Shown: piece by piece, positions 1 through 64,000 of the stretch
How positions within the stretch are numbered: position 1 is the first letter of the stretch
How the letters are laid out: each line of letters begins with the position of its first letter
Assembly (NCBI GenBank): GCA_964362125.1
Contig: CAYICS010000002.1
Coordinates: forward strand, 9,302 to 73,301
Direction: 5' to 3'
Source: an uncultured Candidatus Saccharibacteria bacterium
Lineage (GTDB): Bacteria; Patescibacteriota; Minisyncoccia; UBA6257; UBA11618
DNA: 64,000 nucleotides
Position numbers and translations under genes: made by a program
The notes under the pieces: generated by a model
Seen by the model: the letters and a program-made list of their open reading frames with translations, nothing else
Told to the model about the DNA's origin: nothing
The model's database searches: none

Positions 1-2319
1 TTTCCTTTACCTAAAGACGAAACAGCCAATTCCTATTTAGAGAAGTTAGTGGCAGAACGTTTACCGCAAAGATTTACTGAACCAACTTCAGAAGTTAAAG
101 AGCGTTTGAGGCATGAATTATCGGTGATCAAGCAGACTGGTTTTTCTGAGTACTTCCTGATTGTTCAGGATTTTATTAACTGGGCCAAAGAACGGAAGAT
201 TGTCAGTTCCTGCCGGGGTTCTGCCGGCGGCAGTCTGGTGTCTTATGTTTTGGGCGTCACCAACGTTGATCCTCTTAAGTATGGATTAATTTTCGAAAGA
301 TTTTTGAATCCGGATCGGAACGAAATGCCGGATATTGATGTTGATATTACTGATGTCCGCCGTGATGAAGTTCTGGGTTATTTAAAAGAAAAATACGGCG
401 ACGCCCATGTGGCCAATATCATTACTTTCGGTACCATGGCGGCCCGGGCGGCGGTGCGGGATGTGGGGCGGGTCTTGGGAATCACTTACGATTTTTGCGA
501 TCGGTTAGCTAAACTCATTCCTTTTAATCAGGATTTGACCAGCGCCCTCGAGACCATCCCGGAATTAAAAGAGATTTATAAAAGTAATAGCGATGCCCAG
601 CGGCTTTTAGACGCCGCCCGGCGTCTTGAAGGGGTAGCCCGGCACGCCTCTGTCCATGCCTGCGGTGTGGTGATTACCAAAGAACCGCTGATTGAATATT
701 TGCCTTTGCAGTATGCCCCCCAAGACCCCAACACCACTATTACTCAGTTTGAAATGTACAGCGTTGAGGATCTTGGCCTTTTGAAGATAGATATTTTAGG
801 TTTGAAAAACCTGACTATTATTGAAGAAACAGGAAGAATGGTTCAGGAAGGACGCGGCGAAACTATTGATGTGGATTTAGTTCCTCTTGACGATCAAAAA
901 ACTTTTTCCGCCCTTCAACAAGGCGAGACCACAGGCGTATTCCAATTTGAAGGACAGGGTATGAGGCGCTACATGAAGGCCCTTAAGCCAACAGAGCTGG
1001 AGGATTTGGTGGCTTTGGTTTCTCTTTTTCGGCCCGGACCGATGGAATTAATTCCCTCTTATATTCATCGTAAGCACGGCCGGGAATCAATTACCTATCT
1101 TCATCCGAAACTAGAACCAATTATGGCCAGCACTTATGGCGTGGGCATTTATCAGGAGCAGATGATGAGAATTGCGGTTGATCTGGCTGGCTACACTTTG
1201 CCGGAAGCTGATACTTTAAGAAAAGCTATTGGCAAGAAAATTAAAAGCTTACTTAATGAACAACAGGAGAAATTAATCAGCGGCATGATTAAAAACGGCA
1301 TTGATCCCCGGACAGCCAGAGCCATCTGGGAATTATTTCCGCCTTTTGCCCGTTATGGCTTTAATCGCTCGCATGGGGTGGCTTACGCTTTAATCGGTTA
1401 TAAGACGGCTTATCTTAAAACTTATTATCCGGTGGAGTTTATGACGGCTTTACTTAACAGTGATTCCGGCGATATTGATCGGGTGGCTTTTTTAGTGAGC
1501 GAGTGCCGCCGGATGGGGATAGCGGTTCTGCCGCCGGATGTTAATCACAGCGGTGTTAAATTCGTTCCTGATTATTCGGCTAACTCGGGCCGGGCGATTC
1601 GTTTTGGCCTGACCGCCGTGAAAAATGTCGGTGACAATATTGTGGAAGCGATTGTGGCTGAAAGACAGGCCGGCGGCGGATTTAAAGATTTGGCTGATTT
1701 ACTCAACCGGGTTCAGCATAAAGATCTTAATCGGAAATCTCTGGAGAGTTTAATTAAGTGCGGCGCCCTTGATTCTTTAAATATGGAGCGGGCGCAGGCC
1801 TTAGGTAATTTGGATGATATTTTAAGATTCAGTTCGGCCTTGCGGCGGGAGCAGAATAATAATCAGATGGGACTTTTTGTTCATAATGTTTCTAATCATT
1901 CCCTGCGGCTGACTTCGCCAACTGCCGGGCCAGCCAGCTCTGTTCAGAAATTAGCTTGGGAAAAAGAGTTGCTGGGGCTCTATCTTTCTGATCATCCGCT
2001 TAATGGTTATCGAGATAAGTTAGAAAAGATTAAGGCTAAGCCAATTGACAATGTTTTAGCGGCCAGAATTGAAAGTGAGCCGGTGATTGTGGCGGGCTTG
2101 GTGGCTAAAATTCAAAAGATTGTCACGCGCACCGGCAAACCAATGTTGTTTGTGAAACTGGAGGATTTGACTAATGGTTTGGAGGTGGTGGTTTTCCCGG
2201 AGACTTTGGAAAAAACCTCTAACGCCTGGCGGGAAGGCGCGATCGTGGGCGTGGCCGGCAGGATGTCGTTCCGCGATGGCGAGGGGAAGTTGATTTGTAA
2301 TAATGCGAGGGAACTGTAA
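1..2319 (+). CDS. dnaE: DNA polymerase III alpha subunit, C-terminal portion. The 5' end is truncated by the window edge.
   Basis: The frame is open from nt 1 with no upstream stop. The translation carries the DnaE palm/fingers motifs FSEYFLIVQDFINWAK, PDIDVDI and YQEQMMRIA, and a C-terminal OB-fold region. Confidence 0.9.
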   Translation, partial: FPLPKDETANSYLEKLVAERLPQRFTEPTSEVKERLRHELSVIKQTGFSEYFLIVQDFINWAKERKIVSSCRGSAGGSLVSYVLGVTNVDPLKYGLIFERFLNPDRNEMPDIDVDITDVRRDEVLGYLKEKYGDAHVANIITFGTMAARAAVRDVGRVLGITYDFCDRLAKLIPFNQDLTSALETIPELKEIYKSNSDAQRLLDAARRLEGVARHASVHACGVVITKEPLIEYLPLQYAPQDPNTTITQFEMYSVEDLGLLKIDILGLKNLTIIEETGRMVQEGRGETIDVDLVPLDDQKTFSALQQGETTGVFQFEGQGMRRYMKALKPTELEDLVALVSLFRPGPMELIPSYIHRKHGRESITYLHPKLEPIMASTYGVGIYQEQMMRIAVDLAGYTLPEADTLRKAIGKKIKSLLNEQQEKLISGMIKNGIDPRTARAIWELFPPFARYGFNRSHGVAYALIGYKTAYLKTYYPVEFMTALLNSDSGDIDRVAFLVSECRRMGIAVLPPDVNHSGVKFVPDYSANSGRAIRFGLTAVKNVGDNIVEAIVAERQAGGGFKDLADLLNRVQHKDLNRKSLESLIKCGALDSLNMERAQALGNLDDILRFSSALRREQNNNQMGLFVHNVSNHSLRLTSPTAGPASSVQKLAWEKELLGLYLSDHPLNGYRDKLEKIKAKPIDNVLAARIESEPVIVAGLVAKIQKIVTRTGKPMLFVKLEDLTNGLEVVVFPETLEKTSNAWREGAIVGVAGRMSFRDGEGKLICNNAREL

Positions 2320-2320
2320 A

Positions 2321-2403
2321 AATCCTAATACTCGAATGGCATCCGAATGACCCTAATGATCCTAATGTATTCGGGTCATTAGGGTGAATTAGGGTATTAG
2401 GAT
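2321..2403. repeat. Nested imperfect palindrome rich in CCTAAT/ATTAGG motifs between dnaE and thrS. It is likely a terminator or structured element.
   Basis: aatcctaatac at 2321-2331 pairs with gtattaggatt at 2393-2403. Inner ccctaatga pairs with tcattaggg, and ccgaat pairs with attcgg. Confidence 0.4.
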
Positions 2404-2432
2404 TATTTACAGAATTGCTTTATATTTAATTT

Positions 2433-3629
2433 ATGCCCCAGAATCGTGATCATCGGGAGTTAGGGCGACTGCTTGATCTTTTTTCTTTTGAGGAGATTGC
2501 GCCCGGGGCGCCGTTTTGGCTGCCCAGAGGGATGATTGTTTTCCGGGAGTTGGAGAGGGTGGCGCGAATGATTAATGACAGTCATGGCTATGATGAGATT
2601 TCCACTCCAATTTTGGTGAAAAGCGAAGTCTTTAAAAAATCCGGTCACTGGGAGCATTATCGCGATAATATGTTCTATTTCAAAAACCCCAATGACAAAA
2701 ATGAAGAGTTGGTGATTAAACCGATGAATTGTCCGGAGTCCACATATGTTTATAATGCCAAAATCCGCAGCTACCGTGACCTGCCCTTGCGGTTGGCAGA
2801 GATCGGCCGACTGCATCGCAATGAATTATCCGGCGTCTTGGGCGGCCTGCTGCGGGTGCGGCAGATTACCATGGACGACGCTCATATTTATTGCCGGCCG
2901 GATCAGGTAGAAGATGAAATTAAAGAAATTGTAAAAATTTTTGAAAAGTTTTATGGCCTTTTTGGAATGAAACCTATTTATGTTTCAGCTACCCGACCTA
3001 AAGATGCTATGGGCGATAAAGACGACTGGGATCAGGCAGAGAAAGCTTTAGAGAGAGCTCTGGATCAGAGCGGTGTTAAATACAAGGTGGCTAAAGGTGA
3101 AGGCGCCTTTTACGGTCCTAAAGTTGAAATTCATCTTCAGGATTCGCAAGGTCGGGTGTGGCAGATGGGCACAGCTCAATTGGATTTGGTAATGTTGCCC
3201 AAACAATTCACTGTGTCTTACATTGATGAAAAAGGCAAAAAGCAGAGGCCGTGGGTAATTCATCGGGCAATTTTTGGTTCGTTTGAAAGATTTATCGGAA
3301 TGCTTTTAGAGCATACTGACGGTAATCTGCCGGTATGGCTCTCCCCGGTTCAGGCGATTGTTTTGAATATCACTGACGCCCAAGCTGGTTATGCCAAAAA
3401 AATTCATAAAGAATTGGCCAACGTCGGCATTCGCAGCCAGCTCGATCTTGACAACGCCACCATCAGTAAAAAAATCCGCGAGGCCGAAGTTAAAAAAATT
3501 CCTTATATTTTAGTGGTTGGCGCGAAAGAAGAAAATAATAAAACAGTGGCATTGCGTAATAAATCAATGTCTCTTGAGGATTTGCTCAAAAAGATTGCGC
3601 AGGACCTGCGGATTGGCTTTACCTTTTAG
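2433..3629 (+). CDS. thrS: Threonyl-tRNA synthetase, short form with class II catalytic core and anticodon-binding domain only. It has no TGS or editing N-terminal domains.
   Basis: The 398 aa product begins directly at the ThrRS catalytic-domain signature RDHRELGRLLDLFSF. Class II motifs are present: FRELE, RLAEIGRLHRNE and GAFYGPK. The C-terminal anticodon-binding part reads LNITDAQAGYAKKIHKEL. Confidence 0.85.
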   Translation: MPQNRDHRELGRLLDLFSFEEIAPGAPFWLPRGMIVFRELERVARMINDSHGYDEISTPILVKSEVFKKSGHWEHYRDNMFYFKNPNDKNEELVIKPMNCPESTYVYNAKIRSYRDLPLRLAEIGRLHRNELSGVLGGLLRVRQITMDDAHIYCRPDQVEDEIKEIVKIFEKFYGLFGMKPIYVSATRPKDAMGDKDDWDQAEKALERALDQSGVKYKVAKGEGAFYGPKVEIHLQDSQGRVWQMGTAQLDLVMLPKQFTVSYIDEKGKKQRPWVIHRAIFGSFERFIGMLLEHTDGNLPVWLSPVQAIVLNITDAQAGYAKKIHKELANVGIRSQLDLDNATISKKIREAEVKKIPYILVVGAKEENNKTVALRNKSMSLEDLLKKIAQDLRIGFTF

Positions 3630-5024
3630 TTCGCTCATTGCCTTGCCGATCAATGCCTGAATGGCTTGGGCTTTGCCTTTTTTATAATCAGCCGCGGGCT
3701 GGGGGTTTTCTTTAATAATTTTCTCGACAATCTTTTTTAATTCATTTTCATCAGAAATCTGGACCAGTCCTTCGCTTTTCATAATTTCATGGGGGTCGCC
3801 GCCGGTTTGGGACATTTTTAACAGGATGTTCTTGGCGGCGCGGCTGGTGAGTTGACCATCAGAAATTAGTTGTATGAGATGGGCAAATTTTTCTGGTGTA
3901 ATTTTAAGATTGTCCCAAGTGGTTTCTTCTTTGGTCATCAGGCCCCACAAGTCGCTCGTAAAATAGTTATAGAGCGATTTAATACCCAATTTCCAATTTC
4001 CCCGCCTGCCAGTGCCTGAGGCCCAGGCCGATGGCGGGCAGGCAATTTCCAATGACCGTAACTCCGAAGTGGATTTTTCGAAGAAATTGGCGGCGGATCG
4101 GTCTTGGACGAGAATATTCACCTGCTCCGGCGTTAGATTAAATTCTTTGATAAAGCGCCGGCGTTTTTGTTCCGGCAGTTCCGGAATCTCTGTTTTTAAA
4201 CTATTGGGGTCCAACCCCAATAGATTCATTGGGGGAAGGTCTGGTTCGGGAAAATAGCGGTAATCCTGCTCCCCCTCTTTGATTCTTTGGGAAACGGTCG
4301 CTTGTTTATTGTCATCCCAACCGCGGGTTTCCTGAATGACTTTTTTGCCGCTTGCAATTAATTTTTGCTGACGCTGATATTCGTATTCAATCGCCGCCTC
4401 CAGCGCCTTGAAAGAATTGATATTTTTTAATTCCACTTTAGTACCCATATTCAATGAGACATTAGCTTCCAGTCTCATCTGTCCTTTTTCCATATCAGCG
4501 TCAGAAATATCCAGATAGCGCAAAATTAACCGCAACTCCCGGCCGAAGTCAGCCGCCTGTTTGGCGCTGGTAATGTCCGGTTCTGTCACTAATTCCAAAA
4601 GCGGCACGCCCGAGCGGTTGTAATCCACGAGACTATGACCAACGTGAATTAATGTGCCGGTGTCTTCTTCCAGATGAATCCGGCGAAGACGGATGCCCAA
4701 CAGCTCCCCGCCAGTAATCAGCGGTTCATCGTATTCAGAAATTTGATAGCCCTTGGGCAGGTCGGGGTAAAAGTAATTTTTACGGTCGAACTTGGCTTGT
4801 TTAGTAATCTTTCCAGCCAGAGCCAAGCCCAGCTTAATTACCATCTCCACTGCCTTTTTGTTGATTGTGGGCAGGGTGCCGGGATGGCCGACACAAATTG
4901 GACAAACATTAACATTGGGATGGTGTTCCGCCGGGTCATTTAAGCAATCACAAAACATCTTGGTTCTGGTTTTTAACTCGGCATGAATTTCCAAACCAAC
5001 CGTTAGTTTCGGTTCAGAAGACAT
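3564..5024 (-). CDS. gatB: Asp-tRNA(Asn)/Glu-tRNA(Gln) amidotransferase subunit B
   Basis: N-terminus reads MSSEPKLTVGLEIHAELKTRTKMFCDC. The GatB/YqeY C-terminal domain is present, and the gene is 486 aa. Confidence 0.9.
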   Translation of the reverse strand: MSSEPKLTVGLEIHAELKTRTKMFCDCLNDPAEHHPNVNVCPICVGHPGTLPTINKKAVEMVIKLGLALAGKITKQAKFDRKNYFYPDLPKGYQISEYDEPLITGGELLGIRLRRIHLEEDTGTLIHVGHSLVDYNRSGVPLLELVTEPDITSAKQAADFGRELRLILRYLDISDADMEKGQMRLEANVSLNMGTKVELKNINSFKALEAAIEYEYQRQQKLIASGKKVIQETRGWDDNKQATVSQRIKEGEQDYRYFPEPDLPPMNLLGLDPNSLKTEIPELPEQKRRRFIKEFNLTPEQVNILVQDRSAANFFEKSTSELRSLEIACPPSAWASGTGRRGNWKLGIKSLYNYFTSDLWGLMTKEETTWDNLKITPEKFAHLIQLISDGQLTSRAAKNILLKMSQTGGDPHEIMKSEGLVQISDENELKKIVEKIIKENPQPAADYKKGKAQAIQALIGKAMSELKGKANPQVLRNLFEQILKRH

Positions 5025-5040
5025 CTATTAAATTAAAGCA

Positions 5041-6030
5041 CTAGCAGCCAGCGGCTTTCAATGCCTTTCTTGTCGCGGGGCCGACATAGCCGTAGTTGGG
5101 ATCATCAGCGCCGCTGACTATGCCTTTATCGGTTTGGAATTTGCCAGCCGCCGCTTTGGTCTTAGCGCCAAAGTATGTGGATTCGTTACCGGGAGAACCG
5201 GAGCCGCTTTCAGCAACGGGATAGCCGATACTATTGAGACAAATCTGCAGCTTCTTCACACCGTCGTTATCATTCCCTTCTTCCAAGGCGTAGTTAACTA
5301 AACCGACAGCGGCAACTGGGGTGGGCGTCGTTGTTCCGGAAATTTTGGATAATTGCTGTTGGACCGCCGGCGATGCCAATTGCGGGGCTTTTTTCAACAA
5401 GTCTAAAACTTGAGCCAAGAGATTAGCAATTTGCTGTCTTATGGCGGCTATTAAAGCGCTTCGGTCAATAGTTGGAGCTGTTGGTTGTTGAAGGGCTATA
5501 GAGGCCGTGTCGCCAACTCTAATTGATGCTATTGGGGATGTTGCCGTGCCAAAGGCATTATAGGCCTCGACAGTATAATAATGTATAGAACCATTATTCA
5601 GTTTTTTATGAGTAAAATCAGTTCTGGGATAGAATATGGGTCCAGCCAGTCTTACAAAATTATTATTATCTAAACTGTGATTAACATAAAAGCCAGAGGC
5701 ATTTATAGCAAGGGTCCAAGTGACAATGATTGAATTTAAGGTGCTGGTTAGAGAAACCACTGGTATCCCCAATTGATTGGTGCCGCCTTGATTAATTACG
5801 GCGCCCTGGCTTCCTCCGTAGGCTTGGCCTGGACCCCCGCCGCCTCCGCCACCACCGCCGCCGCCTGAACCGCCTGATTGACCAAAGGCGATCTGGTAAG
5901 ACAAAGGCAGGGTTGGGCTATTGAGGAAAATTGAGACTAAAACAAAAACAATAAAAAAGCCAATGCCGACAGCTGATTTAATCGCTTGTCCCCCCTGTTG
6001 GCTCTGTAGTAATTCTATAAAGCGCCTCAT
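5041..6030 (-). CDS. Membrane-anchored secreted protein with a Gly run, a fibronectin-III-like domain and a C-terminal peptidoglycan-binding-like domain
   Basis: There is an N-terminal TM helix and a G13 run. The middle region (YYTVEAYNAFGTATSP) looks FN3-like. The C-terminus carries a GYVGPATRKALK PG_binding_1-like motif. Confidence 0.55.
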   Translation of the reverse strand: MRRFIELLQSQQGGQAIKSAVGIGFFIVFVLVSIFLNSPTLPLSYQIAFGQSGGSGGGGGGGGGGGPGQAYGGSQGAVINQGGTNQLGIPVVSLTSTLNSIIVTWTLAINASGFYVNHSLDNNNFVRLAGPIFYPRTDFTHKKLNNGSIHYYTVEAYNAFGTATSPIASIRVGDTASIALQQPTAPTIDRSALIAAIRQQIANLLAQVLDLLKKAPQLASPAVQQQLSKISGTTTPTPVAAVGLVNYALEEGNDNDGVKKLQICLNSIGYPVAESGSGSPGNESTYFGAKTKAAAGKFQTDKGIVSGADDPNYGYVGPATRKALKAAGC

Positions 6031-7360
6031 TTTTTTCTGATACTTTAATTATCTTATTATTTTGACTCAGTAACAATTCTAACCTGTGGATAACTTTTTC
6101 TTTATCTTTTGTCCGGCGGCCAAGGTAGATATAGGCCGGTATTTTAGCAGATAAACCATTTAATTCGCCGCTGGTAATGACTTTATGGCTGCTGAAACCG
6201 TAAAGAACTGAATAATAAAGGTTATCGCCGGCAACAATCATTGCCTCCGGGTCCAATTTTGCCAGAGATTTAATTTCTGTTAATTCCTGAGAATTTATTA
6301 GGGGTTCTGTTAGCCAGCTTTGGTAGAAGGCGTTGGCTGTGACAATGACTATGACAATGACAACGGCCAGTTTGCCAAGACGGCTCTGCCATAACCAAAG
6401 AACAAAATCTTTTAGTATTGGGCCAGCCAGTATTATAGCGGCCAAATCAAAGAGAATAATAAAGCGGTTGTGGAAAAGAAAATTAGTGAAGATTAGAATT
6501 AGACAAATTAAGAAATAAAGAACCAGTGGCGTGATTTTTTTACTTTGAATCATTCTAGTGACAGCAATGGCGGCAAAAGGGATGTAGAGTAAGCCCAGTA
6601 GGCCGGCGTAGAAATCAAAGTCAACGAATTGACCCGAGAAAAGAAAAGCGGTTTCTGGCGCGCCTCGCAGATATTGCTCTGAATAATAAAGAGCGCTTAA
6701 AAGTTCTTGGCCGCGGGCCAATAAAACCAAAATTAATGCCAGCAGAGCTTTTAAAGGCAGGAAGAAAACAGTGGTGATAAAAAGGGGTAGAAAAGCAGGG
6801 GGATGGACAATGCCGGTTAAAGCAATTGCCCCTGCCGCCAGCCAGGGCTTATCTTTCAAAAAGTAAAAAGCAATCAGGGTGAAGATTGCTCCTAACATCA
6901 TTTTCGGGAGAAAGGCCCAGTAGAAAAGAAATTGAGATAAAGATAGTGAGAAAATTAATAAACTAAAAAAGGCGGCTTCCCGGCCGTAATTCTTTTTCAC
7001 TAAAAAATAGACGGCTGCCGCCAGCAGGAAATTGCTGACAAGATACAGGGAGTAAATAATCAGCGGGGGCAGAAAGTAGTCCTTGAGATAAATGGCGGCG
7101 TCAGCTCCTAGAGGAAAATCTCCCCAATGAAAAAAAGGCAGAAGACGAGAAGTAATTAAGATAGCTAATGGTAAAAGCAGCCACCAACGATTAAATCTTA
7201 AATCATAAATCCTAAATCCTAAATCAGCAGTCAGTATCCAATAAAGAAATAAACTAAATCCCCAAAATACAATTTTCACCGGCCAGCTGGCAGAGAATGG
7301 GGTTGCCAGGACAATTAACAGCAGATAAGCTAAAAACACCAGTTCTTTCTTCATGAACAA
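5978..7360 (-). CDS. Polytopic membrane protein, putatively a glycan polymerase or GT-C-like protein
   Basis: 460 aa with more than 10 predicted TM helices and a C-terminal soluble tail of about 110 aa. It is divergent from a GT2 gene. Confidence 0.55.
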   Translation of the reverse strand: MFMKKELVFLAYLLLIVLATPFSASWPVKIVFWGFSLFLYWILTADLGFRIYDLRFNRWWLLLPLAILITSRLLPFFHWGDFPLGADAAIYLKDYFLPPLIIYSLYLVSNFLLAAAVYFLVKKNYGREAAFFSLLIFSLSLSQFLFYWAFLPKMMLGAIFTLIAFYFLKDKPWLAAGAIALTGIVHPPAFLPLFITTVFFLPLKALLALILVLLARGQELLSALYYSEQYLRGAPETAFLFSGQFVDFDFYAGLLGLLYIPFAAIAVTRMIQSKKITPLVLYFLICLILIFTNFLFHNRFIILFDLAAIILAGPILKDFVLWLWQSRLGKLAVVIVIVIVTANAFYQSWLTEPLINSQELTEIKSLAKLDPEAMIVAGDNLYYSVLYGFSSHKVITSGELNGLSAKIPAYIYLGRRTKDKEKVIHRLELLLSQNNKIIKVSEKNEALYRITTEPTGGTSD

Positions 7361-8015
7361 AACTATTTTAGTGATACCAGCTTATAATGAGGCGGAGCGG
7401 ATCGCAACCGTTATCAGCCAAGCCCTGGCCTTAGTGGATCAGGTGATAGTTATTGATGATGGATCAATTGATGAAACTTTTGTTAAAGCTCAAGCGGCCG
7501 GAGCCTTAACTTTGCGGCATCGGATTAACTTGGGTAAAGGAGCGGCTCTAAAGACCGGCTGTGAGGCGGCGCGGCGGCTGGGAGCAGAGATTATTGTCAC
7601 TATTGATGCTGATGGTCAGCACCCGCCGGAATTCATTCCTCAAGTGGTGGAGTTTTTAAAAAACAATAATTTAGATTTTGTTTTTACCATCAGACGGGGC
7701 GGTGACCAGATGTCTTTAATAAGAAGATTGGGCAGATATGTTTTAAATTTTCAGGCTAGAAAACTTTTTAATTTAAATTTGCAGGATATGTGGTGCGGCT
7801 TTCGGGTTTTCCGGATGGAATGTTTGCCGAAAATTGATTGGAATAAAAGCGACTATTCAGGAGAAATTCAGATGGCGTTGAAGGTTGGGAAAAATGGTTT
7901 GCGTTATGGCGAATATGTTATTCCAACAATCTACAACGATAATTTTAAGGGCGTTCATATCCTTCATGGTTTAAAACTATTGGCGCAGATGTTTGTTTGG
8001 CGTATAATACTCTAA
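7353..8015 (+). CDS. Family 2 glycosyltransferase, Dpm1-like polyprenyl-phosphate sugar synthase type
   Basis: Carries VIPAYNEAERI, VIVIDDGSIDET and TIDADGQHPPE (DxD) motifs. Confidence 0.8.
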   Translation: MNKTILVIPAYNEAERIATVISQALALVDQVIVIDDGSIDETFVKAQAAGALTLRHRINLGKGAALKTGCEAARRLGAEIIVTIDADGQHPPEFIPQVVEFLKNNNLDFVFTIRRGGDQMSLIRRLGRYVLNFQARKLFNLNLQDMWCGFRVFRMECLPKIDWNKSDYSGEIQMALKVGKNGLRYGEYVIPTIYNDNFKGVHILHGLKLLAQMFVWRIIL

Positions 8016-8020
8016 CGTAA

Positions 8021-8350
8021 ATGGCAGTCCAGTTATTAGGTTTAGTAGTAGGTTTAGCGGCAATTCATTTGACCTATCTTTATTACAGGCGAGCTCAATT
8101 CACCAAGCGGGAGTTGGTTTTTTGGCTGATCTTATGGTTAGCTTTTGTTTTTATCGCTCTTTTTCCCAAAAGCGTCAGCCCGGTGATTGGTTATTTAGGT
8201 TTAAATAGAACTATGGATCTGATTATGATCGTGGCTTTTGTTATTTTGTTTGGATTGACTTTTCATAATTATATCATCAATCGCCAGCAGCAGCGAAAAC
8301 TGGAAAGATTAATCCGGGATTTGGCGCTGCAGCAATTGGATAAAAAGTAG
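8021..8350 (+). CDS. Small DUF2304-like membrane protein that commonly partners GT2 genes
   Basis: 109 aa with 3 TM helices and a basic C-terminal tail. It lies immediately downstream of the GT2 gene. Confidence 0.5.
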   Translation: MAVQLLGLVVGLAAIHLTYLYYRRAQFTKRELVFWLILWLAFVFIALFPKSVSPVIGYLGLNRTMDLIMIVAFVILFGLTFHNYIINRQQQRKLERLIRDLALQQLDKK

Positions 8351-8353
8351 CTT

Positions 8354-9484
8354 ATGCGGATTTTAGTTTTTGCTGCTTTCTACTTCCCCTATAAAGGTGG
8401 TTATGTTTTTAGTCTGCATGAAGTATTGAAAGGATTAGTATTAAAGGGTAATGAAGTAACAGTAATTACTTGTAATACCCATCGGGTAGCGGCGGAAGAA
8501 GAAATTAACGGAGTCAAAATTTTCAGAATTCCCTGTTGGAACCCCCGCTGGCTAAACGGCAGTTATCCCCTTCCCAATTTATTTTCCGTTGTTAAATCTT
8601 TTAAAAAAATCGGCAGAGTTGATGTTATTTCTACTCAAACCAGATTTTTCCCCACAACTTGGCTGGGTTTTTTATTGGCGAAAATCAATGGTATTCCCGT
8701 AGTCCATACTGAGCGCGGCAGTCAGCATCCGGCTTCCGGCAATTGGCTGATTGGGATTATCGGAAAAGCCATTGATCACAGTTTTGGTTGGATTGTTTGC
8801 CGATTTTCTGACGCCGTAGTCGGAGTTTCTCAATCTGCCCGCGTCTTTGCCGGGCATCTGGGCGCTAAAAATCCAATGGTTATTTATAACAGTGTTGATG
8901 TTGATTTTTGGGATATAAAATACCAGCATCACTCTGAGGAAGAAATTACTTTTCTGGGGAGATTAGTTGAGGCCAAGGGCGCCCAAGATTTGATAAAAGC
9001 TTTTCATACTTTGAATTTCCCCAATTTTCGATTAAATATAATCGGCGACGGTCCCCATCGGGAAAATCTGGAGCAGTTGGTAAGAGATTTAAATCTCAGG
9101 GGGCGGGTTATTTTTTGGGGGGAATTATCGCTTAATGAAATTCGTCTGATTTTTGCCAGAACCACTGTCTTTGTTAATCCATCTTACTCCGAAGGTTTGC
9201 CGCGATCGGTATTGGAAGCGGCGGCCGCCGGCCTGCCGATAGTAGCCACTGATATCGGCGGCACCAGAGAGATTATTTGCACTCAAGACCACGGTGTTTT
9301 AGTATATGTCAATGATATTGATGGCCTGGTCGGGGGTATAAATCTGTTACTGATTAATATTGATTTAAGAAAAAGAGTTGGTCAAAAAGTCCGGGAGTAT
9401 GTCAAAGAAAGATTTAATAGTGATTTGGCTGTAAATAATTATCATCAACTTTATGTGCGGCATAGCCGGGAAAATATATCTTAA
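8354..9484 (+). CDS. Family 4 glycosyltransferase (GT-B)
   Basis: C-terminal EGLPRSVLEAAAAGLPIVATDIGGTREII signature. Confidence 0.8.
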   Translation: MRILVFAAFYFPYKGGYVFSLHEVLKGLVLKGNEVTVITCNTHRVAAEEEINGVKIFRIPCWNPRWLNGSYPLPNLFSVVKSFKKIGRVDVISTQTRFFPTTWLGFLLAKINGIPVVHTERGSQHPASGNWLIGIIGKAIDHSFGWIVCRFSDAVVGVSQSARVFAGHLGAKNPMVIYNSVDVDFWDIKYQHHSEEEITFLGRLVEAKGAQDLIKAFHTLNFPNFRLNIIGDGPHRENLEQLVRDLNLRGRVIFWGELSLNEIRLIFARTTVFVNPSYSEGLPRSVLEAAAAGLPIVATDIGGTREIICTQDHGVLVYVNDIDGLVGGINLLLINIDLRKRVGQKVREYVKERFNSDLAVNNYHQLYVRHSRENIS

Positions 9485-11147
9485 CGGAAAAAAAGTTAAT
9501 GGGGCTGATTTGAAATCAATGACTGACGCCATCAGTCACCGTGGGCCGGATGGCGAGGGTTTTTATATTAATCCGTCAGGCAATGTTGGTTTAGGCCATC
9601 GCCGCCTGGCGATTATCGATCTTTCTCCGGCCGCCAGCCAGCCGATGACTAATGAAGACGGAACCATCTGGATTGTTTATAACGGTGAAATCTACAATTT
9701 TCAGGAGTTGCGTTCGGATTTGGAAAGACTCGGTCATAAGTTTAAGTCAAAAAGCGACACCGAGGTAATTATCCATCTTTACGAAGAATACGGAATTGAT
9801 TGTTTAAAACATCTCCGGGGAATGTTTGCTTTTGCTGTTTGGGACGAGAAAAATCAGCAGTTATTTTTGGCCCGGGATCGCCTCGGTAAAAAGCCGCTCA
9901 AGTATTATCTGGGGAAAGACGTTTTTATTTTTGCTTCAGAGTTAAAAGCGATTCTGACCCAGCTGGCAGTTAAACCAGAAGTTGATGACGAAGCTCTGCC
10001 GCATTTTTTCGCTTTTAATCATCTGGCCGCTTCGGCCACTGGTTTTAAAGAGATTTATAAACTGCCGCCAGCCCACTACGCAGTTTTAAAAGATAATCAG
10101 CTAACGACTAGAAAGTATTGGGAGATTGATTTCGGCAAAAAAGCCAAATTCGCTTCTTACGAAGAAGCGAAAATTGAATTGAAGCGGTTATTGACTGAAG
10201 CTGTGGAGAAACGCTTGATCGCCGATGTGCCTTTGGGGGCGATGCTTTCCGGCGGCATTGATTCGTCATTGGTGGTTGGTTTAATGAGCCGATTCAGCCG
10301 GCCCAAAACTTTTTCCATTGGTTTTGCTGAGGAGAAACTTGATGAGCGGCTATTTGCCCGGATAGTGGCTGACCACTTTGGCGCTGATCATACTGATCTT
10401 GAAGTAAAGCCGGATACCATTGAAATCCTGCCGAAATTAGTCAGGCAATATGAAGAACCATATGCCGATTCCTCGGCTCTACCCACTTATTATTTAGCCG
10501 AGCTGACACGGCGCTCGGTTAAAGTTGCCCTTAATGGCGACGGCGGCGATGAGGCCTTTGGCGGTTATCGGCGCTATAAATACTGGAATCTGTTTCATTA
10601 CTTTAAAAAAGATATTTATTACGACATCGCTACTCGTCAATATTTTTCTTCACTAAACCCTAAACCCTATACCCTAAACCCTAAATTAAAAAGACTTGAT
10701 GATATCTTTAAACTGGCTTACCAAACATTTCTGCCCAATGATCTTTTAATAAAAATGGATATTGCCACGATGGCTTTTGGGTTGGAGGCGCGGTCGCCTT
10801 TTCTTGATCAGGAATTGGTGGAGTTTGCCGCTTCTCTGCCGTCATTTTGGAAAGTGAGCGGCCTGAAGACAAAAATTATTCTCAAAGACGCTTTTAAAGA
10901 TTTTTTGCCTGAAGAAATTATGAAACGCCGCAAATACGGTTTTGAACTGCCGGTTGATAACTGGTTCCGCGGCCCGCTTTATCAGTGGGCAAGCGATATT
11001 TTTCTCGACAGTTCCACTATCAAGCGCGGCTATTTTGACAAAAAAGAAATAGAAAAGCTGTTAAAAGAACATAAAACAGGCGTCAAAAATCACGGGCAAC
11101 GGATTTGGCTGCTGCTCTGTTTTGAATTTTGGCTTGGGCTAAAATGA
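9453..11147 (+). CDS. asnB: Glutamine-hydrolysing asparagine synthetase homologue. It is probably a glycan amidotransferase.
   Basis: N-terminus MCGIAG provides the Cys2 nucleophile and HRGPDGEG follows. The PP-loop reads SGGIDSS. The C-terminal AsnB domain is present. Confidence 0.85.
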   Translation: MCGIAGKIYLNGKKVNGADLKSMTDAISHRGPDGEGFYINPSGNVGLGHRRLAIIDLSPAASQPMTNEDGTIWIVYNGEIYNFQELRSDLERLGHKFKSKSDTEVIIHLYEEYGIDCLKHLRGMFAFAVWDEKNQQLFLARDRLGKKPLKYYLGKDVFIFASELKAILTQLAVKPEVDDEALPHFFAFNHLAASATGFKEIYKLPPAHYAVLKDNQLTTRKYWEIDFGKKAKFASYEEAKIELKRLLTEAVEKRLIADVPLGAMLSGGIDSSLVVGLMSRFSRPKTFSIGFAEEKLDERLFARIVADHFGADHTDLEVKPDTIEILPKLVRQYEEPYADSSALPTYYLAELTRRSVKVALNGDGGDEAFGGYRRYKYWNLFHYFKKDIYYDIATRQYFSSLNPKPYTLNPKLKRLDDIFKLAYQTFLPNDLLIKMDIATMAFGLEARSPFLDQELVEFAASLPSFWKVSGLKTKIILKDAFKDFLPEEIMKRRKYGFELPVDNWFRGPLYQWASDIFLDSSTIKRGYFDKKEIEKLLKEHKTGVKNHGQRIWLLLCFEFWLGLK

Positions 11148-12094
11148 TTCCCCCGTCTTTTTCTTGTCCGATATGCGACGCCAGTTTAATCGATTCATCT
11201 TTAATTGCTAAAGAAAGTTCTATTGAAGGAGATTTAGGTATTCGTATTTGTTCAAATTGCGATTTTTTATTTACCTGGCCAAGAGCCATTGATCCTCAAA
11301 TAACTTATAATCAGGCGGAGAGGACGTCTTGGGAGAAAAAATATGGAGCAATCGACAGAGGCGAGGTAGAAAATGATCGCCATAAAAATTTTCTGGAAGA
11401 GGTGATTGTAGTTAATAATTATATACCGGAGGGCAAAATTATTGATATTGGTTGTAATGCTGGGTGGTTTTTAGAACAGTTACTCCGACACCCAAATTAT
11501 CAGCCAGAAGGATTGGAATCTAGTCCAGTCCTGGCAGAGATATGTCGTCGTCGGCTTAACATCCCGGTCTATCAGAATTTTAGCCAGCTATCTAATCGTA
11601 AAGATTCTTTTTCCGGCATAACAGTAATCGATGTGATCGAACATGTAAATCCCGAAGATATCAATTCTTTTATTGATAATATTTCGAAAATTATTAAACC
11701 CGGCGGTTATTTATTCATAAAAACTCCCAATGGAAAATTTACCCGTATTAAGGGCTGGCTGGCCGGCCTGTTGACGCCTAAATTAAGGCGGGCTTTATTG
11801 GGAGTTGAGGATGTCTGGGACGCTAAAGAACATGTGATTCATTGGAGCACAGACACGCTTTCCCGAATTCTTTTCAGATATAATTTTAAAACGGTTAAGA
11901 CTTTTGTTCCTTTGCCAGTACAAACAAGGGGTAGTCCGATTACGGCCATCGCCGCCCGCAAATTTATTTACTTGACAGCTTATTTATTGAACGGGCGTAG
12001 AAGAGTTCCTGCTTTTGCCCAGGATATTTTTTTAATTGCCCAGAAAAATATAAATAAAGAGGCAATCAGCATAAACGGCAAAAGAGGGATGTAA
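11129..12094 (+). CDS. Class I SAM-dependent methyltransferase with an N-terminal Zn-ribbon
   Basis: Two Cys pairs form the ribbon: CPICD and CSNCDF. Motif I reads IIDIGCNAGWF, and the acidic loop reads VIDVIEHV. Confidence 0.7.
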   Translation: MAWAKMIPPSFSCPICDASLIDSSLIAKESSIEGDLGIRICSNCDFLFTWPRAIDPQITYNQAERTSWEKKYGAIDRGEVENDRHKNFLEEVIVVNNYIPEGKIIDIGCNAGWFLEQLLRHPNYQPEGLESSPVLAEICRRRLNIPVYQNFSQLSNRKDSFSGITVIDVIEHVNPEDINSFIDNISKIIKPGGYLFIKTPNGKFTRIKGWLAGLLTPKLRRALLGVEDVWDAKEHVIHWSTDTLSRILFRYNFKTVKTFVPLPVQTRGSPITAIAARKFIYLTAYLLNGRRRVPAFAQDIFLIAQKNINKEAISINGKRGM

Positions 12095-13959
12095 TATCTT
12101 TCGCTATTATCGCTGAATATCAGCAGAGTTAAAAGCTGTGACCAGACAAAGCCGCCGATTAACCAATAATCTTTGCTGGTTATAAAAAAGACAGAGCCGA
12201 TCAGGAAGCCCAGAAACGGATAAAGCATCCATAAACCAAAAGGATTATTTTTTAAACCAAGGGCAGTAATAAATTTATTCCCCAACACTTTCAGGTAGTC
12301 AATGGGATTTTCAATAATCCAAATAATACTTGGATCAGCCCTATCATCGAATATTTTATCAGCTAAAGAGAGGATGGTTGGGTGATTATTCTTGGCAGAT
12401 AATTGATAGTCAGGAGGCGCTTGAGTGGCATGGATAAAGTTGGTAGTTGAAATTGAATTAACGAATAATCCGAAATCATCTGCTATCAGCTGGTTGCGCA
12501 GAAGAAAGGGGCTAAAGGCAATCAAGAGGCCGACAGTAAAGGACAATAGGGGTTTTAAAAGCTGTTTTCTATAAGTGAAAATCAGCCAAATAATTATAAA
12601 AGGCAGCCAGCTTAGGAAGTTGTAGCGATTAATAACAGAGAAGGCCAATGAGGCGCCGGCAAGAAAAGAAAGATGATTTTTTTTAAACAGCAAAAGAAGG
12701 ACGGCGGCGACAGCAAAAAAAGCGCCTAGGGGTTGAGGAAAGAGTTTGAAATGTTCGCCAAAAAACGGAGGATAAAAATTAACTAATGGAATAATGGCCA
12801 GTGAAAGCCAATGGTTTTTAAGAAGGCGCGAGCTGATTAAAAAAGCAATAAAAGCTGTAAAAAGGCCAATAAGTGATTGAAAGAAGACAACGCCAAATAA
12901 TCCTTCTCCGGTAATCAAGTGAATTAAGGCAAGGAAATAATAATAGGGCTGATGATAGTACGGCCCATCAATTATTTTCATTGCCCAATCACCTGTTTTA
13001 AGAATATGACGGGCGAAAGTTTCATAAGAGATTGGATCGTGGGCAACGTCCAGATAATTAAAATATTCTGACTGGGCTTTATTTAGTAATTCACTGCCAG
13101 TCAATAAAAGACAGAATAATAAAGTCGCTATCAAAAAAGGACGTTTGGGGAATATACGGGTTATTTTAAAAACAATAATAAGGTTGAGGATAGCCAACAG
13201 TTTTAATATACCGTCAGCAATTCCTAAAAGATCATCGGAAAAAATTAAAGATGGGGCATAGTATTTGGTAAAAAGAGTTTTAACTGTCTGATTACCATAA
13301 TTATCTCCCCAATTAAGATTAATAAAGCGCAGTGGTTTAGATGATGGCCGATAGCTGATTTTAATTGGATAGACGCCGCTGCCTTTAATTTTCAAATCAA
13401 GAGAGGTTTCGCCGTCGCTGGTGAGAGATACAGTTTTATATCCGGGCGGGATGTAGATATGGCCCTGCCAGTTTATTTTTATTGGCCAAAGATAACGTTC
13501 TTGCTGATCTGGGATTGTAAAAAATTTTTCGTCATTTAAATACCAAAGAGGCAATGGGTTGGCATCAGGGGAGTAGCCGACTGATTTAAAATTTATAACC
13601 GGGTCAATTCTTGTTTGGGCTAAGATAGTTTCATTGGGCGGCGGATAATAGTATTGGCCTATCAGACCGCTCTCGAGCGACGCCCCTCCCAGAATCAGCT
13701 TTAAGATAATTAAAGTGAAAGCGAAGATCCCGACAATAAGAAGATTTTTTTGCTTTTTATAATCAGCTTTCGGCGATAAAGAAAAAATTATAATAATCGC
13801 CGCTATAAAGATTATTTCGTGGAATTGGCTTAGTGGGACGCCATCGAACCAGCCGGCGCGCCCCGGAATTATGAAAAAAATAATCGCCAGAAAAATCAGA
13901 AAAAATTGACCCTGATTCACAATGTGCTTATTATAGTGACGTGCTCCAGCAACTATCAA
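11980..13959 (-). CDS. Large polytopic membrane protein with an extracytoplasmic beta-rich domain of about 180 aa. It is possibly a GT-C-type glycosyltransferase.
   Basis: 659 aa with more than 12 TM helices. Its 3' end overlaps the convergent methyltransferase gene by 115 nt. Confidence 0.55.
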   Translation of the reverse strand: MIVAGARHYNKHIVNQGQFFLIFLAIIFFIIPGRAGWFDGVPLSQFHEIIFIAAIIIIFSLSPKADYKKQKNLLIVGIFAFTLIILKLILGGASLESGLIGQYYYPPPNETILAQTRIDPVINFKSVGYSPDANPLPLWYLNDEKFFTIPDQQERYLWPIKINWQGHIYIPPGYKTVSLTSDGETSLDLKIKGSGVYPIKISYRPSSKPLRFINLNWGDNYGNQTVKTLFTKYYAPSLIFSDDLLGIADGILKLLAILNLIIVFKITRIFPKRPFLIATLLFCLLLTGSELLNKAQSEYFNYLDVAHDPISYETFARHILKTGDWAMKIIDGPYYHQPYYYFLALIHLITGEGLFGVVFFQSLIGLFTAFIAFLISSRLLKNHWLSLAIIPLVNFYPPFFGEHFKLFPQPLGAFFAVAAVLLLLFKKNHLSFLAGASLAFSVINRYNFLSWLPFIIIWLIFTYRKQLLKPLLSFTVGLLIAFSPFLLRNQLIADDFGLFVNSISTTNFIHATQAPPDYQLSAKNNHPTILSLADKIFDDRADPSIIWIIENPIDYLKVLGNKFITALGLKNNPFGLWMLYPFLGFLIGSVFFITSKDYWLIGGFVWSQLLTLLIFSDNSERYYIPLLPFMLIASLFIFFWAIKKISWAKAGTLLRPFNK

Positions 13960-14642
13960 GTGTTTCCTTTTTTTGTCCAGCTTACTGTGAGGAAGATAAT
14001 CTGCCGGAATTTATTCCCAAAGTTCATAAATTTTTGTCAGAGAACAGTCGCCAATTTGAAATTGTCATTGTTAATAACGGCAGTCATGATCGGACTGGCG
14101 TCATTGCTGAAGATTTGGCTAAACAATATAAAAATATCAGGGTGATCCATCACCCGCGAAATATGGGTTATGGAGGCGCTTTAAAAACCGGTTTTGCCAG
14201 CGCCCGCGGGGATTATGATTATGTAATGTATCTTGACAGCGACAATCAATATGACATTAACGAATTTAATCCTCATCTTCACCTGCTCGATCAGTTTGAT
14301 ATTTTAAGTCCTTACGCCGCCAAAAAGGCCGTCACTTTTCCCCGGAAAATTCAGTCGTTTGTTTATAATTTTTGTCTTAATAACCTTTTCCCTCTTAAAT
14401 TGCGGGATGTCAATTGCTCAATGAAGATTTATAAACGCGAGGTAATTAAAACGGTTTCTATTAATAGTCAAAGCGCTTTTATTGACGCGGAGGTGTTATT
14501 AAAGGCCAAGCGAGCCGGCTTTAAGATTCATCAATTCCCCATAACTCATTTCCCCCGCAAGAAAGGTGTAGCCACTGGTTCTCACCCTAGTGTTATTTGG
14601 GAGACAATTAAGGAGATGGTGAAATTTAGGCTCTGGAGTTAA
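13941..14642 (+). CDS. Family 2 glycosyltransferase with a GTG start
   Basis: Motifs FFCPAYCEEDN (PAYNEE-like), VIVNNGSHDRT and YLDSDNQYD (DxD). Confidence 0.75.
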   Translation: MLQQLSSVSFFCPAYCEEDNLPEFIPKVHKFLSENSRQFEIVIVNNGSHDRTGVIAEDLAKQYKNIRVIHHPRNMGYGGALKTGFASARGDYDYVMYLDSDNQYDINEFNPHLHLLDQFDILSPYAAKKAVTFPRKIQSFVYNFCLNNLFPLKLRDVNCSMKIYKREVIKTVSINSQSAFIDAEVLLKAKRAGFKIHQFPITHFPRKKGVATGSHPSVIWETIKEMVKFRLWS

Positions 14643-14711
14643 ATCCAAAAACTCTGCTCTTCAAAACAAAGGTAGGTGTCGGTCCGCTATTCTTCTTCTC
14701 GCAACAACCAC

Positions 14712-14946
14712 GGCTAAGCCACCCCCTCCTCCTCGAAACAACCTGTTGGAGTGGAGCTTATAAATTTGTGAGTCCCGAGGAAAGAAATCTAAGAAAAACA
14801 GTTGTTTGAGCCCCAGCTCTGCTGGGGAACCCTTATCTTCCTTAATGTTAACGGCGAGTTCTGTTTTTCCGATAATTTCTGACGAGGGACGAACTGAATT
14901 TATGCGGAACGGAAATGGTTATTGAGAGGAGGAGGGGGTGGCTATA
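14712..14946. repeat. MITE-like palindromic repeat, copy A. Its terminal inverted repeats are GCCACCCCCTCCTCC and GAGGAGGAGGGGGTGGC.
   Basis: The element is about 235 bp with an internal long imperfect palindrome and a central hairpin ccccagc-tct-gctgggg at 14811-14827. It aligns collinearly at roughly 80-85% identity to the reverse complement of 19393-19631. Confidence 0.6.
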
Positions 14947-14982
14947 TATGCCTGATGGTACTGAAAGCGATAGCTTTATTTC

Positions 14983-15012
14983 TTGACTTATAGCTTAAAA
15001 AATGCTTATATT
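14983..15012 (+). promoter_or_regulatory. Candidate sigma70-like promoter: TTGACT, 17 nt spacer, TTATAT
   Basis: TTGACT lies at 14983-14988 and TTATAT at 15006-15011. This suggests the real start of the next gene is the ATG at 15023 (MKLLMISGD). Confidence 0.3.
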
Positions 15013-16150
15013 AAGAGTGCCAATGAAGCTCTTAATGATCAGCGGCGATATTGATTTAGTCCGGGGTATTGATGGCGCTTTTTTTAACACCCTTAGTGGT
15101 TTTCATAAATATTGGGAAAGAATTGATATCATCTGTCCTTATGTTAAAGAAGCCAGACGCCTTTCTCTTTTTGGCAATGTCTTTCTTCATCCTCTGCCTT
15201 GGGGAAGAGTTATCGCCCCGTTTTTTATTTTAAAAAGAGGCATTTCCATAGTTAATCAATCTAAACCTGATTTAATTATTGCCCACGCTTACGGTTTTCA
15301 ATTGATGTCCATAGGCGCCTGGCTTCTGGCCGGCAAAACCGGACTACCTCTTGTTTTAGAGGTTATGCATATGGGCGGACATCCCCGGGCGGCCAGTTTC
15401 CGGGAATGGCTGGAGAAAATAATTTCCAAATTATTTATTAGTTTTATGGCCAGCCGGGCCGATGCTTTTCGGGTAGTTAATAAAGCCGATAGTTATCCCC
15501 TGCTTATTTCTCTGGGAGTGCCGCCGGAGAAAATTAAGCTTATTTACGCTTTTTATATTGATCAAAAGATTTTTAATAACCAAACTAATCAGGACAAAAA
15601 ATTTGATTTGATTTTTGTCGGCCGATTGGCGGCTAATAAAAATTTACCTCTGCTGCTTAATACTTTCCAAAAAGTTGCTGAAGAAATCCCTCAAGTCAGT
15701 TTGGTAATTGTCGGGAGCGGCCCTTTAGAGAATTGGTTAAAGCGGCAAATTATTTTAATAAAAAATGTTAATTATTTTCGGTTTCTCCCGGCACTGAAAG
15801 ATGTCGCCGATTTGTACCGCCAGTCCCGGATTGTGGTTTGTTGTTCAATGGCTGAAGGCGGGCCGAGATTTGTGGTGGAGGCGATGGCTTGCGGTTTGCC
15901 GGCGGTTTCCACCCCAGTGGGATTAATGAAAGAAATTATCAAAGACGGAGAAAATGGATTTCTGGCCGGGAACTGGTCTGAAGAAAATATGGCCAGATCA
16001 ATAATTAATCTTTTAAGATCACCGGAGCTTTATAAGAAATGTTCAGAGAACGCCATCGGGACTGTGGCCGGATTTGAATATCAAAAAACAATTTCTCAAT
16101 ACGCCTTGGCTTACCAGAAATTAATTGAAGAATTAAGAAATAAAAAATGA
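15002..16150 (+). CDS. Family 4 glycosyltransferase. The start is probably at 15023.
   Basis: Carries GGPRFVVEAMACGLPAVSTPVG, a GT4 EX7E-type C-terminal domain. Confidence 0.75.
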   Translation: MLILRVPMKLLMISGDIDLVRGIDGAFFNTLSGFHKYWERIDIICPYVKEARRLSLFGNVFLHPLPWGRVIAPFFILKRGISIVNQSKPDLIIAHAYGFQLMSIGAWLLAGKTGLPLVLEVMHMGGHPRAASFREWLEKIISKLFISFMASRADAFRVVNKADSYPLLISLGVPPEKIKLIYAFYIDQKIFNNQTNQDKKFDLIFVGRLAANKNLPLLLNTFQKVAEEIPQVSLVIVGSGPLENWLKRQIILIKNVNYFRFLPALKDVADLYRQSRIVVCCSMAEGGPRFVVEAMACGLPAVSTPVGLMKEIIKDGENGFLAGNWSEENMARSIINLLRSPELYKKCSENAIGTVAGFEYQKTISQYALAYQKLIEELRNKK

Positions 16151-17178
16151 AAGTTTTAGCCATCATTCAATGTTGGGATAATCAGGATCAGGTGCGGGGA
16201 TTTACGGTTGGCTGGATGGAAAAGCTGGCAGAGAAAGTTGACCAGCTGATTATTTTAACTCTGGAACAGCGCCAGCCGTCTACCAGACCCAATATAATTA
16301 TTTATTCATTGGGTAAAGAAAATTATCAGGGATTGTGGAGGCGTATTTATTATTTATACCAATGGCATCGGCAGGTGAGAAAAATAATTAAAGATTATTC
16401 ACCTCAAATTATTTTTACTCATATGACGCCTATTTATTCGGTATTGGCTTATCCTTACGCGGCTTCCAAGAGAATTCCTATTATTACCTGGTTTCTCCAC
16501 CCCAGAACCCATTTTATTGTTAAGTTAGCCCATTGGCTTTCGGCTAAAGTAGTTTCGGCAACTCCGGACAGCTATCCTTATAAGAAGGATAAGTTAGCGG
16601 CCTTGGGTCATGGGATTGATACGGATTTATTTAGGCCCGGCGGCCAATCAGACAATCCACCGATGATTTTATCAGTCGGCCGGATTTCCCGGGTGAAAAG
16701 TTATGAAACTTTATTGCGGGCGGCCCAAGGATTGCAAGTGACGATAATCGGCAATCCGATTACCGATGACGATAGAGAATATTTTTCTGAAATAAAAAAA
16801 TATCAGGCGGAATTTCTGCCGGCCCTGCCCCGTAAGGAATTAGTAGGCTGGTATCATAAATGTTTTCTCCATGTGAATCCCACCAGTCCCGGCTCTGGCG
16901 ATAAAGTTAATCTGGAAGCAATGGCCTGCGGCCGGCCGGCGCTGATGGCCACCTCCGCTTTTGCCGATACCCTATCCGGTTTTGAAGATAAGCTGATTTT
17001 CAGATATCAGGACGAGAAAGATTTAGCCGATAAAGTTTCTTATTGGCTTTCTCTTTCCGCGGCTGAAAGAGAAAAAATTGGAAATGTTTTGCGCGACCGG
17101 GTTGTTAAAAATCATAGTCTGGATAATTTAATGTCCGGATTGGTTAATCTGTTTTATGAAAATACTTTATCTGGCTAA
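16147..17178 (+). CDS. GT-B glycosyltransferase (GT4-like)
   Basis: Carries GDKVNLEAMACGRPAL. The start overlaps the stop of the upstream gene by 4 nt. Confidence 0.65.
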   Translation: MKVLAIIQCWDNQDQVRGFTVGWMEKLAEKVDQLIILTLEQRQPSTRPNIIIYSLGKENYQGLWRRIYYLYQWHRQVRKIIKDYSPQIIFTHMTPIYSVLAYPYAASKRIPIITWFLHPRTHFIVKLAHWLSAKVVSATPDSYPYKKDKLAALGHGIDTDLFRPGGQSDNPPMILSVGRISRVKSYETLLRAAQGLQVTIIGNPITDDDREYFSEIKKYQAEFLPALPRKELVGWYHKCFLHVNPTSPGSGDKVNLEAMACGRPALMATSAFADTLSGFEDKLIFRYQDEKDLADKVSYWLSLSAAEREKIGNVLRDRVVKNHSLDNLMSGLVNLFYENTLSG

Positions 17179-18319
17179 TATTCGTCTGCCAACGGAAAGG
17201 GCTCATGGCTATCAGATAATGAAAATGTGTCAGGCTCTAAGCAGTGTCGGCGCTGAAGTGTCTCTTTATCATCCTCAAAGACAGCAGTCGCCGCTGGTAA
17301 AAAAATCAGGTAAAGATCCTTTTGATTTTTATAACATCTCCCCTAATTTTAAAATTCACACCCTGCCTAATCTTGATGTAGTGTCTTGGGAAAGATATTT
17401 GCCGGTTTTTACCAGACCCCTTTTGGGCTTTCTTCAAAACTTTTTTTGGGCTTTCTATGCGGTTAATAAAACCAGAAAAATTTTTGCTGATATCTATTAT
17501 ACCCGCGATCTGACCGTCGCCTTTTGGTTAGCTTATTTTCAAAAGAGATTTATTTTTGAGATTCATACTCTTCCCCGGAAACGCTCCTGGTTGATAAGAT
17601 CAGTTCTGGGCAGTGGTGATTTATTGTTAGCGGCGGCCCTGACTAGCTTTATTAAAAATAAATTAGTTAAATGGGGCGCGCCCGAAGATAAAATTATTGT
17701 GGCGCCGGATGCGGTTGACTTATCGGCTTTTAAAAATTTGCCGTCGCCAAAAGAATGCCGGAGAAAATTTAATCTGCCGGAAGATGTCTGGCTGGTTGGT
17801 TATATCGGACGCTTTGAAAGTATAGGCAGAGAGAAGGGCGTGGGTATTTTAGCCGAGGCAGTGAGGCAAATTCCCGAAGTTGACGGCCGAAAAGTGATGC
17901 TATTGGCAGTGGGCGGGCCGTTGCCGATGGTAGAAAAGTATAAAAATCAGCAGACAATTTTTTTTGATCATCAGCCGGCAGAAGATGTGCCTTATTGGAT
18001 CAAGGCCTGCGATGTTGTCACTATTCCCTGGCAGTGGACTGAATTTTCTGCTTATTATACTTCTCCACTTAAGTTATTCGAGTATATGGCGGCTGACGTG
18101 CCGATTATTGCCAGTGACTTACCGGCGTTGCGTGAAGTATTAAATGAAAATAATGCGGTTTTAGTAAAAGCAGGCGACCGGGAGGCTTTAGTCGTTGCTA
18201 TTGAAAAACTTTTGAAAAATCCCGATCTTTCCTCTAAAATAGCCGAACAAGCTAAGGCCGATGTCCAGCAATATACTTGGGAGAAACGGGCGCAAAAAAT
18301 CTTAAAATTAATTAGATGA
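17156..18319 (+). CDS. Family 4 glycosyltransferase
   Basis: C-terminal GT-B domain reads SPLKLFEYMAADVPIIASDLPALREV. Confidence 0.7.
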   Translation: MKILYLANIRLPTERAHGYQIMKMCQALSSVGAEVSLYHPQRQQSPLVKKSGKDPFDFYNISPNFKIHTLPNLDVVSWERYLPVFTRPLLGFLQNFFWAFYAVNKTRKIFADIYYTRDLTVAFWLAYFQKRFIFEIHTLPRKRSWLIRSVLGSGDLLLAAALTSFIKNKLVKWGAPEDKIIVAPDAVDLSAFKNLPSPKECRRKFNLPEDVWLVGYIGRFESIGREKGVGILAEAVRQIPEVDGRKVMLLAVGGPLPMVEKYKNQQTIFFDHQPAEDVPYWIKACDVVTIPWQWTEFSAYYTSPLKLFEYMAADVPIIASDLPALREVLNENNAVLVKAGDREALVVAIEKLLKNPDLSSKIAEQAKADVQQYTWEKRAQKILKLIR

Positions 18320-19362
18320 ATGTTATTTTAATTAGCAACAGCAGTCAGCCGACCAGCGGTTGGGGGACGATGACTCATAATCATTGTCTGGCTTTAGCCC
18401 GGGCCGGCATCCCCTTCGTTTTATTGAAGCCGCCGTTTCTTCCTGATCTGCCTTTGGGTTTTAATTGGCGAAATTTTTGGAGAATCCCCTATCTTTTTCA
18501 AGTGCCTGATTTAAAACCCGGAAAAGACACAGTCATTCATTCGCTCCTTGATTTCCCAACAGCGGTTTTGGGCTGGCGGCTGGCTAAGAAATATAAACTG
18601 CCTTTTGTTTTCACGGCTCACGGCACTTATTCTGTTTTACCCTTCACCCGGTTTTTTGATCGCCGGCTTTTTCTTCCGGTTTATCGCGGGGCCAACCAAA
18701 TAATTGCTGTTAGTAATTTTACCGCCCGGAAGATGCGGGAATTAAGCGGCTGCCAACGCCCGATTGATGTTATCTCTAATCCAGCGGCTCTGCCGGCTGG
18801 TTTTGGTCAGGAGGATTTTTCCATTATGGATAAAATTCCCAAGGGCAAAAAAATTATTTTAGCGGTTGGGCCAAGCAAAGGCCGGAAAGGCATTGATGTT
18901 TTAATTTCCGCCCTGCCCCTGATTACTAAAGAAGTCCCCGCCGCCTATTTGGCAGTAGTCGGCGATCAGGAAAAAGAAGGAGAGAACTTCCGGATGTTTA
19001 AAAACCTGCCGGCCCGGCAATTAGCCGCTCTTTTCGCCAACTGTGCTGTCTTTGCTTTAACCCCCCGTTATCTTAATCATGAATTTGAAGGTTATGGCTT
19101 GGTTTATCTGGAAGCGGGTTTATATAAAAAGCCGGTGGTCGGTTCGCTTTCCGGCGGCGTGCCTGAGGCGGTCATTGATGGAGAAACTGGCTTGCTGGTT
19201 CCGGAAAATGATCACCGGGCCGCGGCCGTCGCCATTATCAAAATTTTAAAAAATTCAGAATTAGCTGAAAGATTAGGCGAGGGCGGTTACCGGCTGGCCA
19301 AAGAAAGGAATTGGGACAGCTATATTGACAAAGTTATAAAGATTTATCATAATCTAGTTTAG
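18316..19362 (+). CDS. Family 4 glycosyltransferase
   Basis: Carries EGYGLVYLEAGLYKKPVVGSLSGGVPEAVIDGETG. Confidence 0.75.
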   Translation: MNVILISNSSQPTSGWGTMTHNHCLALARAGIPFVLLKPPFLPDLPLGFNWRNFWRIPYLFQVPDLKPGKDTVIHSLLDFPTAVLGWRLAKKYKLPFVFTAHGTYSVLPFTRFFDRRLFLPVYRGANQIIAVSNFTARKMRELSGCQRPIDVISNPAALPAGFGQEDFSIMDKIPKGKKIILAVGPSKGRKGIDVLISALPLITKEVPAAYLAVVGDQEKEGENFRMFKNLPARQLAALFANCAVFALTPRYLNHEFEGYGLVYLEAGLYKKPVVGSLSGGVPEAVIDGETGLLVPENDHRAAAVAIIKILKNSELAERLGEGGYRLAKERNWDSYIDKVIKIYHNLV

Positions 19363-19392
19363 TCTTTTTTGTTCGAACTTTGGCAACTTGGA

Positions 19393-19631
19393 TAACCAGC
19401 CACCTCCATATTCCTCTCGCAACCATTCCGTTACAGATAAATTCCTCCTCACCCTAAGTCAGAAATTATCAGAAAAACAGAACTCGCCGTTAACATCAAG
19501 GAATATAAGGGTTCCCCAGCAGAGCTGGGGCTCAAACAGCTGTTTTTCTTAGATTTCTTTGACTTAGGGTTCGGGAATTTATCGACTTCCACTACACAGG
19601 TTGCTGTGAAGAATATGGAGGTGGCTCATTC
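19393..19631. repeat. MITE-like palindromic repeat, copy B, inverted relative to copy A
   Basis: Terminal inverted repeats are AGCCACCTCCATATTC and GAATATGGAGGTGGCT. The central hairpin ccccagc-aga-gctgggg lies at 19514-19530. Its reverse complement aligns with 14712-14946. Confidence 0.6.
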
Positions 19632-19784
19632 TCAGGGCTTGATTAAAGGCCGGCGCCGCGATCTGGTTCCGGGAGAGTTGCAGCGGAACTTTGAGTACTG
19701 CGAGAAAGGAGATTAGATTAGCGCTAAGGATGTTCTGAATTACCTCAACTGGCGGGATGAAGCCGCCAAGAAAGGAGCGGGGCC

Positions 19785-20306
19785 GTGACCGAAACATTGC
19801 CGACATTAACGGACCAAGAAAAGGAGATGCTGGCCGGATTACTGCGGCGGCTCAAGCCGCCCTATGGACCAAAGGTGTTCCCAGCGTGGGTGGAGAATTT
19901 CGTCACCACGCCAGTGGAGATGGCGGTTTTCAACAGTGATCGCCAGATACTCCTGGTTTATAGAGAAGACCCGGAGTACAAGGGCTGGCATAGTCCGGGA
20001 ACGATTCTTCGCGATGAGGAAGATGTGCCAACTGCTCTTGAGCGGCTCATCAATGGTGAGCTGGGTGGGGCAAAAGTAACCAGGCCTGTCCCCTTGGGTT
20101 GGGTGGAAGTTCACAGGGGCAATGGTCTGGGGCAAAACCCAACCCGTCACGAGATCTCTTTACTCCATGCCTGCTTCGTACAAAATCTCTCTTTATCAGG
20201 CAAAGACAGATTATTCTCTATCGATCAACTGCCTGAAAACACCCTCACTCATCACAAAGAGGTAATCATCCCGGAGATCGTGAGACGTCTCTGGGGGCCC
20301 GGATAG
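19785..20306 (+). CDS. Divergent NUDIX-like hydrolase-domain protein from a higher-GC gene
   Basis: A Nudix-box-like stretch reads GTILRDEEDVPTALERLINGELG. The gene is noticeably GC-richer than its neighbours. Confidence 0.4.
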   Translation: MTETLPTLTDQEKEMLAGLLRRLKPPYGPKVFPAWVENFVTTPVEMAVFNSDRQILLVYREDPEYKGWHSPGTILRDEEDVPTALERLINGELGGAKVTRPVPLGWVEVHRGNGLGQNPTRHEISLLHACFVQNLSLSGKDRLFSIDQLPENTLTHHKEVIIPEIVRRLWGPG

Positions 20307-20352
20307 CCGGGCCTTTTTTGTCCCCTAACTTCACGGTCGTGAAGTAGGGGAC
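20297..20352 (+). terminator. Two tandem hairpins with a T-run
   Basis: The first hairpin is gcccgg-atag-ccgggc followed by cttttttg, and the stop codon sits in its loop. The second, at 20320-20352, is gtcccctaacttcacg-gt-cgtgaagtaggggac. Confidence 0.55.
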
Positions 20353-20444
20353 ATTTGACCATTTGTCAATTATATATTATATTATGTATCTAGTCGTACC
20401 TTGGCAAATCTATGGGTCTAAAATACAATAGAAAGGATTTGAAC

Positions 20445-21128
20445 ATGACTGGTTTTAGGGAAAATCAAGAGAATCTTTTTGAGCTGATTCATCGAGTTCT
20501 CGGTGATCATTTGCCGAGCGAGCCCCTGGAAGCGGTTTATCTCTTTGATTTGAGTTCGCCCAACAAGAGTTCAATACTTGAAAGAGCTATTAAACTCTAT
20601 CAGCAGGGCCGTGTTCGAAAGCTGGTTTTGAATAACGAAGGCGATCTCGACGGCTCAATCTCCTATCAGCAGTGTGCTGAAGAGTTGATTGCTAGGGGTG
20701 TCTCAAAAAGCGATCTTCTGGCTTTCAAACCAGCTCCGGAGTTTCGCGGTCCGACAGGGCGTTACAACGCCTCATCTCAAGGCGAGGGTTTTGTTCGGTT
20801 TATCAAGGAAAGCGGTTACCGATCAGTGGGGTGCATCGCCCCGACCTTTCATCTGGTCCGTGCCTTTGTGGCAGTGGTCAGCGGCCTTGCCCATAACAAT
20901 CTCCAAAATACAGTCCGGGCTTATGCCATACCCGGAGAATCACAGTCGTGGGATGAGGAGATTGTTCATTTTCAAGGCGCCATTAAAGGGCCTCGGAAAA
21001 ATCTGCTTAAGGATGAGCTGGCGAGGCTTGCTAGTTACAGCGCCAGAGGAGATCAGGTTTCTGGGGAAGTAGTTCTCAATTATCTCAATCAACGGGAAGG
21101 AGGAAATCGTGCCGACGTTCTGCGATGA
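20445..21128 (+). CDS. DUF218/YdcF-like domain protein, paralogue 1. The ORF track starts it at 20412; the RBS favours the ATG at 20445.
   Basis: An aaagga RBS precedes the ATG at 20445. The protein has a Rossmann-like pattern: VYLFD, KLVLNNEG, and CIAPTFHLVRA, which matches the DUF218 HMxRA motif. Confidence 0.45.
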   Translation: MTGFRENQENLFELIHRVLGDHLPSEPLEAVYLFDLSSPNKSSILERAIKLYQQGRVRKLVLNNEGDLDGSISYQQCAEELIARGVSKSDLLAFKPAPEFRGPTGRYNASSQGEGFVRFIKESGYRSVGCIAPTFHLVRAFVAVVSGLAHNNLQNTVRAYAIPGESQSWDEEIVHFQGAIKGPRKNLLKDELARLASYSARGDQVSGEVVLNYLNQREGGNRADVLR

Positions 21129-21774
21129 CCAGTCAGTTCTCTTTCAGTTGACGCATCGGATTCTCTGTGATTCATTGCCGCCGAGACAGTTGGAAGTTGT
21201 CTATCTTTTCGACGAAACAGCCGAAAGCGCTTCGTCAGTGATAGATCAGGCCTTCTCGCTTTATAAACTGAACGGAGTTAGGAGAATAGCGCTGAATAAC
21301 GAAGGCCATCCTGCCGGATCAATTTCTTACGACAAACGCTGTGAGGAATTGATTACTGGGGGTGTTGTTCCTCAAGATCTGGTGGCCTTCAAGCCCGCCC
21401 CTGAATTTCGCGATCCGAAAACAGGATGTTACAGCACCAACTCTGAAGCCGATGGCTTCGTCCGTTTTATCAAGGAGCAGGGTTATACCTTGATTGGAGG
21501 GATCAGGCAGCCCCTGTTTCAGATTCGTGGCTTTGTCTCTTTAGTCAGCGCTCTCTTCCGCCATGGATTGCAAGAAATGGTTCGTGCCTACAATATTCCC
21601 GGCAGGCGGTTATCTTGGATAGGGAAGGCACTTCACTCTCAAGGTAATGTGGAGGAAGAGCGTTGGCAGCTGCTCGAACGCGAGCGGGATAACATCTTCA
21701 AGTACTGCGAATGGGGGCATCTGGTGACTGCTCCCGAAGTCCTTCAGTATTTGAAATGGCGAGACGGTTTGTAA
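21109..21774 (+). CDS. DUF218/YdcF-like domain protein, paralogue 2, a tandem duplicate
   Basis: It aligns with the upstream gene at roughly 45-50% identity, for example VYLFD, ALNNEG, AFKPAPEFR and DGFVRFIKEQGY. Confidence 0.45.
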   Translation: MPTFCDDQSVLFQLTHRILCDSLPPRQLEVVYLFDETAESASSVIDQAFSLYKLNGVRRIALNNEGHPAGSISYDKRCEELITGGVVPQDLVAFKPAPEFRDPKTGCYSTNSEADGFVRFIKEQGYTLIGGIRQPLFQIRGFVSLVSALFRHGLQEMVRAYNIPGRRLSWIGKALHSQGNVEEERWQLLERERDNIFKYCEWGHLVTAPEVLQYLKWRDGL

Positions 21775-21802
21775 GTTCTTGAGTATCTTTGGTGGTACTC
21801 TT

Positions 21803-21838
21803 GGCTGGTCTGGAGCAGCTCCAGACCAGCCTTTTTTT
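21803..21838 (+). terminator. Rho-independent terminator
   Basis: ggctggtctggag and ctccagaccagcc form a GC-rich stem, followed by ttttttt. Confidence 0.7.
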
Positions 21839-21858
21839 ATTCAAAAACTTATGCTAGA

Positions 21859-22665
21859 TTGGGTGGTGTGAAAAGTGACGTCATCAAAAAATGGGAAATT
21901 CCGGTGGTGATTTTCTGCGGCGGCAAAGGGACGCGGCTGAAAGAAGAAACTGATTTTAAACCCAAGCCGATGGTCACTATCGGCGGCTTGCCCATCCTCT
22001 GGCACATTATGAAAATTTATTCGGCGCGGGGTTTTAATAATTTTATTCTTTGTCTTGGTTATCGCGGCGACACTATCAGAGATTTTTTCTTAAATCACCA
22101 TTTTCATAATCAGGATTGTCTGCTTGATTCCCAAAATAAAAAAATTGAGCATTTAGGGTCAGGGCCAGAGAACTGGAAAATAATTTTTGCCGAGACCGGC
22201 GCCGAGGCCTTAACCGGCGAAAGATTATTCCGGATAACTAAATATCTTAGCGGCGACCGGTTTATGGTCACTTATGGCGACGGCGTCACTGATATGAATA
22301 TCAGCGATCTGCTTGATTATCATTTATCGCAAAAAACCATCGGCACCATTACCGGCGTCCACCCTTATTCCAAGTGGGGGCTGGCGGAAATCGACGGCGC
22401 TAGCCGCATCAAACGTTTCCGGCAGAAACCCTTGCTTGATGAGTATGTCAACGGCGGCTTCATGGTTTTTGAGCGGCCCTTTATTAAATATCTTGAGGAA
22501 GGCATCAGTATCGAGGAGGCCTTCAGCAAGCTGATTAGGAAGAAACAACTTTCTTTGTATAAATACAACGGCTTCTGGCATGCGATGGATACTTATCAGG
22601 ATCACGAAGAGCTTAATCGTCTTTGGCAGAAGAAAAAACCATGGCAAGTCTGGAAAGAATCTTAG
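21859..22665 (+). CDS. rfbF: Glucose-1-phosphate cytidylyltransferase
   Basis: VVIFCGGKGTRLKEETDFKPKPMVTIGGLPILWHIMKIYS aligns with the Salmonella RfbF/DdhA N-terminus. The gene uses a TTG or GTG start. Confidence 0.85.
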   Translation: MGGVKSDVIKKWEIPVVIFCGGKGTRLKEETDFKPKPMVTIGGLPILWHIMKIYSARGFNNFILCLGYRGDTIRDFFLNHHFHNQDCLLDSQNKKIEHLGSGPENWKIIFAETGAEALTGERLFRITKYLSGDRFMVTYGDGVTDMNISDLLDYHLSQKTIGTITGVHPYSKWGLAEIDGASRIKRFRQKPLLDEYVNGGFMVFERPFIKYLEEGISIEEAFSKLIRKKQLSLYKYNGFWHAMDTYQDHEELNRLWQKKKPWQVWKES

Positions 22666-23591
22666 TCACCGGCGCCACCGGCTTTATCGGCAGTCATCTG
22701 GTTGAGGCCTTATTAAAAGACGGCCGGAAGATTGCCATTGTCAAGCGGCCGGATTCTAATCTTTGGCGCATCGCCTCATTTCAGAGCCGCCTGAAAATTT
22801 ATAACAATGATGATGCTTCTTTGAGGCGACTGTTTAAAAAGATTAAGCCGCAATTAGTGATTCATCTGGCCGCTTATTATGTGAAAGAGCATCGGTCAAT
22901 AACTGACGCGGAGGAATTAATTAGAAGCAATGTTCTTTTTCCGGTAAAAATTTTGGAGTTGATGCGTCAGCACCAAGTTAGATATTTTATTAATACCGGC
23001 ACCTGTTTTGAATATGATTTGAGCCGGAAAGAAAAAATAAAAGAGACGTCGCCGCTGGCTCCCCAAAATTTATACGCCGCCACCAAGCTGGCTTTCCAAA
23101 AAATCCTCCGCTATTATGCCGGCGCCTATCAAATGAAAGCAGTTAACTTCCGGCTTTTTCCGCCTTATGGGCCCAAAGATAACGAAAAATTGGTTAACCA
23201 TCTTTTAAATAATTTAACCACCGGCCAGAGGATTTTTCAAAGTCCATCACAACAGCAATGGAATTTTACTTATGTAAAAGACATTGTTACCGCTTATAGA
23301 AAGGCCGTTGTTTATCTTCTCAAGATGAAAAGCGATTACGAAGATTTTAATATCGGTATTGACAAAACTTATTCGGTGAAGCAAATTATTGATGTTTTAG
23401 AACGATTAACCGGGGCGCGTAATCTGGTCAGTTATGACCGGCCTTACCCAGCCAAAGAGATCTTTTATCTTAATTGTAATAATAGTAAAGCTAAAAGGTT
23501 ATTGGGTTGGCGGCCGAAGTATAGTTTAGAGCGGGGTCTAAAAGAAACTTATGAATGGTACTGTCTTCGGCATCAAAGGGCAAAAAATTGA
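22623..23591 (+). CDS. NAD(P)-dependent epimerase/dehydratase-family reductase, probably a CDP-4-keto-3,6-dideoxyhexose reductase (paratose/abequose-synthase-like)
   Basis: Carries VTGATGFIGSHL and the YAATK catalytic pair (YxxxK). It is 322 aa and sits between rfbF and the rfbG-rfbH fusion. Confidence 0.55.
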   Translation: MAEEKTMASLERILVTGATGFIGSHLVEALLKDGRKIAIVKRPDSNLWRIASFQSRLKIYNNDDASLRRLFKKIKPQLVIHLAAYYVKEHRSITDAEELIRSNVLFPVKILELMRQHQVRYFINTGTCFEYDLSRKEKIKETSPLAPQNLYAATKLAFQKILRYYAGAYQMKAVNFRLFPPYGPKDNEKLVNHLLNNLTTGQRIFQSPSQQQWNFTYVKDIVTAYRKAVVYLLKMKSDYEDFNIGIDKTYSVKQIIDVLERLTGARNLVSYDRPYPAKEIFYLNCNNSKAKRLLGWRPKYSLERGLKETYEWYCLRHQRAKN

Positions 23592-24033
23592 CGGAGTAGA
23601 AATCAAGAAACTGAATATCATTCCTGATGAACGGGGAGCGATTTATCATATGCTCCGCCGCGATGATCCCCTTTTTGAACAATTCGGCGAAATTTATTTT
23701 TCCAAGGTTTATCCCGGAGTAATTAAGGGTTGGCATATCCATAAAGAGATGACTTTAAATTACGCCGTCATTTCAGGAATGATTAAGCTGGTTTTGTTTG
23801 ATGATCGGGAAGGCAGTGCCACCCGGGGCAATCTGATGGAGATATTTATGGGCGAAGATAATTATCTTTTGGTGAAAATCCCTAAGCTGATTTGGAACGG
23901 CTTTAAGGGTATTGGCAGTAAGCCAGCTATTGTTGCCAATTGTGCCACTCTACCGCACATTAAAGAAGAAATCGGGCGCCTTGATCCTTTTCACAATCAT
24001 ATTCCTTATAAATGGGATTTAATCAATGAATAA
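23551..24033 (+). CDS. RmlC-like cupin sugar epimerase or ketoisomerase
   Basis: 160 aa with a GWHIHK motif typical of dTDP-4-dehydrorhamnose-3,5-epimerase-like and FdtA-like cupins. Confidence 0.55.
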   Translation: MNGTVFGIKGQKIDGVEIKKLNIIPDERGAIYHMLRRDDPLFEQFGEIYFSKVYPGVIKGWHIHKEMTLNYAVISGMIKLVLFDDREGSATRGNLMEIFMGEDNYLLVKIPKLIWNGFKGIGSKPAIVANCATLPHIKEEIGRLDPFHNHIPYKWDLINE

Positions 24034-26269
24034 TCTTAAAGATTTTTATAAGGGCAAAAAAGTGCTGGTGACTGGTCAGAGCGGTTTTAACGGCGCCTGG
24101 CTGGCTTATGTTCTCTGGCGCTGGGGAGCGCAGGTGACGGCCGTTTCTTTAGCGCCCAAAACCCAACCCAATCTTTTTGATATTTTTGGTTTAAGAGAGA
24201 AAATTACCAACTACTTTATTGATCTCCGCGATTTTCAGCATTTAAAAAATATTATCGCCAATCTTCAACCAGAACTGGTTTTTCATTTAGCCGCCCAAGC
24301 CATTGTTTTAAAAAGCTATGATGAGCCGATGGAAACTTATATCAGCAATACTCTAGGCACAGTCAATATCTTGGAAGCAATCCGGACCGCCGGCTGTGTT
24401 CGCTCGGGAATCATTGTCACCACTGATAAAGTTTATGAAAATAAAGAAGATTCTCACGCTTTCCAGGAACCGGATAAGTTAGGCGGCGACGATCCTTACA
24501 GCGCCAGCAAAGCCGCCGCCGACATTATTGCTAATTCTTATATTCGTTCTTTCCATCTGCCTCTGGCTGTTTGCCGCTCCGGCAATATTTTAGGCGGCGG
24601 CGATTGGGCAGAGTATAGGTTATTGCCGGATATTTTCAGAGCTATTTACAGCGGTAGTAATCCGGTGATTATCCGTAACCCGGAGGCGGTTCGTCCCTGG
24701 CAGTATATTCTAGAGCCGGTCTCCGGATATTTATTTTTAGCTAAAAAAATTTTTGAGGGAGAAAGTAATCTGGCCGGCGCCTGGAATTTCGGGCCGGATC
24801 AGGAAAATTCTGCGGCGGTTGAGCCAGTGGTTCAAAAAACTATTAAGTTGATCGGCACCGGGCAGTATCAAGTGGTGCCAACCGATGATAAACCCGAGAA
24901 GAAATTATTAAGATTGGATAACACCAAGGCCAAAACAGTTTTGGGCTGGAAGCCCCGCTTAAATCTGGATGATACTTTAAAATGGACAGTTGATTGGTAC
25001 CGGCAATATTATACTAATCCTTCAGGTATTATCAGTTTAACTGACGAGCAGATTGATAAATTTTTCGGTGAGAGCGCCAGCCGGCGGGTAACTTACGCTC
25101 TGGCGGTTCATGGTGATGAAGAATTGGCGGCTGTGATTGACGTTCTTAGTCGCCATAAAACCATTATGGGAGAAAAAGTTAAGCTGTTGGAAAATAAAGT
25201 AGCCGGCCTTTTTGCCAAAAAACATGGGATTGCTGTTAATTCCGGTTCCTCAGCCAATTTTTTGGCCTTAGAGATTATTGATTTACCGCCGGGCAGTGAA
25301 GTTATTACCCCCATTATGACTTTTGCCACAACCGTGGCGCCCCTAGTTCAAAAAGGATTGCGGCCGGTTTTTACCGATGTTATTGAAGGTAATTATCAGA
25401 TTGATGTTAATCAGGTAGAGTCACTCATCAGCGATAAAACCCGGGCGCTGATGATCCCTTCTCTTTTAGGCAATATCCCGGATTACCGCCAACTGCGGGA
25501 AATTGCCCGACGTTATAATCTTTTTTTGATTGAAGATTCTTGTGACACTTTGGGAGCAAAATTAGACGGCGCCGCCACTGGTCTTTACTCTGATATTTCC
25601 ACTACCAGTTTCTATGGTTCTCATATTATTACTGCCGCTGGCGGGGGCGGAATGATTTGTGTCAATAATGACGACTGGGCAAGGCAGTGCCGGGTGTTGC
25701 GGGGTTGGGGCCGGTCTTCGGCGGCTGATGAGAGCGAAAGTATTGAAGCGCGCTTTCAGCAAGAACTTGATAATGAGCCCTATGATGCTAAATTTATTTT
25801 TGAACGCCTTGGCTATAATTTCTTGCCCAGTGAAATAGGCGCGGCTTTTGGTTTAGCCCAGTTGGAGAAGTTAGATAGTTTTATCGCCATCCGGCGCCGC
25901 AATTTCCAAGAGCTAAAATTATTTTTCTTAAATTATCAGGATTTATTTATTCTGCCGGAACAAAATTCCCGGGCCGAAACCGCCTGGCTGGCTTTTCCTT
26001 TAACTATTAAAGAAGGGGCGCCTTTCCGACGCAAAGATTTACAGATTTATCTCGAGAGGCGGGGCATCCAGACCAGAACTAATTTTGCCGGCAATCTCTT
26101 GCGTCACCCCGGCTTTAAAGGCATACCCTGCCGCACCCGGGCCGAAGGTTATCCAGCGGCAGATAATATTTTCCGCAATTCTTTTCTGATTGGCTGTCAC
26201 CACGGTCTGACCAGTGAGGACTTGGCTTATCTTAAGCAAAGTTTTACTGATTTCTTTAAATCCATATGA
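24026..26269 (+). CDS. Single-ORF fusion of CDP-glucose 4,6-dehydratase (RfbG/DdhB-like, N-terminal) and PMP-dependent CDP-4-keto-6-deoxyglucose 3-dehydrase (RfbH/DdhC/E1-like, C-terminal)
   Basis: Residues 1 to about 350 read KKVLVTGQSGFNGAWL, YSASK and RPWQYILEP, which are collinear with RfbG. Residues from about 355 to 747 are DegT/DnrJ/EryC1-family (GSSANFLAL, DSCDTLG, TTSFYGSHIITAAGGGGM). The frame is continuous throughout. Confidence 0.8.
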   Translation: MNNLKDFYKGKKVLVTGQSGFNGAWLAYVLWRWGAQVTAVSLAPKTQPNLFDIFGLREKITNYFIDLRDFQHLKNIIANLQPELVFHLAAQAIVLKSYDEPMETYISNTLGTVNILEAIRTAGCVRSGIIVTTDKVYENKEDSHAFQEPDKLGGDDPYSASKAAADIIANSYIRSFHLPLAVCRSGNILGGGDWAEYRLLPDIFRAIYSGSNPVIIRNPEAVRPWQYILEPVSGYLFLAKKIFEGESNLAGAWNFGPDQENSAAVEPVVQKTIKLIGTGQYQVVPTDDKPEKKLLRLDNTKAKTVLGWKPRLNLDDTLKWTVDWYRQYYTNPSGIISLTDEQIDKFFGESASRRVTYALAVHGDEELAAVIDVLSRHKTIMGEKVKLLENKVAGLFAKKHGIAVNSGSSANFLALEIIDLPPGSEVITPIMTFATTVAPLVQKGLRPVFTDVIEGNYQIDVNQVESLISDKTRALMIPSLLGNIPDYRQLREIARRYNLFLIEDSCDTLGAKLDGAATGLYSDISTTSFYGSHIITAAGGGGMICVNNDDWARQCRVLRGWGRSSAADESESIEARFQQELDNEPYDAKFIFERLGYNFLPSEIGAAFGLAQLEKLDSFIAIRRRNFQELKLFFLNYQDLFILPEQNSRAETAWLAFPLTIKEGAPFRRKDLQIYLERRGIQTRTNFAGNLLRHPGFKGIPCRTRAEGYPAADNIFRNSFLIGCHHGLTSEDLAYLKQSFTDFFKSI

Positions 26270-27345
26270 GAGTTTGTTATTTTGGGAAGTTTGATCCCAA
26301 TTACGCCCGCAACCGGGTTTTTATCCGAGGTTTAAAGAAAAACGGCGTTGAGGTGATTGAATGCAACTCGGATCGCCGCGGTTTATTCTCAGTTACCTGG
26401 GATTTAATAAAAAAACATCGTCAATTAAAAGACCAATATGATGTGATGGTTGTTGGTTTTTTGGGCCATACCCCAGCCATCTTAGCCAGCTTTATTACAA
26501 AAAAACCAATTGCTTTTAATGCCTTAATTTCTCTTTATGACAGCACTGTTTTTGATCGCAAGAACGTTTCACCGAGAAGCTGGCGGGCTCTATATTACTG
26601 GTTATTAGACAAACTTTCCTGTCAATTGGTAGATTTGGTTATTTTAGATACAGCCGCTCATATTGATTATTTTGTTAGAACTTTCCGCTTGCCAATTGAT
26701 AAATTCCAACGGGTTTTCGTCGGCTCTGATGAAGAAATTTTTTCCCCTCTGCCGGCGCCGCCGACTGGTAATAAATTTCTGGTGAATTTTCACGGCACTT
26801 TCATTCCTCTCCATGGCGCTGAATATATTGTTGAGGCCGCCAACCTTCTAAAAAAAGAAAACATTCATTTTAATTTGATCGGCCGCGGTCAGACTTATCA
26901 AGAAATCCATCAGTTAATTGTCAACCGTCAATTGTCAAATGTCAGTCTTATTGACTATCTGGGCTATCTCGACTCCCCGCCTTTTCAAAAACTAAAAAAA
27001 TATCTGGCTGAGGCCGATATTTGCCTGGGAATTTTTGGCAATACCCAGAAAGCCCGCAATGTCATTCCTAATAAAGTTTTTGAGATTTTGGCAATGAGGA
27101 AACCTTTATTAACCGGCGATTCTCCGGCTAGCCGGGAAATTCTTACTGACCGGACCAATGTTTTATTTTGTAAAATGGCCGACCCGGCTGATTTGGCTGA
27201 GAAAATCTTAGAGCTAAAAAATAATCAAGGACTGCGGGAGAAAATTGCCGCTAATGGTTATCACCTCTTTCAATCTCAACTCCGTTCTGATATTATAGGA
27301 AAACAGTTAAAAGAGATTCTCAATGAACTCTGCTCTAAAAATTAA
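26266..27345 (+). CDS. GT-B fold glycosyltransferase (GT1/GT4-like)
   Basis: 359 aa with a C-terminal Rossmann half (NKVFEILAMRKPLLTGDSPASREIL). Confidence 0.5.
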   Translation: MRVCYFGKFDPNYARNRVFIRGLKKNGVEVIECNSDRRGLFSVTWDLIKKHRQLKDQYDVMVVGFLGHTPAILASFITKKPIAFNALISLYDSTVFDRKNVSPRSWRALYYWLLDKLSCQLVDLVILDTAAHIDYFVRTFRLPIDKFQRVFVGSDEEIFSPLPAPPTGNKFLVNFHGTFIPLHGAEYIVEAANLLKKENIHFNLIGRGQTYQEIHQLIVNRQLSNVSLIDYLGYLDSPPFQKLKKYLAEADICLGIFGNTQKARNVIPNKVFEILAMRKPLLTGDSPASREILTDRTNVLFCKMADPADLAEKILELKNNQGLREKIAANGYHLFQSQLRSDIIGKQLKEILNELCSKN

Positions 27346-28786
27346 AACAATTTTTATCGCCGCCTTTCATACCCTAGCTTCAAGAAATATTTTGGCGACT
27401 GATGTTTTAAAAAGTTTAAGCGCTGACCCGGAACTGCGGCTGGTGATTTTTGTGCCGCTTTTTAAGACAGATTTTCTGAAAGAACAATACGGCCGGGATA
27501 ATATTATTTTTGTCGGATTCAATGAAAGACAATTAAATAATTATTTTTGGTTTGAAAACCTGACGTCACTGGCCTTCTCTTTTTTATCAACTTACACCGC
27601 TAAATTGCGTAGTCAGGAAAAATTAAGGAAAGAAAAGTCTTTGCGCGCCTTGGTAAAGTATGGCCGCAACCGGTTTGCCGGCGCTTTCCTTTCCCGCTTA
27701 ATGCCGGCCCGTTTTCTCTTGCGTTTTTTTGATCGGTTTTTTTCTCCGATTAAACTGCTTAATCAATATTTTGATCAATACCAGCCGCTGGCTGTTTTTG
27801 CCACTGATGTTTTTTTGGCGGCCGATGTCTTGTTTTTACAGGCAGCTAAAGCCCGAAGGATTCTCTCTATTGGCATGGTGCGTTCCTGGGACAACACTAC
27901 CACCAAAGGTTTAATGCGTTGCCTGCCGGACAAATTGATTGTCAATAATGAAATTATAAAGAAAGAAGCGGTGGAGTTACACGATTTTTCGGCTAAGAAC
28001 ATTTTTGTCAGCGGCTTACCGCAATTTGATATTGGTTTTCTGGGGAAAAGAACGCCGCGCCAGGAATTCTTCGGGAAAATCGGTCTTAATCCAAAAAAGA
28101 GAATGATTTTATTCGCCCCGGCGGGCCAGTTTCTTTCTGACACTGATTGGCAGATTTGCGAAATTTTAAAAAACGGCCTTGATCAAAAGAAAATTCCTTC
28201 TGATCTGCAATTTCTTGTCAGAAGCCACCCCATGGATCCGGCGCCTCTTTCCCAATTTCAGCCGGATGAACGGTTCGTTATTGAACGTCCCGGGACTTAT
28301 TTCAAAGTTGAGACAAGAAATTTGGGGGTGGTTTCAGGTCGACGGGTGGTGGCCGGCGATCCGGTTGACTTGGGTCAGCTGAACGCCAAATTAACGGAAA
28401 TGTCGCTTGATGATCTTAACCATCTTTTTGATTCTCTTTATCACTCGGAAATGCTGATTCAGGTTAACTCCACTATTGGTATTGATTCTTTAATTTTTGA
28501 TAAACCCGATATTATGATCGAATTCGACGGCTGGGAAAAGAAAAATTATCTAGACAGTGTTGAACGTTATCATCATGAGGATCATATGCAAAAATTTCTC
28601 AAAACTGGTGCGATTCGGATTGTTCGCAGTCAGGAAGAATTATTTGAGTGGATTAACAAATATCTGGAAGGGCCTGAACTAGATAGCGGAAAAAGAAAAA
28701 TCGGCGCCGGTCAACAGATTAAATTCCTTGATGGTCAATCAGGAAAAAGAGCGGCAGAATTTATTTTAAAAAGCATCAATGACTGA
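27323..28786 (+). CDS. TagB/TagF-like CDP-alcohol phosphotransferase family protein (Glyphos_transf-like)
   Basis: The C-terminal motif [25 protein letters not shown] resembles the TagF LITDYSSV...DKP block. Confidence 0.4.
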
Positions 28787-29789
28787 TAAAAAAATTGCTT
28801 TAGTGACTGGCATCACTGGTCAGGACGGCAGTTATCTGGCGGAATTGCTTTTAAGCAAAGGATATGAAGTGCACGGCATTATCCGGCGGGCCAGCACCTT
28901 TAATACCGGGCGGATTGACCATATTTATCAATCCATCCATCAAGAGGAGCGGCAGCTATTTTTGCACCACGGCGATCTGGCCGATGCCAACACGGTTCGG
29001 AAACTGATTCACCAGATAGAACCGGAGGAAATCTATAATCTGGGAGCGCAGAGCCATGTCCGGGTTAGTTTTGATATTCCGGAATATACAGCTAATATTA
29101 CCGGTATGGGAACTTTAAGGATTTTGGAAGCGATTAAGGATTATCAGCAAAACGGCGGGAAAAAGAAAATAAAATTTTATCAGGCCAGCTCCAGCGAAAT
29201 GTTTGGTGATTCTCCCCCGCCCCAAAATGAAAAAACGCCCTTCCGGCCCCGCAGTCCTTATGGCTGTGCCAAAGTTTTTGCTTACCACACCGCCGTTAAT
29301 TATCGCGAGGCCTATGGAATTTTTGCCTGCAACGGCATTTTATTTAATCATGAGTCGCCGCGGCGCGGTGAAACTTTCGTCACCAGAAAAATCACCCGCG
29401 GTTTGGCCCGGATTGTCATTGGTCAGATACAAAAAATCTATTTGGGGAATCTGGAAGCGCGGCGCGATTGGGGTTACGCGCCGGAGTATATGGAAGCGGC
29501 CCAGCTGATGCTCCAGCAGTTAGAGCCGGACGATTATGTGATCGGCACGGGTGAAAATCATTCAGTCAAAGAATTTGTTGAGGCGGTGTTTAAGCACGTG
29601 GGTATTAACAACTGGCAGGATTATGTGGAAATTGACCCCCGTTATTTCCGGCCGACAGAGGTGGAGAATCTGATTGCCGATGCTGGTAAAGCCAAAGAAA
29701 AATTGGATTGGCAGGCAAAGACAAAATTTGATGATTTGGTTAAAATAATGACAGAGTTTGATTTAAAAAATGTCCAAAGAAGTTTTTAA
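28779..29789 (+). CDS. gmd: GDP-mannose 4,6-dehydratase
   Basis: Carries [29 protein letters not shown] (YxxxK) and [18 protein letters not shown]. Confidence 0.9.
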
Positions 29790-30324
29790 ATTAATAATGA
29801 TTTATGGGCCGCCGGCCGTGGGTAAATTGACAGTGGCGCAGGAATTAGAAAAGGTTACTGGTTATAAATTGCTTCATAACCACCGTATTGCCGATGCCTA
29901 TGGCCCGATTTTTGGTTATGGCACAGATATTGGCCGAAGATTAAATGTAACTTTTCGCGGAGAGATTTATGAGGCAGCGGCTAAGAGCGGTTTGCCTGGA
30001 TTAATCTCCACATTTACTTATTATGGCGATCAGAAAAATGATGATTTTATGAAAGAACTGATAGAGAGACTTAAGCCTTATAATGGCGCCATTTATTTTG
30101 TGCGTCTTATCTGTTCTGAAGAAGAATTGAGGCGGCGGGTAATTGATGAATCGCGAAAGAAATCTTTTAAAATAACTAGTATCGAGAAGCTTCAAGAAAT
30201 TTTAACTACAACCAATGTTCAAGCAGTCATTCCTGAAGTTATTGCGCAAACATTGACTATTAATAACACTAATCTTTCGCCGCAAGAGACAGCAGTGATA
30301 ATTAAGGAATTTTATAAACTTTGA
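29770..30324 (+). CDS. P-loop NTPase/kinase-fold protein (AAA_33-like)
   Basis: A Walker A motif [11 protein letters not shown] sits at the N-terminus. The gene is 184 aa and overlaps the gmd stop. Confidence 0.5.
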
Positions 30325-30389
30325 CAAAATTAGACTGATTGTCTAGAATATCAATCAGGTTTTAGCACCTTGTTTTTTAGAGAAAGGAA

Positions 30390-31073
30390 TTGACGATGGC
30401 TGAACCAATTTTAGTTCGCGGAAATGTCGCGGATGCAGTGAGAGAGTTGCTGGCCCGGCGGGATCTCCAGTACTGGCCGTTACTGGCCAGTGAACAGGGG
30501 CCGGAGATCCCATACTTTGGCCATGTCCAAATCGAAACTCGAGAAACGAGAAAGGGACCAGATCAATTCTACATGCTGGCGAGGCGCTTTGGCTGGGCAG
30601 TGGCTTTGGTGATTACTAATCAAAATCAGGTACTACTCAATATCCAACCCAAGCCCGGACTGGTCTCGGCCAGTTTGGAAATGCCAGCCGGCGGCATTGG
30701 CAAAGATCCCAAGCGGACGCAAGACGACATCATTCGTCTCACCTGCGAACAGACGCTCCGGGAAACAGGCTATGGAGATGGCAGAGCTTGTTATCTAGGC
30801 TTTTCCATTATCGAGACCGGAAAAATGTATGATCCGGCAGTGGAAGAGCCGTATGAGCCCGGCGTTGGCAGAGGGCTGAAAGCTCATTGCGTACTGATTA
30901 AAGGAGCGCGCAAAGTAGCTGATCCTCAACCTTTAGCCACTGACAAAATTCAATCATTCCTCGTTAGCATTCCTGACTTACTAACGTTGGTTCGTGAGAA
31001 TGTGCTTGTTGAAACAAGCGCTGTCAACTGCGTAGCCCTTGCTTTGCTTCAAGGATACATTACTCCAAATTAG
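30390..31073 (+). CDS. Hypothetical protein from a higher-GC gene, with a possible degenerate NUDIX-like fold
   Basis: A weak Nudix-box-like stretch reads AGGIGKDPKRTQDDIIRLTCEQTLRETG. Its GC content is distinctly higher than that of its neighbours. Confidence 0.3.
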   Translation: MTMAEPILVRGNVADAVRELLARRDLQYWPLLASEQGPEIPYFGHVQIETRETRKGPDQFYMLARRFGWAVALVITNQNQVLLNIQPKPGLVSASLEMPAGGIGKDPKRTQDDIIRLTCEQTLRETGYGDGRACYLGFSIIETGKMYDPAVEEPYEPGVGRGLKAHCVLIKGARKVADPQPLATDKIQSFLVSIPDLLTLVRENVLVETSAVNCVALALLQGYITPN

Positions 31074-31080
31074 CCAATTG

Positions 31081-32864
<1,784 letters not shown>

Positions 32865-32880
32865 AATTTACCCTATTATA

Positions 32881-33996
32881 ATGACTAAAATCGCTTTTGT
32901 CGATTTAAAACGCGGTTATCGGCAGGTTAAAAGTCAGGCGTTAAAAAATATCAAAAGTCTGCTGGAGCGGCAGGATTTTATTTTTGGCGAAGAAGTCACC
33001 AAATTTGAAAAAGATTTTGCTAAGTATTTGGGAGTAAAACATTGTATTGGGGTTAATTCCGGCAGTGATGCTCTTTATTTTATTGTTAGGGCTTTAGGGA
33101 TAGGACAAGGCGATGAAGTTATAGTTCCTTCTCATACTTTTCCTTCAACCATTGACGCCATTATTCTCAATGGCGCCCGGCCGATTCTGGCTGATATTGA
33201 TGCTGATACTTATAATATTAATCCCGAAAAAATTGAGAAAAAAATTAATAAGAGAACCAAAGCGATTTTACCCGTTCATCTTTATGGTCAGCCCTGCGAG
33301 ATGACTAAAATTATGAAGCTGGCCAGTCGTTATAAACTAAAAGTTATTGAAGATGCTTGCCAAGCTCATGGCGCTGCCTATAAAAGGAAAAGGGTGGGGA
33401 GTATCGGCACTGCCGGAGCTTTTAGTTTTTATCCAGCTAAAAATTTGGGCTGTTTTGGCGATGGCGGAGTGGTTTCCACTAATAATGATGAAGTTAATAA
33501 AAAAATCAGGATGCTGAGGGATTTTGGCCGGCCCGATAAGTATCATCATCAGTTTATTGGTAAAAACAGTCGTCTTGATACTCTTCAAGCGGCGGTTTTA
33601 AATGCCAAGTTAAAATACCTGAATCAGTGGAATCAGAAGCGGAGAAGTTTTGCCGCCCTCTATACCAAGTTACTTAGAGGCGCGTCGGGGATAATTCTGC
33701 CTAAAGAAATCCCGGGAGTTTACGCTGTTTATCATCAGTATGTCATCAGAACAAAAAAAAGAGATCAGCTTCGGGATTACTTAAAAAAGTTTGACATTCC
33801 CACTATTATCTATTATCCTATCCCTACTCACCTTCATCAGGCTTATCAGAGTCTTGGTTATAAAAAAGGTGGTCTGCCTGTAACGGAAAAGTCTGCTCAA
33901 GAGATCTTATCGTTGCCAATGCATCCTTGGTTAAAGGTCAGTGAAATTAAAAAAATTTGTCAGTTAATCAAAAAATGGACTCAATTGGTTTACTAG
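32881..33996 (+). CDS. DegT/DnrJ/EryC1/StrS-family PLP-dependent sugar aminotransferase
   Basis: Carries GVNSGSDAL, DACQAHGA and FSFYPAKNLGCFGDGG, including the Lys-containing block. Confidence 0.85.
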   Translation: MTKIAFVDLKRGYRQVKSQALKNIKSLLERQDFIFGEEVTKFEKDFAKYLGVKHCIGVNSGSDALYFIVRALGIGQGDEVIVPSHTFPSTIDAIILNGARPILADIDADTYNINPEKIEKKINKRTKAILPVHLYGQPCEMTKIMKLASRYKLKVIEDACQAHGAAYKRKRVGSIGTAGAFSFYPAKNLGCFGDGGVVSTNNDEVNKKIRMLRDFGRPDKYHHQFIGKNSRLDTLQAAVLNAKLKYLNQWNQKRRSFAALYTKLLRGASGIILPKEIPGVYAVYHQYVIRTKKRDQLRDYLKKFDIPTIIYYPIPTHLHQAYQSLGYKKGGLPVTEKSAQEILSLPMHPWLKVSEIKKICQLIKKWTQLVY

Positions 33997-34895
33997 CTTA
34001 TGGCGAGATGGGCTTGCCGGCCCTTAAAGGGCTTAAGAAAAAATTTGATGTTTTATGGATAGTAACTCCGCCAAAAGATGATGGCGCATCTTCTTTGTTG
34101 CCGGTTGAAATTTTCTCCCGCAAAAACGGCATAAAAATTTATCAAACCAACAATAATAAAGAAATTAATGATGTTGTTAAAAAAAGTAAACCAAAAGCGG
34201 TAATAATTGCCACTTACAATAAGACAATTCCAGCGGAGACCTTAAAACTTAGCAAGTTTATCAATATTCATCACGGCGATTTGCCGCGCTGGCGGGGCCG
34301 AGCTAATATCAACTGGGCAATAATACTCGGCAGGAAAGAAATAGGACTGGCCATTCATCAAGCCGTTGCTCAATTTGATGACGGGCCGGTTTATAAAATG
34401 CATCTCATTCCTATTACGGAAAAAGATACTGTGGCGACTGTTTATAATAAAGTTAATAAGATCCTTGAAAATCAGCTGGGTGGAACTGTTAAGAAAATTT
34501 TATCCGGAGAACTTAAGGGAGTAAAACAAATTGGTCAAGCCACTTATTGCTGTACCCGCTTGCCTCAAGACGGTTTAATTGATTGGCAAAAGACCAGTTT
34601 GGAAATTGATCGGCTGATCAGAGCTGTAACCAAGCCCTATCCCGGCGCCTTTACGTTTTTCGAAGGTAAAAGAATGATAGTCTGGACCGGAAAAATTCCT
34701 AAAAATCCCAGAATTTTCGAGGGCAGAATTCCCGGCCGGGTGGTGGGGCTTTATCCTGATGGCGTCGAAGTTTTAAGCGGCGACAGCTCAATAATTATCA
34801 AAAACATCAATTATGAAAATCAAGAAAAAAACGCCCGCGATGTTATTAAGTCAGTTAAAAAAACATTAGACTTCCCGTGGCGGCACTGGGATTAA
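33957..34895 (+). CDS. Sugar N-formyltransferase (Fmt/ArnA-FT-like)
   Basis: Carries the NIHHGDLPRWRGRANINWAIILG formyl_trans_N signature, with a C-terminal Fmt-like domain. Confidence 0.65.
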   Translation: MSVNQKMDSIGLLAYGEMGLPALKGLKKKFDVLWIVTPPKDDGASSLLPVEIFSRKNGIKIYQTNNNKEINDVVKKSKPKAVIIATYNKTIPAETLKLSKFINIHHGDLPRWRGRANINWAIILGRKEIGLAIHQAVAQFDDGPVYKMHLIPITEKDTVATVYNKVNKILENQLGGTVKKILSGELKGVKQIGQATYCCTRLPQDGLIDWQKTSLEIDRLIRAVTKPYPGAFTFFEGKRMIVWTGKIPKNPRIFEGRIPGRVVGLYPDGVEVLSGDSSIIIKNINYENQEKNARDVIKSVKKTLDFPWRHWD

Positions 34896-36050
34896 ATAAC
34901 GATATTTATTGCCGGTTTTTTCTTTGATACTATCGAGATACTCGTGGGCAAATACCACCAGCACAGCCGGCGCTGAATTTTCCAAAAAACTTTTGGAGAC
35001 AATGGGGATATGCGTTCCCGGGCTGAATTTATTTTGTTTCAAATGGCTGTCATCAACAATAAACTCGATCAAATCCGAGTCAATATTGCCGTAATTACAA
35101 ATAGTAGCCACCCGCGCCGGCGCCCCGTAGCCGGCAACTTTGATCTTATCTTTTTTATATTCAAGAAGTTTGTTTCTAAAGGCGGCAATCTGGGTCTTCA
35201 CTTGTTCTTTAAATTTTTTAAATCGCGTCGGATTTAGATTTGTTTTTTCTTCCTCGAGCAGCTGCTGAACCGGCGCCGCTGTTATTTGGTTTTGACCGAG
35301 ACGGGCCGTTACCCGCAGTGATCCGCCATGGGGCTCTATAATTTCCGCCTCGGCGATATGCATACCGTGCCTTGCTAAAAGCGACTGAAGCGATGTCAGA
35401 GAATAGTAAAATATTCTATCCAAATAAAATCGCTCAAATTGGACATCTTTTAGAATATTACCGATATATTCCACTTCAATAATGAATCGGCCGTCATCGG
35501 TCATTAGATTTTTTACAGCTCCGATGAATTGATGGGGGTCCTCAAGGTGAGTAAAGACACTGCTGGCAATAATCAGATCTGATTTTTGATATCGTGCCTT
35601 AATCATTTCTGCGGTTTCGGTATTGAAAAAAGCGGTAATCGTTTCTAAGCCGGCATCATTGGCAATTTTAGAGACATTAATCGAAGGATCAACGCCGATA
35701 GCCCTAATTCCCAGTTCTTTAAGCGGTTTCAGCAATACGCCGTCGTTAGAGCCGATATCAACCACAAAATTGGCGCCCCGAACAGCAATTTCCTTGCCAA
35801 ATTGCTCAAAATGGCGCAGTAATCCCGGATTGACCGAGGATAAATAGTAATAGTCCTCAAACATTATCTCCCGTGAGATCAAAGTTCCCAACTGGACGTT
35901 GCGGCAGTTATTGCAGAAAAAAACAGTTAGTGGAAAAAATTTCTCTGTTTTAAAGTCCGCCTCTCCCCGCGGATATTTATTAGCAAGTGGCTGGTTGCCA
36001 AGATTAAGAAATTCAATTAAGTTTTTTTTACGGCAGAGAAAACAAACCAT
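34866..36050 (-). CDS. Sugar C-methyltransferase (TylC3/NovU-type: Zn-binding N-terminus, class I MTase, C-terminal MTase_14 domain)
   Basis: N-terminal cysteine pairs CFLC and CNNCRN form the Zn site. Motif I reads VVDIGSNDG, and a C-methyltransferase-like tail follows. Confidence 0.6.
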   Translation of the reverse strand: MVCFLCRKKNLIEFLNLGNQPLANKYPRGEADFKTEKFFPLTVFFCNNCRNVQLGTLISREIMFEDYYYLSSVNPGLLRHFEQFGKEIAVRGANFVVDIGSNDGVLLKPLKELGIRAIGVDPSINVSKIANDAGLETITAFFNTETAEMIKARYQKSDLIIASSVFTHLEDPHQFIGAVKNLMTDDGRFIIEVEYIGNILKDVQFERFYLDRIFYYSLTSLQSLLARHGMHIAEAEIIEPHGGSLRVTARLGQNQITAAPVQQLLEEEKTNLNPTRFKKFKEQVKTQIAAFRNKLLEYKKDKIKVAGYGAPARVATICNYGNIDSDLIEFIVDDSHLKQNKFSPGTHIPIVSKSFLENSAPAVLVVFAHEYLDSIKEKTGNKYRYLIPVPPREV

Positions 36051-36136
36051 TTATATATGAAGAAAACTATGCTGTTTCTGTAAATCAAATTCCCGGCAGG
36101 CCTTCTATCTTAATCCTTCAGCTTGATTATTTTCAA

Positions 36137-37210
36137 TTGGATAATATAATAATTAGAGTTATGAATCAAGTTATTGCCAAAGATCTTGAAACAATAGTAA
36201 AAAGGATTAAAAAAGAAGCGCCGGCCTTATCAGGCCGGACCTTGCTGATTTCCGGCGGCGCCGGCTTTCTTGGTTCTTATATTATTGGGACAATCCATAC
36301 TCTTAATAAACAATTTTTAAAAAAGCCCTGCCGGGTTTTATGTATTGATAATCATATTACCGGTTCCAAAAACAGTTTTATTCACCAATTAAAAGACCCA
36401 TCGCTGAAGTTTATCAAAGCCGATGTCGCCAGACCATTGACAGTTAAAAGCAAAGTTGACTACATCATTCACGCCGCCGGCGTGGCCTCGCCGTTTTATT
36501 TCAAAAAATTTCCTATGGAAACAATCGAGGCGGCGGTTTTAGGAGTGAAAAATCTTCTCGAATTGTCACGAAAACAGAAAATTAAAGGATTCTTATTTTT
36601 TAGCTCCAGCGAGATTTACGGCAATCCTGATCCCAAATTTATCCCCACCCCGGAAACTTATAAAGGTAATGTTTCTTCTATCGGCCCCCGGGCCTGCTAT
36701 GACGAATCAAAGCGACTGGCGGAAACAATTTGTATTACTTATCACCAGCTATATAATGTTCCCATCAAAATTGTCCGGCCTTTTAATGTTTACGGACCGG
36801 GAATGAAACTGACTGATTATCGGGTTATCCCTACTTTTTTCGCTAAAGCTCTGGCTGGTGATTCTCTGCCGGTTCATGGCGGGGGTCGGCAGACCAGAAC
36901 TTTTTGTTATGTGGCAGACGCAGTGGTGGGCTTTTTAAAAGTTTTGCTTAAGGGTCGGGTAGGAGAGATTTATAATGTCGGGACTAACCAGCCGGAAATG
37001 ACAATGGTGGAATTAGGCGAAGTGATTAGTAAATTATTTGATAATTCTATCAAGGTCCAACTAATCCCCTATCCCAAAACCTATCCTCAAGATGAGCCGG
37101 CCCGGCGCTGTCCTGATTTAACTAAAATCAATAGTCAGCTGGGATATAAAACGATTTTTAATCTGGAAAAAGGCCTGAAACAGACTTTGGATTGGTATCG
37201 GTCTCAGTAA
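36137..37210 (+). CDS. UDP-glucuronate decarboxylase / UDP-xylose-synthase-like SDR
   Basis: Carries ISGGAGFLGS and the UXS block SSSEIYGNPDPKFIPTPETYKGNVSSIGPRACYDESKRLAE. Confidence 0.8.
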   Translation: MDNIIIRVMNQVIAKDLETIVKRIKKEAPALSGRTLLISGGAGFLGSYIIGTIHTLNKQFLKKPCRVLCIDNHITGSKNSFIHQLKDPSLKFIKADVARPLTVKSKVDYIIHAAGVASPFYFKKFPMETIEAAVLGVKNLLELSRKQKIKGFLFFSSSEIYGNPDPKFIPTPETYKGNVSSIGPRACYDESKRLAETICITYHQLYNVPIKIVRPFNVYGPGMKLTDYRVIPTFFAKALAGDSLPVHGGGRQTRTFCYVADAVVGFLKVLLKGRVGEIYNVGTNQPEMTMVELGEVISKLFDNSIKVQLIPYPKTYPQDEPARRCPDLTKINSQLGYKTIFNLEKGLKQTLDWYRSQ

Positions 37211-37384
37211 TGCGGTTTTAAATAATTTTCAATGTTCAATGATCAATTTTCAATTAATGACTCAATGATTCAATTTTCAAACCCGTTGGTTTGTTTCATT
37301 GCTTCATTGAAAATTAAATGAAAATTGTCCGCCAAAGGCGGATCCGCCTCTGGTGGAAAAATTGGTAATTGAAAATTTATAAAT
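37211..37384. repeat. AT-rich intergenic region with reiterated TTCAATG / CAATTTTCAA motifs and a ccgccaaaggcgg hairpin
   Basis: Direct and inverted copies of ttcaatg and caattttca(a) occur. rc(ttgaaaattaaatgaaaattg) resembles the upstream arm. Confidence 0.35.
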
Positions 37385-38350
37385 ATGAAGATTTTATATC
37401 TTTCTCATCCAACGCCGTTTAATTTTGATCTGATAGCCGGCTTAAAAAAACTGGGAGTAGAGATTTTTTATTTTAATGATGAATCAGGTTGGTTTATAAA
37501 TTCATTAAGGAGTCGTTTTTCTTTTGTCAGGCAGCTTAATAAAAAATTGCTGAACAAAAGATTAATCAAGACCTGCCGCCAATGGCAGCCCGATGTTTTC
37601 TTTACCACCAAAGGGATTACTATTAACCCGGAAACTCTGGCTCAAATCAAATCTTTAGGAATTAAGACCGTCAACTGGAATCTGGAGAATATTTATCACA
37701 AAGACTATTATCAGTGGTTTTTAAAAACAGCTGCTGCTTATAATCTGTTTATCAAGATGGATTCTTCCCGGGCAGATTCGATCAAGACCGGTTATCTGGC
37801 AGTGGCCATTAAACCAGAAAGATACCAGACACCGGATTTAACCGAGGATGAAAAAAGAAAATATCAATGTGATATTTTTTTCGCCGGCAGTTTTGATAAA
37901 GACCGGGAAGAATTGCTGTTATCAATAAAAGATTACGATTTGAAAGTTTTTGGTGATAAAAAATGGCAGGAGTCGCCATTAAAAGATTTTTATCACGGCG
38001 GCCCCCTGCCGTTAGAAGAATTTATTAAGGCCTGCTCCTGCGCTAAAATTTGTATCAATATTCAGCTTAAACCTGATACCTGCCGCGGGCTTAATCTTCG
38101 CGATTTTGAAGTGCCGGCCACCAGTAGTTTTTTACTCTCCCATTATCGGCCGGATATGGAAGAATTATTTGTTATTGGTAAAGAAATTGAAGTTTTTCGA
38201 AATGAGCAGGAGTTAAAAGAAAAAATTAAATTTTATCTGACAAATGACGATTTAAGAAAAAAAATAGCCGCCGCCGGCCAAGAACGGGTTTTGCGGAATC
38301 ACACTCTGGAGCGGCGGGCTAAGGAGCTTTTAACTTTGATAAATTCTTAA
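37385..38350 (+). CDS. CgeB-like / Glyco_trans_1_2 family protein
   Basis: 321 aa. The C-terminal LRKKIAAAGQERVLRNHTLERRAKEL block is typical of CgeB-family glycosyltransferase-like proteins. Confidence 0.4.
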   Translation: MKILYLSHPTPFNFDLIAGLKKLGVEIFYFNDESGWFINSLRSRFSFVRQLNKKLLNKRLIKTCRQWQPDVFFTTKGITINPETLAQIKSLGIKTVNWNLENIYHKDYYQWFLKTAAAYNLFIKMDSSRADSIKTGYLAVAIKPERYQTPDLTEDEKRKYQCDIFFAGSFDKDREELLLSIKDYDLKVFGDKKWQESPLKDFYHGGPLPLEEFIKACSCAKICINIQLKPDTCRGLNLRDFEVPATSSFLLSHYRPDMEELFVIGKEIEVFRNEQELKEKIKFYLTNDDLRKKIAAAGQERVLRNHTLERRAKELLTLINS

Positions 38351-39044
38351 AGCGGATTTCCGCCAATTGCCATTCTTCCGGGGTATTGATGTCAACTTCG
38401 TAAATAGGATTAGTGACATAAAGCTCAACTTTTTGGCCGTAGAGGCGGGAGGGTTTTTCGTAAAGATTTTTTGGTTTGAGAAGATAGATTATTTCATTGC
38501 GGGCATAGCATTTTTCCGGAAAGTCCTGTCGGCGGTTAATGATTTTTTTTAGAGGGATTCCGCCGAATAACGACACCTTTCCTTTTTTGTCTTGTGTAAG
38601 AGTCCAATAGGGCGTGTGATTAGCCGGGGTTTCGTTGACAGCCACCACCGAATCGCATCCTGTTTTCTTCATAATTTTAATGGCTTCATCAATATGCCAG
38701 CTTTGACGCAGGGGGTTGGTGCAGAAAAGCAGGGCTAGGGCGTCGGCAGAGTAGCTTTCTTTAGCTTTTAACCATTCGTAGACGTGTTTCATTACCGGCT
38801 CGATACCTATGGTAGCGGTGGCCAGCTCCGGAGGTCTTAAAAACGGCACTTCAGCGCCATAGCGCCGGGCAATTTTGGCAATTTCCGAACTATCAGTAGA
38901 AACAATCACCCGGTCCAGTTTTTTGCTTTTTAGGGCGGATAAAATTGTCCAAGCGATTAGGGGCCTGCCGCAGAAAATCTTGGTGTTCTTTTTTTTCGTT
39001 CGCTCGGAATTCCCCCGAGCTGGAATAACGCCAACTATTTTCAT
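38319..39044 (-). CDS. Acylneuraminate (nonulosonate) cytidylyltransferase, i.e. CMP-NulO synthetase (NeuA/PseF/LegF family)
   Basis: IPARGNSERTKKKNTKIFCGRPLIAWTI gives the CTP_transf_3 signature. The gene is 241 aa. Confidence 0.75.
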   Translation of the reverse strand: MKIVGVIPARGNSERTKKKNTKIFCGRPLIAWTILSALKSKKLDRVIVSTDSSEIAKIARRYGAEVPFLRPPELATATIGIEPVMKHVYEWLKAKESYSADALALLFCTNPLRQSWHIDEAIKIMKKTGCDSVVAVNETPANHTPYWTLTQDKKGKVSLFGGIPLKKIINRRQDFPEKCYARNEIIYLLKPKNLYEKPSRLYGQKVELYVTNPIYEVDINTPEEWQLAEIRFKNLSKLKAP

Positions 39045-39316
39045 TGTTTTTTAGACTTAATTTTCACTAGTGTCACTGTATAAATAGTGACAGCAACAAG
39101 AAAAATACTTTGACCAATAATCAAATAAATATCCTGAACTAATAACATTTTTATCCATAAAATAAAAGTAGCTGCCAATCGGATGATTACTTCCCGCAAA
39201 ACGATATCTTTGGCGGATTTTGTGATGTAGATATGCCACCACTGGGCTAATACACCATAACTTAAAAAGGCCAAAGTGCCCACAGAGAGATAATCAAACA
39301 CTTTCAAGAAATCCAT
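39041..39316 (-). CDS. Small membrane protein with a lipid-A-disaccharide-synthase N-terminal-like (LAB_N) domain
   Basis: 91 aa with 3 TM helices. The QWWHIYITKSAKDI...IIGQSIFLVAV pattern resembles LAB_N. Confidence 0.45.
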   Translation of the reverse strand: MDFLKVFDYLSVGTLAFLSYGVLAQWWHIYITKSAKDIVLREVIIRLAATFILWIKMLLVQDIYLIIGQSIFLVAVTIYTVTLVKIKSKKQ

Positions 39317-39371
39317 TTAATTTGATTAAATATTAACAGAGTTTTTAGCTATTGTCAAAAAAAAATCGACC

Positions 39372-39500
39372 CTACCTTGTGGGCAGGGTCGTGGGGTCAA
39401 TGCCCCGGGCTTCGAGGACCAGGTTGGCAAAGTCGCGCAGGGCGCCGTTGCCGCCGGGTCGGGGTGTCACCCAATGTGCCATTCGTTTGACCACTTCCTC
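39372..39500 (-). pseudogene. Remnant of the C-terminal ~40 codons of a KdsC-family phosphatase
   Basis: The minus strand translates to EEVVKRMAHWVTPRPGGNGALRDFANLVLEARGIDPTTLPTR*, bounded by an in-frame TAA upstream. This is homologous to the C-terminus (SGGNGAFRDFANFILTAWGINPLTLPPQ*) of the 45974-46633 gene. Nucleotide similarity extends into that gene's terminator hairpin. Confidence 0.5.
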
Positions 39501-39636
39501 TTAGTCCGCTGGGAATTACCCTTGGCCGGGATGACGCCGATTACCTTCATTTCAAAAATTATATAACCTTTTTTTTGATAAAGCAATAAATCTAGACAGA
39601 ATTACGATAGTTTGTTAAAGTTATTAGATATTATAA

Positions 39637-40749
39637 ATGATAGAAAATTTTGAGAAATTAAAGAAAATTAAATTACTGGCCCTTGATTTTGATGGAGTGT
39701 TAACGCCGGCCAAGGTTATTGTTAGCGCCAACGGTGAAGAATCGGTGGTCTGTAGTCATCGCGACGGACAGGGCATAGAGTCAATTCGTAAGGCAGGGGT
39801 GCCGGTGGTTGTTATATCCGGTCAGCGCAGTCTATATGTTGAGAAGCGCTGTAATAAAATGGGCATAGATTTTTTTCAAAATATAAAAGACAAGCCAGCT
39901 TGTTTATTGGCATATCTAAAAGAAAAACATCCGTCCGTTGCCATTGAAGATGTTTGTTTTGTTGGCGATGACGCCAGCGACTTGGCTGTTATGAATATTG
40001 TCGGGGCGCCCATAGCAGTCGCTGATGGGACAGAAGAAGTAAAACAGCGGGCTTTGTTGGTTACTAATCGTAATGGCGGAGAAGGAGCGGTGCGGGAGGT
40101 GTGCGATATTATTATTAAGGCCAAAAGCAGTGATATTGATAATCACGCCTTTCTTAAAATTCTTATTACCGGCACCGGCGAAAGAGCAACAGAGGAAGTG
40201 CGGATGATAGCAAAAAATATTGCCGCTGTCTTTGGAAGAAATGGTGATATTATTTTAACTAACGGCGGCCCCAATGGGGTTCCAGAGGCGGCGGCGACCG
40301 GAGCTAATGAGGCCGGCGGCCATTCAGTCGCCTACACTTTTATGCCCGGCCGAACGACCGAATACACAAAAACCAAAGAAATTAAATCTTTCCCGGATTA
40401 TGAACAACGCAATGCCTATCTTTGTTCAGATTCGGATGTAGCTATTTTTTTCCAGGGGGGCTTGGGCACCGCCACTAAATTTTTTACACTCCTCCATCGT
40501 CTGGTCCATATTAATGGCGAATTGATGAAAAAGGGCTTCCCCTCGCTCCAAAGGCCCAAACTAATGATCGTTCATTCCAGTTTTGCTCCCAATGATTTAA
40601 TAAAATGCCAGGAGTTATTTGGACGCAATTTTAAACCAGAACACTTTGCGGCTGTACATTTCGCCGATACGGCGGAGGAAATTATTAAGATAGTTGATGG
40701 CTGGCGGGGAAAAGACAAAACCTTGACACCGGAGGATTTTTTATTATAG
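39637..40749 (+). CDS. Fusion of a KdsC-family HAD phosphatase (N-terminal) and a LOG/TIGR00730-like Rossmann domain (C-terminal)
   Basis: The N-terminal ~165 aa read LALDFDGVLT, RDGQG and VGDDASDL. The C-terminal ~200 aa read TNGGPNGVPEAAATGANEAGGHSVA and FFQGGLGTATKF, which resemble the LOG GGGxGT(L)EE motif. Confidence 0.6.
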   Translation: MIENFEKLKKIKLLALDFDGVLTPAKVIVSANGEESVVCSHRDGQGIESIRKAGVPVVVISGQRSLYVEKRCNKMGIDFFQNIKDKPACLLAYLKEKHPSVAIEDVCFVGDDASDLAVMNIVGAPIAVADGTEEVKQRALLVTNRNGGEGAVREVCDIIIKAKSSDIDNHAFLKILITGTGERATEEVRMIAKNIAAVFGRNGDIILTNGGPNGVPEAAATGANEAGGHSVAYTFMPGRTTEYTKTKEIKSFPDYEQRNAYLCSDSDVAIFFQGGLGTATKFFTLLHRLVHINGELMKKGFPSLQRPKLMIVHSSFAPNDLIKCQELFGRNFKPEHFAAVHFADTAEEIIKIVDGWRGKDKTLTPEDFLL

Positions 40750-40821
40750 TATCCCGGCTATTGCCGAAGATGTTCTTCGGCGCACTTTGACAAACACAAT
40801 TGATAAAAATAGGAAATTTCT

Positions 40822-41823
40822 ATGGATGTAATCGCAGTATCTCTTTCCCTGACGGGTGTTTTGTTCATTGCCAGTCACAATATCGTTAAACGAATATCTC
40901 TTCGTGACGGTCAGTTAACTCCCAGCGAGTTTCTGGCTGTATCTCAAGGAATTGCTGTTCTTTTCCTGGCGGCGATGATTTTATGGGAAGGATTTGACGC
41001 GCCATCCCATTTTAATTCAAGAATTTTCTGGATGGCGGTTTTTATCACCGCCGTCATTAACATCTTGATTCAGTATGCCAATGCTCGGGCGGCCCAACTT
41101 GCCGAGGCCTCGCTGATTGCTCCCATTCAGGCGCTCACTCCGGGATTAGTTACCATCACTGCTTTGACTTTAGGAGAGCAACCTACCCTACAGGGAATTG
41201 CCGGAATTGGTTTGATCGCCTTGGGTACTTATATCCATGGCCGCGAGAACGCCACTACTCTGCGGGAGTATCTTTATCCTTTTGCCTTTCTCAGGCTTCC
41301 GGCTAATTTCAAAGAGTTGCCATTAATAGCCCAGCGACAGGCATTAAGTAACCGGACCGCGCTTCGTTTCGCTTATGGTTCGGCAGTGGCCGGCTCTGTG
41401 GCTTTGGTTTTTGACGGTTTGTTAGCTCGTAATGGCAATGTAGCCTTAGGTATGATGGTTAAGTGGCTGATCTTAACTCTATTTTTCGGCTCGGCGGCGA
41501 TAGCGGGGTTATTCCGGAATGACGTCTATTCTCAAAAAAGAAAAATCTTCGGAAAATGGCGCTTGCTTCTTGGAGCGGGAATTTTTTTGGGTCTTAATGA
41601 GGTGTTGATAGGAACAGCTTTTCGGGTGGCGCCCATAGCCTACATCGGCAGTCTCAAACGTCTAAGCATCATCTTTATTACTCTTCTCTCTTGGTGGATT
41701 TTAAGAGAGGCAAAGGCCAAGCGTCGCCTTTTCCCGGCTTTATTGGTAACAGGCGGCGCAATCCTCTTGGCAACAGACGGCAGTATGGCCCGCCTTGTGA
41801 ATTATCTTGATTTTGTGTTATAG
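40822..41823 (+). CDS. EamA/DMT-superfamily membrane transporter
   Basis: 333 aa, with about 10 TM helices arranged as two repeated halves. Confidence 0.5.
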   Translation: MDVIAVSLSLTGVLFIASHNIVKRISLRDGQLTPSEFLAVSQGIAVLFLAAMILWEGFDAPSHFNSRIFWMAVFITAVINILIQYANARAAQLAEASLIAPIQALTPGLVTITALTLGEQPTLQGIAGIGLIALGTYIHGRENATTLREYLYPFAFLRLPANFKELPLIAQRQALSNRTALRFAYGSAVAGSVALVFDGLLARNGNVALGMMVKWLILTLFFGSAAIAGLFRNDVYSQKRKIFGKWRLLLGAGIFLGLNEVLIGTAFRVAPIAYIGSLKRLSIIFITLLSWWILREAKAKRRLFPALLVTGGAILLATDGSMARLVNYLDFVL

Positions 41824-41875
41824 TAAGCCCAGCAGCTCTTCTTAATCTAAAACTCTCAGGAAAGGAGCAGTTTCT

Positions 41876-42325
41876 ATGTCTCAACAGACAGTGCGCCGTC
41901 AGTGTCAGGTGGTGGATAAAGAGAAAATACAAAGTATGTGCGATTGGCCCAACCAGACAGGGTGTTTGGTGGTAGAACCATCACAGGAGTTGTACAAACT
42001 TGGTTTCCCGGTAAGGGTGGTTCATGATTGTGATGCTATCCTTCCCATGGCCGAAGCGCATCCTCATCAAGATGATCTCTGGCTTTGTGTTTCTGGCAGG
42101 GCTTTATTTTGTATCGGCGGCAAGCTCGACGGCGAACGAAAAATGGGTGATGATGGCAAAACAGTGCTGGCCCCGGGTATTGTTGGCGGCCGAGACATTG
42201 TTTTGGAGCCCGGCCATTGGCTGCACATCCCGGCTGGGCAGCCCCATCGGCATGGCGCTCAAGGATTGGCCTGTCTTCTCATCATCAAGATTCCGCCGCC
42301 AGAGGGAGAAGTCTCTATTGAATAA
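41876..42325 (+). CDS. Cupin-domain protein
   Basis: Carries GHWLHIPAGQPHRH, a cupin motif. Confidence 0.5.
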   Translation: MSQQTVRRQCQVVDKEKIQSMCDWPNQTGCLVVEPSQELYKLGFPVRVVHDCDAILPMAEAHPHQDDLWLCVSGRALFCIGGKLDGERKMGDDGKTVLAPGIVGGRDIVLEPGHWLHIPAGQPHRHGAQGLACLLIIKIPPPEGEVSIE

Positions 42326-42385
42326 CTTGGGTGTAGAATCCAAACGGAGGCGTATCAGCCGCTGATACGCCTTCTTTATTAAAAT

Positions 42386-43186
42386 ATGAAAACATTGGAG
42401 AAATACTTAAAAAGAAAAAAAATAATTATTAGAAATCGGTTAATTACTGTGAATTATTTTTATCGTCCTGGCAGCGCAGGATTAATTATTTTTATCCCCG
42501 GATTAGGATGCTTAAAAGAAGAATACAGTGGGGCATTCCAATCAGGATTATTGAAGCGATTCGCTTTATTGGTTTTTGATTGGCCGCAGGAACAGCTTAA
42601 TCTAAGAGATATTGCTTATATTACTCATCAAATTGCCGGGGGTTATGCCAAGAAATATATAATTGTTAGTCATAGCGCCGGAGGCGCCGCGGGATTACTT
42701 TGTATTAAAGAAAAACCGCAAAATGTGGTTGGCTTCGTAAATATTGAAGGCAGTTTAATTGCCGATAATGCCAGATGGTCCCGTAAAATAGTGAAGATGG
42801 GGATTAAATCGCTTCGTGAAAAAAACTTCGGTTCGCTGGTGCGATCTTTACAAACTTCAAAAAACCCCGGTTTCCGGAATTACGGCAAAGAGCTCGCAGG
42901 TATTTCAATAAAATCTTATTTTAGTTACAGCCGTTCTCATGCTCGTTATGTTCAGGGAGAGCGATTGCTTAATCAATATATTAAACTTAATATACCTAAA
43001 ATTTTTATCTATGGCATTCAAAATAAAAGCTGGAAAAATACAATTAAGAAACTTAAAGAGGGGAAATGCGCCGTTGCCAATATTCCCAAAAGTCATCACT
43101 TTCCGCACATAGATAATCCCCGATATTTTTATAATTTTATATATAAGTTTGCCCGGAAAATTTTTATTTCTTCCACTGGTGTTTAA
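42386..43186 (+). CDS. Alpha/beta-hydrolase-fold protein
   Basis: Carries a VSHSAGGAAG nucleophile-elbow-like motif. The gene is 266 aa. Confidence 0.45.
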   Translation: MKTLEKYLKRKKIIIRNRLITVNYFYRPGSAGLIIFIPGLGCLKEEYSGAFQSGLLKRFALLVFDWPQEQLNLRDIAYITHQIAGGYAKKYIIVSHSAGGAAGLLCIKEKPQNVVGFVNIEGSLIADNARWSRKIVKMGIKSLREKNFGSLVRSLQTSKNPGFRNYGKELAGISIKSYFSYSRSHARYVQGERLLNQYIKLNIPKIFIYGIQNKSWKNTIKKLKEGKCAVANIPKSHHFPHIDNPRYFYNFIYKFARKIFISSTGV

Positions 43187-43212
43187 CGTTAAGATGCTGT
43201 TGGGATTTTACT

Positions 43213-43250
43213 AAACTAACTCGACGATCGTCAAGTTAGTTTAGTGGATA
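43213..43250. promoter_or_regulatory. 17-bp inverted repeat (actaaactaactcgacg / cgtcaagttagtttagt), an operator-like or terminator hairpin
   Basis: Near-perfect palindrome with 1 mismatch, centred on gatcg. It lies downstream of the hydrolase gene and upstream of a TTGACT...TATATC promoter-like region. Confidence 0.35.
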
Positions 43251-43382
43251 AAAAATTCATCAAATCACAAAGTTACAATATTGACTTTTATCACTTTTTA
43301 AAATATTATCGTTATATCGTTATCAAGATTAGCTATGGGCTAGTCCTTGATGTTCTTTGGTAAACTTTTAGGAGAACCAGTA

Positions 43383-44477
43383 ATGTCCATGAATGCCGGC
43401 GAGAAACAGCATGCTCACGACCCACAGGGGACACTTTTTGAAGGTCTGTTTCCAGTAATGTATGCAATGGAGGGCTTGGTTAAAGGCGGCTATCTGCGTC
43501 AATCGAGGTACACTGCTTTACTGGCAGATACCCACAGCGGCGGCTTGATAGGGAAAAACGTTCTTGACCTTGGCTGTGGATATGGCACAACCACTTTTGC
43601 AGCGGCCGGGTTTTATCCGGCGTCGATTACTGCCACAGACCGTTCTCAAGCAATGATTGAGATGATGCGGCTGGTATTGTTAAGCTCCGGAAGTATCGAG
43701 GACTGGTTATTAGCGCTTGGCGCTGATCAGCTATTAAAAGAGAAACTAAGTGATTTAACCAAATTCTTGGGACAGATGCGTCAGTGTTTCCATTTAAGCA
43801 GTTTTTGGAAACATCATCATCCGCTCGAGATACTCAATTATGGACTCTTTGAGTTCCCCACCCCAACAGATCTTTTTGATGTGGTAGTAGCTAATAATGT
43901 TCTGCATTGGCCCATCAATCAACTTAAGGCCGATTTAGAGAAAACCGGTCAGCAGACAACAGTTGATCGTTGTACTGCCGAGGTCTTGAATCAAGCGCGG
44001 CGTTTGATAAAACCAAAGGGTATTTTGGTGATAATGGAACCCAAGGCCCTGACTGTCTTTGATACTCACCCGCTTCTGGAAGCGAGTTTTTCGGAGTTGA
44101 ACGACGGTAATCACCCGGTTTTTATCAAACTCAATAACTTAATCAACCAGATTCTCCAGCGAGATTATAACATTACCCGGAATACACCTAGAAATCCGGA
44201 TATGTTTAGAGTTAGTCAGATGGATGGATTAGCTGTTGACGCCGGATTTAGGTTGATTAAGACGACGGCAGTGGAAGAACTCACAATGATGCCGGCGATT
44301 GAATTTTTCCCTATCAATGTGCCGATCAACTTAGGCGCCATCAACCTACCTCTTCTGGAAAAAATGAAAGTAGTCCAAGAGGCAACGGTTGGGCTGGAAC
44401 CCCTACTGTCGGAAGAAGAAAGGACGATGCCGATGCGGGGGCAATCGTTTTATTTTACTTTCCAGGCAGTTGATTAA
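43383..44477 (+). CDS. Class I SAM-dependent methyltransferase. The ORF track starts it at 43347; the RBS supports 43383.
   Basis: AGGAG lies 7 nt before ATG 43383. Motif I reads VLDLGCGYGTTT, and NNVLHW follows. Confidence 0.6.
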   Translation: MSMNAGEKQHAHDPQGTLFEGLFPVMYAMEGLVKGGYLRQSRYTALLADTHSGGLIGKNVLDLGCGYGTTTFAAAGFYPASITATDRSQAMIEMMRLVLLSSGSIEDWLLALGADQLLKEKLSDLTKFLGQMRQCFHLSSFWKHHHPLEILNYGLFEFPTPTDLFDVVVANNVLHWPINQLKADLEKTGQQTTVDRCTAEVLNQARRLIKPKGILVIMEPKALTVFDTHPLLEASFSELNDGNHPVFIKLNNLINQILQRDYNITRNTPRNPDMFRVSQMDGLAVDAGFRLIKTTAVEELTMMPAIEFFPINVPINLGAINLPLLEKMKVVQEATVGLEPLLSEEERTMPMRGQSFYFTFQAVD

Positions 44478-44506
44478 AACGGCTGGCTTTAAAACCAGTC
44501 CTCAGA

Positions 44507-44536
44507 AACCCGCTTCGAAGGAGGCGGGGTTTTTTA
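44507..44536 (+). terminator. Rho-independent terminator
   Basis: aacccgc-ttcgaaggag-gcggggtt followed by tttttat. Confidence 0.6.
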
Positions 44537-44580
44537 TAATAGACAAAAATCAGATAAGCGTGCTAATCTAATGATTAATA

Positions 44581-45084
44581 ATGATTTCAAAAAAATTAAG
44601 CTTAAAATTAAAGAAAATTAAATTACTAGCCCTTGATTTTGACGGCGTTTTTACCGATGGCAAGGTTTATCTTAATCAAGACGGCATTGAGACTGTGGTT
44701 TGCAGTCGTCGTGACAGTTTGGGCTTGAATCGATTAAAGAAATTAGGCATTAAATTGGCGGTGATCTCCATGGAGCCCAATCCGATTGTGGCTAAAAGAT
44801 GTGAAAAACTTAAAATTGAAATGCTTTATAGTCCTGAAGGAAAAGGCGAGTTGCTTAAGCAATTGGTAAATAGAGAAAAGCTTTCACCTAACGAAGTTGG
44901 TTATATGGGAGACGATCTTAATGATCTTGATTGTTTAAAGTACGCGGGGGCGGCTTTCACTGTGGCTGATGGAGCTTTTCCTTGCTTAAAAACAGCTGAT
45001 TATGTTACCAAAAGAAAATCAGGAGATCATGCCCTTCGTGAAGTATGCGATCTGATTTTAAGAGCTTATGGACAAGAAACATAA
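44581..45084 (+). CDS. KdsC-family (HAD-IIIA) sugar-acid phosphate phosphatase
   Basis: Carries LALDFDGVFTDG, RRDSLG and MGDDLNDL. The first ~45 nt of the coding sequence are near-identical to the 5' end of the 39637 gene. Confidence 0.75.
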   Translation: MISKKLSLKLKKIKLLALDFDGVFTDGKVYLNQDGIETVVCSRRDSLGLNRLKKLGIKLAVISMEPNPIVAKRCEKLKIEMLYSPEGKGELLKQLVNREKLSPNEVGYMGDDLNDLDCLKYAGAAFTVADGAFPCLKTADYVTKRKSGDHALREVCDLILRAYGQET

Positions 45085-45892
45085 AATTGGAAGAAAAACC
45101 GCCTTATTAACCGGAGCATCTGGTTTTTTCGGCAGACAATTCACTGAGGCCTTATTAAACACCGGATTAAAAGTGATCGCTATTGATCAAAATAAAAATG
45201 GACTGGAGTCGATGAGAAAAGAATTAAACGGGAGATTTGGTCATAAACTTTTCACTTATCAAGTTGATCTTTATAATCGTAATCAAACCAAAGAATTATA
45301 CAGAAAAATTATCAAAGAGCATAAAAAGATTGATATTTTAGTCAATAACGCTTTTGATTTTAGCAGTAAAACCGGTTTTAACACGCCAGAAGGCAAGATT
45401 GAAAAAGCCACCCACGATCAATTTTTAGCTTGTTTTGAAGCTGGTGTTTATTGGGCTTTTGAAACCACTCAAGTTTTTGGTTTAGCTATGAAAGGCAATG
45501 GCGGCGGCTTAATTGTCAATATCGGAACAATGTACGCCCAATTTGTGCCTAACCCGTCTCTTTATGAAGGAACGCCGCAATTTAATCCATGGGGTTACAG
45601 CGCCAGCAAGGGAGCTTTATTGCAGTTCACCCGCTATGCGGCGGCTTGGTTGGCTCCGGAAGTACGGGTAAATATGATTTCCCCCGGCGTTTTTCCTCAT
45701 CCGCCGAAAGGAACCAAGAATCCGCCCAGTTCGGCGGTGTTAGATCGCCTGCAAAAAAAAATTCTTTTGCGGCGGGTGGGCAAACCGGAAGATTTAGTCG
45801 GGGCGCTGTTGTTTCTGATTTCTGATGCTTCCAGTTATATCACTGGCCAAAATTTTTGTATTGACGGCGGGATTACCGTGACTGTGACTTAA
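45068..45892 (+). CDS. Short-chain dehydrogenase/reductase, paralogue 1
   Basis: Carries TGASGFFG, NNAF, YSASKGAL and DGGITVTV. Confidence 0.75.
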   Translation: MDKKHKIGRKTALLTGASGFFGRQFTEALLNTGLKVIAIDQNKNGLESMRKELNGRFGHKLFTYQVDLYNRNQTKELYRKIIKEHKKIDILVNNAFDFSSKTGFNTPEGKIEKATHDQFLACFEAGVYWAFETTQVFGLAMKGNGGGLIVNIGTMYAQFVPNPSLYEGTPQFNPWGYSASKGALLQFTRYAAAWLAPEVRVNMISPGVFPHPPKGTKNPPSSAVLDRLQKKILLRRVGKPEDLVGALLFLISDASSYITGQNFCIDGGITVTVT

Positions 45893-45973
45893 CCGAGACT
45901 TAAATAAAATCAACCCCACCTTATGAGATGGGGTTGTGGTTGTGATGGGTTTCATAGTCCCTGCAAACCAGCC

Positions 45974-46633
45974 CTATTGAGGCGGCAGGGTTAAGGGATT
46001 AATCCCCCAGGCTGTCAGGATGAAATTGGCAAAATCGCGGAAGGCGCCGTTGCCGCCGGAACGTTGCGAGACAAAGTCAACGATGCTTCTGATGGCAATA
46101 TCGGCGTTGGCTGGGGCGGCTCTTAAAAGCACCTTTCGTAGAATTTCCACATCTACTAAATCGTCGCCCATATAGGCGCAATCACTAAAAGTCAGGCCAA
46201 CTTCTTTAAGCCACTCCTCGGCTTTGGCAACTTTGCCGCCGCCGTAACTGCCTTCGTAAAGCCGGACAAGCTCCCAGCCGCCATCACCCGGGGCCTTGGA
46301 AGTAGAAGATAATTTGTTCCACTTCTCAACCACATCCCTGATATGCCGGCTGGCCTCGTTTTTTTCAGAGGTGATCAGGCAAACACGGACACCGATGGCT
46401 CGGAGTAAAGAGACGCCTTGGCCATCGTAGTAACTGCGCCTTTTGGATGGACTAAGTGGATCAACGGTATTATCAGTAAAGACCCCATCCACGTCCGAGA
46501 TGACAGCCCGAATGATTCCGGCTTTATTCCAGACCGCCTCAGAAGATTCGCCTGTCACCATATCTATGAAATGGTCTCTCGGTATGATCATTTTATTCTC
46601 CTTATTCTCCTCTTCAACAGTTTCGTTTGTCAA
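45974..46633 (-). CDS. KdsC-family phosphatase with an N-terminal extension
   Basis: Carries VISDVDGVFTD, YDGQG, MGDDLVD and GGNGAFRDF. Confidence 0.7.
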   Translation of the reverse strand: MTNETVEEENKENKMIIPRDHFIDMVTGESSEAVWNKAGIIRAVISDVDGVFTDNTVDPLSPSKRRSYYDGQGVSLLRAIGVRVCLITSEKNEASRHIRDVVEKWNKLSSTSKAPGDGGWELVRLYEGSYGGGKVAKAEEWLKEVGLTFSDCAYMGDDLVDVEILRKVLLRAAPANADIAIRSIVDFVSQRSGGNGAFRDFANFILTAWGINPLTLPPQ

Positions 46634-46717
46634 AGTGCGCCGAAGAACATCTTCGGCAATAGCCGGGATATTATCATAAAAAATCCCCCGGTGTCAAGGA
46701 CACCGAGGGGGGGTTGG

Positions 46718-48472
46718 TTAGCCGGTCAGATCAAGAATCTCGAGAGTCCGGCCGCTGTCAACCAGTTCCCGAGCCCGCAGGAAAACATCCATTGGCATGT
46801 CGCTGTAGTTGAGCGGGTCACCGGTCTTGGGATTATGCAAGAGTTTGGTGGCGTCGTCTAACTCCAGAACATACTGCTCGAAATTCTCATCGCAGATCGG
46901 CTGGTCGAACTGATCAAACTGGATGCCAAACACTTCCCAAAGCATCTGGCGAACCTTGGGATGGTTGCCCATGCTTGTTCCCGGATACCAGGTGGCAGTG
47001 AACATCCGTTTGTTGACTGTCTCCGGCCCCTTACCGCATTGGGCATAGAACTGCTCTTGCCAGCGCATAAAGGCCACACTCTGCTTGAGGTTAGCCAAGG
47101 TCTCGGTGGGGTAGGCCATGATCCAGGTGCAGTTGGCATGGATTCCGGCATACTCACAGTTCTCTGTGCCCTCCACCATACTGCGGGGGAACTCCATTTC
47201 CCGGCCATCAACTTTGACAGTTACCATCCCGTTACTCAGGATAAAACCGCCTTTGTGCATGGCCTCCAGGACTGGCGGTGAAGCGCTCTCGGCTCCAAAG
47301 CCGATGTAGACACAGCCAGCTTTAGCCATTGAATCAATGCGCTTGGGATCTTCCACTAGCCCTGTTTTGGGATGGCGGCCGGCGGCCTCATCCATCCGGG
47401 TATGAGTCCCCCAACGCATCTTCAGGGGCGCCAGCCACGGCTCTATATCCTGAACAATCCGTTTCTGGGTAACGGCGAAGTTGTCATCAGGCATGCCGAT
47501 GAAATCCACCCCATACTTATCGATATGGGACAGGAAAATCCTCGCCAATCTTTTACCAGAAAACACACCATAAGTACGTTCGCCTTGCGCTCCCCTAAAG
47601 CAGAAATCGCAGGCATGGGGACAACCGCGGCTGGAAACAAAAGTAGTACTGCGGCTCATGGCGAAGGAAGTGGCCGAGCTGTTATTGGCAGAAACTCCCC
47701 AGTTGGCATTGCCGATGTAACACTCCAACAGTCGGTTGCCGTTGACATCTTCCCGCAGTAGTTCCAGATCGGCAATGGCTAGACTATCCAGATCTTTGGG
47801 TCGGCCGCCATCATAAAGAAAGCGGTGCCGGCCATTGATGAAGCCGCGGTAGTAGGGTTGGACTTCGCCCCAATTGACAGCGCTTGTCCGGCCTCGATCT
47901 CTAATTGCCTTGGCATCATAGGCAATTTTGAGAATCACCTCGTCGCCTTCAGAATGAGCCACGCCATCCAGTTCAGGAATGTAGTTGAACAAACCTAAGC
48001 GCAGTTCAGTAGCCAAGCCATTGCCGCTGACCAGAAACACATCCGGCAAAAGCCGCCGGATGAGCTTGGCTACTGCTTTCTGCCACGGGAGAGTGGTGAT
48101 GATGCCGGAAAAGGCGACTAGATTCGGTTCGCCGTGAAAAAGAATGTGTTTTTTAATCAACTCCTCGGCTTCAGCCAGTGTCAGATGCCGGCCATTAGGC
48201 AGGCCGCGCTCCTGAGCCAGCTGGTCTTTGATCCGGTAGGCATTAAGGTCAATAATACTGGCCTCAACGCCGTAGTTGTCCCGGAGATTGGTGGCCAGCA
48301 TCAATGGCCCTTCCGGCGTGGTGTTGGGCACCGCGCTCTCCCGTAAAGGCATATTGATGAAAACCACCCGCAGACCAGCCAAATCTCTGTGGCTGATAGA
48401 ACTAACCACCGGGCCCGGGTCAACATACTGTCCCAGCTCCAAGCTGGTTACCGGCAACAGAACTGTGCTCAT
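46718..48472 (-). CDS. B12-binding-domain radical SAM protein (class-B-like)
   Basis: A CPHACDFC (Cx3Cx2C) cluster lies after an N-terminal Rossmann/B12-binding-like domain (VVFINMP...LVAFSG). The gene is 584 aa and relatively GC-rich. Confidence 0.6.
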   Translation of the reverse strand: MSTVLLPVTSLELGQYVDPGPVVSSISHRDLAGLRVVFINMPLRESAVPNTTPEGPLMLATNLRDNYGVEASIIDLNAYRIKDQLAQERGLPNGRHLTLAEAEELIKKHILFHGEPNLVAFSGIITTLPWQKAVAKLIRRLLPDVFLVSGNGLATELRLGLFNYIPELDGVAHSEGDEVILKIAYDAKAIRDRGRTSAVNWGEVQPYYRGFINGRHRFLYDGGRPKDLDSLAIADLELLREDVNGNRLLECYIGNANWGVSANNSSATSFAMSRSTTFVSSRGCPHACDFCFRGAQGERTYGVFSGKRLARIFLSHIDKYGVDFIGMPDDNFAVTQKRIVQDIEPWLAPLKMRWGTHTRMDEAAGRHPKTGLVEDPKRIDSMAKAGCVYIGFGAESASPPVLEAMHKGGFILSNGMVTVKVDGREMEFPRSMVEGTENCEYAGIHANCTWIMAYPTETLANLKQSVAFMRWQEQFYAQCGKGPETVNKRMFTATWYPGTSMGNHPKVRQMLWEVFGIQFDQFDQPICDENFEQYVLELDDATKLLHNPKTGDPLNYSDMPMDVFLRARELVDSGRTLEILDLTG

Positions 48473-48617
48473 CTTGCTATCCTCCAGTTTTGATTGATTA
48501 GATTGTAAAGGTGCTTTCTATTAATAATATACCACTTGCTAAAAAAATTGCTATATGCTAGTTTAGATAGTCTTTTGGCACCTCGGCAACCTGATAACCG
48601 AAAGAAGGGATAGAACG

Positions 48618-49448
48618 ATGACTGGATTGTTTTCTTTGACAGGCAAACTGGCAGTGCTGACTGGGGCGGCTGGCTTCTTTGGCCGGCCTTTTACCAAAGC
48701 CCTGCTTGAGGCCGACGCCACTGTCTTACTGCTTGACCGAAAAAGCGGCCAGCTCAACCAGTTGATTGAAGAACTGGTTCCGGGCTACGGCCGGGCACGA
48801 GCTATTTCTTATGCAGCTGATCTTTATCAGCCCCAAGAACGTGATCAGGTCTTTAAGCGGGTTTTGGAGGAGTGGGGCCCTCCTGACATTCTCATCAATA
48901 ACGCTTTTGACTTCACTGGCAGGACCGGTTTCAACATTGAAGCCGGCCGGCCGGAAAATACCACCTATGAACAACTGGAGGCCTGCTTCCAGTCAGCTTT
49001 CTACTGGGCCTTCTTCGCTACCCAAGCTCTGGGACCGAAGATGAAAGAACGCGGCCGCGGCTCGATCATCAACATCGGCACGATGTATGCTGACAGCGTC
49101 CCTAACATCAACAAGCTATATGCCGGCACCAATCAGTTCAATCCGCCCGGCTATAGCGCTGGCAAGGGCGCCTTACTGCAATTCACCAAGTACAGCGCTG
49201 CTTGGTTGGCGCCAAAGGTCCGAGTGAATATGATCTCTCCCGGCGCCTTTCCCCATCCGCCTGAAGGAACGCCCAACCCCGCCACTGAACTGGTATTGAG
49301 TCGGCTGCAGCAGAAGATTCTGCTGGAGCGAATGGGTAAGCCGGAGGATCTGATCGGCACCCTGATCTTTCTCGCTTCTGACGTTTCCAGCTACATCACC
49401 GGCGAGAACATTGGAGTCGATGGCGGCATCACAGTCACAGTCACGTAA
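48618..49448 (+). CDS. Short-chain dehydrogenase/reductase, paralogue 2
   Basis: About 60% identical to the 45068-45892 product, with the same TGAAGFFG, YSAGKGAL and DGGITVTVT blocks. Confidence 0.75.
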   Translation: MTGLFSLTGKLAVLTGAAGFFGRPFTKALLEADATVLLLDRKSGQLNQLIEELVPGYGRARAISYAADLYQPQERDQVFKRVLEEWGPPDILINNAFDFTGRTGFNIEAGRPENTTYEQLEACFQSAFYWAFFATQALGPKMKERGRGSIINIGTMYADSVPNINKLYAGTNQFNPPGYSAGKGALLQFTKYSAAWLAPKVRVNMISPGAFPHPPEGTPNPATELVLSRLQQKILLERMGKPEDLIGTLIFLASDVSSYITGENIGVDGGITVTVT

Positions 49449-49482
49449 TTAATCGGAGAAAAACGATCCACAATGGGGGCGG

Positions 49483-50541
49483 TTGACACCGCTCCTTTTT
49501 TTGTTCATATTAAAAGCTATTATGCCGCGGCGCTTTTTCCCCCAAAAATTTTTATCCCGCTTGGTCAGGTTTATTAAGAATCAGCCGCCTCTTGCCACAA
49601 AGGATGTTTTTATTGGCGGCCTGCCTGTTGGCCGGGGCCGCCCCTGCTTTTTTGCGGCAGAAATCGGGATTAACCACAATGGCAGTTTGGAAATTGCCAA
49701 GAAGCTTATTGATGCCGCCGCCTTTGCCGGCGCCCAAGCTGTTAAATTTCAAAAACGGACCGTTGCTAAAGTTTACTCTCCTGAAGAACTGGCCAAGCCG
49801 CGGGTTGTGGATAGGGCGGTTTTGGAAAATGCCGTTAAGCGCGGCGTCCTTTCCCGGGAAGCGGTTGAGCGGCTTCAACGCTCTGACTTTAAAGACAGCA
49901 CCAATGGCGATCTAAAATGGGCTTTGGAATTCACTGAATCTGAATATCGGGAATTATTTGCTTACGCTAAAGAGAGGGGCCTGCTTTGTTTTGCTTCGCC
50001 GTGGGATTTAGACAGTATTGATTTTTTGGAAAAACTTAATCCGCCCTGCCATAAGGTTGCTTCAGCTATGATTACTAATCATTCTCTTTTACGGAAAATC
50101 AGGACTACTGGCCGGCCCATCGTTCTTTCCACTGGTATGAGCACAATGGATGAAATAAAAGCGGCTATTAATATCGCTGGTCTGGATAATCTGATTATTC
50201 TTCATACTGTTTCCACTTATCCTTCAAAAGAAGAAGAGCTTAATTTGCAGTTAATTACCCATTTGCGCGGGCTTTTCCCAACTGTGCCTATTGGCTACAG
50301 CGGCCATGAAAAAACTCTTGCGCCATCATTAATGGCAGTCAGCTTAGGGGCGCACTTGATTGAACGTCATTTGACACTGGACAAAACAATGTTCGGCACT
50401 GATCAGTCGGCTAGCTTGGAGCCGCAGGAATTTGCCCAACTTATTCACGATGTGCGGCTGATAGAACAGGCGGCCGGCGGCCGGGTGAAGCAAGTGATGT
50501 CTTCAGAGGTGCCGATTAGAGAAAAACTACGGAAAGTTTAA
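49483..50541 (+). CDS. NeuB/PseI/LegI-family nonulosonate (or nonulosonate-9-phosphate) synthase
   Basis: Carries PCFFAAEIGINHNGSLEIAKKLIDAAAFAGAQAVKFQKR, the NeuB signature. The C-terminus looks short for a full SAF domain. The start could be 49483 or the ATG at 49522. Confidence 0.7.
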   Translation: MTPLLFLFILKAIMPRRFFPQKFLSRLVRFIKNQPPLATKDVFIGGLPVGRGRPCFFAAEIGINHNGSLEIAKKLIDAAAFAGAQAVKFQKRTVAKVYSPEELAKPRVVDRAVLENAVKRGVLSREAVERLQRSDFKDSTNGDLKWALEFTESEYRELFAYAKERGLLCFASPWDLDSIDFLEKLNPPCHKVASAMITNHSLLRKIRTTGRPIVLSTGMSTMDEIKAAINIAGLDNLIILHTVSTYPSKEEELNLQLITHLRGLFPTVPIGYSGHEKTLAPSLMAVSLGAHLIERHLTLDKTMFGTDQSASLEPQEFAQLIHDVRLIEQAAGGRVKQVMSSEVPIREKLRKV

Positions 50542-50703
50542 GAAGAATCTGTTAGTTAAAAATATTAACAACTTATGGTGCGGTCGTTATAAATTTGTTA
50601 ATATTTTCAACAAGTTTATTGGCAGTACCGCGCGGCAATAAAAGCTTGCCAAGATCTCGGGTTTATTATAATATATAGCCGGTTCTCAATAATCCAATAT
50701 AGA

Positions 50704-50743
50704 AATTTGTGTTGACGGCGGGATCACAGTCACTGTTACCTGA
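50704..50743 (+). pseudogene. Remnant of the 3' end of an SDR paralogue
   Basis: aatttgtgttgacggcgggatcacagtcactgttacctga encodes ..CVDGGITVTVT*, which matches the 3' ends of the genes at 45068 and 48618. No upstream homology remains. Confidence 0.4.
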
Positions 50744-50757
50744 AATGGAGGTGGATA

Positions 50758-51906
50758 GTGTCCAGCAAGCTGTTCGTGTTTGTGGTGGGAGATATCGGCG
50801 GCGCCAAAATGATACTGCCGGTGATTCCCCTGTTCAAGAAAGCAGGAGTGGATGTGGAGGTGATGGCCGACAGTGAAGGCGAGGGCTATAAAGTTCTCAA
50901 TGAGGCCGGCGTCAAGACTTACAACATCACTGAAGCTGATGTTGGCGGGACAAGAGGGGTGCCGTTGGAAGAGGCGAATCTTCTTTTCATCGGCACCTGC
51001 GGCACAGCCAATAAGTTAGAGAGAGGAGCAGCTGCTCAGTATTTCAGTCAGAAGCCAATAGTGTTAGGGGCTGATGGCTTCTTCAATCACAACCGGTTGG
51101 ATTGGCGCGAGGCCAAAGCTGATTACTGGTTTGCCATTACTGAAGAACACACCATTGATATCCGGAGGCGCCGGCCCAATCTGGCGCCGGATAAAGTACT
51201 GGTCGTCGGCAATCCGGCTTTTGATAATTTGCCGACGCTCTACAAGCGCAAAGGCGAGGTGCGACAGCAAAGACGGCAGGAACTGGGGCTGACTGATAAC
51301 CAAATCCTGGCTATCTGGTGGTCGCAAGGCACAGAGTGCGTCTTGAGAGAAGATGTCGCCTATACCTTTGAATCAATTCAATGTCTCTCTTGTCTTGGCC
51401 GACCAGTGATGTTTGCGGCAATGGTTCATCCCAAAGTGGAGAGAATTAGGGCTGGCTACATCGCCGAGATCTATAAGCAAATAGAGACGACGGCGATTCA
51501 GTGCCGCGTTGATGTTCTTCCAGAGAGCGCCGTTAAAGGCAAAATGCCTTTTGAGGAGTTTTGTCTGGCGGCTGATGTCATCTTTGACATCACCAGCACT
51601 GAGGGCATCAAAAGCAATATTCTTGGCGGCCCGCCGCTGATTCACTTCGCTGGCGTTGAAACCAGACGCTGGTTTGAGCAAGATCTGGGATTGGAACCGC
51701 CAGACTATCTGCCAGACGTGCGCACTGGCCAATCGTTTACTGCCAATGATTTTATACAGCTGGCTGAAACGATTAGAGCGGCCGTTAGAGGTAATTCTCC
51801 TCTGCCTCGGGAAGAATATCTAAAACAATGCAGTTGGCAGCCGCCAACCATCCACAATGCCGCCGAAAGAATCGCCGAGGCGCTGTTGGAGATAGGCGGT
51901 GTGTAA
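50758..51906 (+). CDS. UDP-GlcNAc 2-epimerase-like (NeuC/WecB-fold) protein with a GTG start
   Basis: N-terminus LFVFVVGDIGGAKMILPVI resembles the Epimerase_2 N-terminus, and VVGNPAFDNL follows. A GGAGGTGG RBS lies upstream. The gene is GC-richer than its neighbours. Confidence 0.4.
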   Translation: MSSKLFVFVVGDIGGAKMILPVIPLFKKAGVDVEVMADSEGEGYKVLNEAGVKTYNITEADVGGTRGVPLEEANLLFIGTCGTANKLERGAAAQYFSQKPIVLGADGFFNHNRLDWREAKADYWFAITEEHTIDIRRRRPNLAPDKVLVVGNPAFDNLPTLYKRKGEVRQQRRQELGLTDNQILAIWWSQGTECVLREDVAYTFESIQCLSCLGRPVMFAAMVHPKVERIRAGYIAEIYKQIETTAIQCRVDVLPESAVKGKMPFEEFCLAADVIFDITSTEGIKSNILGGPPLIHFAGVETRRWFEQDLGLEPPDYLPDVRTGQSFTANDFIQLAETIRAAVRGNSPLPREEYLKQCSWQPPTIHNAAERIAEALLEIGGV

Positions 51907-51941
51907 GCCACAGTTTTAAGCTATAAGGCATAAGCGGGCGG

Positions 51942-52934
51942 TTGGGGAGGGAGCTTCCCAACCGCCTATTTTTGTTGTATAATTTTGTAACCATGAAAAT
52001 TCTTCACTGGAAAATCAACCCGGTTTTACAAAAAACAACAGAAGCTGACTATCGAAATCAACTGGCGGCAAAACTACAAGACCACGACGCCCTGACAATT
52101 CTTCGAGATCTAAGTTTAGACGGAGTGGCGCCGAATATAACTTTTCAGGATTTGGAAAATCTGATTAAGTTTACTGAAAAAAAATTCCTGGAGAGAAAAT
52201 TATCCGGAGTGGGCTTGGAATTGGGTTCGGGGCCGGCGCCTTTTAGTGCTGTTTTAGCCAAACGACCCGAGATACAAAAGATGTATGCGGTCGAGCTTTG
52301 CCGGCCGATTGTGGAGATTCTTCTGCCGAAAATGGCTGAGGCGGCGGCCGGCCCGGCGGCTGGCAAAATTGTTGGCTGTGTCGGAGAATTTGATAATTTG
52401 GAACTGCCGGATAATTATCTTGATTTTATGATTGATTTTTTTTCTTTGCATCACTCCCCTGACCCGATTAAAACTTTGAAAGAATGCCGGCGCGTCTTAA
52501 AATCAGGCGGGGTTATTATTTGTTTTGACAAAGCCCGGCCCGATGACCTGACAACCGCTGATCTTGATCGTCTGCTGGATAAAGAATACGAAGATGATTT
52601 TAAAAAGCGAATGGGCATTCCCTTAACCCAAAAACTCACCCGCCGCCAGAACGGCGAACACGAATACCGTTTGAAGGATTGGCAAAATTATTTTAATCAG
52701 TCTGGTTTCTCCGAATTTTATCATTTTCGCCTTGACCAGTGCCGCAGTGGACTTTTTCCAATAAAGATGATAAAATATATACTGTCAATTTTACCCGTAA
52801 AAATGGAGACAATGATCACCCAATTTTTACCTCAATCACTAGATCAATATCAGCTGGCTTGGGATAATCGCCTTTTCACGCCGATCATTAACAATTTCCG
52901 CAAGGAGATGTCATTGATGATTGCTTCCCAGTAA
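51942..52934 (+). CDS. Class I SAM-dependent methyltransferase. The start may be the ATG at 51993.
   Basis: Motif I reads GLELGSGPAPFS, followed by VIICFDKARPDD. Confidence 0.55.
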   Translation: MGRELPNRLFLLYNFVTMKILHWKINPVLQKTTEADYRNQLAAKLQDHDALTILRDLSLDGVAPNITFQDLENLIKFTEKKFLERKLSGVGLELGSGPAPFSAVLAKRPEIQKMYAVELCRPIVEILLPKMAEAAAGPAAGKIVGCVGEFDNLELPDNYLDFMIDFFSLHHSPDPIKTLKECRRVLKSGGVIICFDKARPDDLTTADLDRLLDKEYEDDFKKRMGIPLTQKLTRRQNGEHEYRLKDWQNYFNQSGFSEFYHFRLDQCRSGLFPIKMIKYILSILPVKMETMITQFLPQSLDQYQLAWDNRLFTPIINNFRKEMSLMIASQ

Positions 52935-54215
52935 ACGGCTTTTCTCAATTTCCCAAATAAAAATATTAATAATAATATTAATAATCCGGCTTATTATGTA
53001 AGCGGTCACCATGCCAGCGATGCCCATAGTCAGACCTAAAGTTATATAAAGGATCAGTCTTACGATAGTTCCAAGAATGGTGGATGTATAAATTCCTCTA
53101 ATAAGTTTTTGTGAGAAAAAGACCGCCCCGATAAAGCCGGCGCTCAAACCCAAAGCCATATCAATGGCCAGCATCCGGGAATAGATAACCGCATCGGGAT
53201 ATTTGGGAAAGATTATTTGAAAAAGAGTAGAAGCAATCAGGGCGTAGACTATGCCAACCGCCGCTCCGATTATAAATGTCTGAAATAATCTTCTATAAAA
53301 TATCCTGCTTACTTCCGCTGAATTTTTTTCTGAAAGTTTAGGAAGAAAAGTGCCTGACAGCGACTTTAAAAAAGTATAGATGTTGTTAGGGAATGTTTGG
53401 GCAATGGCGTACAAGGCCAAGGTTTCCGGCCCCTTCATTCCGAAAAGAATAATACTGTCTAATTGTCTGGCGATAACATTAAAAATTTCTACAATAGTGA
53501 GGTGCCGGGCATAATTTTTAAATCCTTCATCGCTGACGGAGGTTAAAGGTTTTGATTGGTATTTTTTCTTTGTTGCCAGATAGAAAAGAAAACTTTGGAT
53601 TGCTTCCACAAAAGCAAATACCGCTATCAAAAAAATAACATTGTTGAAAATTAGTAAAGCAGCCACCGTTAAAATGGCGGTAGTCAATTCCTCCACCGAG
53701 ACATAGATAGCCGATTGTTTAAAATCCTTCTTGCCGGCAAGATAAGAACGATAGAGCCGAAAGGCGGTTATTAAAGGAGTGAATATGCCTAAAATTAATA
53801 AGGAGATGCCGATAACTAGCGAGTCCTTCATCAAGTAGTAAGAAGCAACGATAAAACAAGCCAAAACGTAGATAAACCCCCATCTTATTTGGTAAGCAAC
53901 TCCTTTATCAAGAGCGTTGTTATCGCTTTTAGCCACCGCTTGCACAATGGCTGTGCCTAAACCGCGAATGGTAAAAATCATCAATGTCCCGATTAATGAG
54001 AAAATAAATTTATAGGTGCCGTAGTCAGCCTTATCAAAAATGTTGGCCAGAGCAATTCCGGAAATAAGAGAGGCGGCCATCGCCGAAACATTTTCCAGCC
54101 CTATCCAGAAGCCGCCTTTAACAAAATAACGAACATCTGTCCGCGTCTTTTTTTCCAAAAATAAAAGTGTCTTTTTTAACATTGACGGGTTTTTATTATT
54201 GTGTAATAATAACAC
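52911..54215 (-). CDS. Wzx-like polysaccharide flippase (MOP superfamily, Polysacc_synt)
   Basis: 434 aa with about 12 TM helices. The N-terminus VKGGFWIGLENVSAMAASLISGIALANIF is typical of Wzx. Confidence 0.65.
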   Translation of the reverse strand: MLLLHNNKNPSMLKKTLLFLEKKTRTDVRYFVKGGFWIGLENVSAMAASLISGIALANIFDKADYGTYKFIFSLIGTLMIFTIRGLGTAIVQAVAKSDNNALDKGVAYQIRWGFIYVLACFIVASYYLMKDSLVIGISLLILGIFTPLITAFRLYRSYLAGKKDFKQSAIYVSVEELTTAILTVAALLIFNNVIFLIAVFAFVEAIQSFLFYLATKKKYQSKPLTSVSDEGFKNYARHLTIVEIFNVIARQLDSIILFGMKGPETLALYAIAQTFPNNIYTFLKSLSGTFLPKLSEKNSAEVSRIFYRRLFQTFIIGAAVGIVYALIASTLFQIIFPKYPDAVIYSRMLAIDMALGLSAGFIGAVFFSQKLIRGIYTSTILGTIVRLILYITLGLTMGIAGMVTAYIISRIINIIINIFIWEIEKSRLLGSNHQ

Positions 54216-54235
54216 ATTAATAAACTACTGCCAAT

Positions 54236-55273
54236 ATGAGGAAAATAAATGAAAGATGTTTTAAAGTTAGGGCATTTTTGAGGAAACTAAAACTAAGAAC
54301 GATTACTCTTGATGAAAGCATCCCTCTAAATCATCAGGAAGACTGTCCTGCCTGCGGCTCCCGGCTTATTTTACTCTGTTCGCTTTTTAACTCTGATAAT
54401 TCTCTGAAATTAAGGATTGGCTTTTGTGATGGCTGCGGTTACAGCGGCTATCAAGACCGGCCCGCCGAACAATGGCTGGAAAAATTTTATGCCTCAAAAT
54501 GGGATAGGGCCCGCCAGCCATTTTTAAATCTGTCCCAAAGCCATTTTCGGGCTTTGGAGTTAATAGAAAAACTGGCCGTTAATAAAAATCGGGGCGTTTT
54601 GGAAATTGGCTGCGGCTACGGCGCCGCTCTTGATTATTTTAAGAAACAAAATTTTAGCAGAGTGGTCGGCTTTGAGCCGTCGCTCCATCGGGCCGAAGCG
54701 GCCATCGAACACTTTGGCGCCGTTATTATTAATGACTTAAACCAAGCCAGCCGGCCCTTTGGTTTAATTTTTAGTCATCATGTTATTGAACATGTTTATA
54801 ATCCTAATCAATTTATCAAAACAGCCGCTTCGCTTCAGGAAGATGGCGACTTTTTAATTTTATCCCTGCCCAATGTCGTTGGCGAACATAGCGGTTATAA
54901 CATCTTTTACCTCCCCCATCTCCATGCTTTTTCTAAACAAGCTGTGGAAGCTCTTTTAAATAAAAACGGCTATGAGATTTTAATTGATCATTCGCCCAGC
55001 GATCTTAATACTATTATCGGGGCGGTTAAAAGAAAAAATCCAAAAAGTATTTTCCGGAAAGACACTGAATACCAAAAATTTTATATTGAGAAATTTCAGA
55101 AAGAGCTGGCTTTAAACCGGTTAATCGGGGGCTTTTATTTATGGCGTTGGGATCCGCGGGACAAAAAGGGCGGCGGCGCCTATATTTTTATAGTAAAATC
55201 GCTTAAAAGAAGATTTTCTGATTCTCCTTTTGAAATTCAATTCACCGGGGAAATTAAATTGCTGGTAAAATAA
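54236..55273 (+). CDS. Zn-ribbon plus class I SAM-dependent methyltransferase
   Basis: Two Cys pairs form the ribbon: CPACGS and CDGCGY. Motif I reads VLEIGCGYGAA. Confidence 0.6.
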   Translation: MRKINERCFKVRAFLRKLKLRTITLDESIPLNHQEDCPACGSRLILLCSLFNSDNSLKLRIGFCDGCGYSGYQDRPAEQWLEKFYASKWDRARQPFLNLSQSHFRALELIEKLAVNKNRGVLEIGCGYGAALDYFKKQNFSRVVGFEPSLHRAEAAIEHFGAVIINDLNQASRPFGLIFSHHVIEHVYNPNQFIKTAASLQEDGDFLILSLPNVVGEHSGYNIFYLPHLHAFSKQAVEALLNKNGYEILIDHSPSDLNTIIGAVKRKNPKSIFRKDTEYQKFYIEKFQKELALNRLIGGFYLWRWDPRDKKGGGAYIFIVKSLKRRFSDSPFEIQFTGEIKLLVK

Positions 55274-55277
55274 AAAG

Positions 55278-56837
55278 ATGCTGGAGTTTTTTGATGAAAA
55301 AGCTATTGGAGAATTAAAAAATAAAAAGCAGACGGCGCCGTCAGGTTTTCATTATGGTTTTACTGAAAATATTTTTAAAGAAGATGTTTATCAGAAATTA
55401 ACTAACACTTTTCCTGATATCAAGAGCTTTAAGCTGGTTGATAAAATGTCCGGCGGCGGCCACAAACGTTTTTATGTCGGGCCGGATTACTATAGCGGCA
55501 AGGACTGGGGCTGTATTTGTCATATGAAAAACCTGCCGGAAATCTGGCAGAAAGTTCTTTTAGAATCAGCCGCGCCGGAATTTATTGAAATGTTGAGTAC
55601 AGCCACCGGCATAAAATTTAATTCTCTTTGCAACTTTGGTTTTGCCTATGGCAATGAGGGTTGTGTTCAGGAGCCGCATATTGATGGCGCCGCCCGGCCG
55701 GATGACCCATCGCCAGTCCATTCAACCATCGCCTGCCTGCTTTATCTAAACCAAAAGCCCGACGGTTTTACCGGCACTTGTATCTATGCTCCAGACCGGA
55801 AAACAATTATCTTCCAAGTGCCCAATCTGCGTAACTCTATGTCATTTTTTAAACAACACCCTTCTGCCTGGCATGGTTTTCCTCAAGTGCCAAAAGGCGA
55901 AAGTCGACGAATAATCAGTTTATCTTACAGTCAGGAAGCCGCCCCAATTGCCTTAAAAACATTTAAAGAACATAATCCTTTGCCTTATCTTGGTGACCGC
56001 CGGATACTTCAATGCGGCAGCTGCGGCATTGTTTTTTTATCACCCGAAATATCTATGAAAGATTCGGAGAGTTATTACCGTGAAGGCGATTATTGGCGGG
56101 ATAAATTAAACGATCCTCTGCAAAGAGAAATGTTGAGTCGTAACGCCCGGGCGATGCTTTCTTTAATTACCTTACATAAAAAACCTGATAAATCTGTTAA
56201 GTTACTGGACATCGGCTCTCACGAAGGAACTTTTGTGGAAGAAGCCCTTAAATTTGGTTATCAAGCCCAAGGCATTGAGCCTAATAAGAGAATCGCCGCC
56301 GAGGCCCGGGCCAGAGGCCTGCCCATTACTGAAGGCGCTATTGAAAGTTTAGCCGGTGAAGAAAAATTTGATATTATCACCCTCTTTCACGTTCTGGAAC
56401 ATCTGCCCGATCCCCAATTGGCTCTTGAAAAAATAAAAAATCACTTGAAGACAGACGGGATTTTAGCGCTGGAGATTCCCAATATCGAAAGTTATTTGGC
56501 TAAGCGCCACGGACTTTCCTGGAAATTTATTGCTCTGGAACATCTTTGGTATTTTTCGCCGCTGACCTTAAAGCATCTTTTAAAAGAAGCGGGATTTGAA
56601 ATAACTTTTTCCTTAAAAAGAAACGGTGAAATTCCTTACTTGAGCTTGGGGGATATCCGGCAGTATTTCCGGCCTAATCCCAATTATTATAAAGACCGCT
56701 TTAAGATGAAAGTTTCTGCTCCGGCCGCCGGGCTGTTAAAAATAAGATTTAAATTATTAAAAAGATTTTTAGCTGCTATTATTTATATCTTAGGCCGGGC
56801 TGATCATTTTTTTGTAATCGCTAAAAAAATATTGTGA
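55278..56837 (+). CDS. Fusion of a 2OG-Fe(II)-oxygenase-like domain (N-terminal) and a Zn-ribbon class I SAM methyltransferase (C-terminal)
   Basis: The N-terminal ~230 aa read EPHIDGA (HxD) and SAWHGF (distal His). The C-terminal part reads CGSCG, LLDIGSHEGTF and LFHVLEHLPDP. Confidence 0.55.
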   Translation: MLEFFDEKAIGELKNKKQTAPSGFHYGFTENIFKEDVYQKLTNTFPDIKSFKLVDKMSGGGHKRFYVGPDYYSGKDWGCICHMKNLPEIWQKVLLESAAPEFIEMLSTATGIKFNSLCNFGFAYGNEGCVQEPHIDGAARPDDPSPVHSTIACLLYLNQKPDGFTGTCIYAPDRKTIIFQVPNLRNSMSFFKQHPSAWHGFPQVPKGESRRIISLSYSQEAAPIALKTFKEHNPLPYLGDRRILQCGSCGIVFLSPEISMKDSESYYREGDYWRDKLNDPLQREMLSRNARAMLSLITLHKKPDKSVKLLDIGSHEGTFVEEALKFGYQAQGIEPNKRIAAEARARGLPITEGAIESLAGEEKFDIITLFHVLEHLPDPQLALEKIKNHLKTDGILALEIPNIESYLAKRHGLSWKFIALEHLWYFSPLTLKHLLKEAGFEITFSLKRNGEIPYLSLGDIRQYFRPNPNYYKDRFKMKVSAPAAGLLKIRFKLLKRFLAAIIYILGRADHFFVIAKKIL

Positions 56838-56877
56838 TTATACTCAAAAGTTGCACGTGCAACTTTTGAGTATAATC
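56836..56877. terminator. Perfect 42-bp palindrome between convergent genes, a bidirectional terminator
   Basis: gattatactcaaaagttgcac | gtgcaacttttgagtataatc. The arms are 21 nt and match perfectly. Confidence 0.6.
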
Positions 56878-56892
56878 GAAAAATACTAAATT

Positions 56893-58146
56893 TTAATTTT
56901 TCTCAACTACAGCAATAGAACCGTAGCCGAAATTTCTAATAATTGGTTTGGCTTTGAATTGATCCAGCCATTTAATCAGCGTCAGGAACCGATTAAAGTA
57001 GGGCAGGCAAAGCGACGAGGCCTCAAAATGAATAATCTTAAAGCCGGCCTGTCTCAGTTGACTGCGCATTACCCAGGGATAACGCCAAAGATGAGGCAAA
57101 ACCGGGTTGCCGCTGTAGGCCTCGTCAACCCCGGCGCCCCCCAAATTCAGAATAATCCTCACCAAACCGACGAACCAGGCAAAAAGCGACCAGCGGGAAA
57201 CAGCCCAAAAATTATCTCCGCCCAAAATCACGGCGGCGCAAGGATTAAAGCAGGTAGGCATAGCAATGATGGCCCTTTTTCTGGTTACGCGGTGAATTTC
57301 TTTTAATCCTTTCCTGAAATCAGGCAGGTGTTCCAAAACATGCGAACTAACCACCAGATCAAAAGAATTATCCGGGAAAGGCAGGTTCTCGGCGTCAGCT
57401 GTCAGAAATTCTATTTTTCCAGCCAATCCTTCTTTCTCCGCGTATTCCCGGGCGCGCGCGATATTAGGCGCAGAGATGTCGCAGGTGGTTAATTTTATTC
57501 CCTTGCCAGCCAACATTATAGCCAGAGCGCCGTCACCACAACCATTATCCAACACTGTTTCTTCCGGGTTAATGAAAAAAATTATTGATTCAAACTCTGT
57601 TTGATGGGCATAGTGGCGAAGCGGAAATTTTTGAGAAAGCCGGCCTTCTTTTACCGATTCTTCTTTAGTTTGATAAATAATTTTAATTTTTTCTGAAGCC
57701 ACAACTAATTCTTCTTTTTTAAAAACCGCCAGCATCAAAAAAAAGAAGGTGGCCAAAATCAAAAGATAAGAAAGGGCCTGTGATAAACCAGCGCCGTTTA
57801 ACAAAGAAATTATACCTAAAGTCGGCTGATACCAGATGGTGACAAAGATAATCAATAAACTGCCGGCGCCGACAAAAAATAATTGTCTAAAGCGTGAGAA
57901 AAAAACATTCTCAATGCGGCTGACGGTCTTTTTTAATCCTCTATATTTAATCTGGTAATAAACTTCAATAAGAATGATGGCCAAAAGATAATAAATAATA
58001 CTCCGGCCGGGGAGGCCGGCTTGGCTTAAAGATCGTTCGCTTAGCCAGTCAATAATCAGGATGGTAACAATTAAACCGACGTTCCACTTAAAACTGGCGT
58101 TATTTATTTCCAAAAGCAGCCGCTCCATTTTATTGGTAAACAGCAA
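56893..58146 (-). CDS. Membrane-anchored SAM methyltransferase, with N-terminal TM helices and a C-terminal Methyltransf_11 domain
   Basis: Four to five TM helices precede VLDNGCGDGALA and LVVSSHVLEHLPD. Confidence 0.6.
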   Translation of the reverse strand: MLFTNKMERLLLEINNASFKWNVGLIVTILIIDWLSERSLSQAGLPGRSIIYYLLAIILIEVYYQIKYRGLKKTVSRIENVFFSRFRQLFFVGAGSLLIIFVTIWYQPTLGIISLLNGAGLSQALSYLLILATFFFLMLAVFKKEELVVASEKIKIIYQTKEESVKEGRLSQKFPLRHYAHQTEFESIIFFINPEETVLDNGCGDGALAIMLAGKGIKLTTCDISAPNIARAREYAEKEGLAGKIEFLTADAENLPFPDNSFDLVVSSHVLEHLPDFRKGLKEIHRVTRKRAIIAMPTCFNPCAAVILGGDNFWAVSRWSLFAWFVGLVRIILNLGGAGVDEAYSGNPVLPHLWRYPWVMRSQLRQAGFKIIHFEASSLCLPYFNRFLTLIKWLDQFKAKPIIRNFGYGSIAVVEKN

Positions 58147-59917
58147 AACTGCCCAATTCTTTTCTCACCGAAAATTTATCGTATAACACTTCTTTTTCCA
58201 CTAAAGATCCTTCGGCTATTTCCCCCACTATCGCCAGCTCCGACTGAAGATTGAAGAAATCATAACTTTTAGGCAGGAGAGGTTCCTGTAAAACGCAGGA
58301 ACGTCGGCTGCATTCTTTATAATTAAGCAAAACTGTCCGGGGAGAAAAAATCCACTGCAGATAAGGTAAATCAAATGGCGCCGAAAAATTCAGCACGGGG
58401 TTATCTCTGTTTTTCGGTAAACTTTTATTGAAGGCGAGCAGGTTTTCTAAATTTTTCCTTTTCTCCAAGTTAATTACACCTTCATCCCGGCCTTTAATCA
58501 TATCAAGGAAAATAAATGATTGCTGGCGGTGGGCCTCAGTTAAAAAGACCGGCGTTAGAATAATCATAACAATAAAGATTATAGCTATTCCCAGTTCTTC
58601 GGAAATAAATTTTTTTATTAATAAAAATACGGCGGAGATGGAAAAAAGAGCCAAAATCGCTATCGCCGGATACATAATCAGGAAATAACGAAAGGGCTGC
58701 CAGCTGGCGTAGAAAGCGTGATAAGCAATAATTGACGATGTCAGATAAAGCCATGGCATTAACAAAGCAAAGGCCAGCGGCAATGCTGCTGGAGATAATT
58801 TTTTATAAAAAACTGATCCCAAAACCGCCAGAAAACTGCCGACAATACCTGACCAAATAATCATATTTTGTTTAAACCCGATATACGGCTGGCTCCAAAG
58901 ATTCCAGTTTTTTGAATAATCCTCATAATAACTGATGAGATTGGGATTGTAGAATTCCAAAAAATTAAATAGGTAAAGAACATACAAAATTGCCACTATT
59001 ACCGCCGGCAGAAAAGAAACTTTTTCGAAATTATGCCAAGACTCCTTCTTTCTTGTAATCAGGGCAATCGCTTCTTTAAAAATTTTACTGCTGCCGACGA
59101 TTAAAACAAACATTGTTAAAGTCGCCAGATGAACTAAATAAAAAATAATCAGATAAAGAGCGGTGAAGGCCGGCGTGGTTTTCTCATTGAGAAAAATAAA
59201 TCCCGCCATAAAAAGAAATAATCCTAAATTCTGCGGCACGACAGCAGTGGAAAGCAGATAATAGTTAAACCAATGAAGCGAAAAAACAGCCACCGGCGCC
59301 AAAATAGCCAATGATCTAACCGGCAGAATAATCAGCGCCAGCCGGCCAATAGTCAAGGATAAAATAAAATAATTGAAGAAAATCCAAAAAAGAATAAAAT
59401 TCTGATAGGCGTCCAGATTCTTAGGAAGAAGATTAGTATAGTGGGAAATGATTAGAAAAAAAGATCCCCGATCAATACTGGCGGTTGTCAGGAAATGAAG
59501 CGCCAGCCGGGAATCGTGCGCCGACCTTTCTCCGTAAGCTAGCCAATAATACTGGTCGGTGGCCGGATTAAAATAATCAATACCTAATTGGCGCAGATGA
59601 TTGTTGATGAAAAAAAGCAGAATGATTGAAATGAAAATAATAGCCCAGTCGTAAACAGAAAACTTAATCTTAACCAAGTTTATTTTACTCCTTAAAAGAA
59701 AAATAACGACGGCTAAAGAAAAAATCAGGCCGGGCAGAATTGAGTCGCCGATAAACGGCAATAAAAAAGCGGAAATAATAGCGAAAGCAATTCCGAAAAT
59801 AACCGAATGAATCAGAAAAAAAAGCAGATCAATTTCTTCTTTTTTAATAAAAACCAAAGATAAAAGGAGGCCGGGGATAACAAGGGTTGATAGAAACGGT
59901 AAAATAATAGCCGCCAT
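58130..59917 (-). CDS. Large polytopic membrane protein, putatively a glycan polymerase or GT-C-like protein
   Basis: 595 aa with more than 12 TM helices and a C-terminal soluble domain of about 100 aa. Confidence 0.5.
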   Translation of the reverse strand: MAAIILPFLSTLVIPGLLLSLVFIKKEEIDLLFFLIHSVIFGIAFAIISAFLLPFIGDSILPGLIFSLAVVIFLLRSKINLVKIKFSVYDWAIIFISIILLFFINNHLRQLGIDYFNPATDQYYWLAYGERSAHDSRLALHFLTTASIDRGSFFLIISHYTNLLPKNLDAYQNFILFWIFFNYFILSLTIGRLALIILPVRSLAILAPVAVFSLHWFNYYLLSTAVVPQNLGLFLFMAGFIFLNEKTTPAFTALYLIIFYLVHLATLTMFVLIVGSSKIFKEAIALITRKKESWHNFEKVSFLPAVIVAILYVLYLFNFLEFYNPNLISYYEDYSKNWNLWSQPYIGFKQNMIIWSGIVGSFLAVLGSVFYKKLSPAALPLAFALLMPWLYLTSSIIAYHAFYASWQPFRYFLIMYPAIAILALFSISAVFLLIKKFISEELGIAIIFIVMIILTPVFLTEAHRQQSFIFLDMIKGRDEGVINLEKRKNLENLLAFNKSLPKNRDNPVLNFSAPFDLPYLQWIFSPRTVLLNYKECSRRSCVLQEPLLPKSYDFFNLQSELAIVGEIAEGSLVEKEVLYDKFSVRKELGSFAVYQ

Positions 59918-59919
59918 TA

Positions 59920-60498
59920 TTAAATAGGCCGGGCAACAATCTCTAATTCATGGACGCCAATCCAATCCTTTTCTGATTCAGCCCTCAAGCGCAGGCCCCG
60001 GGCAGGAAAAATTTTATTAATGATGGTTTCCGGAGTTGCGGGAAACCCGCCGCCAGCCACTTCTTTCCAAACAACTCCATCAGTGGTCGATTCCAAAATC
60101 CATTTCTTAATGTAATAATCGTTTTGTCCGTAATCACCCCAAGTAATAATCACCTGCTTCACCTCCTGATCAGCGGTAAAATTAATAATGTAATCTATTT
60201 TATTAGAAGCCGGGCTAGCTGCAGTATTTTTAATACCATCCATCAACTTATCAGCTCCCCGACCCTGATCTAAACTGTGCTCTTTCGACTCGGTAATATT
60301 ACTGGTGACAAAAATATCGGCGCTGGTTAATCTTTTATAAACGGACTGGCCGGCTGACAGATTGCGGCCGCAAATAAGAGAACTTATGGATAATCGGGCT
60401 GATTGCTGGATATTAAAACAAATTCTTACTGTCGCCAGCGACAAAACATAAGATATAACCACTGCCGTCAAAATGACGTAATAATAATTCTTTTTCAT
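59920..60498 (-). CDS. Membrane-anchored discoidin (F5/8 type C)-like carbohydrate-binding protein
   Basis: There is an N-terminal TM helix. The C-terminus reads WILESTTDGVVWKEV...ARGLRLRAESEKDWIGVHELEI, a discoidin-like pattern. Confidence 0.45.
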   Translation of the reverse strand: MKKNYYYVILTAVVISYVLSLATVRICFNIQQSARLSISSLICGRNLSAGQSVYKRLTSADIFVTSNITESKEHSLDQGRGADKLMDGIKNTAASPASNKIDYIINFTADQEVKQVIITWGDYGQNDYYIKKWILESTTDGVVWKEVAGGGFPATPETIINKIFPARGLRLRAESEKDWIGVHELEIVARPI

Positions 60499-62132
60499 TG
60501 TTTATGAGTATAACTTTTATAAACGTCCCAGTCAATTTTGAAGACTTGAATCCGCCATTGCGGATTAGGACGGCGATTAGAATAAACTTCCTGAAAATAA
60601 GAAGGGATTTCTTCGCCGGAATAAACCAAAAGATTAATCCTTCGCCAAGCAGTTTCATTAAGAAAATTATCATCAACCGCCAGATGAGTTACCCCGTTCT
60701 TTTTAAGCCATTTCATAGCTGAATCCAAATTCGGGATTAATCCGGGATAAATAATGCTCAATCCGGAAAGCGGCGCCGCCAACTCAAACATCCCCCGACC
60801 GCCGACAGCCGTATCGGGAAAATTCATCATAATTAAATCCGCGCCCGTGCCAATAGCCAATTTACCGCGGATTTTTTGAGAAATCTCCCGAGCCCACTGA
60901 AAATTATCCCGAAATAATTTTCTTTGGTTAAAAATATTAAAGAGATCATAATTTAAATAATAATAAGTCCCCACCACCGCCTCCCCGAGAAAAACCAATA
61001 AAATCAACCATAATAATATTTTCCTGCCGGTTATTTTTAAAAAATCAATAATGCCGGCTGTTGCTAAAATAATAACCACCGGCAAAGTATGATAAAGATA
61101 GCGATAAGTGCCAAGAACGGCGAAAACCGGAATAAAAATTATCAGCCAGATTAATAAAAACCAGGAAAGAAAAACAGCCGGCCAATCACGATTTCTTAAA
61201 ACGCCCCAGAAGAAAAACAATAAAAGCACCGGGGAGATGATAAAAAGGATATAAAAGGCCAAAATTTGCAAAAGACCGTAGAAGAAAAATTTATTAAAAA
61301 ACTTCTGGAAAAAACCGCTGGAAAAAAAATCAGTTAAGGTTGGCGAAAGGAACATTTTACCCCAAAGCTGTTCGTAATTATCAACGAGGAATTTATCGTT
61401 TTCTCCATAACTAAAGGCCGATCCGAAATAAATATATCTTTGATAAAGAAAAGGGGCGGCAATTAAAAAAAACAATAAAATAATATAAACAAGATAGCGC
61501 CAACTTAGCGGCGGCCGCATTTTTTTCAAAAAGAAAAATCCCAGAAGGACGATTATCAGACTAACCAGCCCTTGTGGTTTTACCCAATAAGAAAGACCGG
61601 CAAAGGTTGCCGCCAGCAGAATATAATTAGGATTCTCCTTTGCTTTAAAAATAAAACAAATGGAAATTAACAAAAATAAAGTAAAAAGCGGCTCGGCGAA
61701 TCCCAGCCAAGGCAATTTAAAAAAGGCGTCGCTGATTATAAAAAGAAAAAGTGACAGCAGCCAACTTTTTTCGCCGGGCAGAGTCTTCTGACTAAGATAG
61801 GCCAAGGGGAAAATAACCAGACCGGCGGTAAAAATATAAAGGAAGGTAACCCAGAGCATATTTTCGTAAATAGAAGGACTGGCGAAAAAATAAAAAAATG
61901 GTGCCAGAAAAATCGGCCAGCCAATAGCATGAGTTTTAATAGGCGCCCAATCCCCCTTGGTTATTTCTAAAGCTTTTAATAGGTAAATGTAACCATCGTA
62001 TCTTATAACAAAGCCGTTGCTTTCATTGAAATAAACCATTCCCCACTTCAAAACCAGAAAAACCAGAAATAAAATCAGCAGAACCAGCAGACGACGTTTA
62101 TCCAAGATTTCTGAAAAAGCGGCTAATGACAT
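60495..62132 (-). CDS. GT-C-fold glycosyltransferase (ArnT/PMT-like, GT39/GT83 type)
   Basis: 545 aa with an N-terminal multi-TM region carrying a DGY(I)Y motif in the first loop. A C-terminal extracytoplasmic domain follows. Confidence 0.5.
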   Translation of the reverse strand: MSLAAFSEILDKRRLLVLLILFLVFLVLKWGMVYFNESNGFVIRYDGYIYLLKALEITKGDWAPIKTHAIGWPIFLAPFFYFFASPSIYENMLWVTFLYIFTAGLVIFPLAYLSQKTLPGEKSWLLSLFLFIISDAFFKLPWLGFAEPLFTLFLLISICFIFKAKENPNYILLAATFAGLSYWVKPQGLVSLIIVLLGFFFLKKMRPPLSWRYLVYIILLFFLIAAPFLYQRYIYFGSAFSYGENDKFLVDNYEQLWGKMFLSPTLTDFFSSGFFQKFFNKFFFYGLLQILAFYILFIISPVLLLFFFWGVLRNRDWPAVFLSWFLLIWLIIFIPVFAVLGTYRYLYHTLPVVIILATAGIIDFLKITGRKILLWLILLVFLGEAVVGTYYYLNYDLFNIFNQRKLFRDNFQWAREISQKIRGKLAIGTGADLIMMNFPDTAVGGRGMFELAAPLSGLSIIYPGLIPNLDSAMKWLKKNGVTHLAVDDNFLNETAWRRINLLVYSGEEIPSYFQEVYSNRRPNPQWRIQVFKIDWDVYKSYTHKQ

Positions 62133-62911
62133 ATAATGTCTTTATGAAAATAGAAGAAATCAGTCAATTTGTGAAGGGGGTAGACGGCTGGTTGACTGAT
62201 AAAGAAGGGCGATTGCTCTACCATTTGGCCAAAAACTGCCGCGGCCATGGAGTGATCGTGGAAATCGGTTCCTGGAAAGGCAAGTCAACGATTTGGCTGG
62301 CGGCCGGCGCCAAAGCCGGCAAGAAAATCCCCGTCTATGCCATTGACCATCATAAGGGCTCGCCTGAACACTATCAATGGTATGGCGCCAAAGACATTTG
62401 GACTTTTGATGAATTTCAAAAAAATCTGGCGCTGGCCGGAGTGGCTGACATAGTGATACCGGTGGTGAAAACCTCGGCGGCGGCCGCTAAAGATTTTAAT
62501 CAGCCGGTGGAATTAATATTTATAGACGGCGCCCATCAATATGAGCTGGTTAAACTGGATTTTGAACTTTGGTTTCCCAAACTAATTGAAGGGGGGGTAA
62601 TGGTTGTTCACGATACGGCCGGCTGGGCACCCTGGCCCGGCCCTATAAAAATGGTCAAAGAAAAAATTTACCACTCGCTTTATTTTAAGGATATTGGTTT
62701 GGTTCACTCCATCACTTTTGCCAAAAAAGTCAAAATCAATAGCCCCCAAGACCGCTGGAAAAATCAATTAATGTCTTTTATCAGATTTCCTTCGGAAATA
62801 ATCGGCAAATTAAATTTAAAAATTATTCTCTTGATTAAATCAATTAAGATGAAGAAGAAAGGATTGGACGCTCCAGCCGCAACGATAGAAAGACACAGCC
62901 AGCCATTGTGA
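62126..62911 (+). CDS. Class I SAM methyltransferase, Methyltransf_24 / TylF-like O-methyltransferase
   Basis: Carries VIVEIGSWKGKST and IFIDGAHQYE. Confidence 0.55.
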   Translation: MTYNVFMKIEEISQFVKGVDGWLTDKEGRLLYHLAKNCRGHGVIVEIGSWKGKSTIWLAAGAKAGKKIPVYAIDHHKGSPEHYQWYGAKDIWTFDEFQKNLALAGVADIVIPVVKTSAAAAKDFNQPVELIFIDGAHQYELVKLDFELWFPKLIEGGVMVVHDTAGWAPWPGPIKMVKEKIYHSLYFKDIGLVHSITFAKKVKINSPQDRWKNQLMSFIRFPSEIIGKLNLKIILLIKSIKMKKKGLDAPAATIERHSQPL

Positions 62912-62948
62912 GTTTTGGCTTAGCCATTCATAGAATCATGGCCCCTGA

Positions 62949-64000
62949 TCATTTAATCCAGGCGAAAGTCGCGTGTTTATGACCCCAAAAGCTCCACCAC
63001 ATTACTATAAAAACTGAAGCTGCTTTGGCTAAAAGATAATGCCAACCGGCAGTCTCCACGAGAAAATAAAGAATTAACTGGTTAATCCCTAAACCAATGA
63101 CGGCGACGCCGGCAAAAATGCCAAATTGAGAGAAAACGCGGCGGCTTTGATTGTTAAAATTAAACCACTTATTGAGAGAAAAATTGATAACCATTCCGGC
63201 AAGATAAGAAACGACGGCAGAGAGAAAATACCAGATTTTAAAAATATCGGTCAGTACGAACAAAATCAGAAAGTCGACGATGGTGGCGATGCCGGCAAAT
63301 ACTATGTAAAGAGAGAATCGAATATCCACTTTAGGCAATTCGCCCTTAATATGCCCCCTTTCTTGATATTCTTCTTCGGCGCCGATCTCATTCAGATCGT
63401 ATCTTCGACCATCAACAATTGACCGGGCCGCCATAAAACCCATTTCCAAAGAATGATCCTGATTGTTATAACGAAATCTTCCCGGCCGACCGATATAAAA
63501 AAGATTCTCAAATTGATCCAGATAATTCTTGACCAAACCGATGTATTCTTTATAGTTTAAATCGTAAATCGGATAAACTTTTTTCTGTTTAATCAGATAG
63601 CTGTTTCTCACTTCCGATCTTTGGATAAAACCCAGCGGTTCCAAATAACTGACAACCAATTCCAGCAATTCTTCTTTGCTTTTATTCCAAATCTCATCGC
63701 CTTCAAAACAAAAAAATTCCACAAAGAGCGATGTCTTGCCGTGAGGGCTCATTTTTTGGCTGAAGTTTTTCATCTCGCTGATGCGGCCGATGGGAATGTG
63801 AATTTCCGGAAAATAAATCCACTGGTCGCCAGTAACATAATCTTTATCCAAAGTCATAAAAAGATAAACCTGATCGCGGTAGTTTATCTTTTTTTGGGCT
63901 GCCAATATTTCTTTTGGCGGCGAGGGATCCAGTAAATCTAAAAATTCCTTGATGGGAATAGATTCAACTAAATACCTCGGGGAAGCAAACAATTGTTGTC
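62949..64000 (-). CDS. Partial gene with its N-terminus beyond the window. The C-terminal part of a FAD/NAD-binding oxidoreductase (UDP-galactopyranose-mutase or amine-oxidase-like) is fused to a GtrA-like 4-TM domain.
   Basis: The frame is open through nt 64000. YIGRPGRFRYNNQDHSLEMGFMAARSI resembles the C-terminus of an FAD oxidoreductase. The last ~120 aa are GtrA-like (NFSLNKWFNFNN). Confidence 0.5.
   Translation of the reverse strand, partial: QQLFASPRYLVESIPIKEFLDLLDPSPPKEILAAQKKINYRDQVYLFMTLDKDYVTGDQWIYFPEIHIPIGRISEMKNFSQKMSPHGKTSLFVEFFCFEGDEIWNKSKEELLELVVSYLEPLGFIQRSEVRNSYLIKQKKVYPIYDLNYKEYIGLVKNYLDQFENLFYIGRPGRFRYNNQDHSLEMGFMAARSIVDGRRYDLNEIGAEEEYQERGHIKGELPKVDIRFSLYIVFAGIATIVDFLILFVLTDIFKIWYFLSAVVSYLAGMVINFSLNKWFNFNNQSRRVFSQFGIFAGVAVIGLGINQLILYFLVETAGWHYLLAKAASVFIVMWWSFWGHKHATFAWIK

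Follow-up and report, generated by a model that had tools for sequence, protein, structure and literature searches.

Correia elements (CREE/nemis) of Neisseria are approximately 100–155 bp long, with conserved terminal inverted repeat (TIR) sequences and a TA target duplication. As described in PMC2649163, they consist of an inverted repeat with a conserved core and can create promoters, and they form RNA hairpins that are substrates of RNase III, i.e. are bound or cut by it. The account of MITEs in PMC10969869 has them entering AT-rich intergenic DNA and yielding transcripts that form stable stem-loops.

Here we describe two inverted copies of a repeat, A and B, that bracket four glycosyltransferase genes in an uncultured Candidatus Saccharibacteria bacterium. 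They sit in a surface-glycan gene island of about 55 kb, and were analyzed within a 64,000-nt stretch of its DNA (the window). Our preferred reading, with a probability of roughly 0.6, is that the repeat is a dispersed, non-coding, MITE-like foldback element of about 235–310 bp, that A and B are independent copies of it, that the fold is kept by selection or correction, and that the bracketing is not a dedicated inversion switch.

Copies A and B and the genes between them

By aligning the two segments we found A and B to be reverse-complement homologs, as the initial annotation had proposed (Table 1). They were 79.9% identical over 234 nt by blastn and 84% on average in a pairwise MAFFT alignment, the longest exact match being 34 nt, and the arms at 14781–14920 and 19421–19560 are complementary at 84% over 140 nt. 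Core patterns of 24 and 29 nt occurred in the window at these two sites only, with 0 occurrences expected by chance. While the pair of copies stood, the limits first given to them (14712–14946 and 19393–19631) did not, and an extra tail of about 35 nt on the 3' side, in the element's own orientation, had been missed (14945–14982 in A, 19363–19394 in B). The right limit of A was set where homology to a relative, contig L139, resumes at 14983, and the end of B, at about 19628, by the start of homology to a second relative, L140. The tail of A has no homology to L139, and the tail of B carries a CCAAAG motif.

Terminal inverted repeats, another feature claimed beforehand, were recovered in both copies, as AGCCACCCCCTCCTCCTC.../...GAGGAGGAGGGGGTGGCT in A (27 nt, 89%) and over 26 nt in B (85%), and the central hairpin CCCCAGC-TCT-GCTGGGG is likewise present in each. 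RNA folding turned each copy into an imperfect hairpin of about 100 bp, far beyond shuffled sequence. Folding energies were -96 kcal/mol for A (z -6.5) and -106 kcal/mol for B (z -9.6), and over both copies and both strands z ranged from -6.5 to -10.4, with 0 of 200 shuffles as good. Each copy is built of a GC-rich outer helix (P1), further helices with conserved internal loops, a core of about 100 nt and a short 3' tail. The weak promoter-like hexamers in the core of A are mirrored in B (19465–19493, minus strand) and kept in the eight copies with the main-type 3' core, while absent in copies L134 and L130b (see below); from their consensus match we read them as a candidate promoter only.

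Exactly four open reading frames lie between the copies (15002–19362), all matching Glycos_transf_1/GT4 Pfam families, in agreement with the four-gene GT4 block noted at the outset. The database start call for the first of these is 15023, i.e. 375 aa, and P0001 is 100% identical to it. A promoter-like site of the GT4 operon is located within the bracketed block and outside the element, and the 68 nt around it are 92.6% identical in L139. Pfam and NCBIfam domain identification in the approximately 30 larger ORFs of the window, including all of those from 11980 to 22665, revealed no recombinase, integrase or transposase.

Table 1. Positions of the repeat copies, their parts and the neighboring features in the window.
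Feature	Position	Strand	Basis or remark
Copy A, refined extent	14716..14982	+	nhmmer 14716-14945, CM 14736-14926
5' arm of outer helix P1, copy A	14717..14743	+	Pairs with 14917-14943; 27 nt, 89% complementary
Core of copy A, asymmetric and conserved	14782..14883	+	Helices P5/P6, apical hairpin, ~40-nt loop
Apical hairpin CCCCAGC-TCT-GCTGGGG, copy A	14811..14827	+	Sequence and fold
Weak promoter-like hexamers TTAACG-17-GATAAT, core of A (candidate)	14848..14876	+	Face the 3' arm; consensus scan 9/12
3' arm of outer helix P1, copy A	14917..14943	+	Complementarity and fold
3' tail of A	14945..14982	+	Small hairpin AAAGC/GCTTT, then TTTAT
GT4 operon promoter-like site TTGACT-18-TATATT	14983..15012	+	10/12 consensus matches
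GT4 glycosyltransferase 1	15002..16150	+	Pfam Glycos_transf_1, 5e-39
GT4 glycosyltransferase 2	16147..17178	+	Pfam
GT4 glycosyltransferase 3	17156..18319	+	Pfam
GT4 glycosyltransferase 4	18316..19362	+	Pfam
Copy B, refined extent	19363..19628	-	nhmmer 19395-19628, CM 19415-19607
Conserved core, copy B	19458..19559	-	96% identical to core of A
Apical hairpin, copy B	19514..19530	-	Sequence pattern
3' gene remnant (~51-56 codons, in-frame TAG)	19629..19782	+	Gene cut off precisely where copy B ends

A dispersed family in one groundwater metagenome

A dispersed element family, offered in the initial annotation as the alternative to a local switch, was borne out by at least nine further copies at unrelated intergenic loci of the same Hainich groundwater metagenome. 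Seven of these (L129–L135), all from assembly ERZ1292623 at a coverage of 6–8, contain an exact 22-nt core pattern and have no match to the window beyond the element. The tenth copy overall, L130b, is diverged and stands head-to-head with the copy of L130. The eleventh (X) is partial, its right arm opening both L129 and L131 with the next element directly after. Copy lengths vary between 235 and 310 bp. The genes beside the other copies are unrelated housekeeping genes, e.g. those for a sigma factor, a class II tRNA synthetase, GreA, PilB/PilC, NDK and a pilin, and relative to flanking genes approximately four to five copies lie in sense and four in antisense, i.e. without orientation bias. 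Four of the copies have a second palindromic repeat of smaller size nested within them, the site being a TAAA that is duplicated on either side. Similar coverage, a GC content of 0.44–0.49 and this shared second repeat suggest that the contigs with copies belong to one genome, and an exact-pattern scan of the metagenome collection did not find the family elsewhere. Mobility is read from this distribution together with the two non-collinear comparisons given below, because all copies are from one sample.

A conserved ORF is absent, the ATG-initiated frame being 26 aa long in A and stopping after 15 aa in B, and peptides from all six frames returned nothing when searched against 5.8 billion proteins. 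Rfam 15 gave 0 hits at the gathering score over the whole window, and at E<10 only chance-level matches around copy A (E 4.9–7.3, 10–13 bits). Neither did the repeat match any phage or plasmid. The repeat is previously undescribed.

The label MITE, under which the copies were first annotated, fits a non-coding, dispersed element of less than 500 bp but is only partly earned, as neither a target-site duplication (TSD) nor a parent IS came to light. The best direct repeats flanking the copies are 2–4 nt long and off the boundary, at the ends of P1 as well as at the outer and tail ends, and no parent IS or transposase was identified among the approximately 30 larger ORFs of the window or beside any copy. 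TSDs may decay with age, according to the treatment of MITEs in PMC10969869. Typical MITEs have conserved ends, while the reverse is seen here, i.e. an invariant centre and variable termini, and these varying termini are also unlike TIRs that are bound by a transposase.

In an alignment of nine copies, the columns of the asymmetric and almost invariant core (~100 nt) are 87–100% identical and those of the arms 44–86%. The apical hairpin is invariant in seven of the nine, with another hairpin taking its place in the diverged L130b. Also kept in sequence are the internal loops AGUGGA (5' arm) and AACGGA (3' arm), and the helix UAAAUUC/GAAUUUA is invariant. Every copy has paired ends, the sequences of which differ between subfamilies, and P1 varies between copies with its pairing maintained. 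Depending on the copy, the termini are of the type GCCACC..., GCCAGCC... or CCGACCCC..., or show an outer layer GCYTTYGGT; the complete layer, GCYTTYGGT...ACCRAAAGC, was found in L133, L135, X and L130b, and partly in A and L129. Out of all cells in the alignment, 95% are paired, and 23 of the 82 pairs show compensatory double changes, a count reached by 0 of 500 shuffles. Slid controls had 38–53% paired and 2–9 double-change pairs, and helix 9 covaries at all of its eight pairs. This covariation is compatible equally well with folded DNA and with RNA.

The arms of A and B are 55% identical, as compared to 73% between A and L133 and 80% between B and L135. With megablast, L133 matched A at 97% over 151 nt and L135 matched B at 97.6% over 170 nt. 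As judged by these sequences, A and B belong to different subfamilies and are no sister pair.

Explanations for the fold and for the bracketing

As a mobile foldback repeat, MITE-like in the way of Correia/ERIC-type elements, the element has probably spread between the genes of a single groundwater bacterium that is uncultivated and Patescibacteria-like. We infer that it was, or still is, mobilized in trans by an enzyme that reads the folded core or the conserved loops and not the termini. Selection, or hairpin-templated correction on a single strand, would maintain the hairpin. When co-transcribed in operons, the element would give rise to a long hairpin in the RNA whichever way round it lies, and the transcript could there be subject to RNase III, processing or attenuation, as has been shown for Correia elements.

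The strong covariation would also be expected if the copies were genes or cis-elements of a novel structured RNA, functional on the strand that is plus in A and forming a multi-copy sRNA family, with a conserved core and internal loops that bind a protein or ligand and a tail acting as a weak terminator. Consistent with this, one helix and the motifs left unpaired keep their sequence from one subfamily to another, even in the diverged L130b, A and B share 96% of their core as against 55% of their arms, and the A plus strand folds 2–21 kcal/mol better than its reverse in all nine copies. G.U pairs are more frequent than A.C in the arms (80 vs 54), a modest excess among copies that are not independent of one another, and several subfamilies have a U.G in P1. 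A tail hairpin and a U-rich run are found on one side only, and, as in the tail of A, the motif ACC.AAAGC....CCTT(T)TAT comes after the right arm in L129, L133, L134, L135, L130b and the partial copy X. However, the sequences upstream revealed no consistent promoter, the copies are unbiased in orientation with respect to neighboring genes, and they abut or nest. Helices P5/P6 of L134 are mismatched and mosaic, the exact-pattern scan located the family in one sample only, and the Rfam and six-frame peptide searches were negative. We hold an RNA family of this kind to be unlikely.

Quasi-palindrome correction is an established mutational process. The hairpin might be kept by such intrastrand template switching instead of by selection, in which case the compensatory changes would lack functional meaning and the copies would be decaying selfish DNA. 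Arms that are mosaic between copies agree with this. Template switching fails, however, to explain why internal loops of about 8 nt and the 40-nt asymmetric loop of the core stay unpaired and conserved in sequence across subfamilies, and why the core columns remain 87–100% conserved while the arms diverge, and we regard this reading as quite improbable.

As for the bracketing, the element is missing from both relatives where its counterpart would be expected, and homology to them breaks exactly at the element ends. In L139, with a GT4#1 of 80% amino acid identity, homology is lost exactly at 14983, and no element is present within the 214 nt of contig upstream. In L140, the NUDIX protein of which is 74% identical at the amino acid level, an intact gene abuts the NUDIX gene and no element is present. 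Blastn homology to L140 begins at approximately 19627–19629, and the gene remnant next to B is 78.6% identical (tblastn) to residues 146–201 of the upstream protein in L140, where GAT CAG corresponds to GAT TAG in the window. There is no clean empty site, because the far sides are not collinear. The location of A and B at the ends of homology, B being beside a truncated gene, points to insertion and rearrangement. A and B are most likely separate insertions with local rearrangement, the latter seen as the truncated gene beside B. The bracketing of the GT4 genes would then come about because the glycan island has few intergenic gaps of any size, two of which received a copy each.

Inversion, cassette exchange and glycan phase variation, all raised in the initial annotation, would require that the four GT4 genes are flipped when A and B cross over through RecA or an invertase. 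The inverted orientation, the 34-nt perfect match, the 96% identical core, the location in a surface-glycan island and the mosaic arms of L134, which show sequence exchange between copies, speak for such a switch. Yet the four contigs of replicate assemblies that span the junctions, namely L121 (replicate R2, both A and B), L122 and L137 (R3, A) and L136 (R3, B), are all in the reference orientation. The GT4 promoter-like site is inside the block, so that an inversion would leave the genes coupled to it. A and B do not form a matched pair, each being closer to a copy at another locus. The arms of A and of B are each fully self-complementary, whereas a crossover in the core would give hybrid copies (aL/bR) with mismatched arms. 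With one orientation, the promoter-like site inside and no mismatched arms, inversion and phase variation are therefore unsupported, and a switch is very unlikely also in view of the lack of a recombinase gene among the window ORFs scanned and of the same element occurring singly at many loci.

It is just as hard to credit that A, B and the four genes move as a block, i.e. as a composite MITE-flanked unit: a distinct group of genes does lie between inverted copies, synteny with the related lineage breaks at both outer edges, and MITE-flanked integrons are known in Acinetobacter (PMC10969869), but the flanking copies are far from near-identical (arms 55%) and of different subfamilies, the relative has GT4#1 and its promoter region without A, the A-side break lies between A and the cassette and not outside A, and no direct repeat flanks the unit.

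Comparison with known repeat systems

As in invertons, inverted repeats here enclose a segment of DNA, and the locus is one for surface glycans. Inverton repeats are short and usually placed around a promoter, an invertase is found nearby and both orientations occur, none of which was seen here. Composite transposons, and the MITE-flanked class 1 integrons that PMC10969869 reports from Acinetobacter, similarly have two small repeats bracketing a gene set. The copies of such a unit differ little or not at all and it has a TSD of its own, whereas A and B fall into different subfamilies and the genes occur in a relative that lacks A.

MITEs such as QMITE2 of Coxiella, Chunjie, Nezha and ERIC resemble the present repeat in being non-coding, shorter than 500 bp and dispersed as multiple intergenic copies that form stable stem-loops (PMC10969869). 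The present repeat departs from them in its conserved centre and variable termini, in the absence of a detected TSD, IS or transposase, and in an unusually extensive covariation over about 80 base pairs.

Compared to CREE, the copies are longer, at 235–310 bp, have ends that vary but do so in concert, lack a detected TSD, come from a Patescibacteria-like host and show no sequence similarity. What the two have in common is a small size, the lack of coding capacity, dispersal between genes, and a conserved core with inverted repeats at the ends; both occur in either orientation and are often co-transcribed, and here, too, a weak outward promoter-like site is located in the core.

Copies A and B in the surface-glycan island

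The two repeats bracketing the glycosyltransferase block, A and B, are true homologs in inverted orientation, as the initial annotation had proposed. In an inverted-repeat search, the arms 14781-14920 and 19421-19560 were 84% complementary over 140 nt, and a terminal inverted repeat was confirmed in each copy, 27 nt long with 89% complementarity in A and 26 nt long with 85% in B. Folding likewise upheld the proposed long imperfect hairpin in each copy, on either strand, with z values of -6.5 to -10.4 against shuffled sequence. In the pairwise alignment of A and B, the central block is almost the same in both copies and contains an exact match of 34 nt, while the flanking arms are far more diverged. 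The 64-kb window has just two occurrences of the core patterns, against an expectation of zero by chance, and a covariance model of 192 positions (R1) found no additional copies in the window or in contigs L121-L136. All four ORFs between A and B are indeed GT4-type glycosyltransferases.

The ends of the element were refined by comparison with two contigs, L139 and L140, of a related lineage from the same well as the window (see table). L139 encodes a homolog of the first glycosyltransferase (GT4#1) with 80% amino acid identity, and its homology to the window starts exactly at 14983; upstream of the equivalent position its sequence is unrelated, and the element is absent in 214 nt of contig. 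The NUDIX gene downstream of the block has a counterpart in L140 with 74% amino acid identity, preceded by an intact gene that ends 4 nt before it. The stretch from copy B to NUDIX should accordingly be annotated as a pseudogene remnant of this gene, of which the window also holds two paralogs, both lacking a Pfam match. Both copies are situated at synteny breaks and B adjoins a truncated gene, which fits insertion plus adjacent rearrangement, although the comparisons do not provide a clean empty site, as the far sides are not collinear.

The suggestion that A and B invert the block, giving phase variation, was not supported. The reference orientation was found in all four junction-spanning contigs from replicate assemblies. 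With the arms of A closest to those of the copy on contig L133, the arms of B closest to those on L135, and only 55% arm identity between them, A and B are separate insertions rather than a duplicated pair. Furthermore, the arms of both copies are fully matched, which argues against inversion via the shared core, since the resulting hybrids of the 5' arm of A and the 3' arm of B could no longer pair. The promoter-like site of the GT4 operon, 92.6% conserved in the related lineage, lies inside the block, between A and GT4#1, and inversion would therefore not uncouple the genes from it. Among the window ORFs scanned, none was recognized as a recombinase gene. A and B should thus not be annotated as an inversion switch.

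Upstream of copy A and the GT4 block are genes for a GT2 enzyme and for a membrane protein of PMT_2-like type, and the remaining window is a large (~55-kb) surface-glycan biosynthesis island adjoining dnaE, thrS and gatB. One ORF in the window encodes a CDP-glucose 4,6-dehydratase domain and, fused to it, a PLP enzyme resembling RfbH; these two dideoxyhexose synthesis steps are usually encoded by separate genes. The threonyl-tRNA synthetase comprises only 398 aa, lacks the N-terminal domains and aligns to positions 170-563 of the thrS model. Three large ORFs in the island had no Pfam match, and two of these had no NCBIfam match either. The glycosyltransferase repertoire shapes the cell surface of Patescibacteria, which are episymbionts. 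As the foldback repeats mark breakpoints inside the island, they may help to reshuffle this repertoire.

Coordinates of element copies, other repeats and associated genes
Feature	Sequence	Positions	Strand	Remarks
Copy A	window	14716-14982	+	refined ends
Copy B	window	19363-19628	-	refined ends
GT4 operon promoter-like site	window	14983-15012		
Pseudogene remnant	window	19629-19782	+	last ~51-56 codons, in-frame TAG, starts at end of copy B
Intact gene before NUDIX	L140	3-608		
Paralogs of intact gene	window	20412-21128; 21109-21774		
Fusion ORF	window	24026-26269	+	747 aa; dehydratase residues 7-346, RfbH-like residues 349-745
Threonyl-tRNA synthetase	window	2433-3629	+	
ORF without Pfam match	window	58130-59917	-	595 aa; no NCBIfam match
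ORF without Pfam match	window	60495-62132	-	545 aa; no NCBIfam match
ORF without Pfam match	window	5978-7360	-	460 aa
Abutting copies	L130	1858-2067	-	
Abutting copies	L130	2104-2362	+	
Extra outer palindromic layer	L129	56-96; 406-445		
Mosaic copy	L134	8449-8684		
Second repeat, nested	L129	153-217		
Second repeat, nested	L131	111-175		
Second repeat, nested	L133	4694-4723		
Second repeat, nested	L135	5681-5710		
Second repeat, free-standing	L131	1592-1619		
Second repeat, free-standing	L134	726-790		
Second repeat, free-standing	L135	2418-2484		
Near-perfect palindrome	window	56829-56884		intergenic
Near-perfect palindrome	L132	3958		intergenic
Near-perfect palindrome	L133	2197; 2981		intergenic

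Further copies and nested repeats

The alternative put forward initially, a dispersed family of miniature elements, was supported by further copies at unrelated loci. By scanning a metagenome collection for an exact pattern with 22 specified bases of the core loop, we found seven, all in assembly ERZ1292623 at a coverage of 6-8, and none of these matched the window outside the element. A profile search of DNA that included the scan loci added a tenth, diverged copy (L130b). The genes beside the copies are unrelated housekeeping genes, and the orientation of the copies relative to them is evenly split. Other collections yielded nothing. Nhmmer identified no copy among 115 loci retrieved from the genome contig collection with the hairpin pattern CCCCAGC-N3-6-GCTGGGGAACC, and the sole plausible relative among the matches listed, a Patescibacteria locus, turned out on inspection to be a tRNA plus terminator. 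Viral contigs gave only chance matches to core 16- and 17-mers, blastn in distant mode returned nothing for the element against plasmids and phages, and Rfam gave no match at either the gathering score or E<10.

A database protein with the same sequence as GT4#1 is encoded on contigs from three replicate assemblies of the 0.1-um fraction of Hainich aquifer well H51. The nearest named homologs of GT4#1 come from Yanofskybacteria and Paceibacterota, which makes the host Patescibacteria (CPR)-like. Short contigs of the replicate assemblies end inside copy A, both at the hairpin center and at the edge of the shared core. Assembly contigs typically break at repeats, and annotators should expect this organism's contigs to do so at the foldback repeats.

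Some copies abut others directly. On L130 two copies, one of them L130b, are arranged head-to-head, while the first sequence on both L129 and L131 is the right arm of a further copy, which runs straight into the next element (tail-to-head). Such adjacency suggests either that the element prefers to insert beside copies already present or that repeats collapsed during assembly. After the same initial 55 nt, the right arm of the further copy, the elements on L129 and L131 are virtually identical, with different right flanks, and L129 has an extra outer palindromic layer of ~40 bp; the pair could stem from different strains, from different loci or from chimeric joining of repeats in the assembly.

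Some copies contain inserted optional hairpins. In L129, L131, L133 and L135 the optional hairpin is a second, smaller palindromic repeat, CCCCCACACCTA...TAGGTGTGGGGG, itself dispersed, with a short form of ~28 nt and a long form of ~65-72 nt. The nested repeat has TAAA on both sides, resembling a target-site duplication; A and B have only one TAAA and no nested repeat, and the window contains no instance of this repeat. Free-standing instances are terminator-like, with short T-rich repeats on their flanks. With TATAAT on each of its strands, a near-perfect palindrome, GATTATACTCAAAAGTTGCAC-GTGCAACTTTTGAGTATAATC, may be a bidirectional promoter or operator motif, or else a third repeat family. 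Its presence in the window, L132 and L133 suggests that these contigs share a genome.

Conserved core and covarying arms

In an alignment of nine copies, identity between copies is 87-100% in the central ~100 nt and only 44-86% in the arms. RNAalifold predicted 82 pairs, 23 of them with changes on both sides. In an explicit pair count 95% of cells were paired, and the observed covariation was reached by none of 500 shuffles; slid controls were only 38-53% paired and gave 2-9 pairs that covaried. Covariation extends to all eight pairs of helix 9, where GUCCC/GGGAC has flipped completely to GGGAU/GUCCC. Other parts are kept in sequence across subfamilies, L130b included, namely the invariant helix UAAAUUC/GAAUUUA, the unpaired loop motifs AGUGGA and AACGGA, and the closing segment CAG-YUGUUUGAGC...GGCGAGUUCUG. 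The apical module of L130b differs from that of the other copies. The copy on L134 is a mosaic, with an inner 5' arm of the main type, an inner 3' arm like that of L130b, and the core helices P5 and P6 unpaired; this mosaic structure indicates that copies have exchanged sequence by gene conversion or recombination.

The orientation of the plus strand of A gives the better fold in all nine copies, by 2-21 kcal/mol; G.U outnumbers A.C in the arms (80 versus 54), and a small hairpin plus U-rich tail is found on the 3' side only. Among copies that are not independent of each other, these asymmetries hint at selection on one folded strand, RNA or ssDNA. No consistent promoter was seen upstream of the copies; inside the conserved core, facing outward, TTAACG-17-GATAAT is weakly promoter-like by consensus match.

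Classification of the foldback element

Patescibacteria (CPR) have tiny genomes whose repetitive DNA is little described, and a full-text literature search found no comparable repeat family described in them. The present genome holds at least two nested palindromic repeat families. One, the foldback element of ~270 bp, shows unusually clearly that structure was preserved as it evolved. It constitutes a new family within a known general kind, and its fold is unusually well supported.

MITEs are defined by a size below 500 bp, terminal inverted repeats of 4-30 bp and direct repeats flanking young copies; their targets are AT-rich and intergenic, and their transcripts form stem-loops (PMC10969869). 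The MITE label of the initial annotation suits the element in size, non-coding nature, dispersal and stem-loop formation, but its terminal inverted repeats vary between copies, and no target-site duplications were found with two sets of boundaries. Compared to a typical MITE, a conserved center with variable, covarying arms is atypical, leaving room for a new single-strand-folded element or structured RNA. We consider it unlikely that the repeat is, instead of a decayed DDE-type MITE, an element of a new class that functions as a folded single strand, either a mobile element or a structured RNA present in many copies. A mobile element of this type might spread via an ssDNA or RNA hairpin intermediate recognized by the invariant, asymmetric core of ~100 nt. 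The RNA, in turn, might be a multi-copy structured molecule of Patescibacteria that is built like a viroid, as a rod whose arms covary, whose internal loops and central domain are conserved, and whose apical modules can be swapped.

Other identities fared worse. Integron attC sites, retron ncRNA, 6S/SRP-like RNA and IS200/IS605 ends were set aside because no protein associated with the element was found, and because it has central rather than terminal conservation, a high copy number and no conserved nucleotides flanking its left end. Outer helices derived from halves of pre-existing host terminators are out, as one and the same outer helix recurs in copies whose flanks differ (L129, L131 and L133; L130 and L132). 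A cis-regulatory leader or riboswitch specific to the GT4 operon is excluded by the unrelated neighbors and the even split in orientation. A small-protein or type I toxin reading was also rejected. Concatenated six-frame core peptides, searched against 5.8 billion proteins for spurious ORF calls on other copies, gave no match.

The closest functional analog is the Correia element, for which PMC2649163 describes an inverted repeat together with a conserved core, the creation of promoters and targeting by RNase III. The foldback element is not established as a MITE in the strict sense, but by analogy it would work like the Correia class, with which it shares the combination of an inverted repeat and a conserved core.

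What the first reader, a model, noticed from the sequence alone, without database searches (positions are those of the whole stretch)
24026..26269. Single-ORF fusion of CDP-glucose 4,6-dehydratase (RfbG-like) and PMP-dependent 3-dehydrase E1 (RfbH-like)
These two 3,6-dideoxyhexose-pathway enzymes are normally separate genes (rfbG/ddhB and rfbH/ddhC). Here one continuous 747-aa frame carries both an SDR-type dehydratase half and a DegT-family half. With rfbF, an SDR reductase and an RmlC-like cupin just upstream, the cluster looks like a CDP-3,6-dideoxyhexose pathway (ascarylose, paratose or abequose type). No E3 reductase (DdhD-like ferredoxin-NADP reductase) is visible in the window.
Basis: partly seen in the sequence, partly recalled or inferred. 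Interest (0 to 1): 0.6.

Follow-up and report, generated by a model that had tools for sequence, protein, structure and literature searches.

The report
Fused sugar dehydratase lacking iron-sulfur site
One gene in an uncultured groundwater bacterium joins two consecutive enzymes of a rare-sugar (3,6-dideoxyhexose) pathway, and its second half belongs to a large unstudied enzyme branch that lacks the iron-sulfur site the textbook enzyme needs, which would explain why no partner reductase gene is present.

Summary
The 747-aa ORF at 24026-26269 (+) is real. It is an end-to-end fusion of a complete CDP-glucose 4,6-dehydratase (aa 1-352; TIGR02622 403 bits, cut-off 278) and a complete DegT-fold enzyme (aa 353-747). 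A second assembly has the same frame, and the C-half has no start codon of its own. Eight diverged database proteins share the RfbG::E1-type architecture.

The "E1/RfbH" label is only half right. The C-half keeps the His that replaces the Schiff-base Lys (E1 H220), so it is a dehydrase-type enzyme and not a transaminase. But it lacks three of the four E1 [2Fe-2S] cysteines (C251/C253/C261) and fails NCBI's RfbH equivalog cut-off (339 against 423 bits).

It belongs to a large Cys-less clade ("class B", about 170 clusters; rhizobia, SAR11, Legionellales, CPR). This clade sits in the RfbH position after rfbF-rfbG. An FNR-type reductase gene was next to it in 0 of 41 loci, against 9 of 45 loci for Fe-S-motif E1 genes.

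No E3-like gene occurs among the window's 56 ORFs. I infer an E3-independent, ColD-like 3-deoxygenation; this is untested. The host is a Parcubacteria (CPR) genome, and the operon lies in a glycan island of about 57 kb. This is a new variant of a known kind, of moderate interest.

The parts
21803..21831 (+). Strong terminator-like hairpin (13-bp stem, 9 G-C pairs, T-run) just upstream of rfbF. It marks the likely start of the CDP-sugar operon.
21904..22665 (+). rfbF/ddhA-like glucose-1-phosphate cytidylyltransferase. The longest ORF starts at TTG 21859; the gene called on L001 starts at 21904.
   Evidence: TIGR02623 259.6 bits (cut-off 300.25) and PF00483. Gene call on L001.
22623..23591 (+). 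Extended-SDR (GalE/RmlB-like), the candidate C-4 ketoreductase of the pathway.
   Evidence: PF01370 165 bits. No equivalog match. Best PDB matches are UDP-glucose 4-epimerases at 109 bits or less.
23551..24033 (+). Small RmlC-like cupin (sugar epimerase or isomerase). It overlaps the fusion's start codon by 8 nt.
   Evidence: PF00908 32 bits. PDB 3ejk 'dTDP sugar isomerase' 128 bits.
24026..25081 (+). N-half of the fusion (aa 1-352): a complete CDP-glucose 4,6-dehydratase. Motifs: GQSGFNG (aa 17-23), TTDKVY (132-137), YSASK (158-162).
   Evidence: TIGR02622 403 bits, above the 278 cut-off. 1rkx 297 bits. Foldseek TMt 0.92-0.93, rmsd 1.3-2.1. Motifs.
25082..26269 (+). C-half of the fusion (aa 353-747): a complete Cys-less E1-like ('class B') PMP/PLP sugar 3-dehydratase. 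Its first residue, R353, replaces the start Met of stand-alone homologues.
25622..25624 (+). Codon of His533, which aligns with E1 His220 (the residue that replaces the aminotransferase Schiff-base Lys).
   Evidence: Alignment to 3bcx (wild type, H) and 3bb8 (H220K). His is 100% conserved in 172 class-B and 53 class-A sequences.
25706..25756 (+). Loop WGRSSAADESESIEARF (aa 561-577). It is the counterpart of the E1 [2Fe-2S] loop WGRDCYCAPGCDNTCKKRF and contains no cysteine.
26266..27345 (+). GT4 glycosyltransferase whose start overlaps the fusion's stop by 4 nt (ATGA). It is the likely transferase for the product sugar.
34866..36050 (-). TylC3-type sugar C-methyltransferase (PF08421/PF08484). 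The same family neighbours or is fused to class-B genes elsewhere, so it may be linked to this pathway; that link is uncertain.

Best explanation
The ORF encodes a genuine bifunctional enzyme that carries out two consecutive steps of a CDP-deoxyhexose pathway.

The N-half (aa 1-352) is an NAD-dependent CDP-D-glucose 4,6-dehydratase and makes CDP-4-keto-6-deoxy-D-glucose.

The C-half (aa 353-747) is a vitamin-B6 sugar 3-dehydratase of the E1 lineage. It keeps the catalytic His (H533 = E1 H220) but has no [2Fe-2S] site.

I infer that the C-half removes the 3-OH without an E3 reductase, by ColD-type chemistry:
- The PMP-ketimine forms.
- The His abstracts a proton and the 3-OH is eliminated.
- The enamine is released and hydrolysed to CDP-4-keto-3,6-dideoxyglucose plus ammonia.
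- PMP is regenerated from an amino-acid donor such as L-glutamate.

The upstream cupin (epimerase/isomerase) and SDR (4-ketoreductase) would then finish a CDP-3,6-dideoxyhexose, possibly of the L-series (ascarylose-like). The translationally coupled GT4 would transfer it to a surface glycan of a Parcubacteria (CPR) cell.

The fusion arose by loss of the stop/start between adjacent or overlapping rfbG and class-B genes. It would hand the labile 4-keto intermediate directly to the second active site.

Shown here: the architecture, intact motifs, absence of the Cys ligands, family separation, gene context, and absence of E3.

Inferred: 3-dehydratase activity, CDP specificity of the C-half, the ColD-like amino-donor mechanism, channelling, and the final sugar.
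For: Fusion is real:
- The ORF and both domains are confirmed.
- A second assembly has an identical frame.
- The junction is the complete RfbG C-terminus followed directly by the class-B N-terminus (RRVTYALAV against stand-alone MRVNYGQAV). The C-half has no start codon of its own.
- In Aureimonas the unfused rfbG and class-B genes overlap by 10 nt.
- P0001 (49% identity, class B) and seven class-A proteins have the same RfbG::E1-type order, with RfbG halves scoring 273-418 bits.
- The AlphaFold2 model has mean pLDDT 95.6, with the junction at 83-85.

N-half:
- It passes the TIGR02622 equivalog cut-off.
- It scores 297 bits to Yersinia Eod 1rkx, with GxxGxxG, TxDK and YxxxK all kept.
- Foldseek gives TMt 0.93.

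C-half:
- The best solved relative is E1 3bcx (246 bits), against 162 bits for ColD.
- His is at the H220 position in 100% of 225 homologues.
- E1 C251, C253 and C261 are Cys in 100% of 53 class-A sequences and in 0% of 172 class-B sequences.
- On the RfbH model, class B scores 305-362 bits and class A 651-720 bits, with a cut-off of 423.
- Class-B genes sit after rfbF-rfbG in 22 of 32 loci with adequate flanks.
- The Sinorhizobium and Aureimonas isolates have rfbF-rfbG-B-(C-methyltransferase)-SDR and no reductase partner.
- An FNR-type reductase (PF00970 + PF00175) lies next to 9 of 45 class-A loci and 0 of 41 class-B loci, Fisher p = 0.003.
- No Fer2/FNR gene is in the window.
- At 9 positions that sharply separate class A from class B, ColD has the class-B residue at 6, including the Ser before the catalytic His, and the class-A residue at 1.
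- The published mechanisms of ColD (no cluster, glutamate-regenerated PMP) and of E1/SpnQ (cluster plus reductase) are summarised in PMC8987622.
Against: - No biochemical data exist for any class-B member. I found none in the searchable literature.
- By sequence the C-half is closer to the cluster-dependent E1 (34% identity) than to ColD (27%).
- E3 adjacency is not universal even for class A (9 of 45 loci). The class-A fusion locus L006 also lacks a reductase within 10 kb. Absence of a neighbour is therefore weak evidence on its own.
- Only 64 kb of the genome (contig about 84 kb) was visible, so a reductase elsewhere cannot be excluded.
- Class B has its own partly conserved C545 (80%), C724 (91%), H725 (93%) and H726 (74%). 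A non-canonical metal site is unlikely but not excluded.
- L001 differs from the window almost only at its contig end. It is the same population and not a fully independent sequencing of the junction.
- The ColD-sharing count rests on only 9 columns.
Confidence: 0.55

Rival explanations
1. Canonical E1/E3 pathway. The C-half is an RfbH/DdhC-type PMP and [2Fe-2S] dehydrase, and its E3 (DdhD/AscD) reductase is encoded elsewhere in the genome.
For: The best solved relative is Yersinia E1. The best NCBIfam hit is RfbH. JGI names many homologues 'CDP-6-deoxy-D-xylo-4-hexulose-3-dehydrase'. Only part of the genome is visible.
Against: Three of the four cluster cysteines are absent in the query and in all 172 class-B sequences. 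The score is below the RfbH equivalog cut-off, with a clean bimodal gap to true E1s. None of 41 class-B loci has an FNR-type neighbour.
Confidence: 0.08
2. Cluster-less but still reductive. The C-half forms the PMP-glucoseen intermediate, which is then reduced by a housekeeping flavodoxin, ferredoxin or flavin reductase, or by a non-canonical metal site (C545/C724/H725/H726), rather than being hydrolysed as in ColD.
For: SpnQ uses general cellular reductase pairs rather than a dedicated E3 (PMC8987622). Class-B-specific Cys/His residues are partly conserved. Many class-A loci also lack an adjacent reductase.
Against: SpnQ still needs its own [2Fe-2S] cluster. None of the class-B Cys/His columns is invariant, and they do not form a known cluster motif. 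CPR genomes are generally poor in redox partners (my own knowledge).
Confidence: 0.17
3. The C-half does other B6 chemistry on the 4-keto sugar. For example, it could carry out a slow or stoichiometric C-4 transamination giving a CDP-4-amino-4,6-dideoxyhexose, or a step that prepares C-3 for the C-methyltransferase often found nearby.
For: SpnQ shows aminotransferase activity without a reductase, and E1 H220K transaminates. C-methyltransferases neighbour or are fused to class-B genes (P0081).
Against: The Schiff-base Lys is replaced by His in 100% of members, which is the hallmark of the three characterised 3-dehydratases. The conserved module rfbF-rfbG-B-SDR mirrors the abequose/paratose pathways minus E3. 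C-methyltransferase association is seen in only about 7 of 41 loci.
Confidence: 0.12
4. Artefact. A sequencing or assembly indel near 25.06-25.09 kb joined two separate genes.
For: A T5 run lies at 25061-25065. Read coverage of the ENA contig is low (cov_6 in its name). The two assemblies come from the same population.
Against: The C-half has no start codon, because the start Met position is Arg (CGG). Homology is continuous up to and from the junction with no lost residues. The same architecture occurs in eight diverged clusters. Two assemblies agree.
Confidence: 0.05

Closest known systems
E1 = CDP-6-deoxy-L-threo-D-glycero-4-hexulose 3-dehydrase (AscC/DdhC/RfbH), Yersinia pseudotuberculosis, PDB 3bcx
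   Same: It is the closest solved sequence relative (246 bits, 34% identity). It has the same DegT/AAT fold. It has His at the H220 position in place of the Schiff-base Lys. It occupies the same pathway position, directly after rfbF and rfbG in CDP-glucose clusters.
   Different: The query has no Cys at the C251/C253/C261 [2Fe-2S] ligand positions. It lacks the roughly 30-aa N-terminal extension and an 8-residue insertion. It has a single His instead of HH. It fails the NF011936 cut-off. It has no E3/FNR partner gene. Here it is fused to the preceding enzyme.
ColD = GDP-4-keto-6-deoxy-D-mannose 3-dehydratase (colitose pathway), E. coli, PDB 2gms
   Same: Catalytic His instead of Lys, preceded by Ser. 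No iron-sulfur cluster and no reductase partner. ColD shares the class-B residue at 6 of 9 positions that separate class A from class B. The structural fit is similar or better than for E1 (TMt 0.88, rmsd 3.2-3.5, against 0.86 and 6.4 for E1).
   Different: Only 27% identity (162 bits). ColD works in a GDP-mannose context, not a CDP-glucose context. Use of an amino donor is proven for ColD and only inferred here.
CDP-D-glucose 4,6-dehydratase (Eod/RfbG/DdhB/AscB), PDB 1rkx and 1wvg
   Same: The N-half is a full-length member. It passes TIGR02622, is 41% identical, has TMt 0.93, and keeps all catalytic motifs.
   Different: It is normally a stand-alone protein of about 357 aa. Here its C-terminus runs with no linker into the next pathway enzyme.
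RfbG::RfbH fusions with the Fe-S motif (database proteins P0002, P0003, P0004, P0010, P0015, P0016, P0050)
   Same: Same domain order. The RfbG half scores 273-418 bits. The context is similar: rfbF upstream, SDR and cupin adjacent (L006).
   Different: Their C-halves are true RfbH equivalogs (667-720 bits) with WGRDCxC...C motifs. They have longer linkers because the E1 N-terminal extension is present. They are only 36-41% identical to the query.
SpnQ (TDP-4-keto-2,6-dideoxyglucose 3-dehydrase, spinosyn pathway)
   Same: A B6-dependent 3-dehydratase with His in place of Lys and no dedicated E3 gene.
   Different: SpnQ has a [2Fe-2S] cluster and needs general ferredoxin or flavodoxin reductase pairs. 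It uses a dTDP substrate. It was not compared by sequence here.

Membership tests
CDP-glucose 4,6-dehydratase (TIGR02622; RfbG/DdhB/AscB) | Score above the curated equivalog cut-off over the full model | tested here: met
   403.4 bits against a cut-off of 278.45; profile positions 1-351 of 352
CDP-glucose 4,6-dehydratase (TIGR02622; RfbG/DdhB/AscB) | NAD-binding GxxGxxG, the catalytic Thr/Tyr/Lys (YxxxK), and the Asp-Lys dehydration pair (TxDK; Yersinia Eod D135/K136, residue numbers from my own knowledge) | tested here: met
   GQSGFNG at aa 17, TTDKVY at aa 132 and YSASK at aa 158, aligned to tsdkcy and ysnsk of 1rkx
CDP-glucose 4,6-dehydratase (TIGR02622; RfbG/DdhB/AscB) | Fold of the solved enzymes | tested here: met
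   Foldseek 1rkx/1wvg TMt 0.92-0.93, rmsd 1.3-2.1 A; model pLDDT 91-98
CDP-glucose 4,6-dehydratase (TIGR02622; RfbG/DdhB/AscB) | Converts CDP-glucose to CDP-4-keto-6-deoxyglucose | not testable with these tools
   Needs an enzyme assay. The rfbF-like gene upstream is consistent with this activity.
E1 3-dehydrase (RfbH/DdhC/AscC; NF011936) | Score above the curated equivalog cut-off | tested here: not met
   339.4 bits against a cut-off of 423. Five other class-B proteins score 305-362 bits and five Fe-S-motif homologues score 651-720 bits.
E1 3-dehydrase (RfbH/DdhC/AscC; NF011936) | His replaces the Schiff-base Lys (E1 H220) | tested here: met
   H533 aligns with H220 of 3bcx and with K220 of the 3bb8 mutant. 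It is invariant in 225 sequences.
E1 3-dehydrase (RfbH/DdhC/AscC; NF011936) | [2Fe-2S] ligands C193, C251, C253 and C261. The motif is C-X57-C-X1-C-X7-C (Agnihotri et al. 2004, cited). The residue numbers are from my own knowledge and are reproduced by the numbering of the alignment. | tested here: not met
   Only the C193 equivalent (C506) is present. C251, C253 and C261 align to S565, A567 and I573 (or to a gap). These columns are Cys in 0% of class B and 100% of class A.
E1 3-dehydrase (RfbH/DdhC/AscC; NF011936) | Dedicated E3 reductase (DdhD/AscD) in the cluster, as in ddhDABC of Yersinia and Salmonella (PMC5399914) | tested here: not met
   No Fer2/FNR gene among the 56 window ORFs. No FNR-type neighbour in 41 class-B loci. 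The rest of the genome was not visible.
ColD-type 3-dehydratase | His in place of Lys, with no Fe-S motif | tested here: met
   the ColD properties are from PMC8987622
ColD-type 3-dehydratase | PMP regenerated by transamination from L-glutamate, with ammonia released | not testable with these tools
   Needs an enzyme assay. The only indirect support is 6 of 9 discriminating residues shared with ColD.
ColD-type 3-dehydratase | GDP-4-keto-6-deoxymannose substrate and a GDP-mannose pathway context | tested here: not met
   It is fused to a CDP-glucose dehydratase and sits downstream of a cytidylyltransferase. It is only 27% identical to ColD.
DegT/DnrJ/EryC1/StrS sugar aminotransferases (PF01041) | Pfam domain match | tested here: met
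   252.7 bits, aa 363-736
DegT/DnrJ/EryC1/StrS sugar aminotransferases (PF01041) | Catalytic Schiff-base Lys | tested here: not met
   The motif is SFYGSH, with His at that position. By contrast, the separate DegT gene at 32881-33996 scores 399 bits as a conventional member.

The most novel reading that the evidence does not exclude
The Cys-less 'class B' clade may be a fourth, uncharacterised mechanistic type of nucleotide-sugar 3-dehydratase. It includes this fusion and at least 170 sequence clusters from rhizobia, SAR11, Legionellales, Bacteroidota and CPR bacteria. Under this reading it is of the E1 lineage and works on CDP-sugars, but it is independent of an iron-sulfur cluster and of E3. 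It would then be the long-discussed evolutionary intermediate between ColD-like and E1-like C-3 deoxygenation. In this CPR genome it is additionally welded to the 4,6-dehydratase, giving a two-step, oxygen-tolerant, reductase-free route to CDP-4-keto-3,6-dideoxyglucose.
Probability: 0.45. Interest if true: 0.6.

Novelty: new variant of a known kind. Interest (0 to 1): 0.42.

Why it matters
C-3 deoxygenation of CDP-sugars is the textbook example of a PMP/[2Fe-2S] radical enzyme pair (E1/E3). That pair is notoriously hard to reconstitute: quotes a failed attempt attributed to dysfunctional clusters.

If class-B enzymes do the same net reaction with only a B6 cofactor and an amino donor, three things follow:
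- 3,6-dideoxyhexose pathways in many genomes are mis-annotated or missed. NCBI names these proteins generic aminotransferases.
- The fused RfbG::class-B protein would be a compact, oxygen-insensitive biocatalyst for making CDP-4-keto-3,6-dideoxyglucose, the precursor of abequose, paratose, tyvelose and ascarylose. This would be useful for glycoconjugate-vaccine and glyco-engineering work.
- It would give an experimental handle on how the cluster-dependent E1 evolved from aminotransferase- or ColD-like ancestors.

It also shows that genome-reduced CPR bacteria invest in elaborate surface-glycan chemistry. The fusion itself is an ordinary kind of event, a join of consecutive pathway genes.

Tried and rejected
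- A strict regex for an AscD-like E3 (plant-type Fer2 motif plus RxYS plus GxGxxP in one ORF) found nothing in any of 87 loci, including class A. Relaxing it revealed shorter FNR-only reductases next to class-A genes. I then searched for these with an HMM and confirmed them by Pfam.
- I tried to read the primary E1, ColD and SpnQ papers (PMC2782820, PMC2515278, PMC2515268, PMC2242600). None is held. The ligand numbers therefore rest on my own knowledge, on the paper title cited, and on the numbering of the alignment.
- Literature searches for a cluster-less CDP-pathway E1, for a bifunctional RfbG-RfbH, or for dideoxyhexoses in Patescibacteria returned nothing relevant.
- The 1.84-billion-representative search did not return the query's own cluster. 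That cluster is represented by a 135-aa fragment, so counts of fusions from that search are lower bounds.
- I first read nine hits as 'reverse-order RfbG fusions'. Their SDR part scores only 48-67 bits against RfbG and is a generic SDR, probably a downstream reductase or epimerase.
- A neighbour-joining tree rooted on ColD made class A monophyletic but not class B. The causes are one regex false positive (P0250) and a few intermediate Cys-less sequences. I therefore do not claim monophyly of class B.
- I considered L001 as independent confirmation of the frame. I downgraded it because 7 of its 8 differences are contig-end noise.
- There are no tRNAs in the window.
- A sigma-70-like match at 24983-25012 inside the gene was ignored. 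Such matches are twice as frequent as in shuffled sequence across the whole region, and no start codon follows it.


Full report
**1. Observation**

The ORF listing reports one ORF at 24026..26269 (+), 747 aa, with an ATG start (translation).

Pfam places an extended-SDR dehydratase domain at aa 14-319 and a DegT_DnrJ_EryC1 domain at aa 363-736. NCBIfam gives TIGR02622 'CDP-glucose 4,6-dehydratase' at aa 7-346 (403.4 bits; equivalog cut-off 278.45). It gives NF011936 'RfbH' at aa 349-745 (339.4 bits; cut-off 423).

- An rfbF-like cytidylyltransferase (TIGR02623, 260 bits).
- An SDR at 22623-23591.
- A small RmlC-like cupin at 23551-24033, whose best PDB match is 3ejk 'dTDP sugar isomerase' at 128 bits.
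- GT4 glycosyltransferases downstream.

A strong terminator-like hairpin at 21803-21831 precedes rfbF. The cupin and fusion genes overlap by 8 nt, and the fusion and GT4 genes overlap by 4 nt. Together this describes one operon: rfbF-SDR-cupin-fusion-GT4 and onward.

**2. Is the fusion real?**

The junction was aligned to the unfused gene pairs of Aureimonas sp. SA4125 and Sinorhizobium terangae. The query carries the whole RfbG C-terminus (…EQIDKFFGESAS, aa 352). This is followed immediately by the whole N-terminus of the second enzyme (RRVTYALAVHGDEELAAV). Stand-alone homologues begin MRVNYGQAV…, so the start Met has become Arg (CGG) and there is essentially no linker.

Between about codon 330 and Met380 there is no in-frame ATG, GTG or TTG. 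The two other frames run into stops within about 10 codons. Splitting the ORF by a hypothetical indel would therefore leave the second enzyme without a start codon.

In Aureimonas the two genes overlap by 10 nt, so a small deletion is enough to fuse them.

An ENA contig from Hainich groundwater (0.1 µm fraction), L001, matches window 18866-31391 at 99.94% with no gaps and encodes the identical protein. Seven of its eight differences lie in its first 93 nt. It is a second assembly of the same population and therefore only weak independent evidence.

Stronger support comes from database homologues with the same order and a genuine RfbG half (273-418 bits): P0001 (778 aa, 49% identity) and P0002, P0003, P0004, P0010, P0015, P0016 and P0050 (36-41% identity).

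AlphaFold2 models the whole chain at mean pLDDT 95.6. The junction (residues 341-360) is at 83-85, and pTM is 0.73. Foldseek finds no solved structure that covers both halves: TM-score normalised to the query is at most 0.49.

**3. The N-half**

It passes the equivalog cut-off. It aligns over its full length with Yersinia and Salmonella CDP-glucose 4,6-dehydratases (297 and 288 bits). It keeps GQSGFNG, TTDKVY and YSASK. It superposes on 1rkx with TMt 0.93 and rmsd 1.3 Å. I file it as a member of that family.

**4. The C-half is not a canonical E1**

The best solved relative is Yersinia E1 (3bcx, 246 bits), ahead of ColD (162 bits) and the true aminotransferases.

The alignment to wild-type E1 and to the deposited H220K mutant shows that the query's H533 is the counterpart of H220. 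This is the His that replaces the Schiff-base Lys in all characterised sugar 3-dehydratases (review PMC8987622).

In the same alignment the E1 loop WGRD-C251-Y-C253-APGCDNT-C261-KKRF faces WGRSS--AADESESIEARF, which contains no cysteine. The alignment's own numbering reproduces the literature numbers C193, H220, C251, C253 and C261.

I classified the 120 best word-index hits, the best 150 exhaustive-search hits and 80 genome loci by this loop. Two classes emerged:
- Class A has WGRDCxC…C.
- Class B has WGR[STE]S…E..RF with no Cys.

Conservation across 53 class-A and 172 class-B sequences:

| Column | Class A | Class B |
|---|---|---|
| H220 (His) | 100% | 100% |
| C251, C253, C261 (Cys) | 100% | 0% |
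| C193 (Cys) | 100% | 50% |

NCBI's RfbH equivalog model separates the classes without overlap. Class A scores 651-720 bits. Class B scores 305-362 bits and the query 339 bits, against a cut-off of 423.

Class B also lacks the roughly 30-residue N-terminal extension and an 8-residue insertion of class A. The HMM hit 'profile 31-437/440' is therefore a property of the class and not a truncation caused by the fusion.

**5. What class B does: context evidence**

Class B is widespread. It occurs in Sinorhizobium/Ensifer, Ruegeria, Aliiroseovarius, about ten SAR11 single-cell or MAG genomes, Legionella/Tatlockia/Coxiellaceae, Bacteroidota, Saccharibacteria, Parcubacteria and Levyibacteriota.

In 22 of 32 class-B loci with adequate flanks, rfbF lies about 1.9 kb upstream and rfbG about 1.1 kb upstream. 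This is exactly the RfbH position. The Sinorhizobium and Aureimonas isolates have rfbF-rfbG-B-(C-methyltransferase)-SDR-GT2-GtrA. That is the abequose/paratose-type module minus E3.

In Yersinia and Salmonella the E3 gene ddhD is part of the conserved ddhDABC block (PMC5399914).

I seeded an HMM with four FNR-motif ORFs lying immediately downstream of environmental class-A genes. Pfam confirmed these as FAD_binding_6 + NAD_binding_1. The HMM found such reductases in 9 of 45 class-A loci and in 0 of 41 class-B loci (Fisher p = 0.003).

None of the window's 56 ORFs of at least 150 aa is a ferredoxin or an FNR-type protein.

At the nine alignment columns that most sharply separate class A from class B, the cluster-free ColD carries the class-B residue at six, including the Ser that precedes the catalytic His. 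It carries the class-A residue at one.

Structurally, the modelled C-half fits ColD (TMt 0.88, rmsd 3.2-3.5 Å) at least as well as E1 (TMt 0.86, rmsd 6.4 Å).

**6. Mechanism proposed**

Shown here:
- A bifunctional polypeptide with two intact active-site motif sets.
- The second half is dehydrase-type (His) and lacks the Fe-S ligands.
- No reductase partner is encoded nearby, either here or in any class-B locus examined.

Inferred:
- The N-half converts CDP-glucose to CDP-4-keto-6-deoxyglucose.
- The C-half forms the PMP ketimine, H533 abstracts the C4' proton and the 3-OH leaves.
- Because no electron-transfer cluster exists, the Δ3,4-enamine is released and hydrolysed as in ColD (PMC8987622). 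This gives CDP-4-keto-3,6-dideoxyglucose plus NH4+, and PMP is restored by an amino donor.
- The cupin and the SDR would then epimerise or isomerise and reduce C-4. An AscE/AscF-like pair would give an L-series 3,6-dideoxyhexose. The coupled GT4 would transfer the sugar.

I put about 0.9 on the fusion and the N-half assignment. I put about 0.85 on 'no canonical Fe-S site', about 0.75 on '3-dehydratase' and about 0.5 on the ColD-like amino-donor cycle.

**7. Rivals**

- Canonical E1 with E3 elsewhere. This is contradicted by the missing ligands and the equivalog score.
- Cluster-less but still reduced by housekeeping redox proteins or by a non-canonical metal site. Class B has partly conserved C545, C724, H725 and H726. 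None is invariant.
- Other B6 chemistry, such as transamination or preparation for C-methylation. TylC3-type C-methyltransferases neighbour class-B genes in about 7 loci, are fused to one in P0081, and occur in this window at 34866-36050 (−).
- An assembly artefact.

Even class-A loci often lack an adjacent reductase, including the class-A fusion locus L006. Absence of a neighbour is supportive evidence and not decisive.

**8. Host and setting**

All named relatives of GatB (3564-5024, −) are Parcubacteria/Patescibacteria, at about 60% identity. This fits the 0.1 µm groundwater source.

Only the first 5 kb of the window is housekeeping: a DnaE fragment, a class II aminoacyl-tRNA synthetase and GatB. 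From about 7.3 kb to the end the window is one glycan island with many glycosyltransferases and methyltransferases. It also holds a GDP-mannose dehydratase route, an N-formyl amino-sugar route, a NeuB/CMP-sugar route, a radical SAM enzyme and a Wzx-like flippase.

CPR cells have no outer membrane (my own knowledge). The product is therefore more likely part of a surface, S-layer or pilus glycan than of an LPS O-antigen.

**9. Novelty and verdict**

Fusion of consecutive pathway genes is ordinary, and RfbG::E1-type fusions already exist in databases, unannotated. The specific RfbG::class-B combination was seen only here and in P0001.

The more interesting point is at the family level. A large E1-lineage clade occupies the RfbH slot but lacks the cluster and the reductase. 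It falls below NCBI's RfbH cut-off, and the named members seen here are labelled generic aminotransferases. It is absent from the 2022 review's list of characterised 3-dehydratases (E1, ColD, SpnQ) and from everything I could search.

I rate this a new variant of a known kind, with interest 0.42.

Noticed in passing
window 7353-63992: Apart from the first 5 kb (DnaE fragment, class II aminoacyl-tRNA synthetase, GatB), the window is one glycan-biosynthesis island of about 57 kb in a Parcubacteria (CPR) genome. It holds at least 12 glycosyltransferases, at least 9 methyltransferases, an AsnB-like amidotransferase (9453-11147) and a Wzx-like flippase (52911-54215, -). It also holds a GtrA domain fused to a GLF-like segment (62949-63992, -). 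This is a striking investment for a reduced genome.
   Followed up: partly
window 34866-36050 (-); L002 7153-8400; L003 11259-12482; P0081: A TylC3-type sugar C-methyltransferase (PF08421 + PF08484) lies 8.6 kb downstream in the window. The same family lies directly next to class-B genes in L002, L003, L012, L020, L023 and L039, and is fused to a class-B domain in P0081. This hints that some class-B pathways make branched (C-methyl) 3,6-dideoxyhexoses.
   Followed up: partly
window 28779-29789, 31127-32062, 32046-32864 (-): A GDP-mannose 4,6-dehydratase (PF16363, 463 bits), an SDR and a GT11-like (fucosyltransferase family) gene. Together they look like a second, GDP-6-deoxyhexose (fucose-like) route right after the CDP operon.
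   Followed up: no
window 32881-33996 and 33957-34895: A conventional DegT aminotransferase (PF01041, 399 bits) overlaps a formyltransferase gene. This suggests a third route, to an N-formylated amino-deoxysugar.
   Followed up: no
window 46718-48472 (-), within 46-50 kb: A 584-aa radical-SAM protein sits in a stretch with clearly higher G+C (52-53% against about 42% elsewhere). It is flanked by two short-chain dehydrogenases (45068-45892, 48618-49448) and NeuB (49483-50541). This may be a horizontally acquired cassette.
   Followed up: no
window 55278-56837: A 519-aa ORF combines a weak 2OG-Fe(II) oxygenase match (aa 124-214) with a class I methyltransferase domain (aa 291-442).
   Followed up: no
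L050 6732-7463; L055 5482-6183; L063 11213-11932; L086 8027-8725 (and L052, L062, L064, L066, L084): Environmental Fe-S-motif E1 genes are often followed immediately by a short (about 235-290 aa) FNR-type reductase (FAD_binding_6 + NAD_binding_1). This reductase lacks the N-terminal plant-type ferredoxin domain that I remember for Yersinia AscD/E3. It may be a minimal E3 variant.
   Followed up: partly
query aa 545 and 724-726 (window 25658-25660 and 26195-26203): Class B has its own partly conserved residues that class A lacks: C545 (80%) and the motif G-C724-H725-H726-G-L (91%, 93% and 74%). Their role is unknown.
   Followed up: partly
window about 19398-19560 (+) and 14781-14943 (-): A 166-nt inverted repeat at 86% identity lies between two intergenic or gene-end regions of the island. 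It was seen as a secondary BLAST hit of L001.
   Followed up: no
P0005, P0007-P0009, P0011-P0013, P0017, P0028; L005 10001-12406: A separate recurrent fusion joins class B at the N-terminus to a generic SDR at the C-terminus (48-67 bits to RfbG, so not RfbG). In L005 it is followed by an RmlC-like cupin. The 3-dehydratase can evidently be fused to the next enzyme in the pathway as well as to the previous one.
   Followed up: partly
window 20412-21128, 21109-21774, 30390-31073, 5978-7360 (-), 58130-59917 (-), 60495-62132 (-): Six sizeable ORFs in the island (221-595 aa) have no Pfam match at E <= 0.01.
   Followed up: no

Follow-up and report, generated by a model that had tools for sequence, protein, structure and literature searches.

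In Bacteroides thetaiotaomicron, the Kdn pathway comprises the Kdn-9-P synthase BT1714, the Kdn-9-P phosphatase BT1713 and a CMP-Kdn synthetase (Wang et al. 2008, as cited in PMC6200933). The animal sialic acid route uses a 2-epimerase-like enzyme (GNE), a synthase (the Neu5Ac-9-P synthase NANS), a phosphatase (NANP) and a CMP-synthetase (CMAS), and the Kdn-9-P synthetase of P. parvum is specific for Man-6-P. The α2β2 loop of human NANS is reported to favour the use of ManNAc-6-P, and Arg314 of the SAF domain contributes to the substrate site of free-sugar NeuB (PMC8208679). The same large-scale phylogeny describes whole branches of SAF-less NeuB homologues in environmental bacteria, including Streptomyces and cyanobacteria (PMC8208679).

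The locus described here belongs to a tiny groundwater bacterium of the candidate phyla radiation (Patescibacteria) and was analysed within a stretch of 64,000 nucleotides (the window). Genes of the nonulosonic acid (NulO) type sit in it within a glycan locus of about 40 kb, and we read the region, with a probability of roughly 0.6, as a Patescibacteria version of a NulO pathway with a phosphorylated intermediate. All ORFs of the initial annotation were found, with exact or nearly exact coordinates; those of the region are intact and retain their catalytic motifs, exact entries exist in a public protein collection for 10 of the 10 gene products looked up, and the same gene arrangement was assembled from three independent samples. 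That annotation had proposed a CMP-activated 9-carbon acid as a decoration of the glycan, and the underlying logic of synthase, KdsC-type phosphatase and NeuA-type CMP-transferase, which would yield a CMP-activated nonulosonic-type acid for a surface glycan, is supported by the synthase clade, its linkage to KdsC genes, the signatures it shares with 9-phosphate synthases, a synthase unlike KDO8PS and a transferase unlike KdsB. Counting against the reading, none of the core enzymes reaches the NCBIfam equivalog-level cutoffs (PseF, NeuB, PseI, KdsC PRK09484 and KDN-9-P phosphatase).

The NeuB-family PEP-condensing synthase (NeuBx; PF03102, 239 bits) lies where it was first annotated, in the plus-strand ORF 49483-50541, with a likely start at the ATG at 49522 yielding a 339-aa protein (P0001; 49522-50541). 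Its metal and PEP motifs are conserved in the alignment, and Pfam detects no SAF domain in it. NCBIfam scores remain below cutoff for both NeuB (236.5 versus 399.65) and PseI (206.9 versus 340.25). Among the references, the best pairwise match is human NANS (41% identity, 218 bits), the other identities being 37% to PGAP-named neuB, 34% to pseI, 32% to BT1714 and 30% to the P. parvum Kdn-9-P synthetase; by these values, the enzyme is about equidistant from the NANS, neuB, pseI and Kdn9PS references, and the proximity of the NANS and neuB figures counts against a phosphorylated route. In the AlphaFold model (pLDDT 92.5), helices span residues 98-107 and 112-120. A 27-aa helical insertion, specific to Patescibacteria, lies inside the α2β2 loop, a putative phosphate-binding element, and takes the place of the aromatic-Gly of the loop motif; specificity may therefore have changed, and the position of the insertion again weighs against the main reading.

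The SAF-less clade of this synthase encompasses at least 600 species from many phyla and is monophyletic in 197 of 200 neighbour-joining bootstraps. It groups with three experimentally characterised 9-phosphate synthases (human NANS, BT1714 and the P. parvum enzyme) in 119 of 200 bootstraps of a tree without outgroup, and this 60% support is a further point against the reading. The signature G[ST]D[HQ] occurs in every member of two clade sets (84/84 and 18/18), in the three reference enzymes and in 63 of 71 NeuB-family ORFs adjoining BT1713-like phosphatases, and the α2β2-loop motif [FWY]G.T[YN]G occurs in 58 of 84 clade members and 3 of 3 references; the two signatures were found in 0 of 11 SAF-bearing NeuB/PseI comparators. 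The window synthase carries the former intact and the latter in variant form. Across many phyla, 68 of 85 synthase-clade loci (67 of 84 at a stricter threshold) have a KdsC-family gene no further than 10 kb from the synthase, and proteins fusing CTP_transf_3 to KdsC adjoin the synthase in Chloroflexia and Nitrospiraceae. This clade-wide synteny, the fusions and the two motifs common to 9-phosphate synthases support a route in which the substrate would be phosphorylated. In the insertion-bearing Patescibacteria/Saccharibacteria subclade, a KdsC gene is nearby in only about 7 of 16 loci, which counts against it.

A bacterial-type pathway acting on free sugars is the strongest competitor, possible if distinctly less probable. 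Here, a 382-aa GT-B-fold protein (50758-51906, plus strand) would be NeuC/LegG-like and release a free 2-acetamido hexose from an NDP-sugar, which the synthase would condense directly with PEP, and the KdsC paralogues would work in unrelated steps, such as the dephosphorylation of precursors for side-chain modifications. The initial annotation had called this protein NeuC/WecB-like, which holds for its predicted fold and not at the level of sequence families: searches of Pfam, NCBIfam and PDB sequences gave no significant match, its sole Pfam match at E<=1 is the sub-threshold Epimerase_2 (E 0.031), and the remote similarity emerges from its AlphaFold model (pLDDT 87.6), for which UDP-GlcNAc 2-epimerases are the best matches (E 2e-12, TM about 0.6, 14% identity) and almost all top PDB fold matches are 2-epimerases. 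Such a protein would suit a free-sugar NeuC route, a point against the phosphorylated one, and its gene lies directly downstream of the synthase both here and in another Patescibacteria genome (locus L008). The free-sugar alternative also draws on PseF being the best model for the cytidylyltransferase, on the insertion disrupting the NANS-like loop motif and on more than half of the Patescibacteria-type loci having no nearby KdsC gene. Against it stand the missing SAF domain, the source of Arg314 in free-sugar NeuB (PMC8208679), the presence of G[ST]D[HQ], a signature of 9-phosphate enzymes, in place of GPD, and the interleaving of the pathway genes with three KdsC genes. The 2-epimerase-fold protein is moreover rare, with only 11 homologues among 5.8 billion clusters, and absent from most clade loci, and an equivalog search of the window returned no PseB/C/H/G or LegB/C/H/G, which argues against the Pse and Leg routes that use free sugars. 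The region shows no evident sugar kinase, a point that disfavours the phosphorylated-intermediate reading, and the P-loop kinases of comparison loci L004, L006 and L008 have no homologue in the window.

Three KdsC-family HAD phosphatases had been annotated, and all three match KdsC/HAD-IIIA models and keep their DxDG and GDDxxD motifs. KdsC1 (type A; 39637-40749, plus strand) joins a phosphatase domain (residues 1-165; TIGR01670, 127.8 bits; DFDGV and GDDxSD motifs) to a SLOG/LOG-like domain (174-285; PF18306, 50.4 bits); this fusion is present as an exact entry of 370 aa among the public proteins, and no SLOG homologue occurs in 88 loci. KdsC2 (type B, 167 aa; 44581-45084, plus strand; TIGR01670, 116.7 bits) is, with KdsC1, the only one to pass the subfamily cutoff of 106.95. 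The divergent KdsC3 (type C; 45974-46633, minus strand; 45974-46591 and 205 aa from the gene callers' start; GC 0.505) has an N-terminal extension and a 16-aa insertion, an intact DVDGV, 'TSEK' aligned with 'TGEK' of BT1713, and KDN-9-P phosphatase as its best NCBIfam model (87.7 bits, below the cutoff of 180). The number of copies is indeed unusual: among 84 comparison loci of the same clade, 17 have no KdsC copy, 64 have one, two have two and one has three. At 24-38% identity, the three represent old and separate orthologue types and no recent duplicates; each probably has its own phosphorylated intermediate as substrate, or their roles are partly non-catalytic.

The NeuA-family assignment of the 241-aa cytidylyltransferase (38319-39044, minus strand; PF02348, CTP_transf_3, 73.9 bits) also stands. 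Its best NCBIfam model is PseF (146.6 bits, below the cutoff of 205.7), with KdsB models at 56 bits or less, and it is 33% identical to PGAP-named pseF. Its start overlaps by 4 bases the stop codon region of a hydrophobic, probably membrane-bound 91-aa protein (39041-39316, minus strand), which has no Pfam match even at E<=1 and whose orthologue in L004 (65.7 bits) is placed identically. Beyond it lies a minus-strand gene relic (39381-39550; GC 0.629), in which the 5' end of a CTP_transf_3 gene (first 19 codons) precedes, in a different frame, the 3' end of a gene for a KdsC3-type phosphatase (last 44 codons; tblastn E 4e-8 and 8e-14).

These enzymes bear on a second alternative, which we consider very unlikely: an 8-carbon (Kdo-like) or other non-nonulosonic ulosonic acid, made from PEP and a pentose or other aldose phosphate, dephosphorylated by a KdsC-type enzyme and activated with CMP. 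The synthase family counts KDO8PS and DAHPS among its relatives, KdsC models outscore the KDN-9-P phosphatase model for both KdsC1 and KdsC2, and a KpsC/KpsS-like Capsule_synth protein is adjacent in some relatives (locus L007). Yet fold comparison places the synthase far nearer to NeuB/PseI structures (E 1e-24 to 1e-19) than to DAHPS (1e-12) or KDO8PS (1e-8), and the cytidylyltransferase matches CMP-NeuAc synthetases of the PDB over its full length (105.7 bits) and KdsB at the N-terminus only (29 bits). Furthermore, none of the three window phosphatases has Arg at the position aligned with Glu56 of BT1713, where E. coli KdsC carries it, and LPS synthesis is not known from Patescibacteria.

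What makes the locus unusual is a set of genes beyond this core: a B12-radical-SAM enzyme, the SLOG fusion, methyltransferases and an EamA/cupin/hydrolase block. Like these, the loop insertion, the relic and the GC-rich block described below are specific to Patescibacteria, and none of them featured in the initial annotation. Downstream of KdsC1 on the plus strand follow an EamA/DMT-family membrane transporter (40822-41823; PF00892, 49.9 bits; orthologue in L008), a small metal-type cupin (41876-42325; Cupin_2, 31.8 bits), possibly a sugar(-phosphate) isomerase or epimerase, with one orthologue in L008 (104 bits) and another in L006, where it immediately follows the synthase, an α/β-hydrolase (42386-43186; Abhydrolase_6, 27.2 bits; L008 orthologue, 230 bits) and a 376-aa class I SAM methyltransferase (43347-44477; Methyltransf_31/23/25; L008 orthologue, 371 bits). 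The two related classical SDRs noted at the outset are both on the plus strand and 57% identical; SDR 1 (45068-45892, 274 aa; adh_short_C2, 135 bits) overlaps KdsC2 by 17 bases, and SDR 2 (48618-49448, 276 aa; 124 bits), whose nearest PDB entries are generic sugar/polyol SDRs, is directly upstream of the synthase. Of 85 loci, 34 have an SDR no further than 10 kb from the synthase. A 584-aa B12-binding-type radical SAM enzyme (46718-48472, minus strand; Radical_SAM, 36.8 bits; B12-binding, 19.6 bits, sub-threshold), whose gene diverges from the SDR-synthase operon, carries a CxxxCxxC motif and belongs to a rare subfamily (45 of 1.84 billion representatives at E<=1e-30); its orthologues adjoin the synthase in 7 Patescibacteria loci. 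A 330-aa class I SAM methyltransferase (MeT330; 51942-52934, plus strand; Methyltransf_11, 52.5 bits) is co-conserved with the synthase in Patescibacteria (9 loci, mostly directly downstream of it), and the combination of radical SAM enzyme, SDR, synthase and MeT330 recurs in 7 loci, which speaks for the phosphorylated-intermediate reading, as does the recurrence of the accessory set in L008. Further genes encode a Wzx-type polysaccharide flippase (52911-54215, minus strand; Polysacc_synt, 76 bits) and a TagF-like (Glyphos_transf-related) protein (27323-28786, plus strand; PF04464, E 1.6e-8), a candidate transferase for the CMP-sugar that is 39% identical to an L004 protein abutting the cytidylyltransferase and whose family neighbours the synthase or cytidylyltransferase in 14 loci.

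Least probable of all is a patchwork of modules, partly redundant or in decay, that form no single coherent pathway, in which a GC-rich block gained by horizontal transfer (KdsC3, radical SAM enzyme, SDR 2, synthase and 2-epimerase-fold protein) beside a native KdsC2-SDR1 remnant would make some phosphatase and SDR copies leftovers: the GC content (0.48-0.55 across 45974-51906 versus 0.38-0.42 in flanking genes), the 63%-GC relic, the low identity of the SDRs and the usual gene order elsewhere (HAD-SDR-synthase) favour it, and the intact ORFs with their catalytic motifs, the agreement of the three samples and the recurrence in L008 of three HADs together with the radical SAM enzyme, EamA, cupin, α/β-hydrolase, methyltransferase and 2-epimerase-fold protein oppose it.

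Under the phosphorylated-intermediate reading, the synthase would condense PEP with a sugar 6-phosphate to an ulosonic acid 9-phosphate, a KdsC-family phosphatase, most likely KdsC3 or KdsC2, would strip the phosphate, and the cytidylyltransferase, whose family is clear, would form the CMP-sugar. The sugar or its precursor would be tailored, with oxidoreduction and C- and/or O-methylation as the likeliest reactions, by the two xenologous SDRs, the B12-radical-SAM enzyme and the SAM methyltransferases; more speculatively, the 2-epimerase-fold protein and the cupin may provide the hexose(-phosphate) precursor. The TagF-like or a GT4 transferase would then place the sugar on a glycan exported by the Wzx flippase. 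The three phosphatases, the radical SAM enzyme and the methyltransferases point to a modified sialic-acid-like sugar; Kdn, a Neu-type acid and a methylated derivative are all candidates.

The initial annotation had likened the locus to the Bacteroides Kdn pathway. The comparison holds for the synthase, phosphatase and CMP-transferase logic: in both, a NeuB-family synthase adjoins a cytidylyltransferase and a C0 HAD phosphatase of the KdsC family, a TagF-like gene is close by, BT1714 and the clade share the loop motif and G[ST]D[HQ], and KdsC2 and KdsC3 are 29-31% identical to BT1713 (KdsC2, 31%), each with Glu aligned with its Glu56. It extends neither to orthology of the synthases, rejected because BT1714 (346 aa) bears a SAF domain and falls outside the window clade, nor to the sugar, for which no finding points to Kdn in particular. 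BT1714 is preceded by a cytidylyltransferase gene of an unrelated type, and the 10.5-kb contig stretch of the Bacteroides locus examined holds one phosphatase, no radical SAM enzyme and no SDR pair. With the animal route, the window shares the succession of 2-epimerase-like protein, synthase, phosphatase and CMP-synthetase as well as the synthase signatures of NANS, and the CTP_transf_3-KdsC fusions of relatives have what we take to be the domain order of vertebrate CMAS; unlike the window synthase, NANS keeps its SAF domain, tailoring by radical SAM enzymes or methyltransferases is missing from the animal route, and the window yielded no homologue of ManNAc kinase. The P. parvum synthetase (312 aa) is likewise SAF-less with the same motifs, and the CMP-Kdn synthetase of P. 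parvum shares 31% identity with the window cytidylyltransferase; by contrast, the Kdn-9-P synthetase of P. parvum lacks the 27-aa insertion, and the search for a dedicated phosphatase in that species found none. Free-sugar NeuB, PseI and LegI have in common with the window synthase the Pfam family, TIM-barrel fold and metal and PEP ligands, and differ in the SAF domain, in GPD instead of G[ST]D and in the α2β2 loop; the window enzyme also has S, M or L at the position aligned with what we take, from the 'KIGSGE' motif, to be E134 of NmNeuB. The window clade spans taxa comparable to those of the SAF-less 'environmental' NeuB branches, for which no substrate or pathway was assigned and phosphatase linkage, Patescibacteria and the insertion go unmentioned (PMC8208679). 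The tiny groundwater bacterium carries genes for making and CMP-activating a sialic-acid-like acidic sugar, apparently via a phosphorylated intermediate, a feature it would share with animals and Bacteroides.

The NeuB-family label given to ORF 49483-50541 is borne out by a PF03102 score of 239.4 bits (cutoff 22.1); gene callers place its start at the ATG at 49522, which yields a protein of 339 aa (P0001). Its metal and PEP ligands (K75/Q77, K178/S181, S260/H262, E281/H283 and D294) are invariant in an 18-sequence alignment and also conserved in alignment to three characterised 9-phosphate synthases, human NANS, BT1714 and the P. parvum Kdn-9-P synthetase (PpKdn9PS). These ligands are the KFQ Lys/Gln, K..S, S-x-H, E-x-H and the Asp of G-x-D, known from N. 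meningitidis NeuB. The AlphaFold model (pLDDT 92.5) is a NeuB TIM barrel whose nearest folds are N. meningitidis NeuB, the SAF-less Leptospira protein 6ncs and PseI (E 1e-24 to 1e-19). At the level of equivalogs, the synthase falls below the cutoffs for both NeuB (TIGR03569, 236.5 bits; cutoff 399.65) and PseI (TIGR03586, 206.9 bits; cutoff 340.25), the match stops at model position 278 of 329, and no profile matched a SAF domain. In free-sugar NeuB and PseI enzymes, this C-terminal domain contributes Arg314 (PMC8208679).

A pattern scan covering one genome per species recovered at least 597 stretches encoding a relative, of which the best 80 were kept as comparison loci. Among the matches listed are Saccharibacteria, Parcubacteria, Melainabacteria, Chloroflexota, Acidobacteriota, Nitrospiraceae, Chlorobi, Planctomycetota, Actinomycetota and cultured Acidocella, and clade members also occur in cultured Methylomagnum, Hymenobacter and Nonomuraea. 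The named relatives of the window synthase are Patescibacteria/Parcubacteria, and proteins identical to it have been assembled three times from 0.1-µm-filtered Hainich groundwater. For comparison with the three 9-phosphate synthases, the human NANS sequence was an exact match to SIAS_HUMAN, that of PpKdn9PS came from the supplement of PMC6200933, and BT1714 was the gene adjoining BT1713 on gut-metagenome contigs recovered with the published BT1713 sequence, named "sialic acid synthase [B. thetaiotaomicron]" by its source. On one of these contigs (L096, ~4290) a 1-base deletion splits BT1714 into two ORFs; it is intact on two others (L095 and L098).

In unrooted neighbour-joining trees (Kimura distance, 200 bootstraps), the clade was monophyletic in 197 of 200 replicates. 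A split between 11 SAF-bearing NeuB/PseI comparators and the clade plus the three references was recovered in 119 of 200, a figure from an unrooted tree and a distance method only. The window synthase itself is about equally distant from all references (identity to NANS 41%, to a PGAP-named neuB 37%, to a pseI 34%, to BT1714 32% and to PpKdn9PS 30%). Two sequence signatures appear more telling than the tree split as evidence for a 9-phosphate type. The first, G[ST]D[HQ] where the comparators have GPD, was derived in this analysis and is not an established diagnostic; it occurs in all clade members of two sets (84/84 and 18/18) and in 3/3 references, whereas all 11 comparators lack it. Of 71 NeuB-family ORFs adjoining BT1713-like phosphatases, 63 carry it, and the window synthase has it as 'FGTDQ'. 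The second, [FWY]G.T[YN]G, lies in the α2β2 loop, which is reported to favour ManNAc-6-P use in human NANS (PMC8208679), and is found in 58 of 84 clade members, 3/3 references and 0/11 comparators. Here the window synthase has the variant 'FKDSTNGD', with the aromatic-Gly replaced. Just before it, inside the loop, this protein and its close relatives bear an insertion of ~27 aa (27 aa in the window), which the structural model confidently folds into two helices (98-107 and 112-120). Within this insertion-bearing subclade, a cytidylyltransferase is present in 9/10 loci and a KdsC gene lies nearby in about 7 of 16. Together, the insertion, the altered loop motif and the partial KdsC linkage indicate that the substrate specificity of the Patescibacteria synthases may differ.

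Of 85 loci (including the best 80 of at least 597), 68 have a KdsC-family gene no more than 10 kb from the synthase, 36 a CTP_transf_3 gene and 34 an SDR gene. A CTP_transf_3-KdsC fusion abuts the synthase in Chloroflexia and Nitrospiraceae (fusions and related loci at L065, 8654-9955 and 16305-18188, and at L028, 10857-12059); the same Chloroflexia loci hold a separate triple-domain fusion of NeuB, SAF and AP_endonuc_2. Melainabacteria have a minimal synthase-KdsC pair, whose surroundings (a FliO-like gene, then a TPR protein, an aspartokinase and a PRK-family kinase) add little information, and the Nonomuraea neighbourhood is unannotated and uninformative. Elsewhere the pair is recurrently followed by a ~606-aa TPP enzyme, an AP_endonuc_2 (xylose-isomerase-like) protein, a GFO_IDH_MocA oxidoreductase and SDRs (L035, L055, L057, L058, L081 and other loci of Acidobacteriota, Chloroflexota and Peptococcaceae); the first three belong to the families of the inositol-catabolism enzymes IolD, IolE/IolI and IolG. 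On the Methylomagnum ishizawai plasmid pRS11DPr1 (L089, 4901-13572), the synthase occurs with a HAD-IIIA phosphatase, a split transketolase, a class III aminotransferase, an SDR, LplT, a GNAT N-acyltransferase and a lysophospholipid acyltransferase, a set that suggests a related ulosonic acid built into lipid.

The three KdsC-family HAD phosphatases of the initial annotation, here KdsC1 (39637-40749(+)), KdsC2 (44581-45084(+)) and KdsC3 (45974-46633(-)), are confirmed, as is the view that three paralogues are unusual: among 84 comparison loci (including the best 80 of at least 597), 17 have no KdsC copy, 64 have one, two have two and one has three. KdsC1 (127.8 bits) and KdsC2 (116.7) exceed the TIGR01670 cutoff of 106.95; KdsC3 (66.5) falls below it but, like the other two, keeps the HAD motifs DxD and GDDxxD. 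All three score below the cutoff of 180 for the KDN-9-P phosphatase equivalog NF058599 (80.0, 92.3 and 87.7 bits, respectively), which is the best-scoring model for KdsC3 only. With mutual identities of 24-38%, each belongs to its own orthologue type, and all three types are found again in related genomes. The Glu aligned with BT1713 Glu56 is present in synthase-neighbouring KdsC proteins and in KdsC2 (type B, motif 'SMEP') and KdsC3 (type C, 'TSEK', with an N-terminal extension and a 16-aa insertion); type A, KdsC1, has Q-R at this position. KdsC1 is also fused to a SLOG/LOG-like domain (LDcluster4, TIGR00725-like; residues 174-285), a fusion unique to this locus, with no homologue of the domain among 88 loci. 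In a related Patescibacterium (L004, 5925-6551), the KdsC3-type orthologue has Asn for the nucleophile Asp ('SNVDGV') and is probably catalytically inactive, hinting at a non-catalytic role of type C in some genomes.

The protein at 38319-39044(-) is a NeuA-family cytidylyltransferase as annotated (PF02348, 73.9 bits against 22.6), and scores 146.6 bits against the PseF equivalog TIGR03584, below its cutoff of 205.7. Its start is overlapped by four bases by a gene for a hydrophobic, probably membrane protein of 91 aa (39041-39316(-)), without a Pfam family and kept in the same position in L004, which is possibly a small transporter or membrane anchor.

Taken together, the sequence signatures, the KdsC synteny and fusions, and the NeuA-type cytidylyltransferase support a synthase-phosphatase-CMP-transferase logic for the clade and make it plausible for the window. 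The proposed Bacteroides-type Kdn-9-P logic thus stands as regards this triad and its phosphorylated route, but the synthase is not a BT1714 orthologue; nothing in the locus identifies the sugar as Kdn. We put at about 0.6 the probability that the locus makes, by way of a 9-phosphate intermediate, a CMP-activated, probably methylated nonulosonic-type acid destined for the surface glycan of a Patescibacterium.

The main rival is a free-sugar route of the NeuC type, which we regard as somewhat unlikely. One gene that bears on it encodes a 382-aa protein (50758-51906(+)) labelled NeuC/WecB-like. Its model (pLDDT 87.6) has a two-Rossmann-domain GT-B fold, and the top 50 PDB hits of a fold search are nearly all 2-epimerases (E 2e-12 to ~1e-9, TM ~0.6). 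However, it has no significant sequence family: the sole Pfam match at E<=1 is Epimerase_2, at 13.6 bits (gathering score 30.6, E 0.031), only 11 homologues are detectable, and an hhalign comparison of its family with one NeuC sequence returned a probability of 1.5%. Given the 2-epimerase-like fold and the sub-threshold Epimerase_2 match, the label holds as remote likeness to UDP-GlcNAc 2-epimerases, but not as a sequence-level family match. On the side of the 9-phosphate reading stands the G[ST]D[HQ] signature of the synthase.

A Pse/Leg precursor route upstream was rejected, the genes there being a CDP-glucose 4,6-dehydratase::RfbH fusion, Gmd/Fcl-like genes and an aminotransferase/formyltransferase set. 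A KdsB-type cytidylyltransferase is not supported, as the protein is NeuA/PseF-like over its full length (PDB NeuA entries, 105.7 bits over residues 3-233) and its KdsB likeness is confined to the N-terminus (29 bits over residues 5-77). Kdo-8-P synthase (KdsA) identity is not supported for the synthase, which has far weaker matches to KDO8PS structures (E ~1e-8, ~10% identity, versus 1e-24 and 27-30% for NeuB) and to DAHPS (E 1e-12).

These genes form part of a single large glycan-biosynthesis locus spanning ~15-57 kb of the window, in which all ORFs named by the initial annotation are present; 10 gene products that were looked up are exact entries in a public protein collection. The locus also contains GT4 glycosyltransferases, C- and O-methyltransferases, a Wzx flippase, Gmd with an Fcl-like enzyme, and DegT aminotransferases with a formyltransferase. 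A single 747-aa ORF (24026-26269(+)) fuses a CDP-glucose 4,6-dehydratase (403 bits, above cutoff) to an RfbH-like PLP enzyme (339 bits), with a glucose-1-phosphate cytidylyltransferase-like gene upstream (21859); it resembles a 3,6-dideoxyhexose pathway in fused form, here carried by a Patescibacterium. The two SDRs (45068-45892(+) and 48618-49448(+)) are paralogous as stated, at 57% identity; for them and for the cupin, PDB sequence searches gave generic or insignificant matches only. The window has no homologue of the P-loop kinases that adjoin the synthase in three loci (L004, L006 and L008), and no sugar kinase is evident in the region. A search of the window for Wzy_C-TPR and Bac_transf proteins, which relatives commonly have, found none. 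Genes for SAM-dependent methyltransferases are unusually dense in and around the region, with at least six (43347-44477, 51942-52934, 54236-55273, 55278-56837, 56893-58146(-) and 34866-36050(-)).

The initial annotation overlooked a distinctive tailoring machinery. Divergent from the SDR-synthase operon lies a gene for a radical SAM enzyme of 584 aa (46718-48472(-); Radical_SAM, 36.8 bits against 29.5; CxxxCxxC in the translation), with a weak B12-binding domain match (19.6 bits, below the 32.1 cutoff). Its best matches, all weak, are BchE, ApyD, KedN5, PhpK and TokK, and a PDB sequence search gave generic or insignificant matches only. The enzyme is rare: among 1.84 billion representatives, only 45 match it at E<=1e-30. 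Seven loci hold orthologues, always in this divergent arrangement, and in several the gene lies directly upstream of the cytidylyltransferase. The methyltransferase directly downstream of the synthase (51942-52934) has orthologues in nine loci, and an accessory block (EamA transporter, cupin, α/β-hydrolase, 376-aa methyltransferase and the 382-aa protein) is common to the window and one other genome, L008. In Patescibacteria, the radical SAM enzyme, the methyltransferase and the accessory block are retained alongside the synthase. A literature search found no paper on nonulosonic acids in Patescibacteria and none linking radical SAM enzymes with nonulosonic acids.

Base composition points to a mosaic history. 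The stretch 45974-51906, with KdsC3, the radical SAM enzyme, the second SDR, the synthase and the 382-aa protein, has a GC content of 0.48-0.55, against 0.38-0.42 in flanking genes and a window mean of 0.43; the cupin (41876-42325) is also GC-rich (0.52). This suggests that the GC-rich block was horizontally acquired beside the lower-GC pair of KdsC2 and the first SDR. An intergenic relic (39381-39550(-), 63% GC) joins the initial 19 codons of a cytidylyltransferase gene (74% identity with the intact copy) to the final 44 codons, in another frame, of a type C phosphatase gene (50% identity). It resembles a cytidylyltransferase-phosphatase module, or a fusion gene, that has suffered an internal deletion. 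Its domain order, which is that of the CTP_transf_3-KdsC fusion proteins in other loci, suggests an exchange of modules and the decay of a second copy.

Fom3 acts on cytidylyl-HEP; by analogy, the radical SAM enzyme, which in several relatives is co-transcribed with the cytidylyltransferase, may methylate a carbon of the nonulosonate, possibly while the sugar is CMP-linked. A broader picture can be envisioned in which such C-methylation, with the methyltransferases and SDRs, would yield a branched or chain-extended, multiply methylated ulosonic acid new to glycobiology, and the three KdsC types and the loop insertion would reflect several phosphorylated intermediates in a pathway specific to groundwater Patescibacteria; we consider this whole reading, C-methylation included, unlikely. 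Patescibacteria surface chemistry, which is to our knowledge essentially unknown, probably mediates attachment to host cells. Its putative B12-radical-SAM enzyme, extra phosphatases and modified loop make the Patescibacteria version of the locus a concrete candidate for producing a modified nonulosonic acid that would be new, and its enzymes can be tested. Discussion of sialic-acid-like sugars usually centres on animals and pathogens, and the phosphorylated (NANS or Kdn-9-P) route tends to be seen as peculiar to animals, Bacteroides and algae. Our survey suggests that a SAF-less synthase clade tied to KdsC phosphatases, encoded in at least 597 stretches (one genome per species), extends across many phyla and reaches the ultra-small Patescibacteria. 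This clade has the G[ST]D[HQ] signature in common with human NANS, BT1714 and PpKdn9PS, and 58 of 84 members also have the α2β2-loop motif, of which the window synthase carries a variant form.
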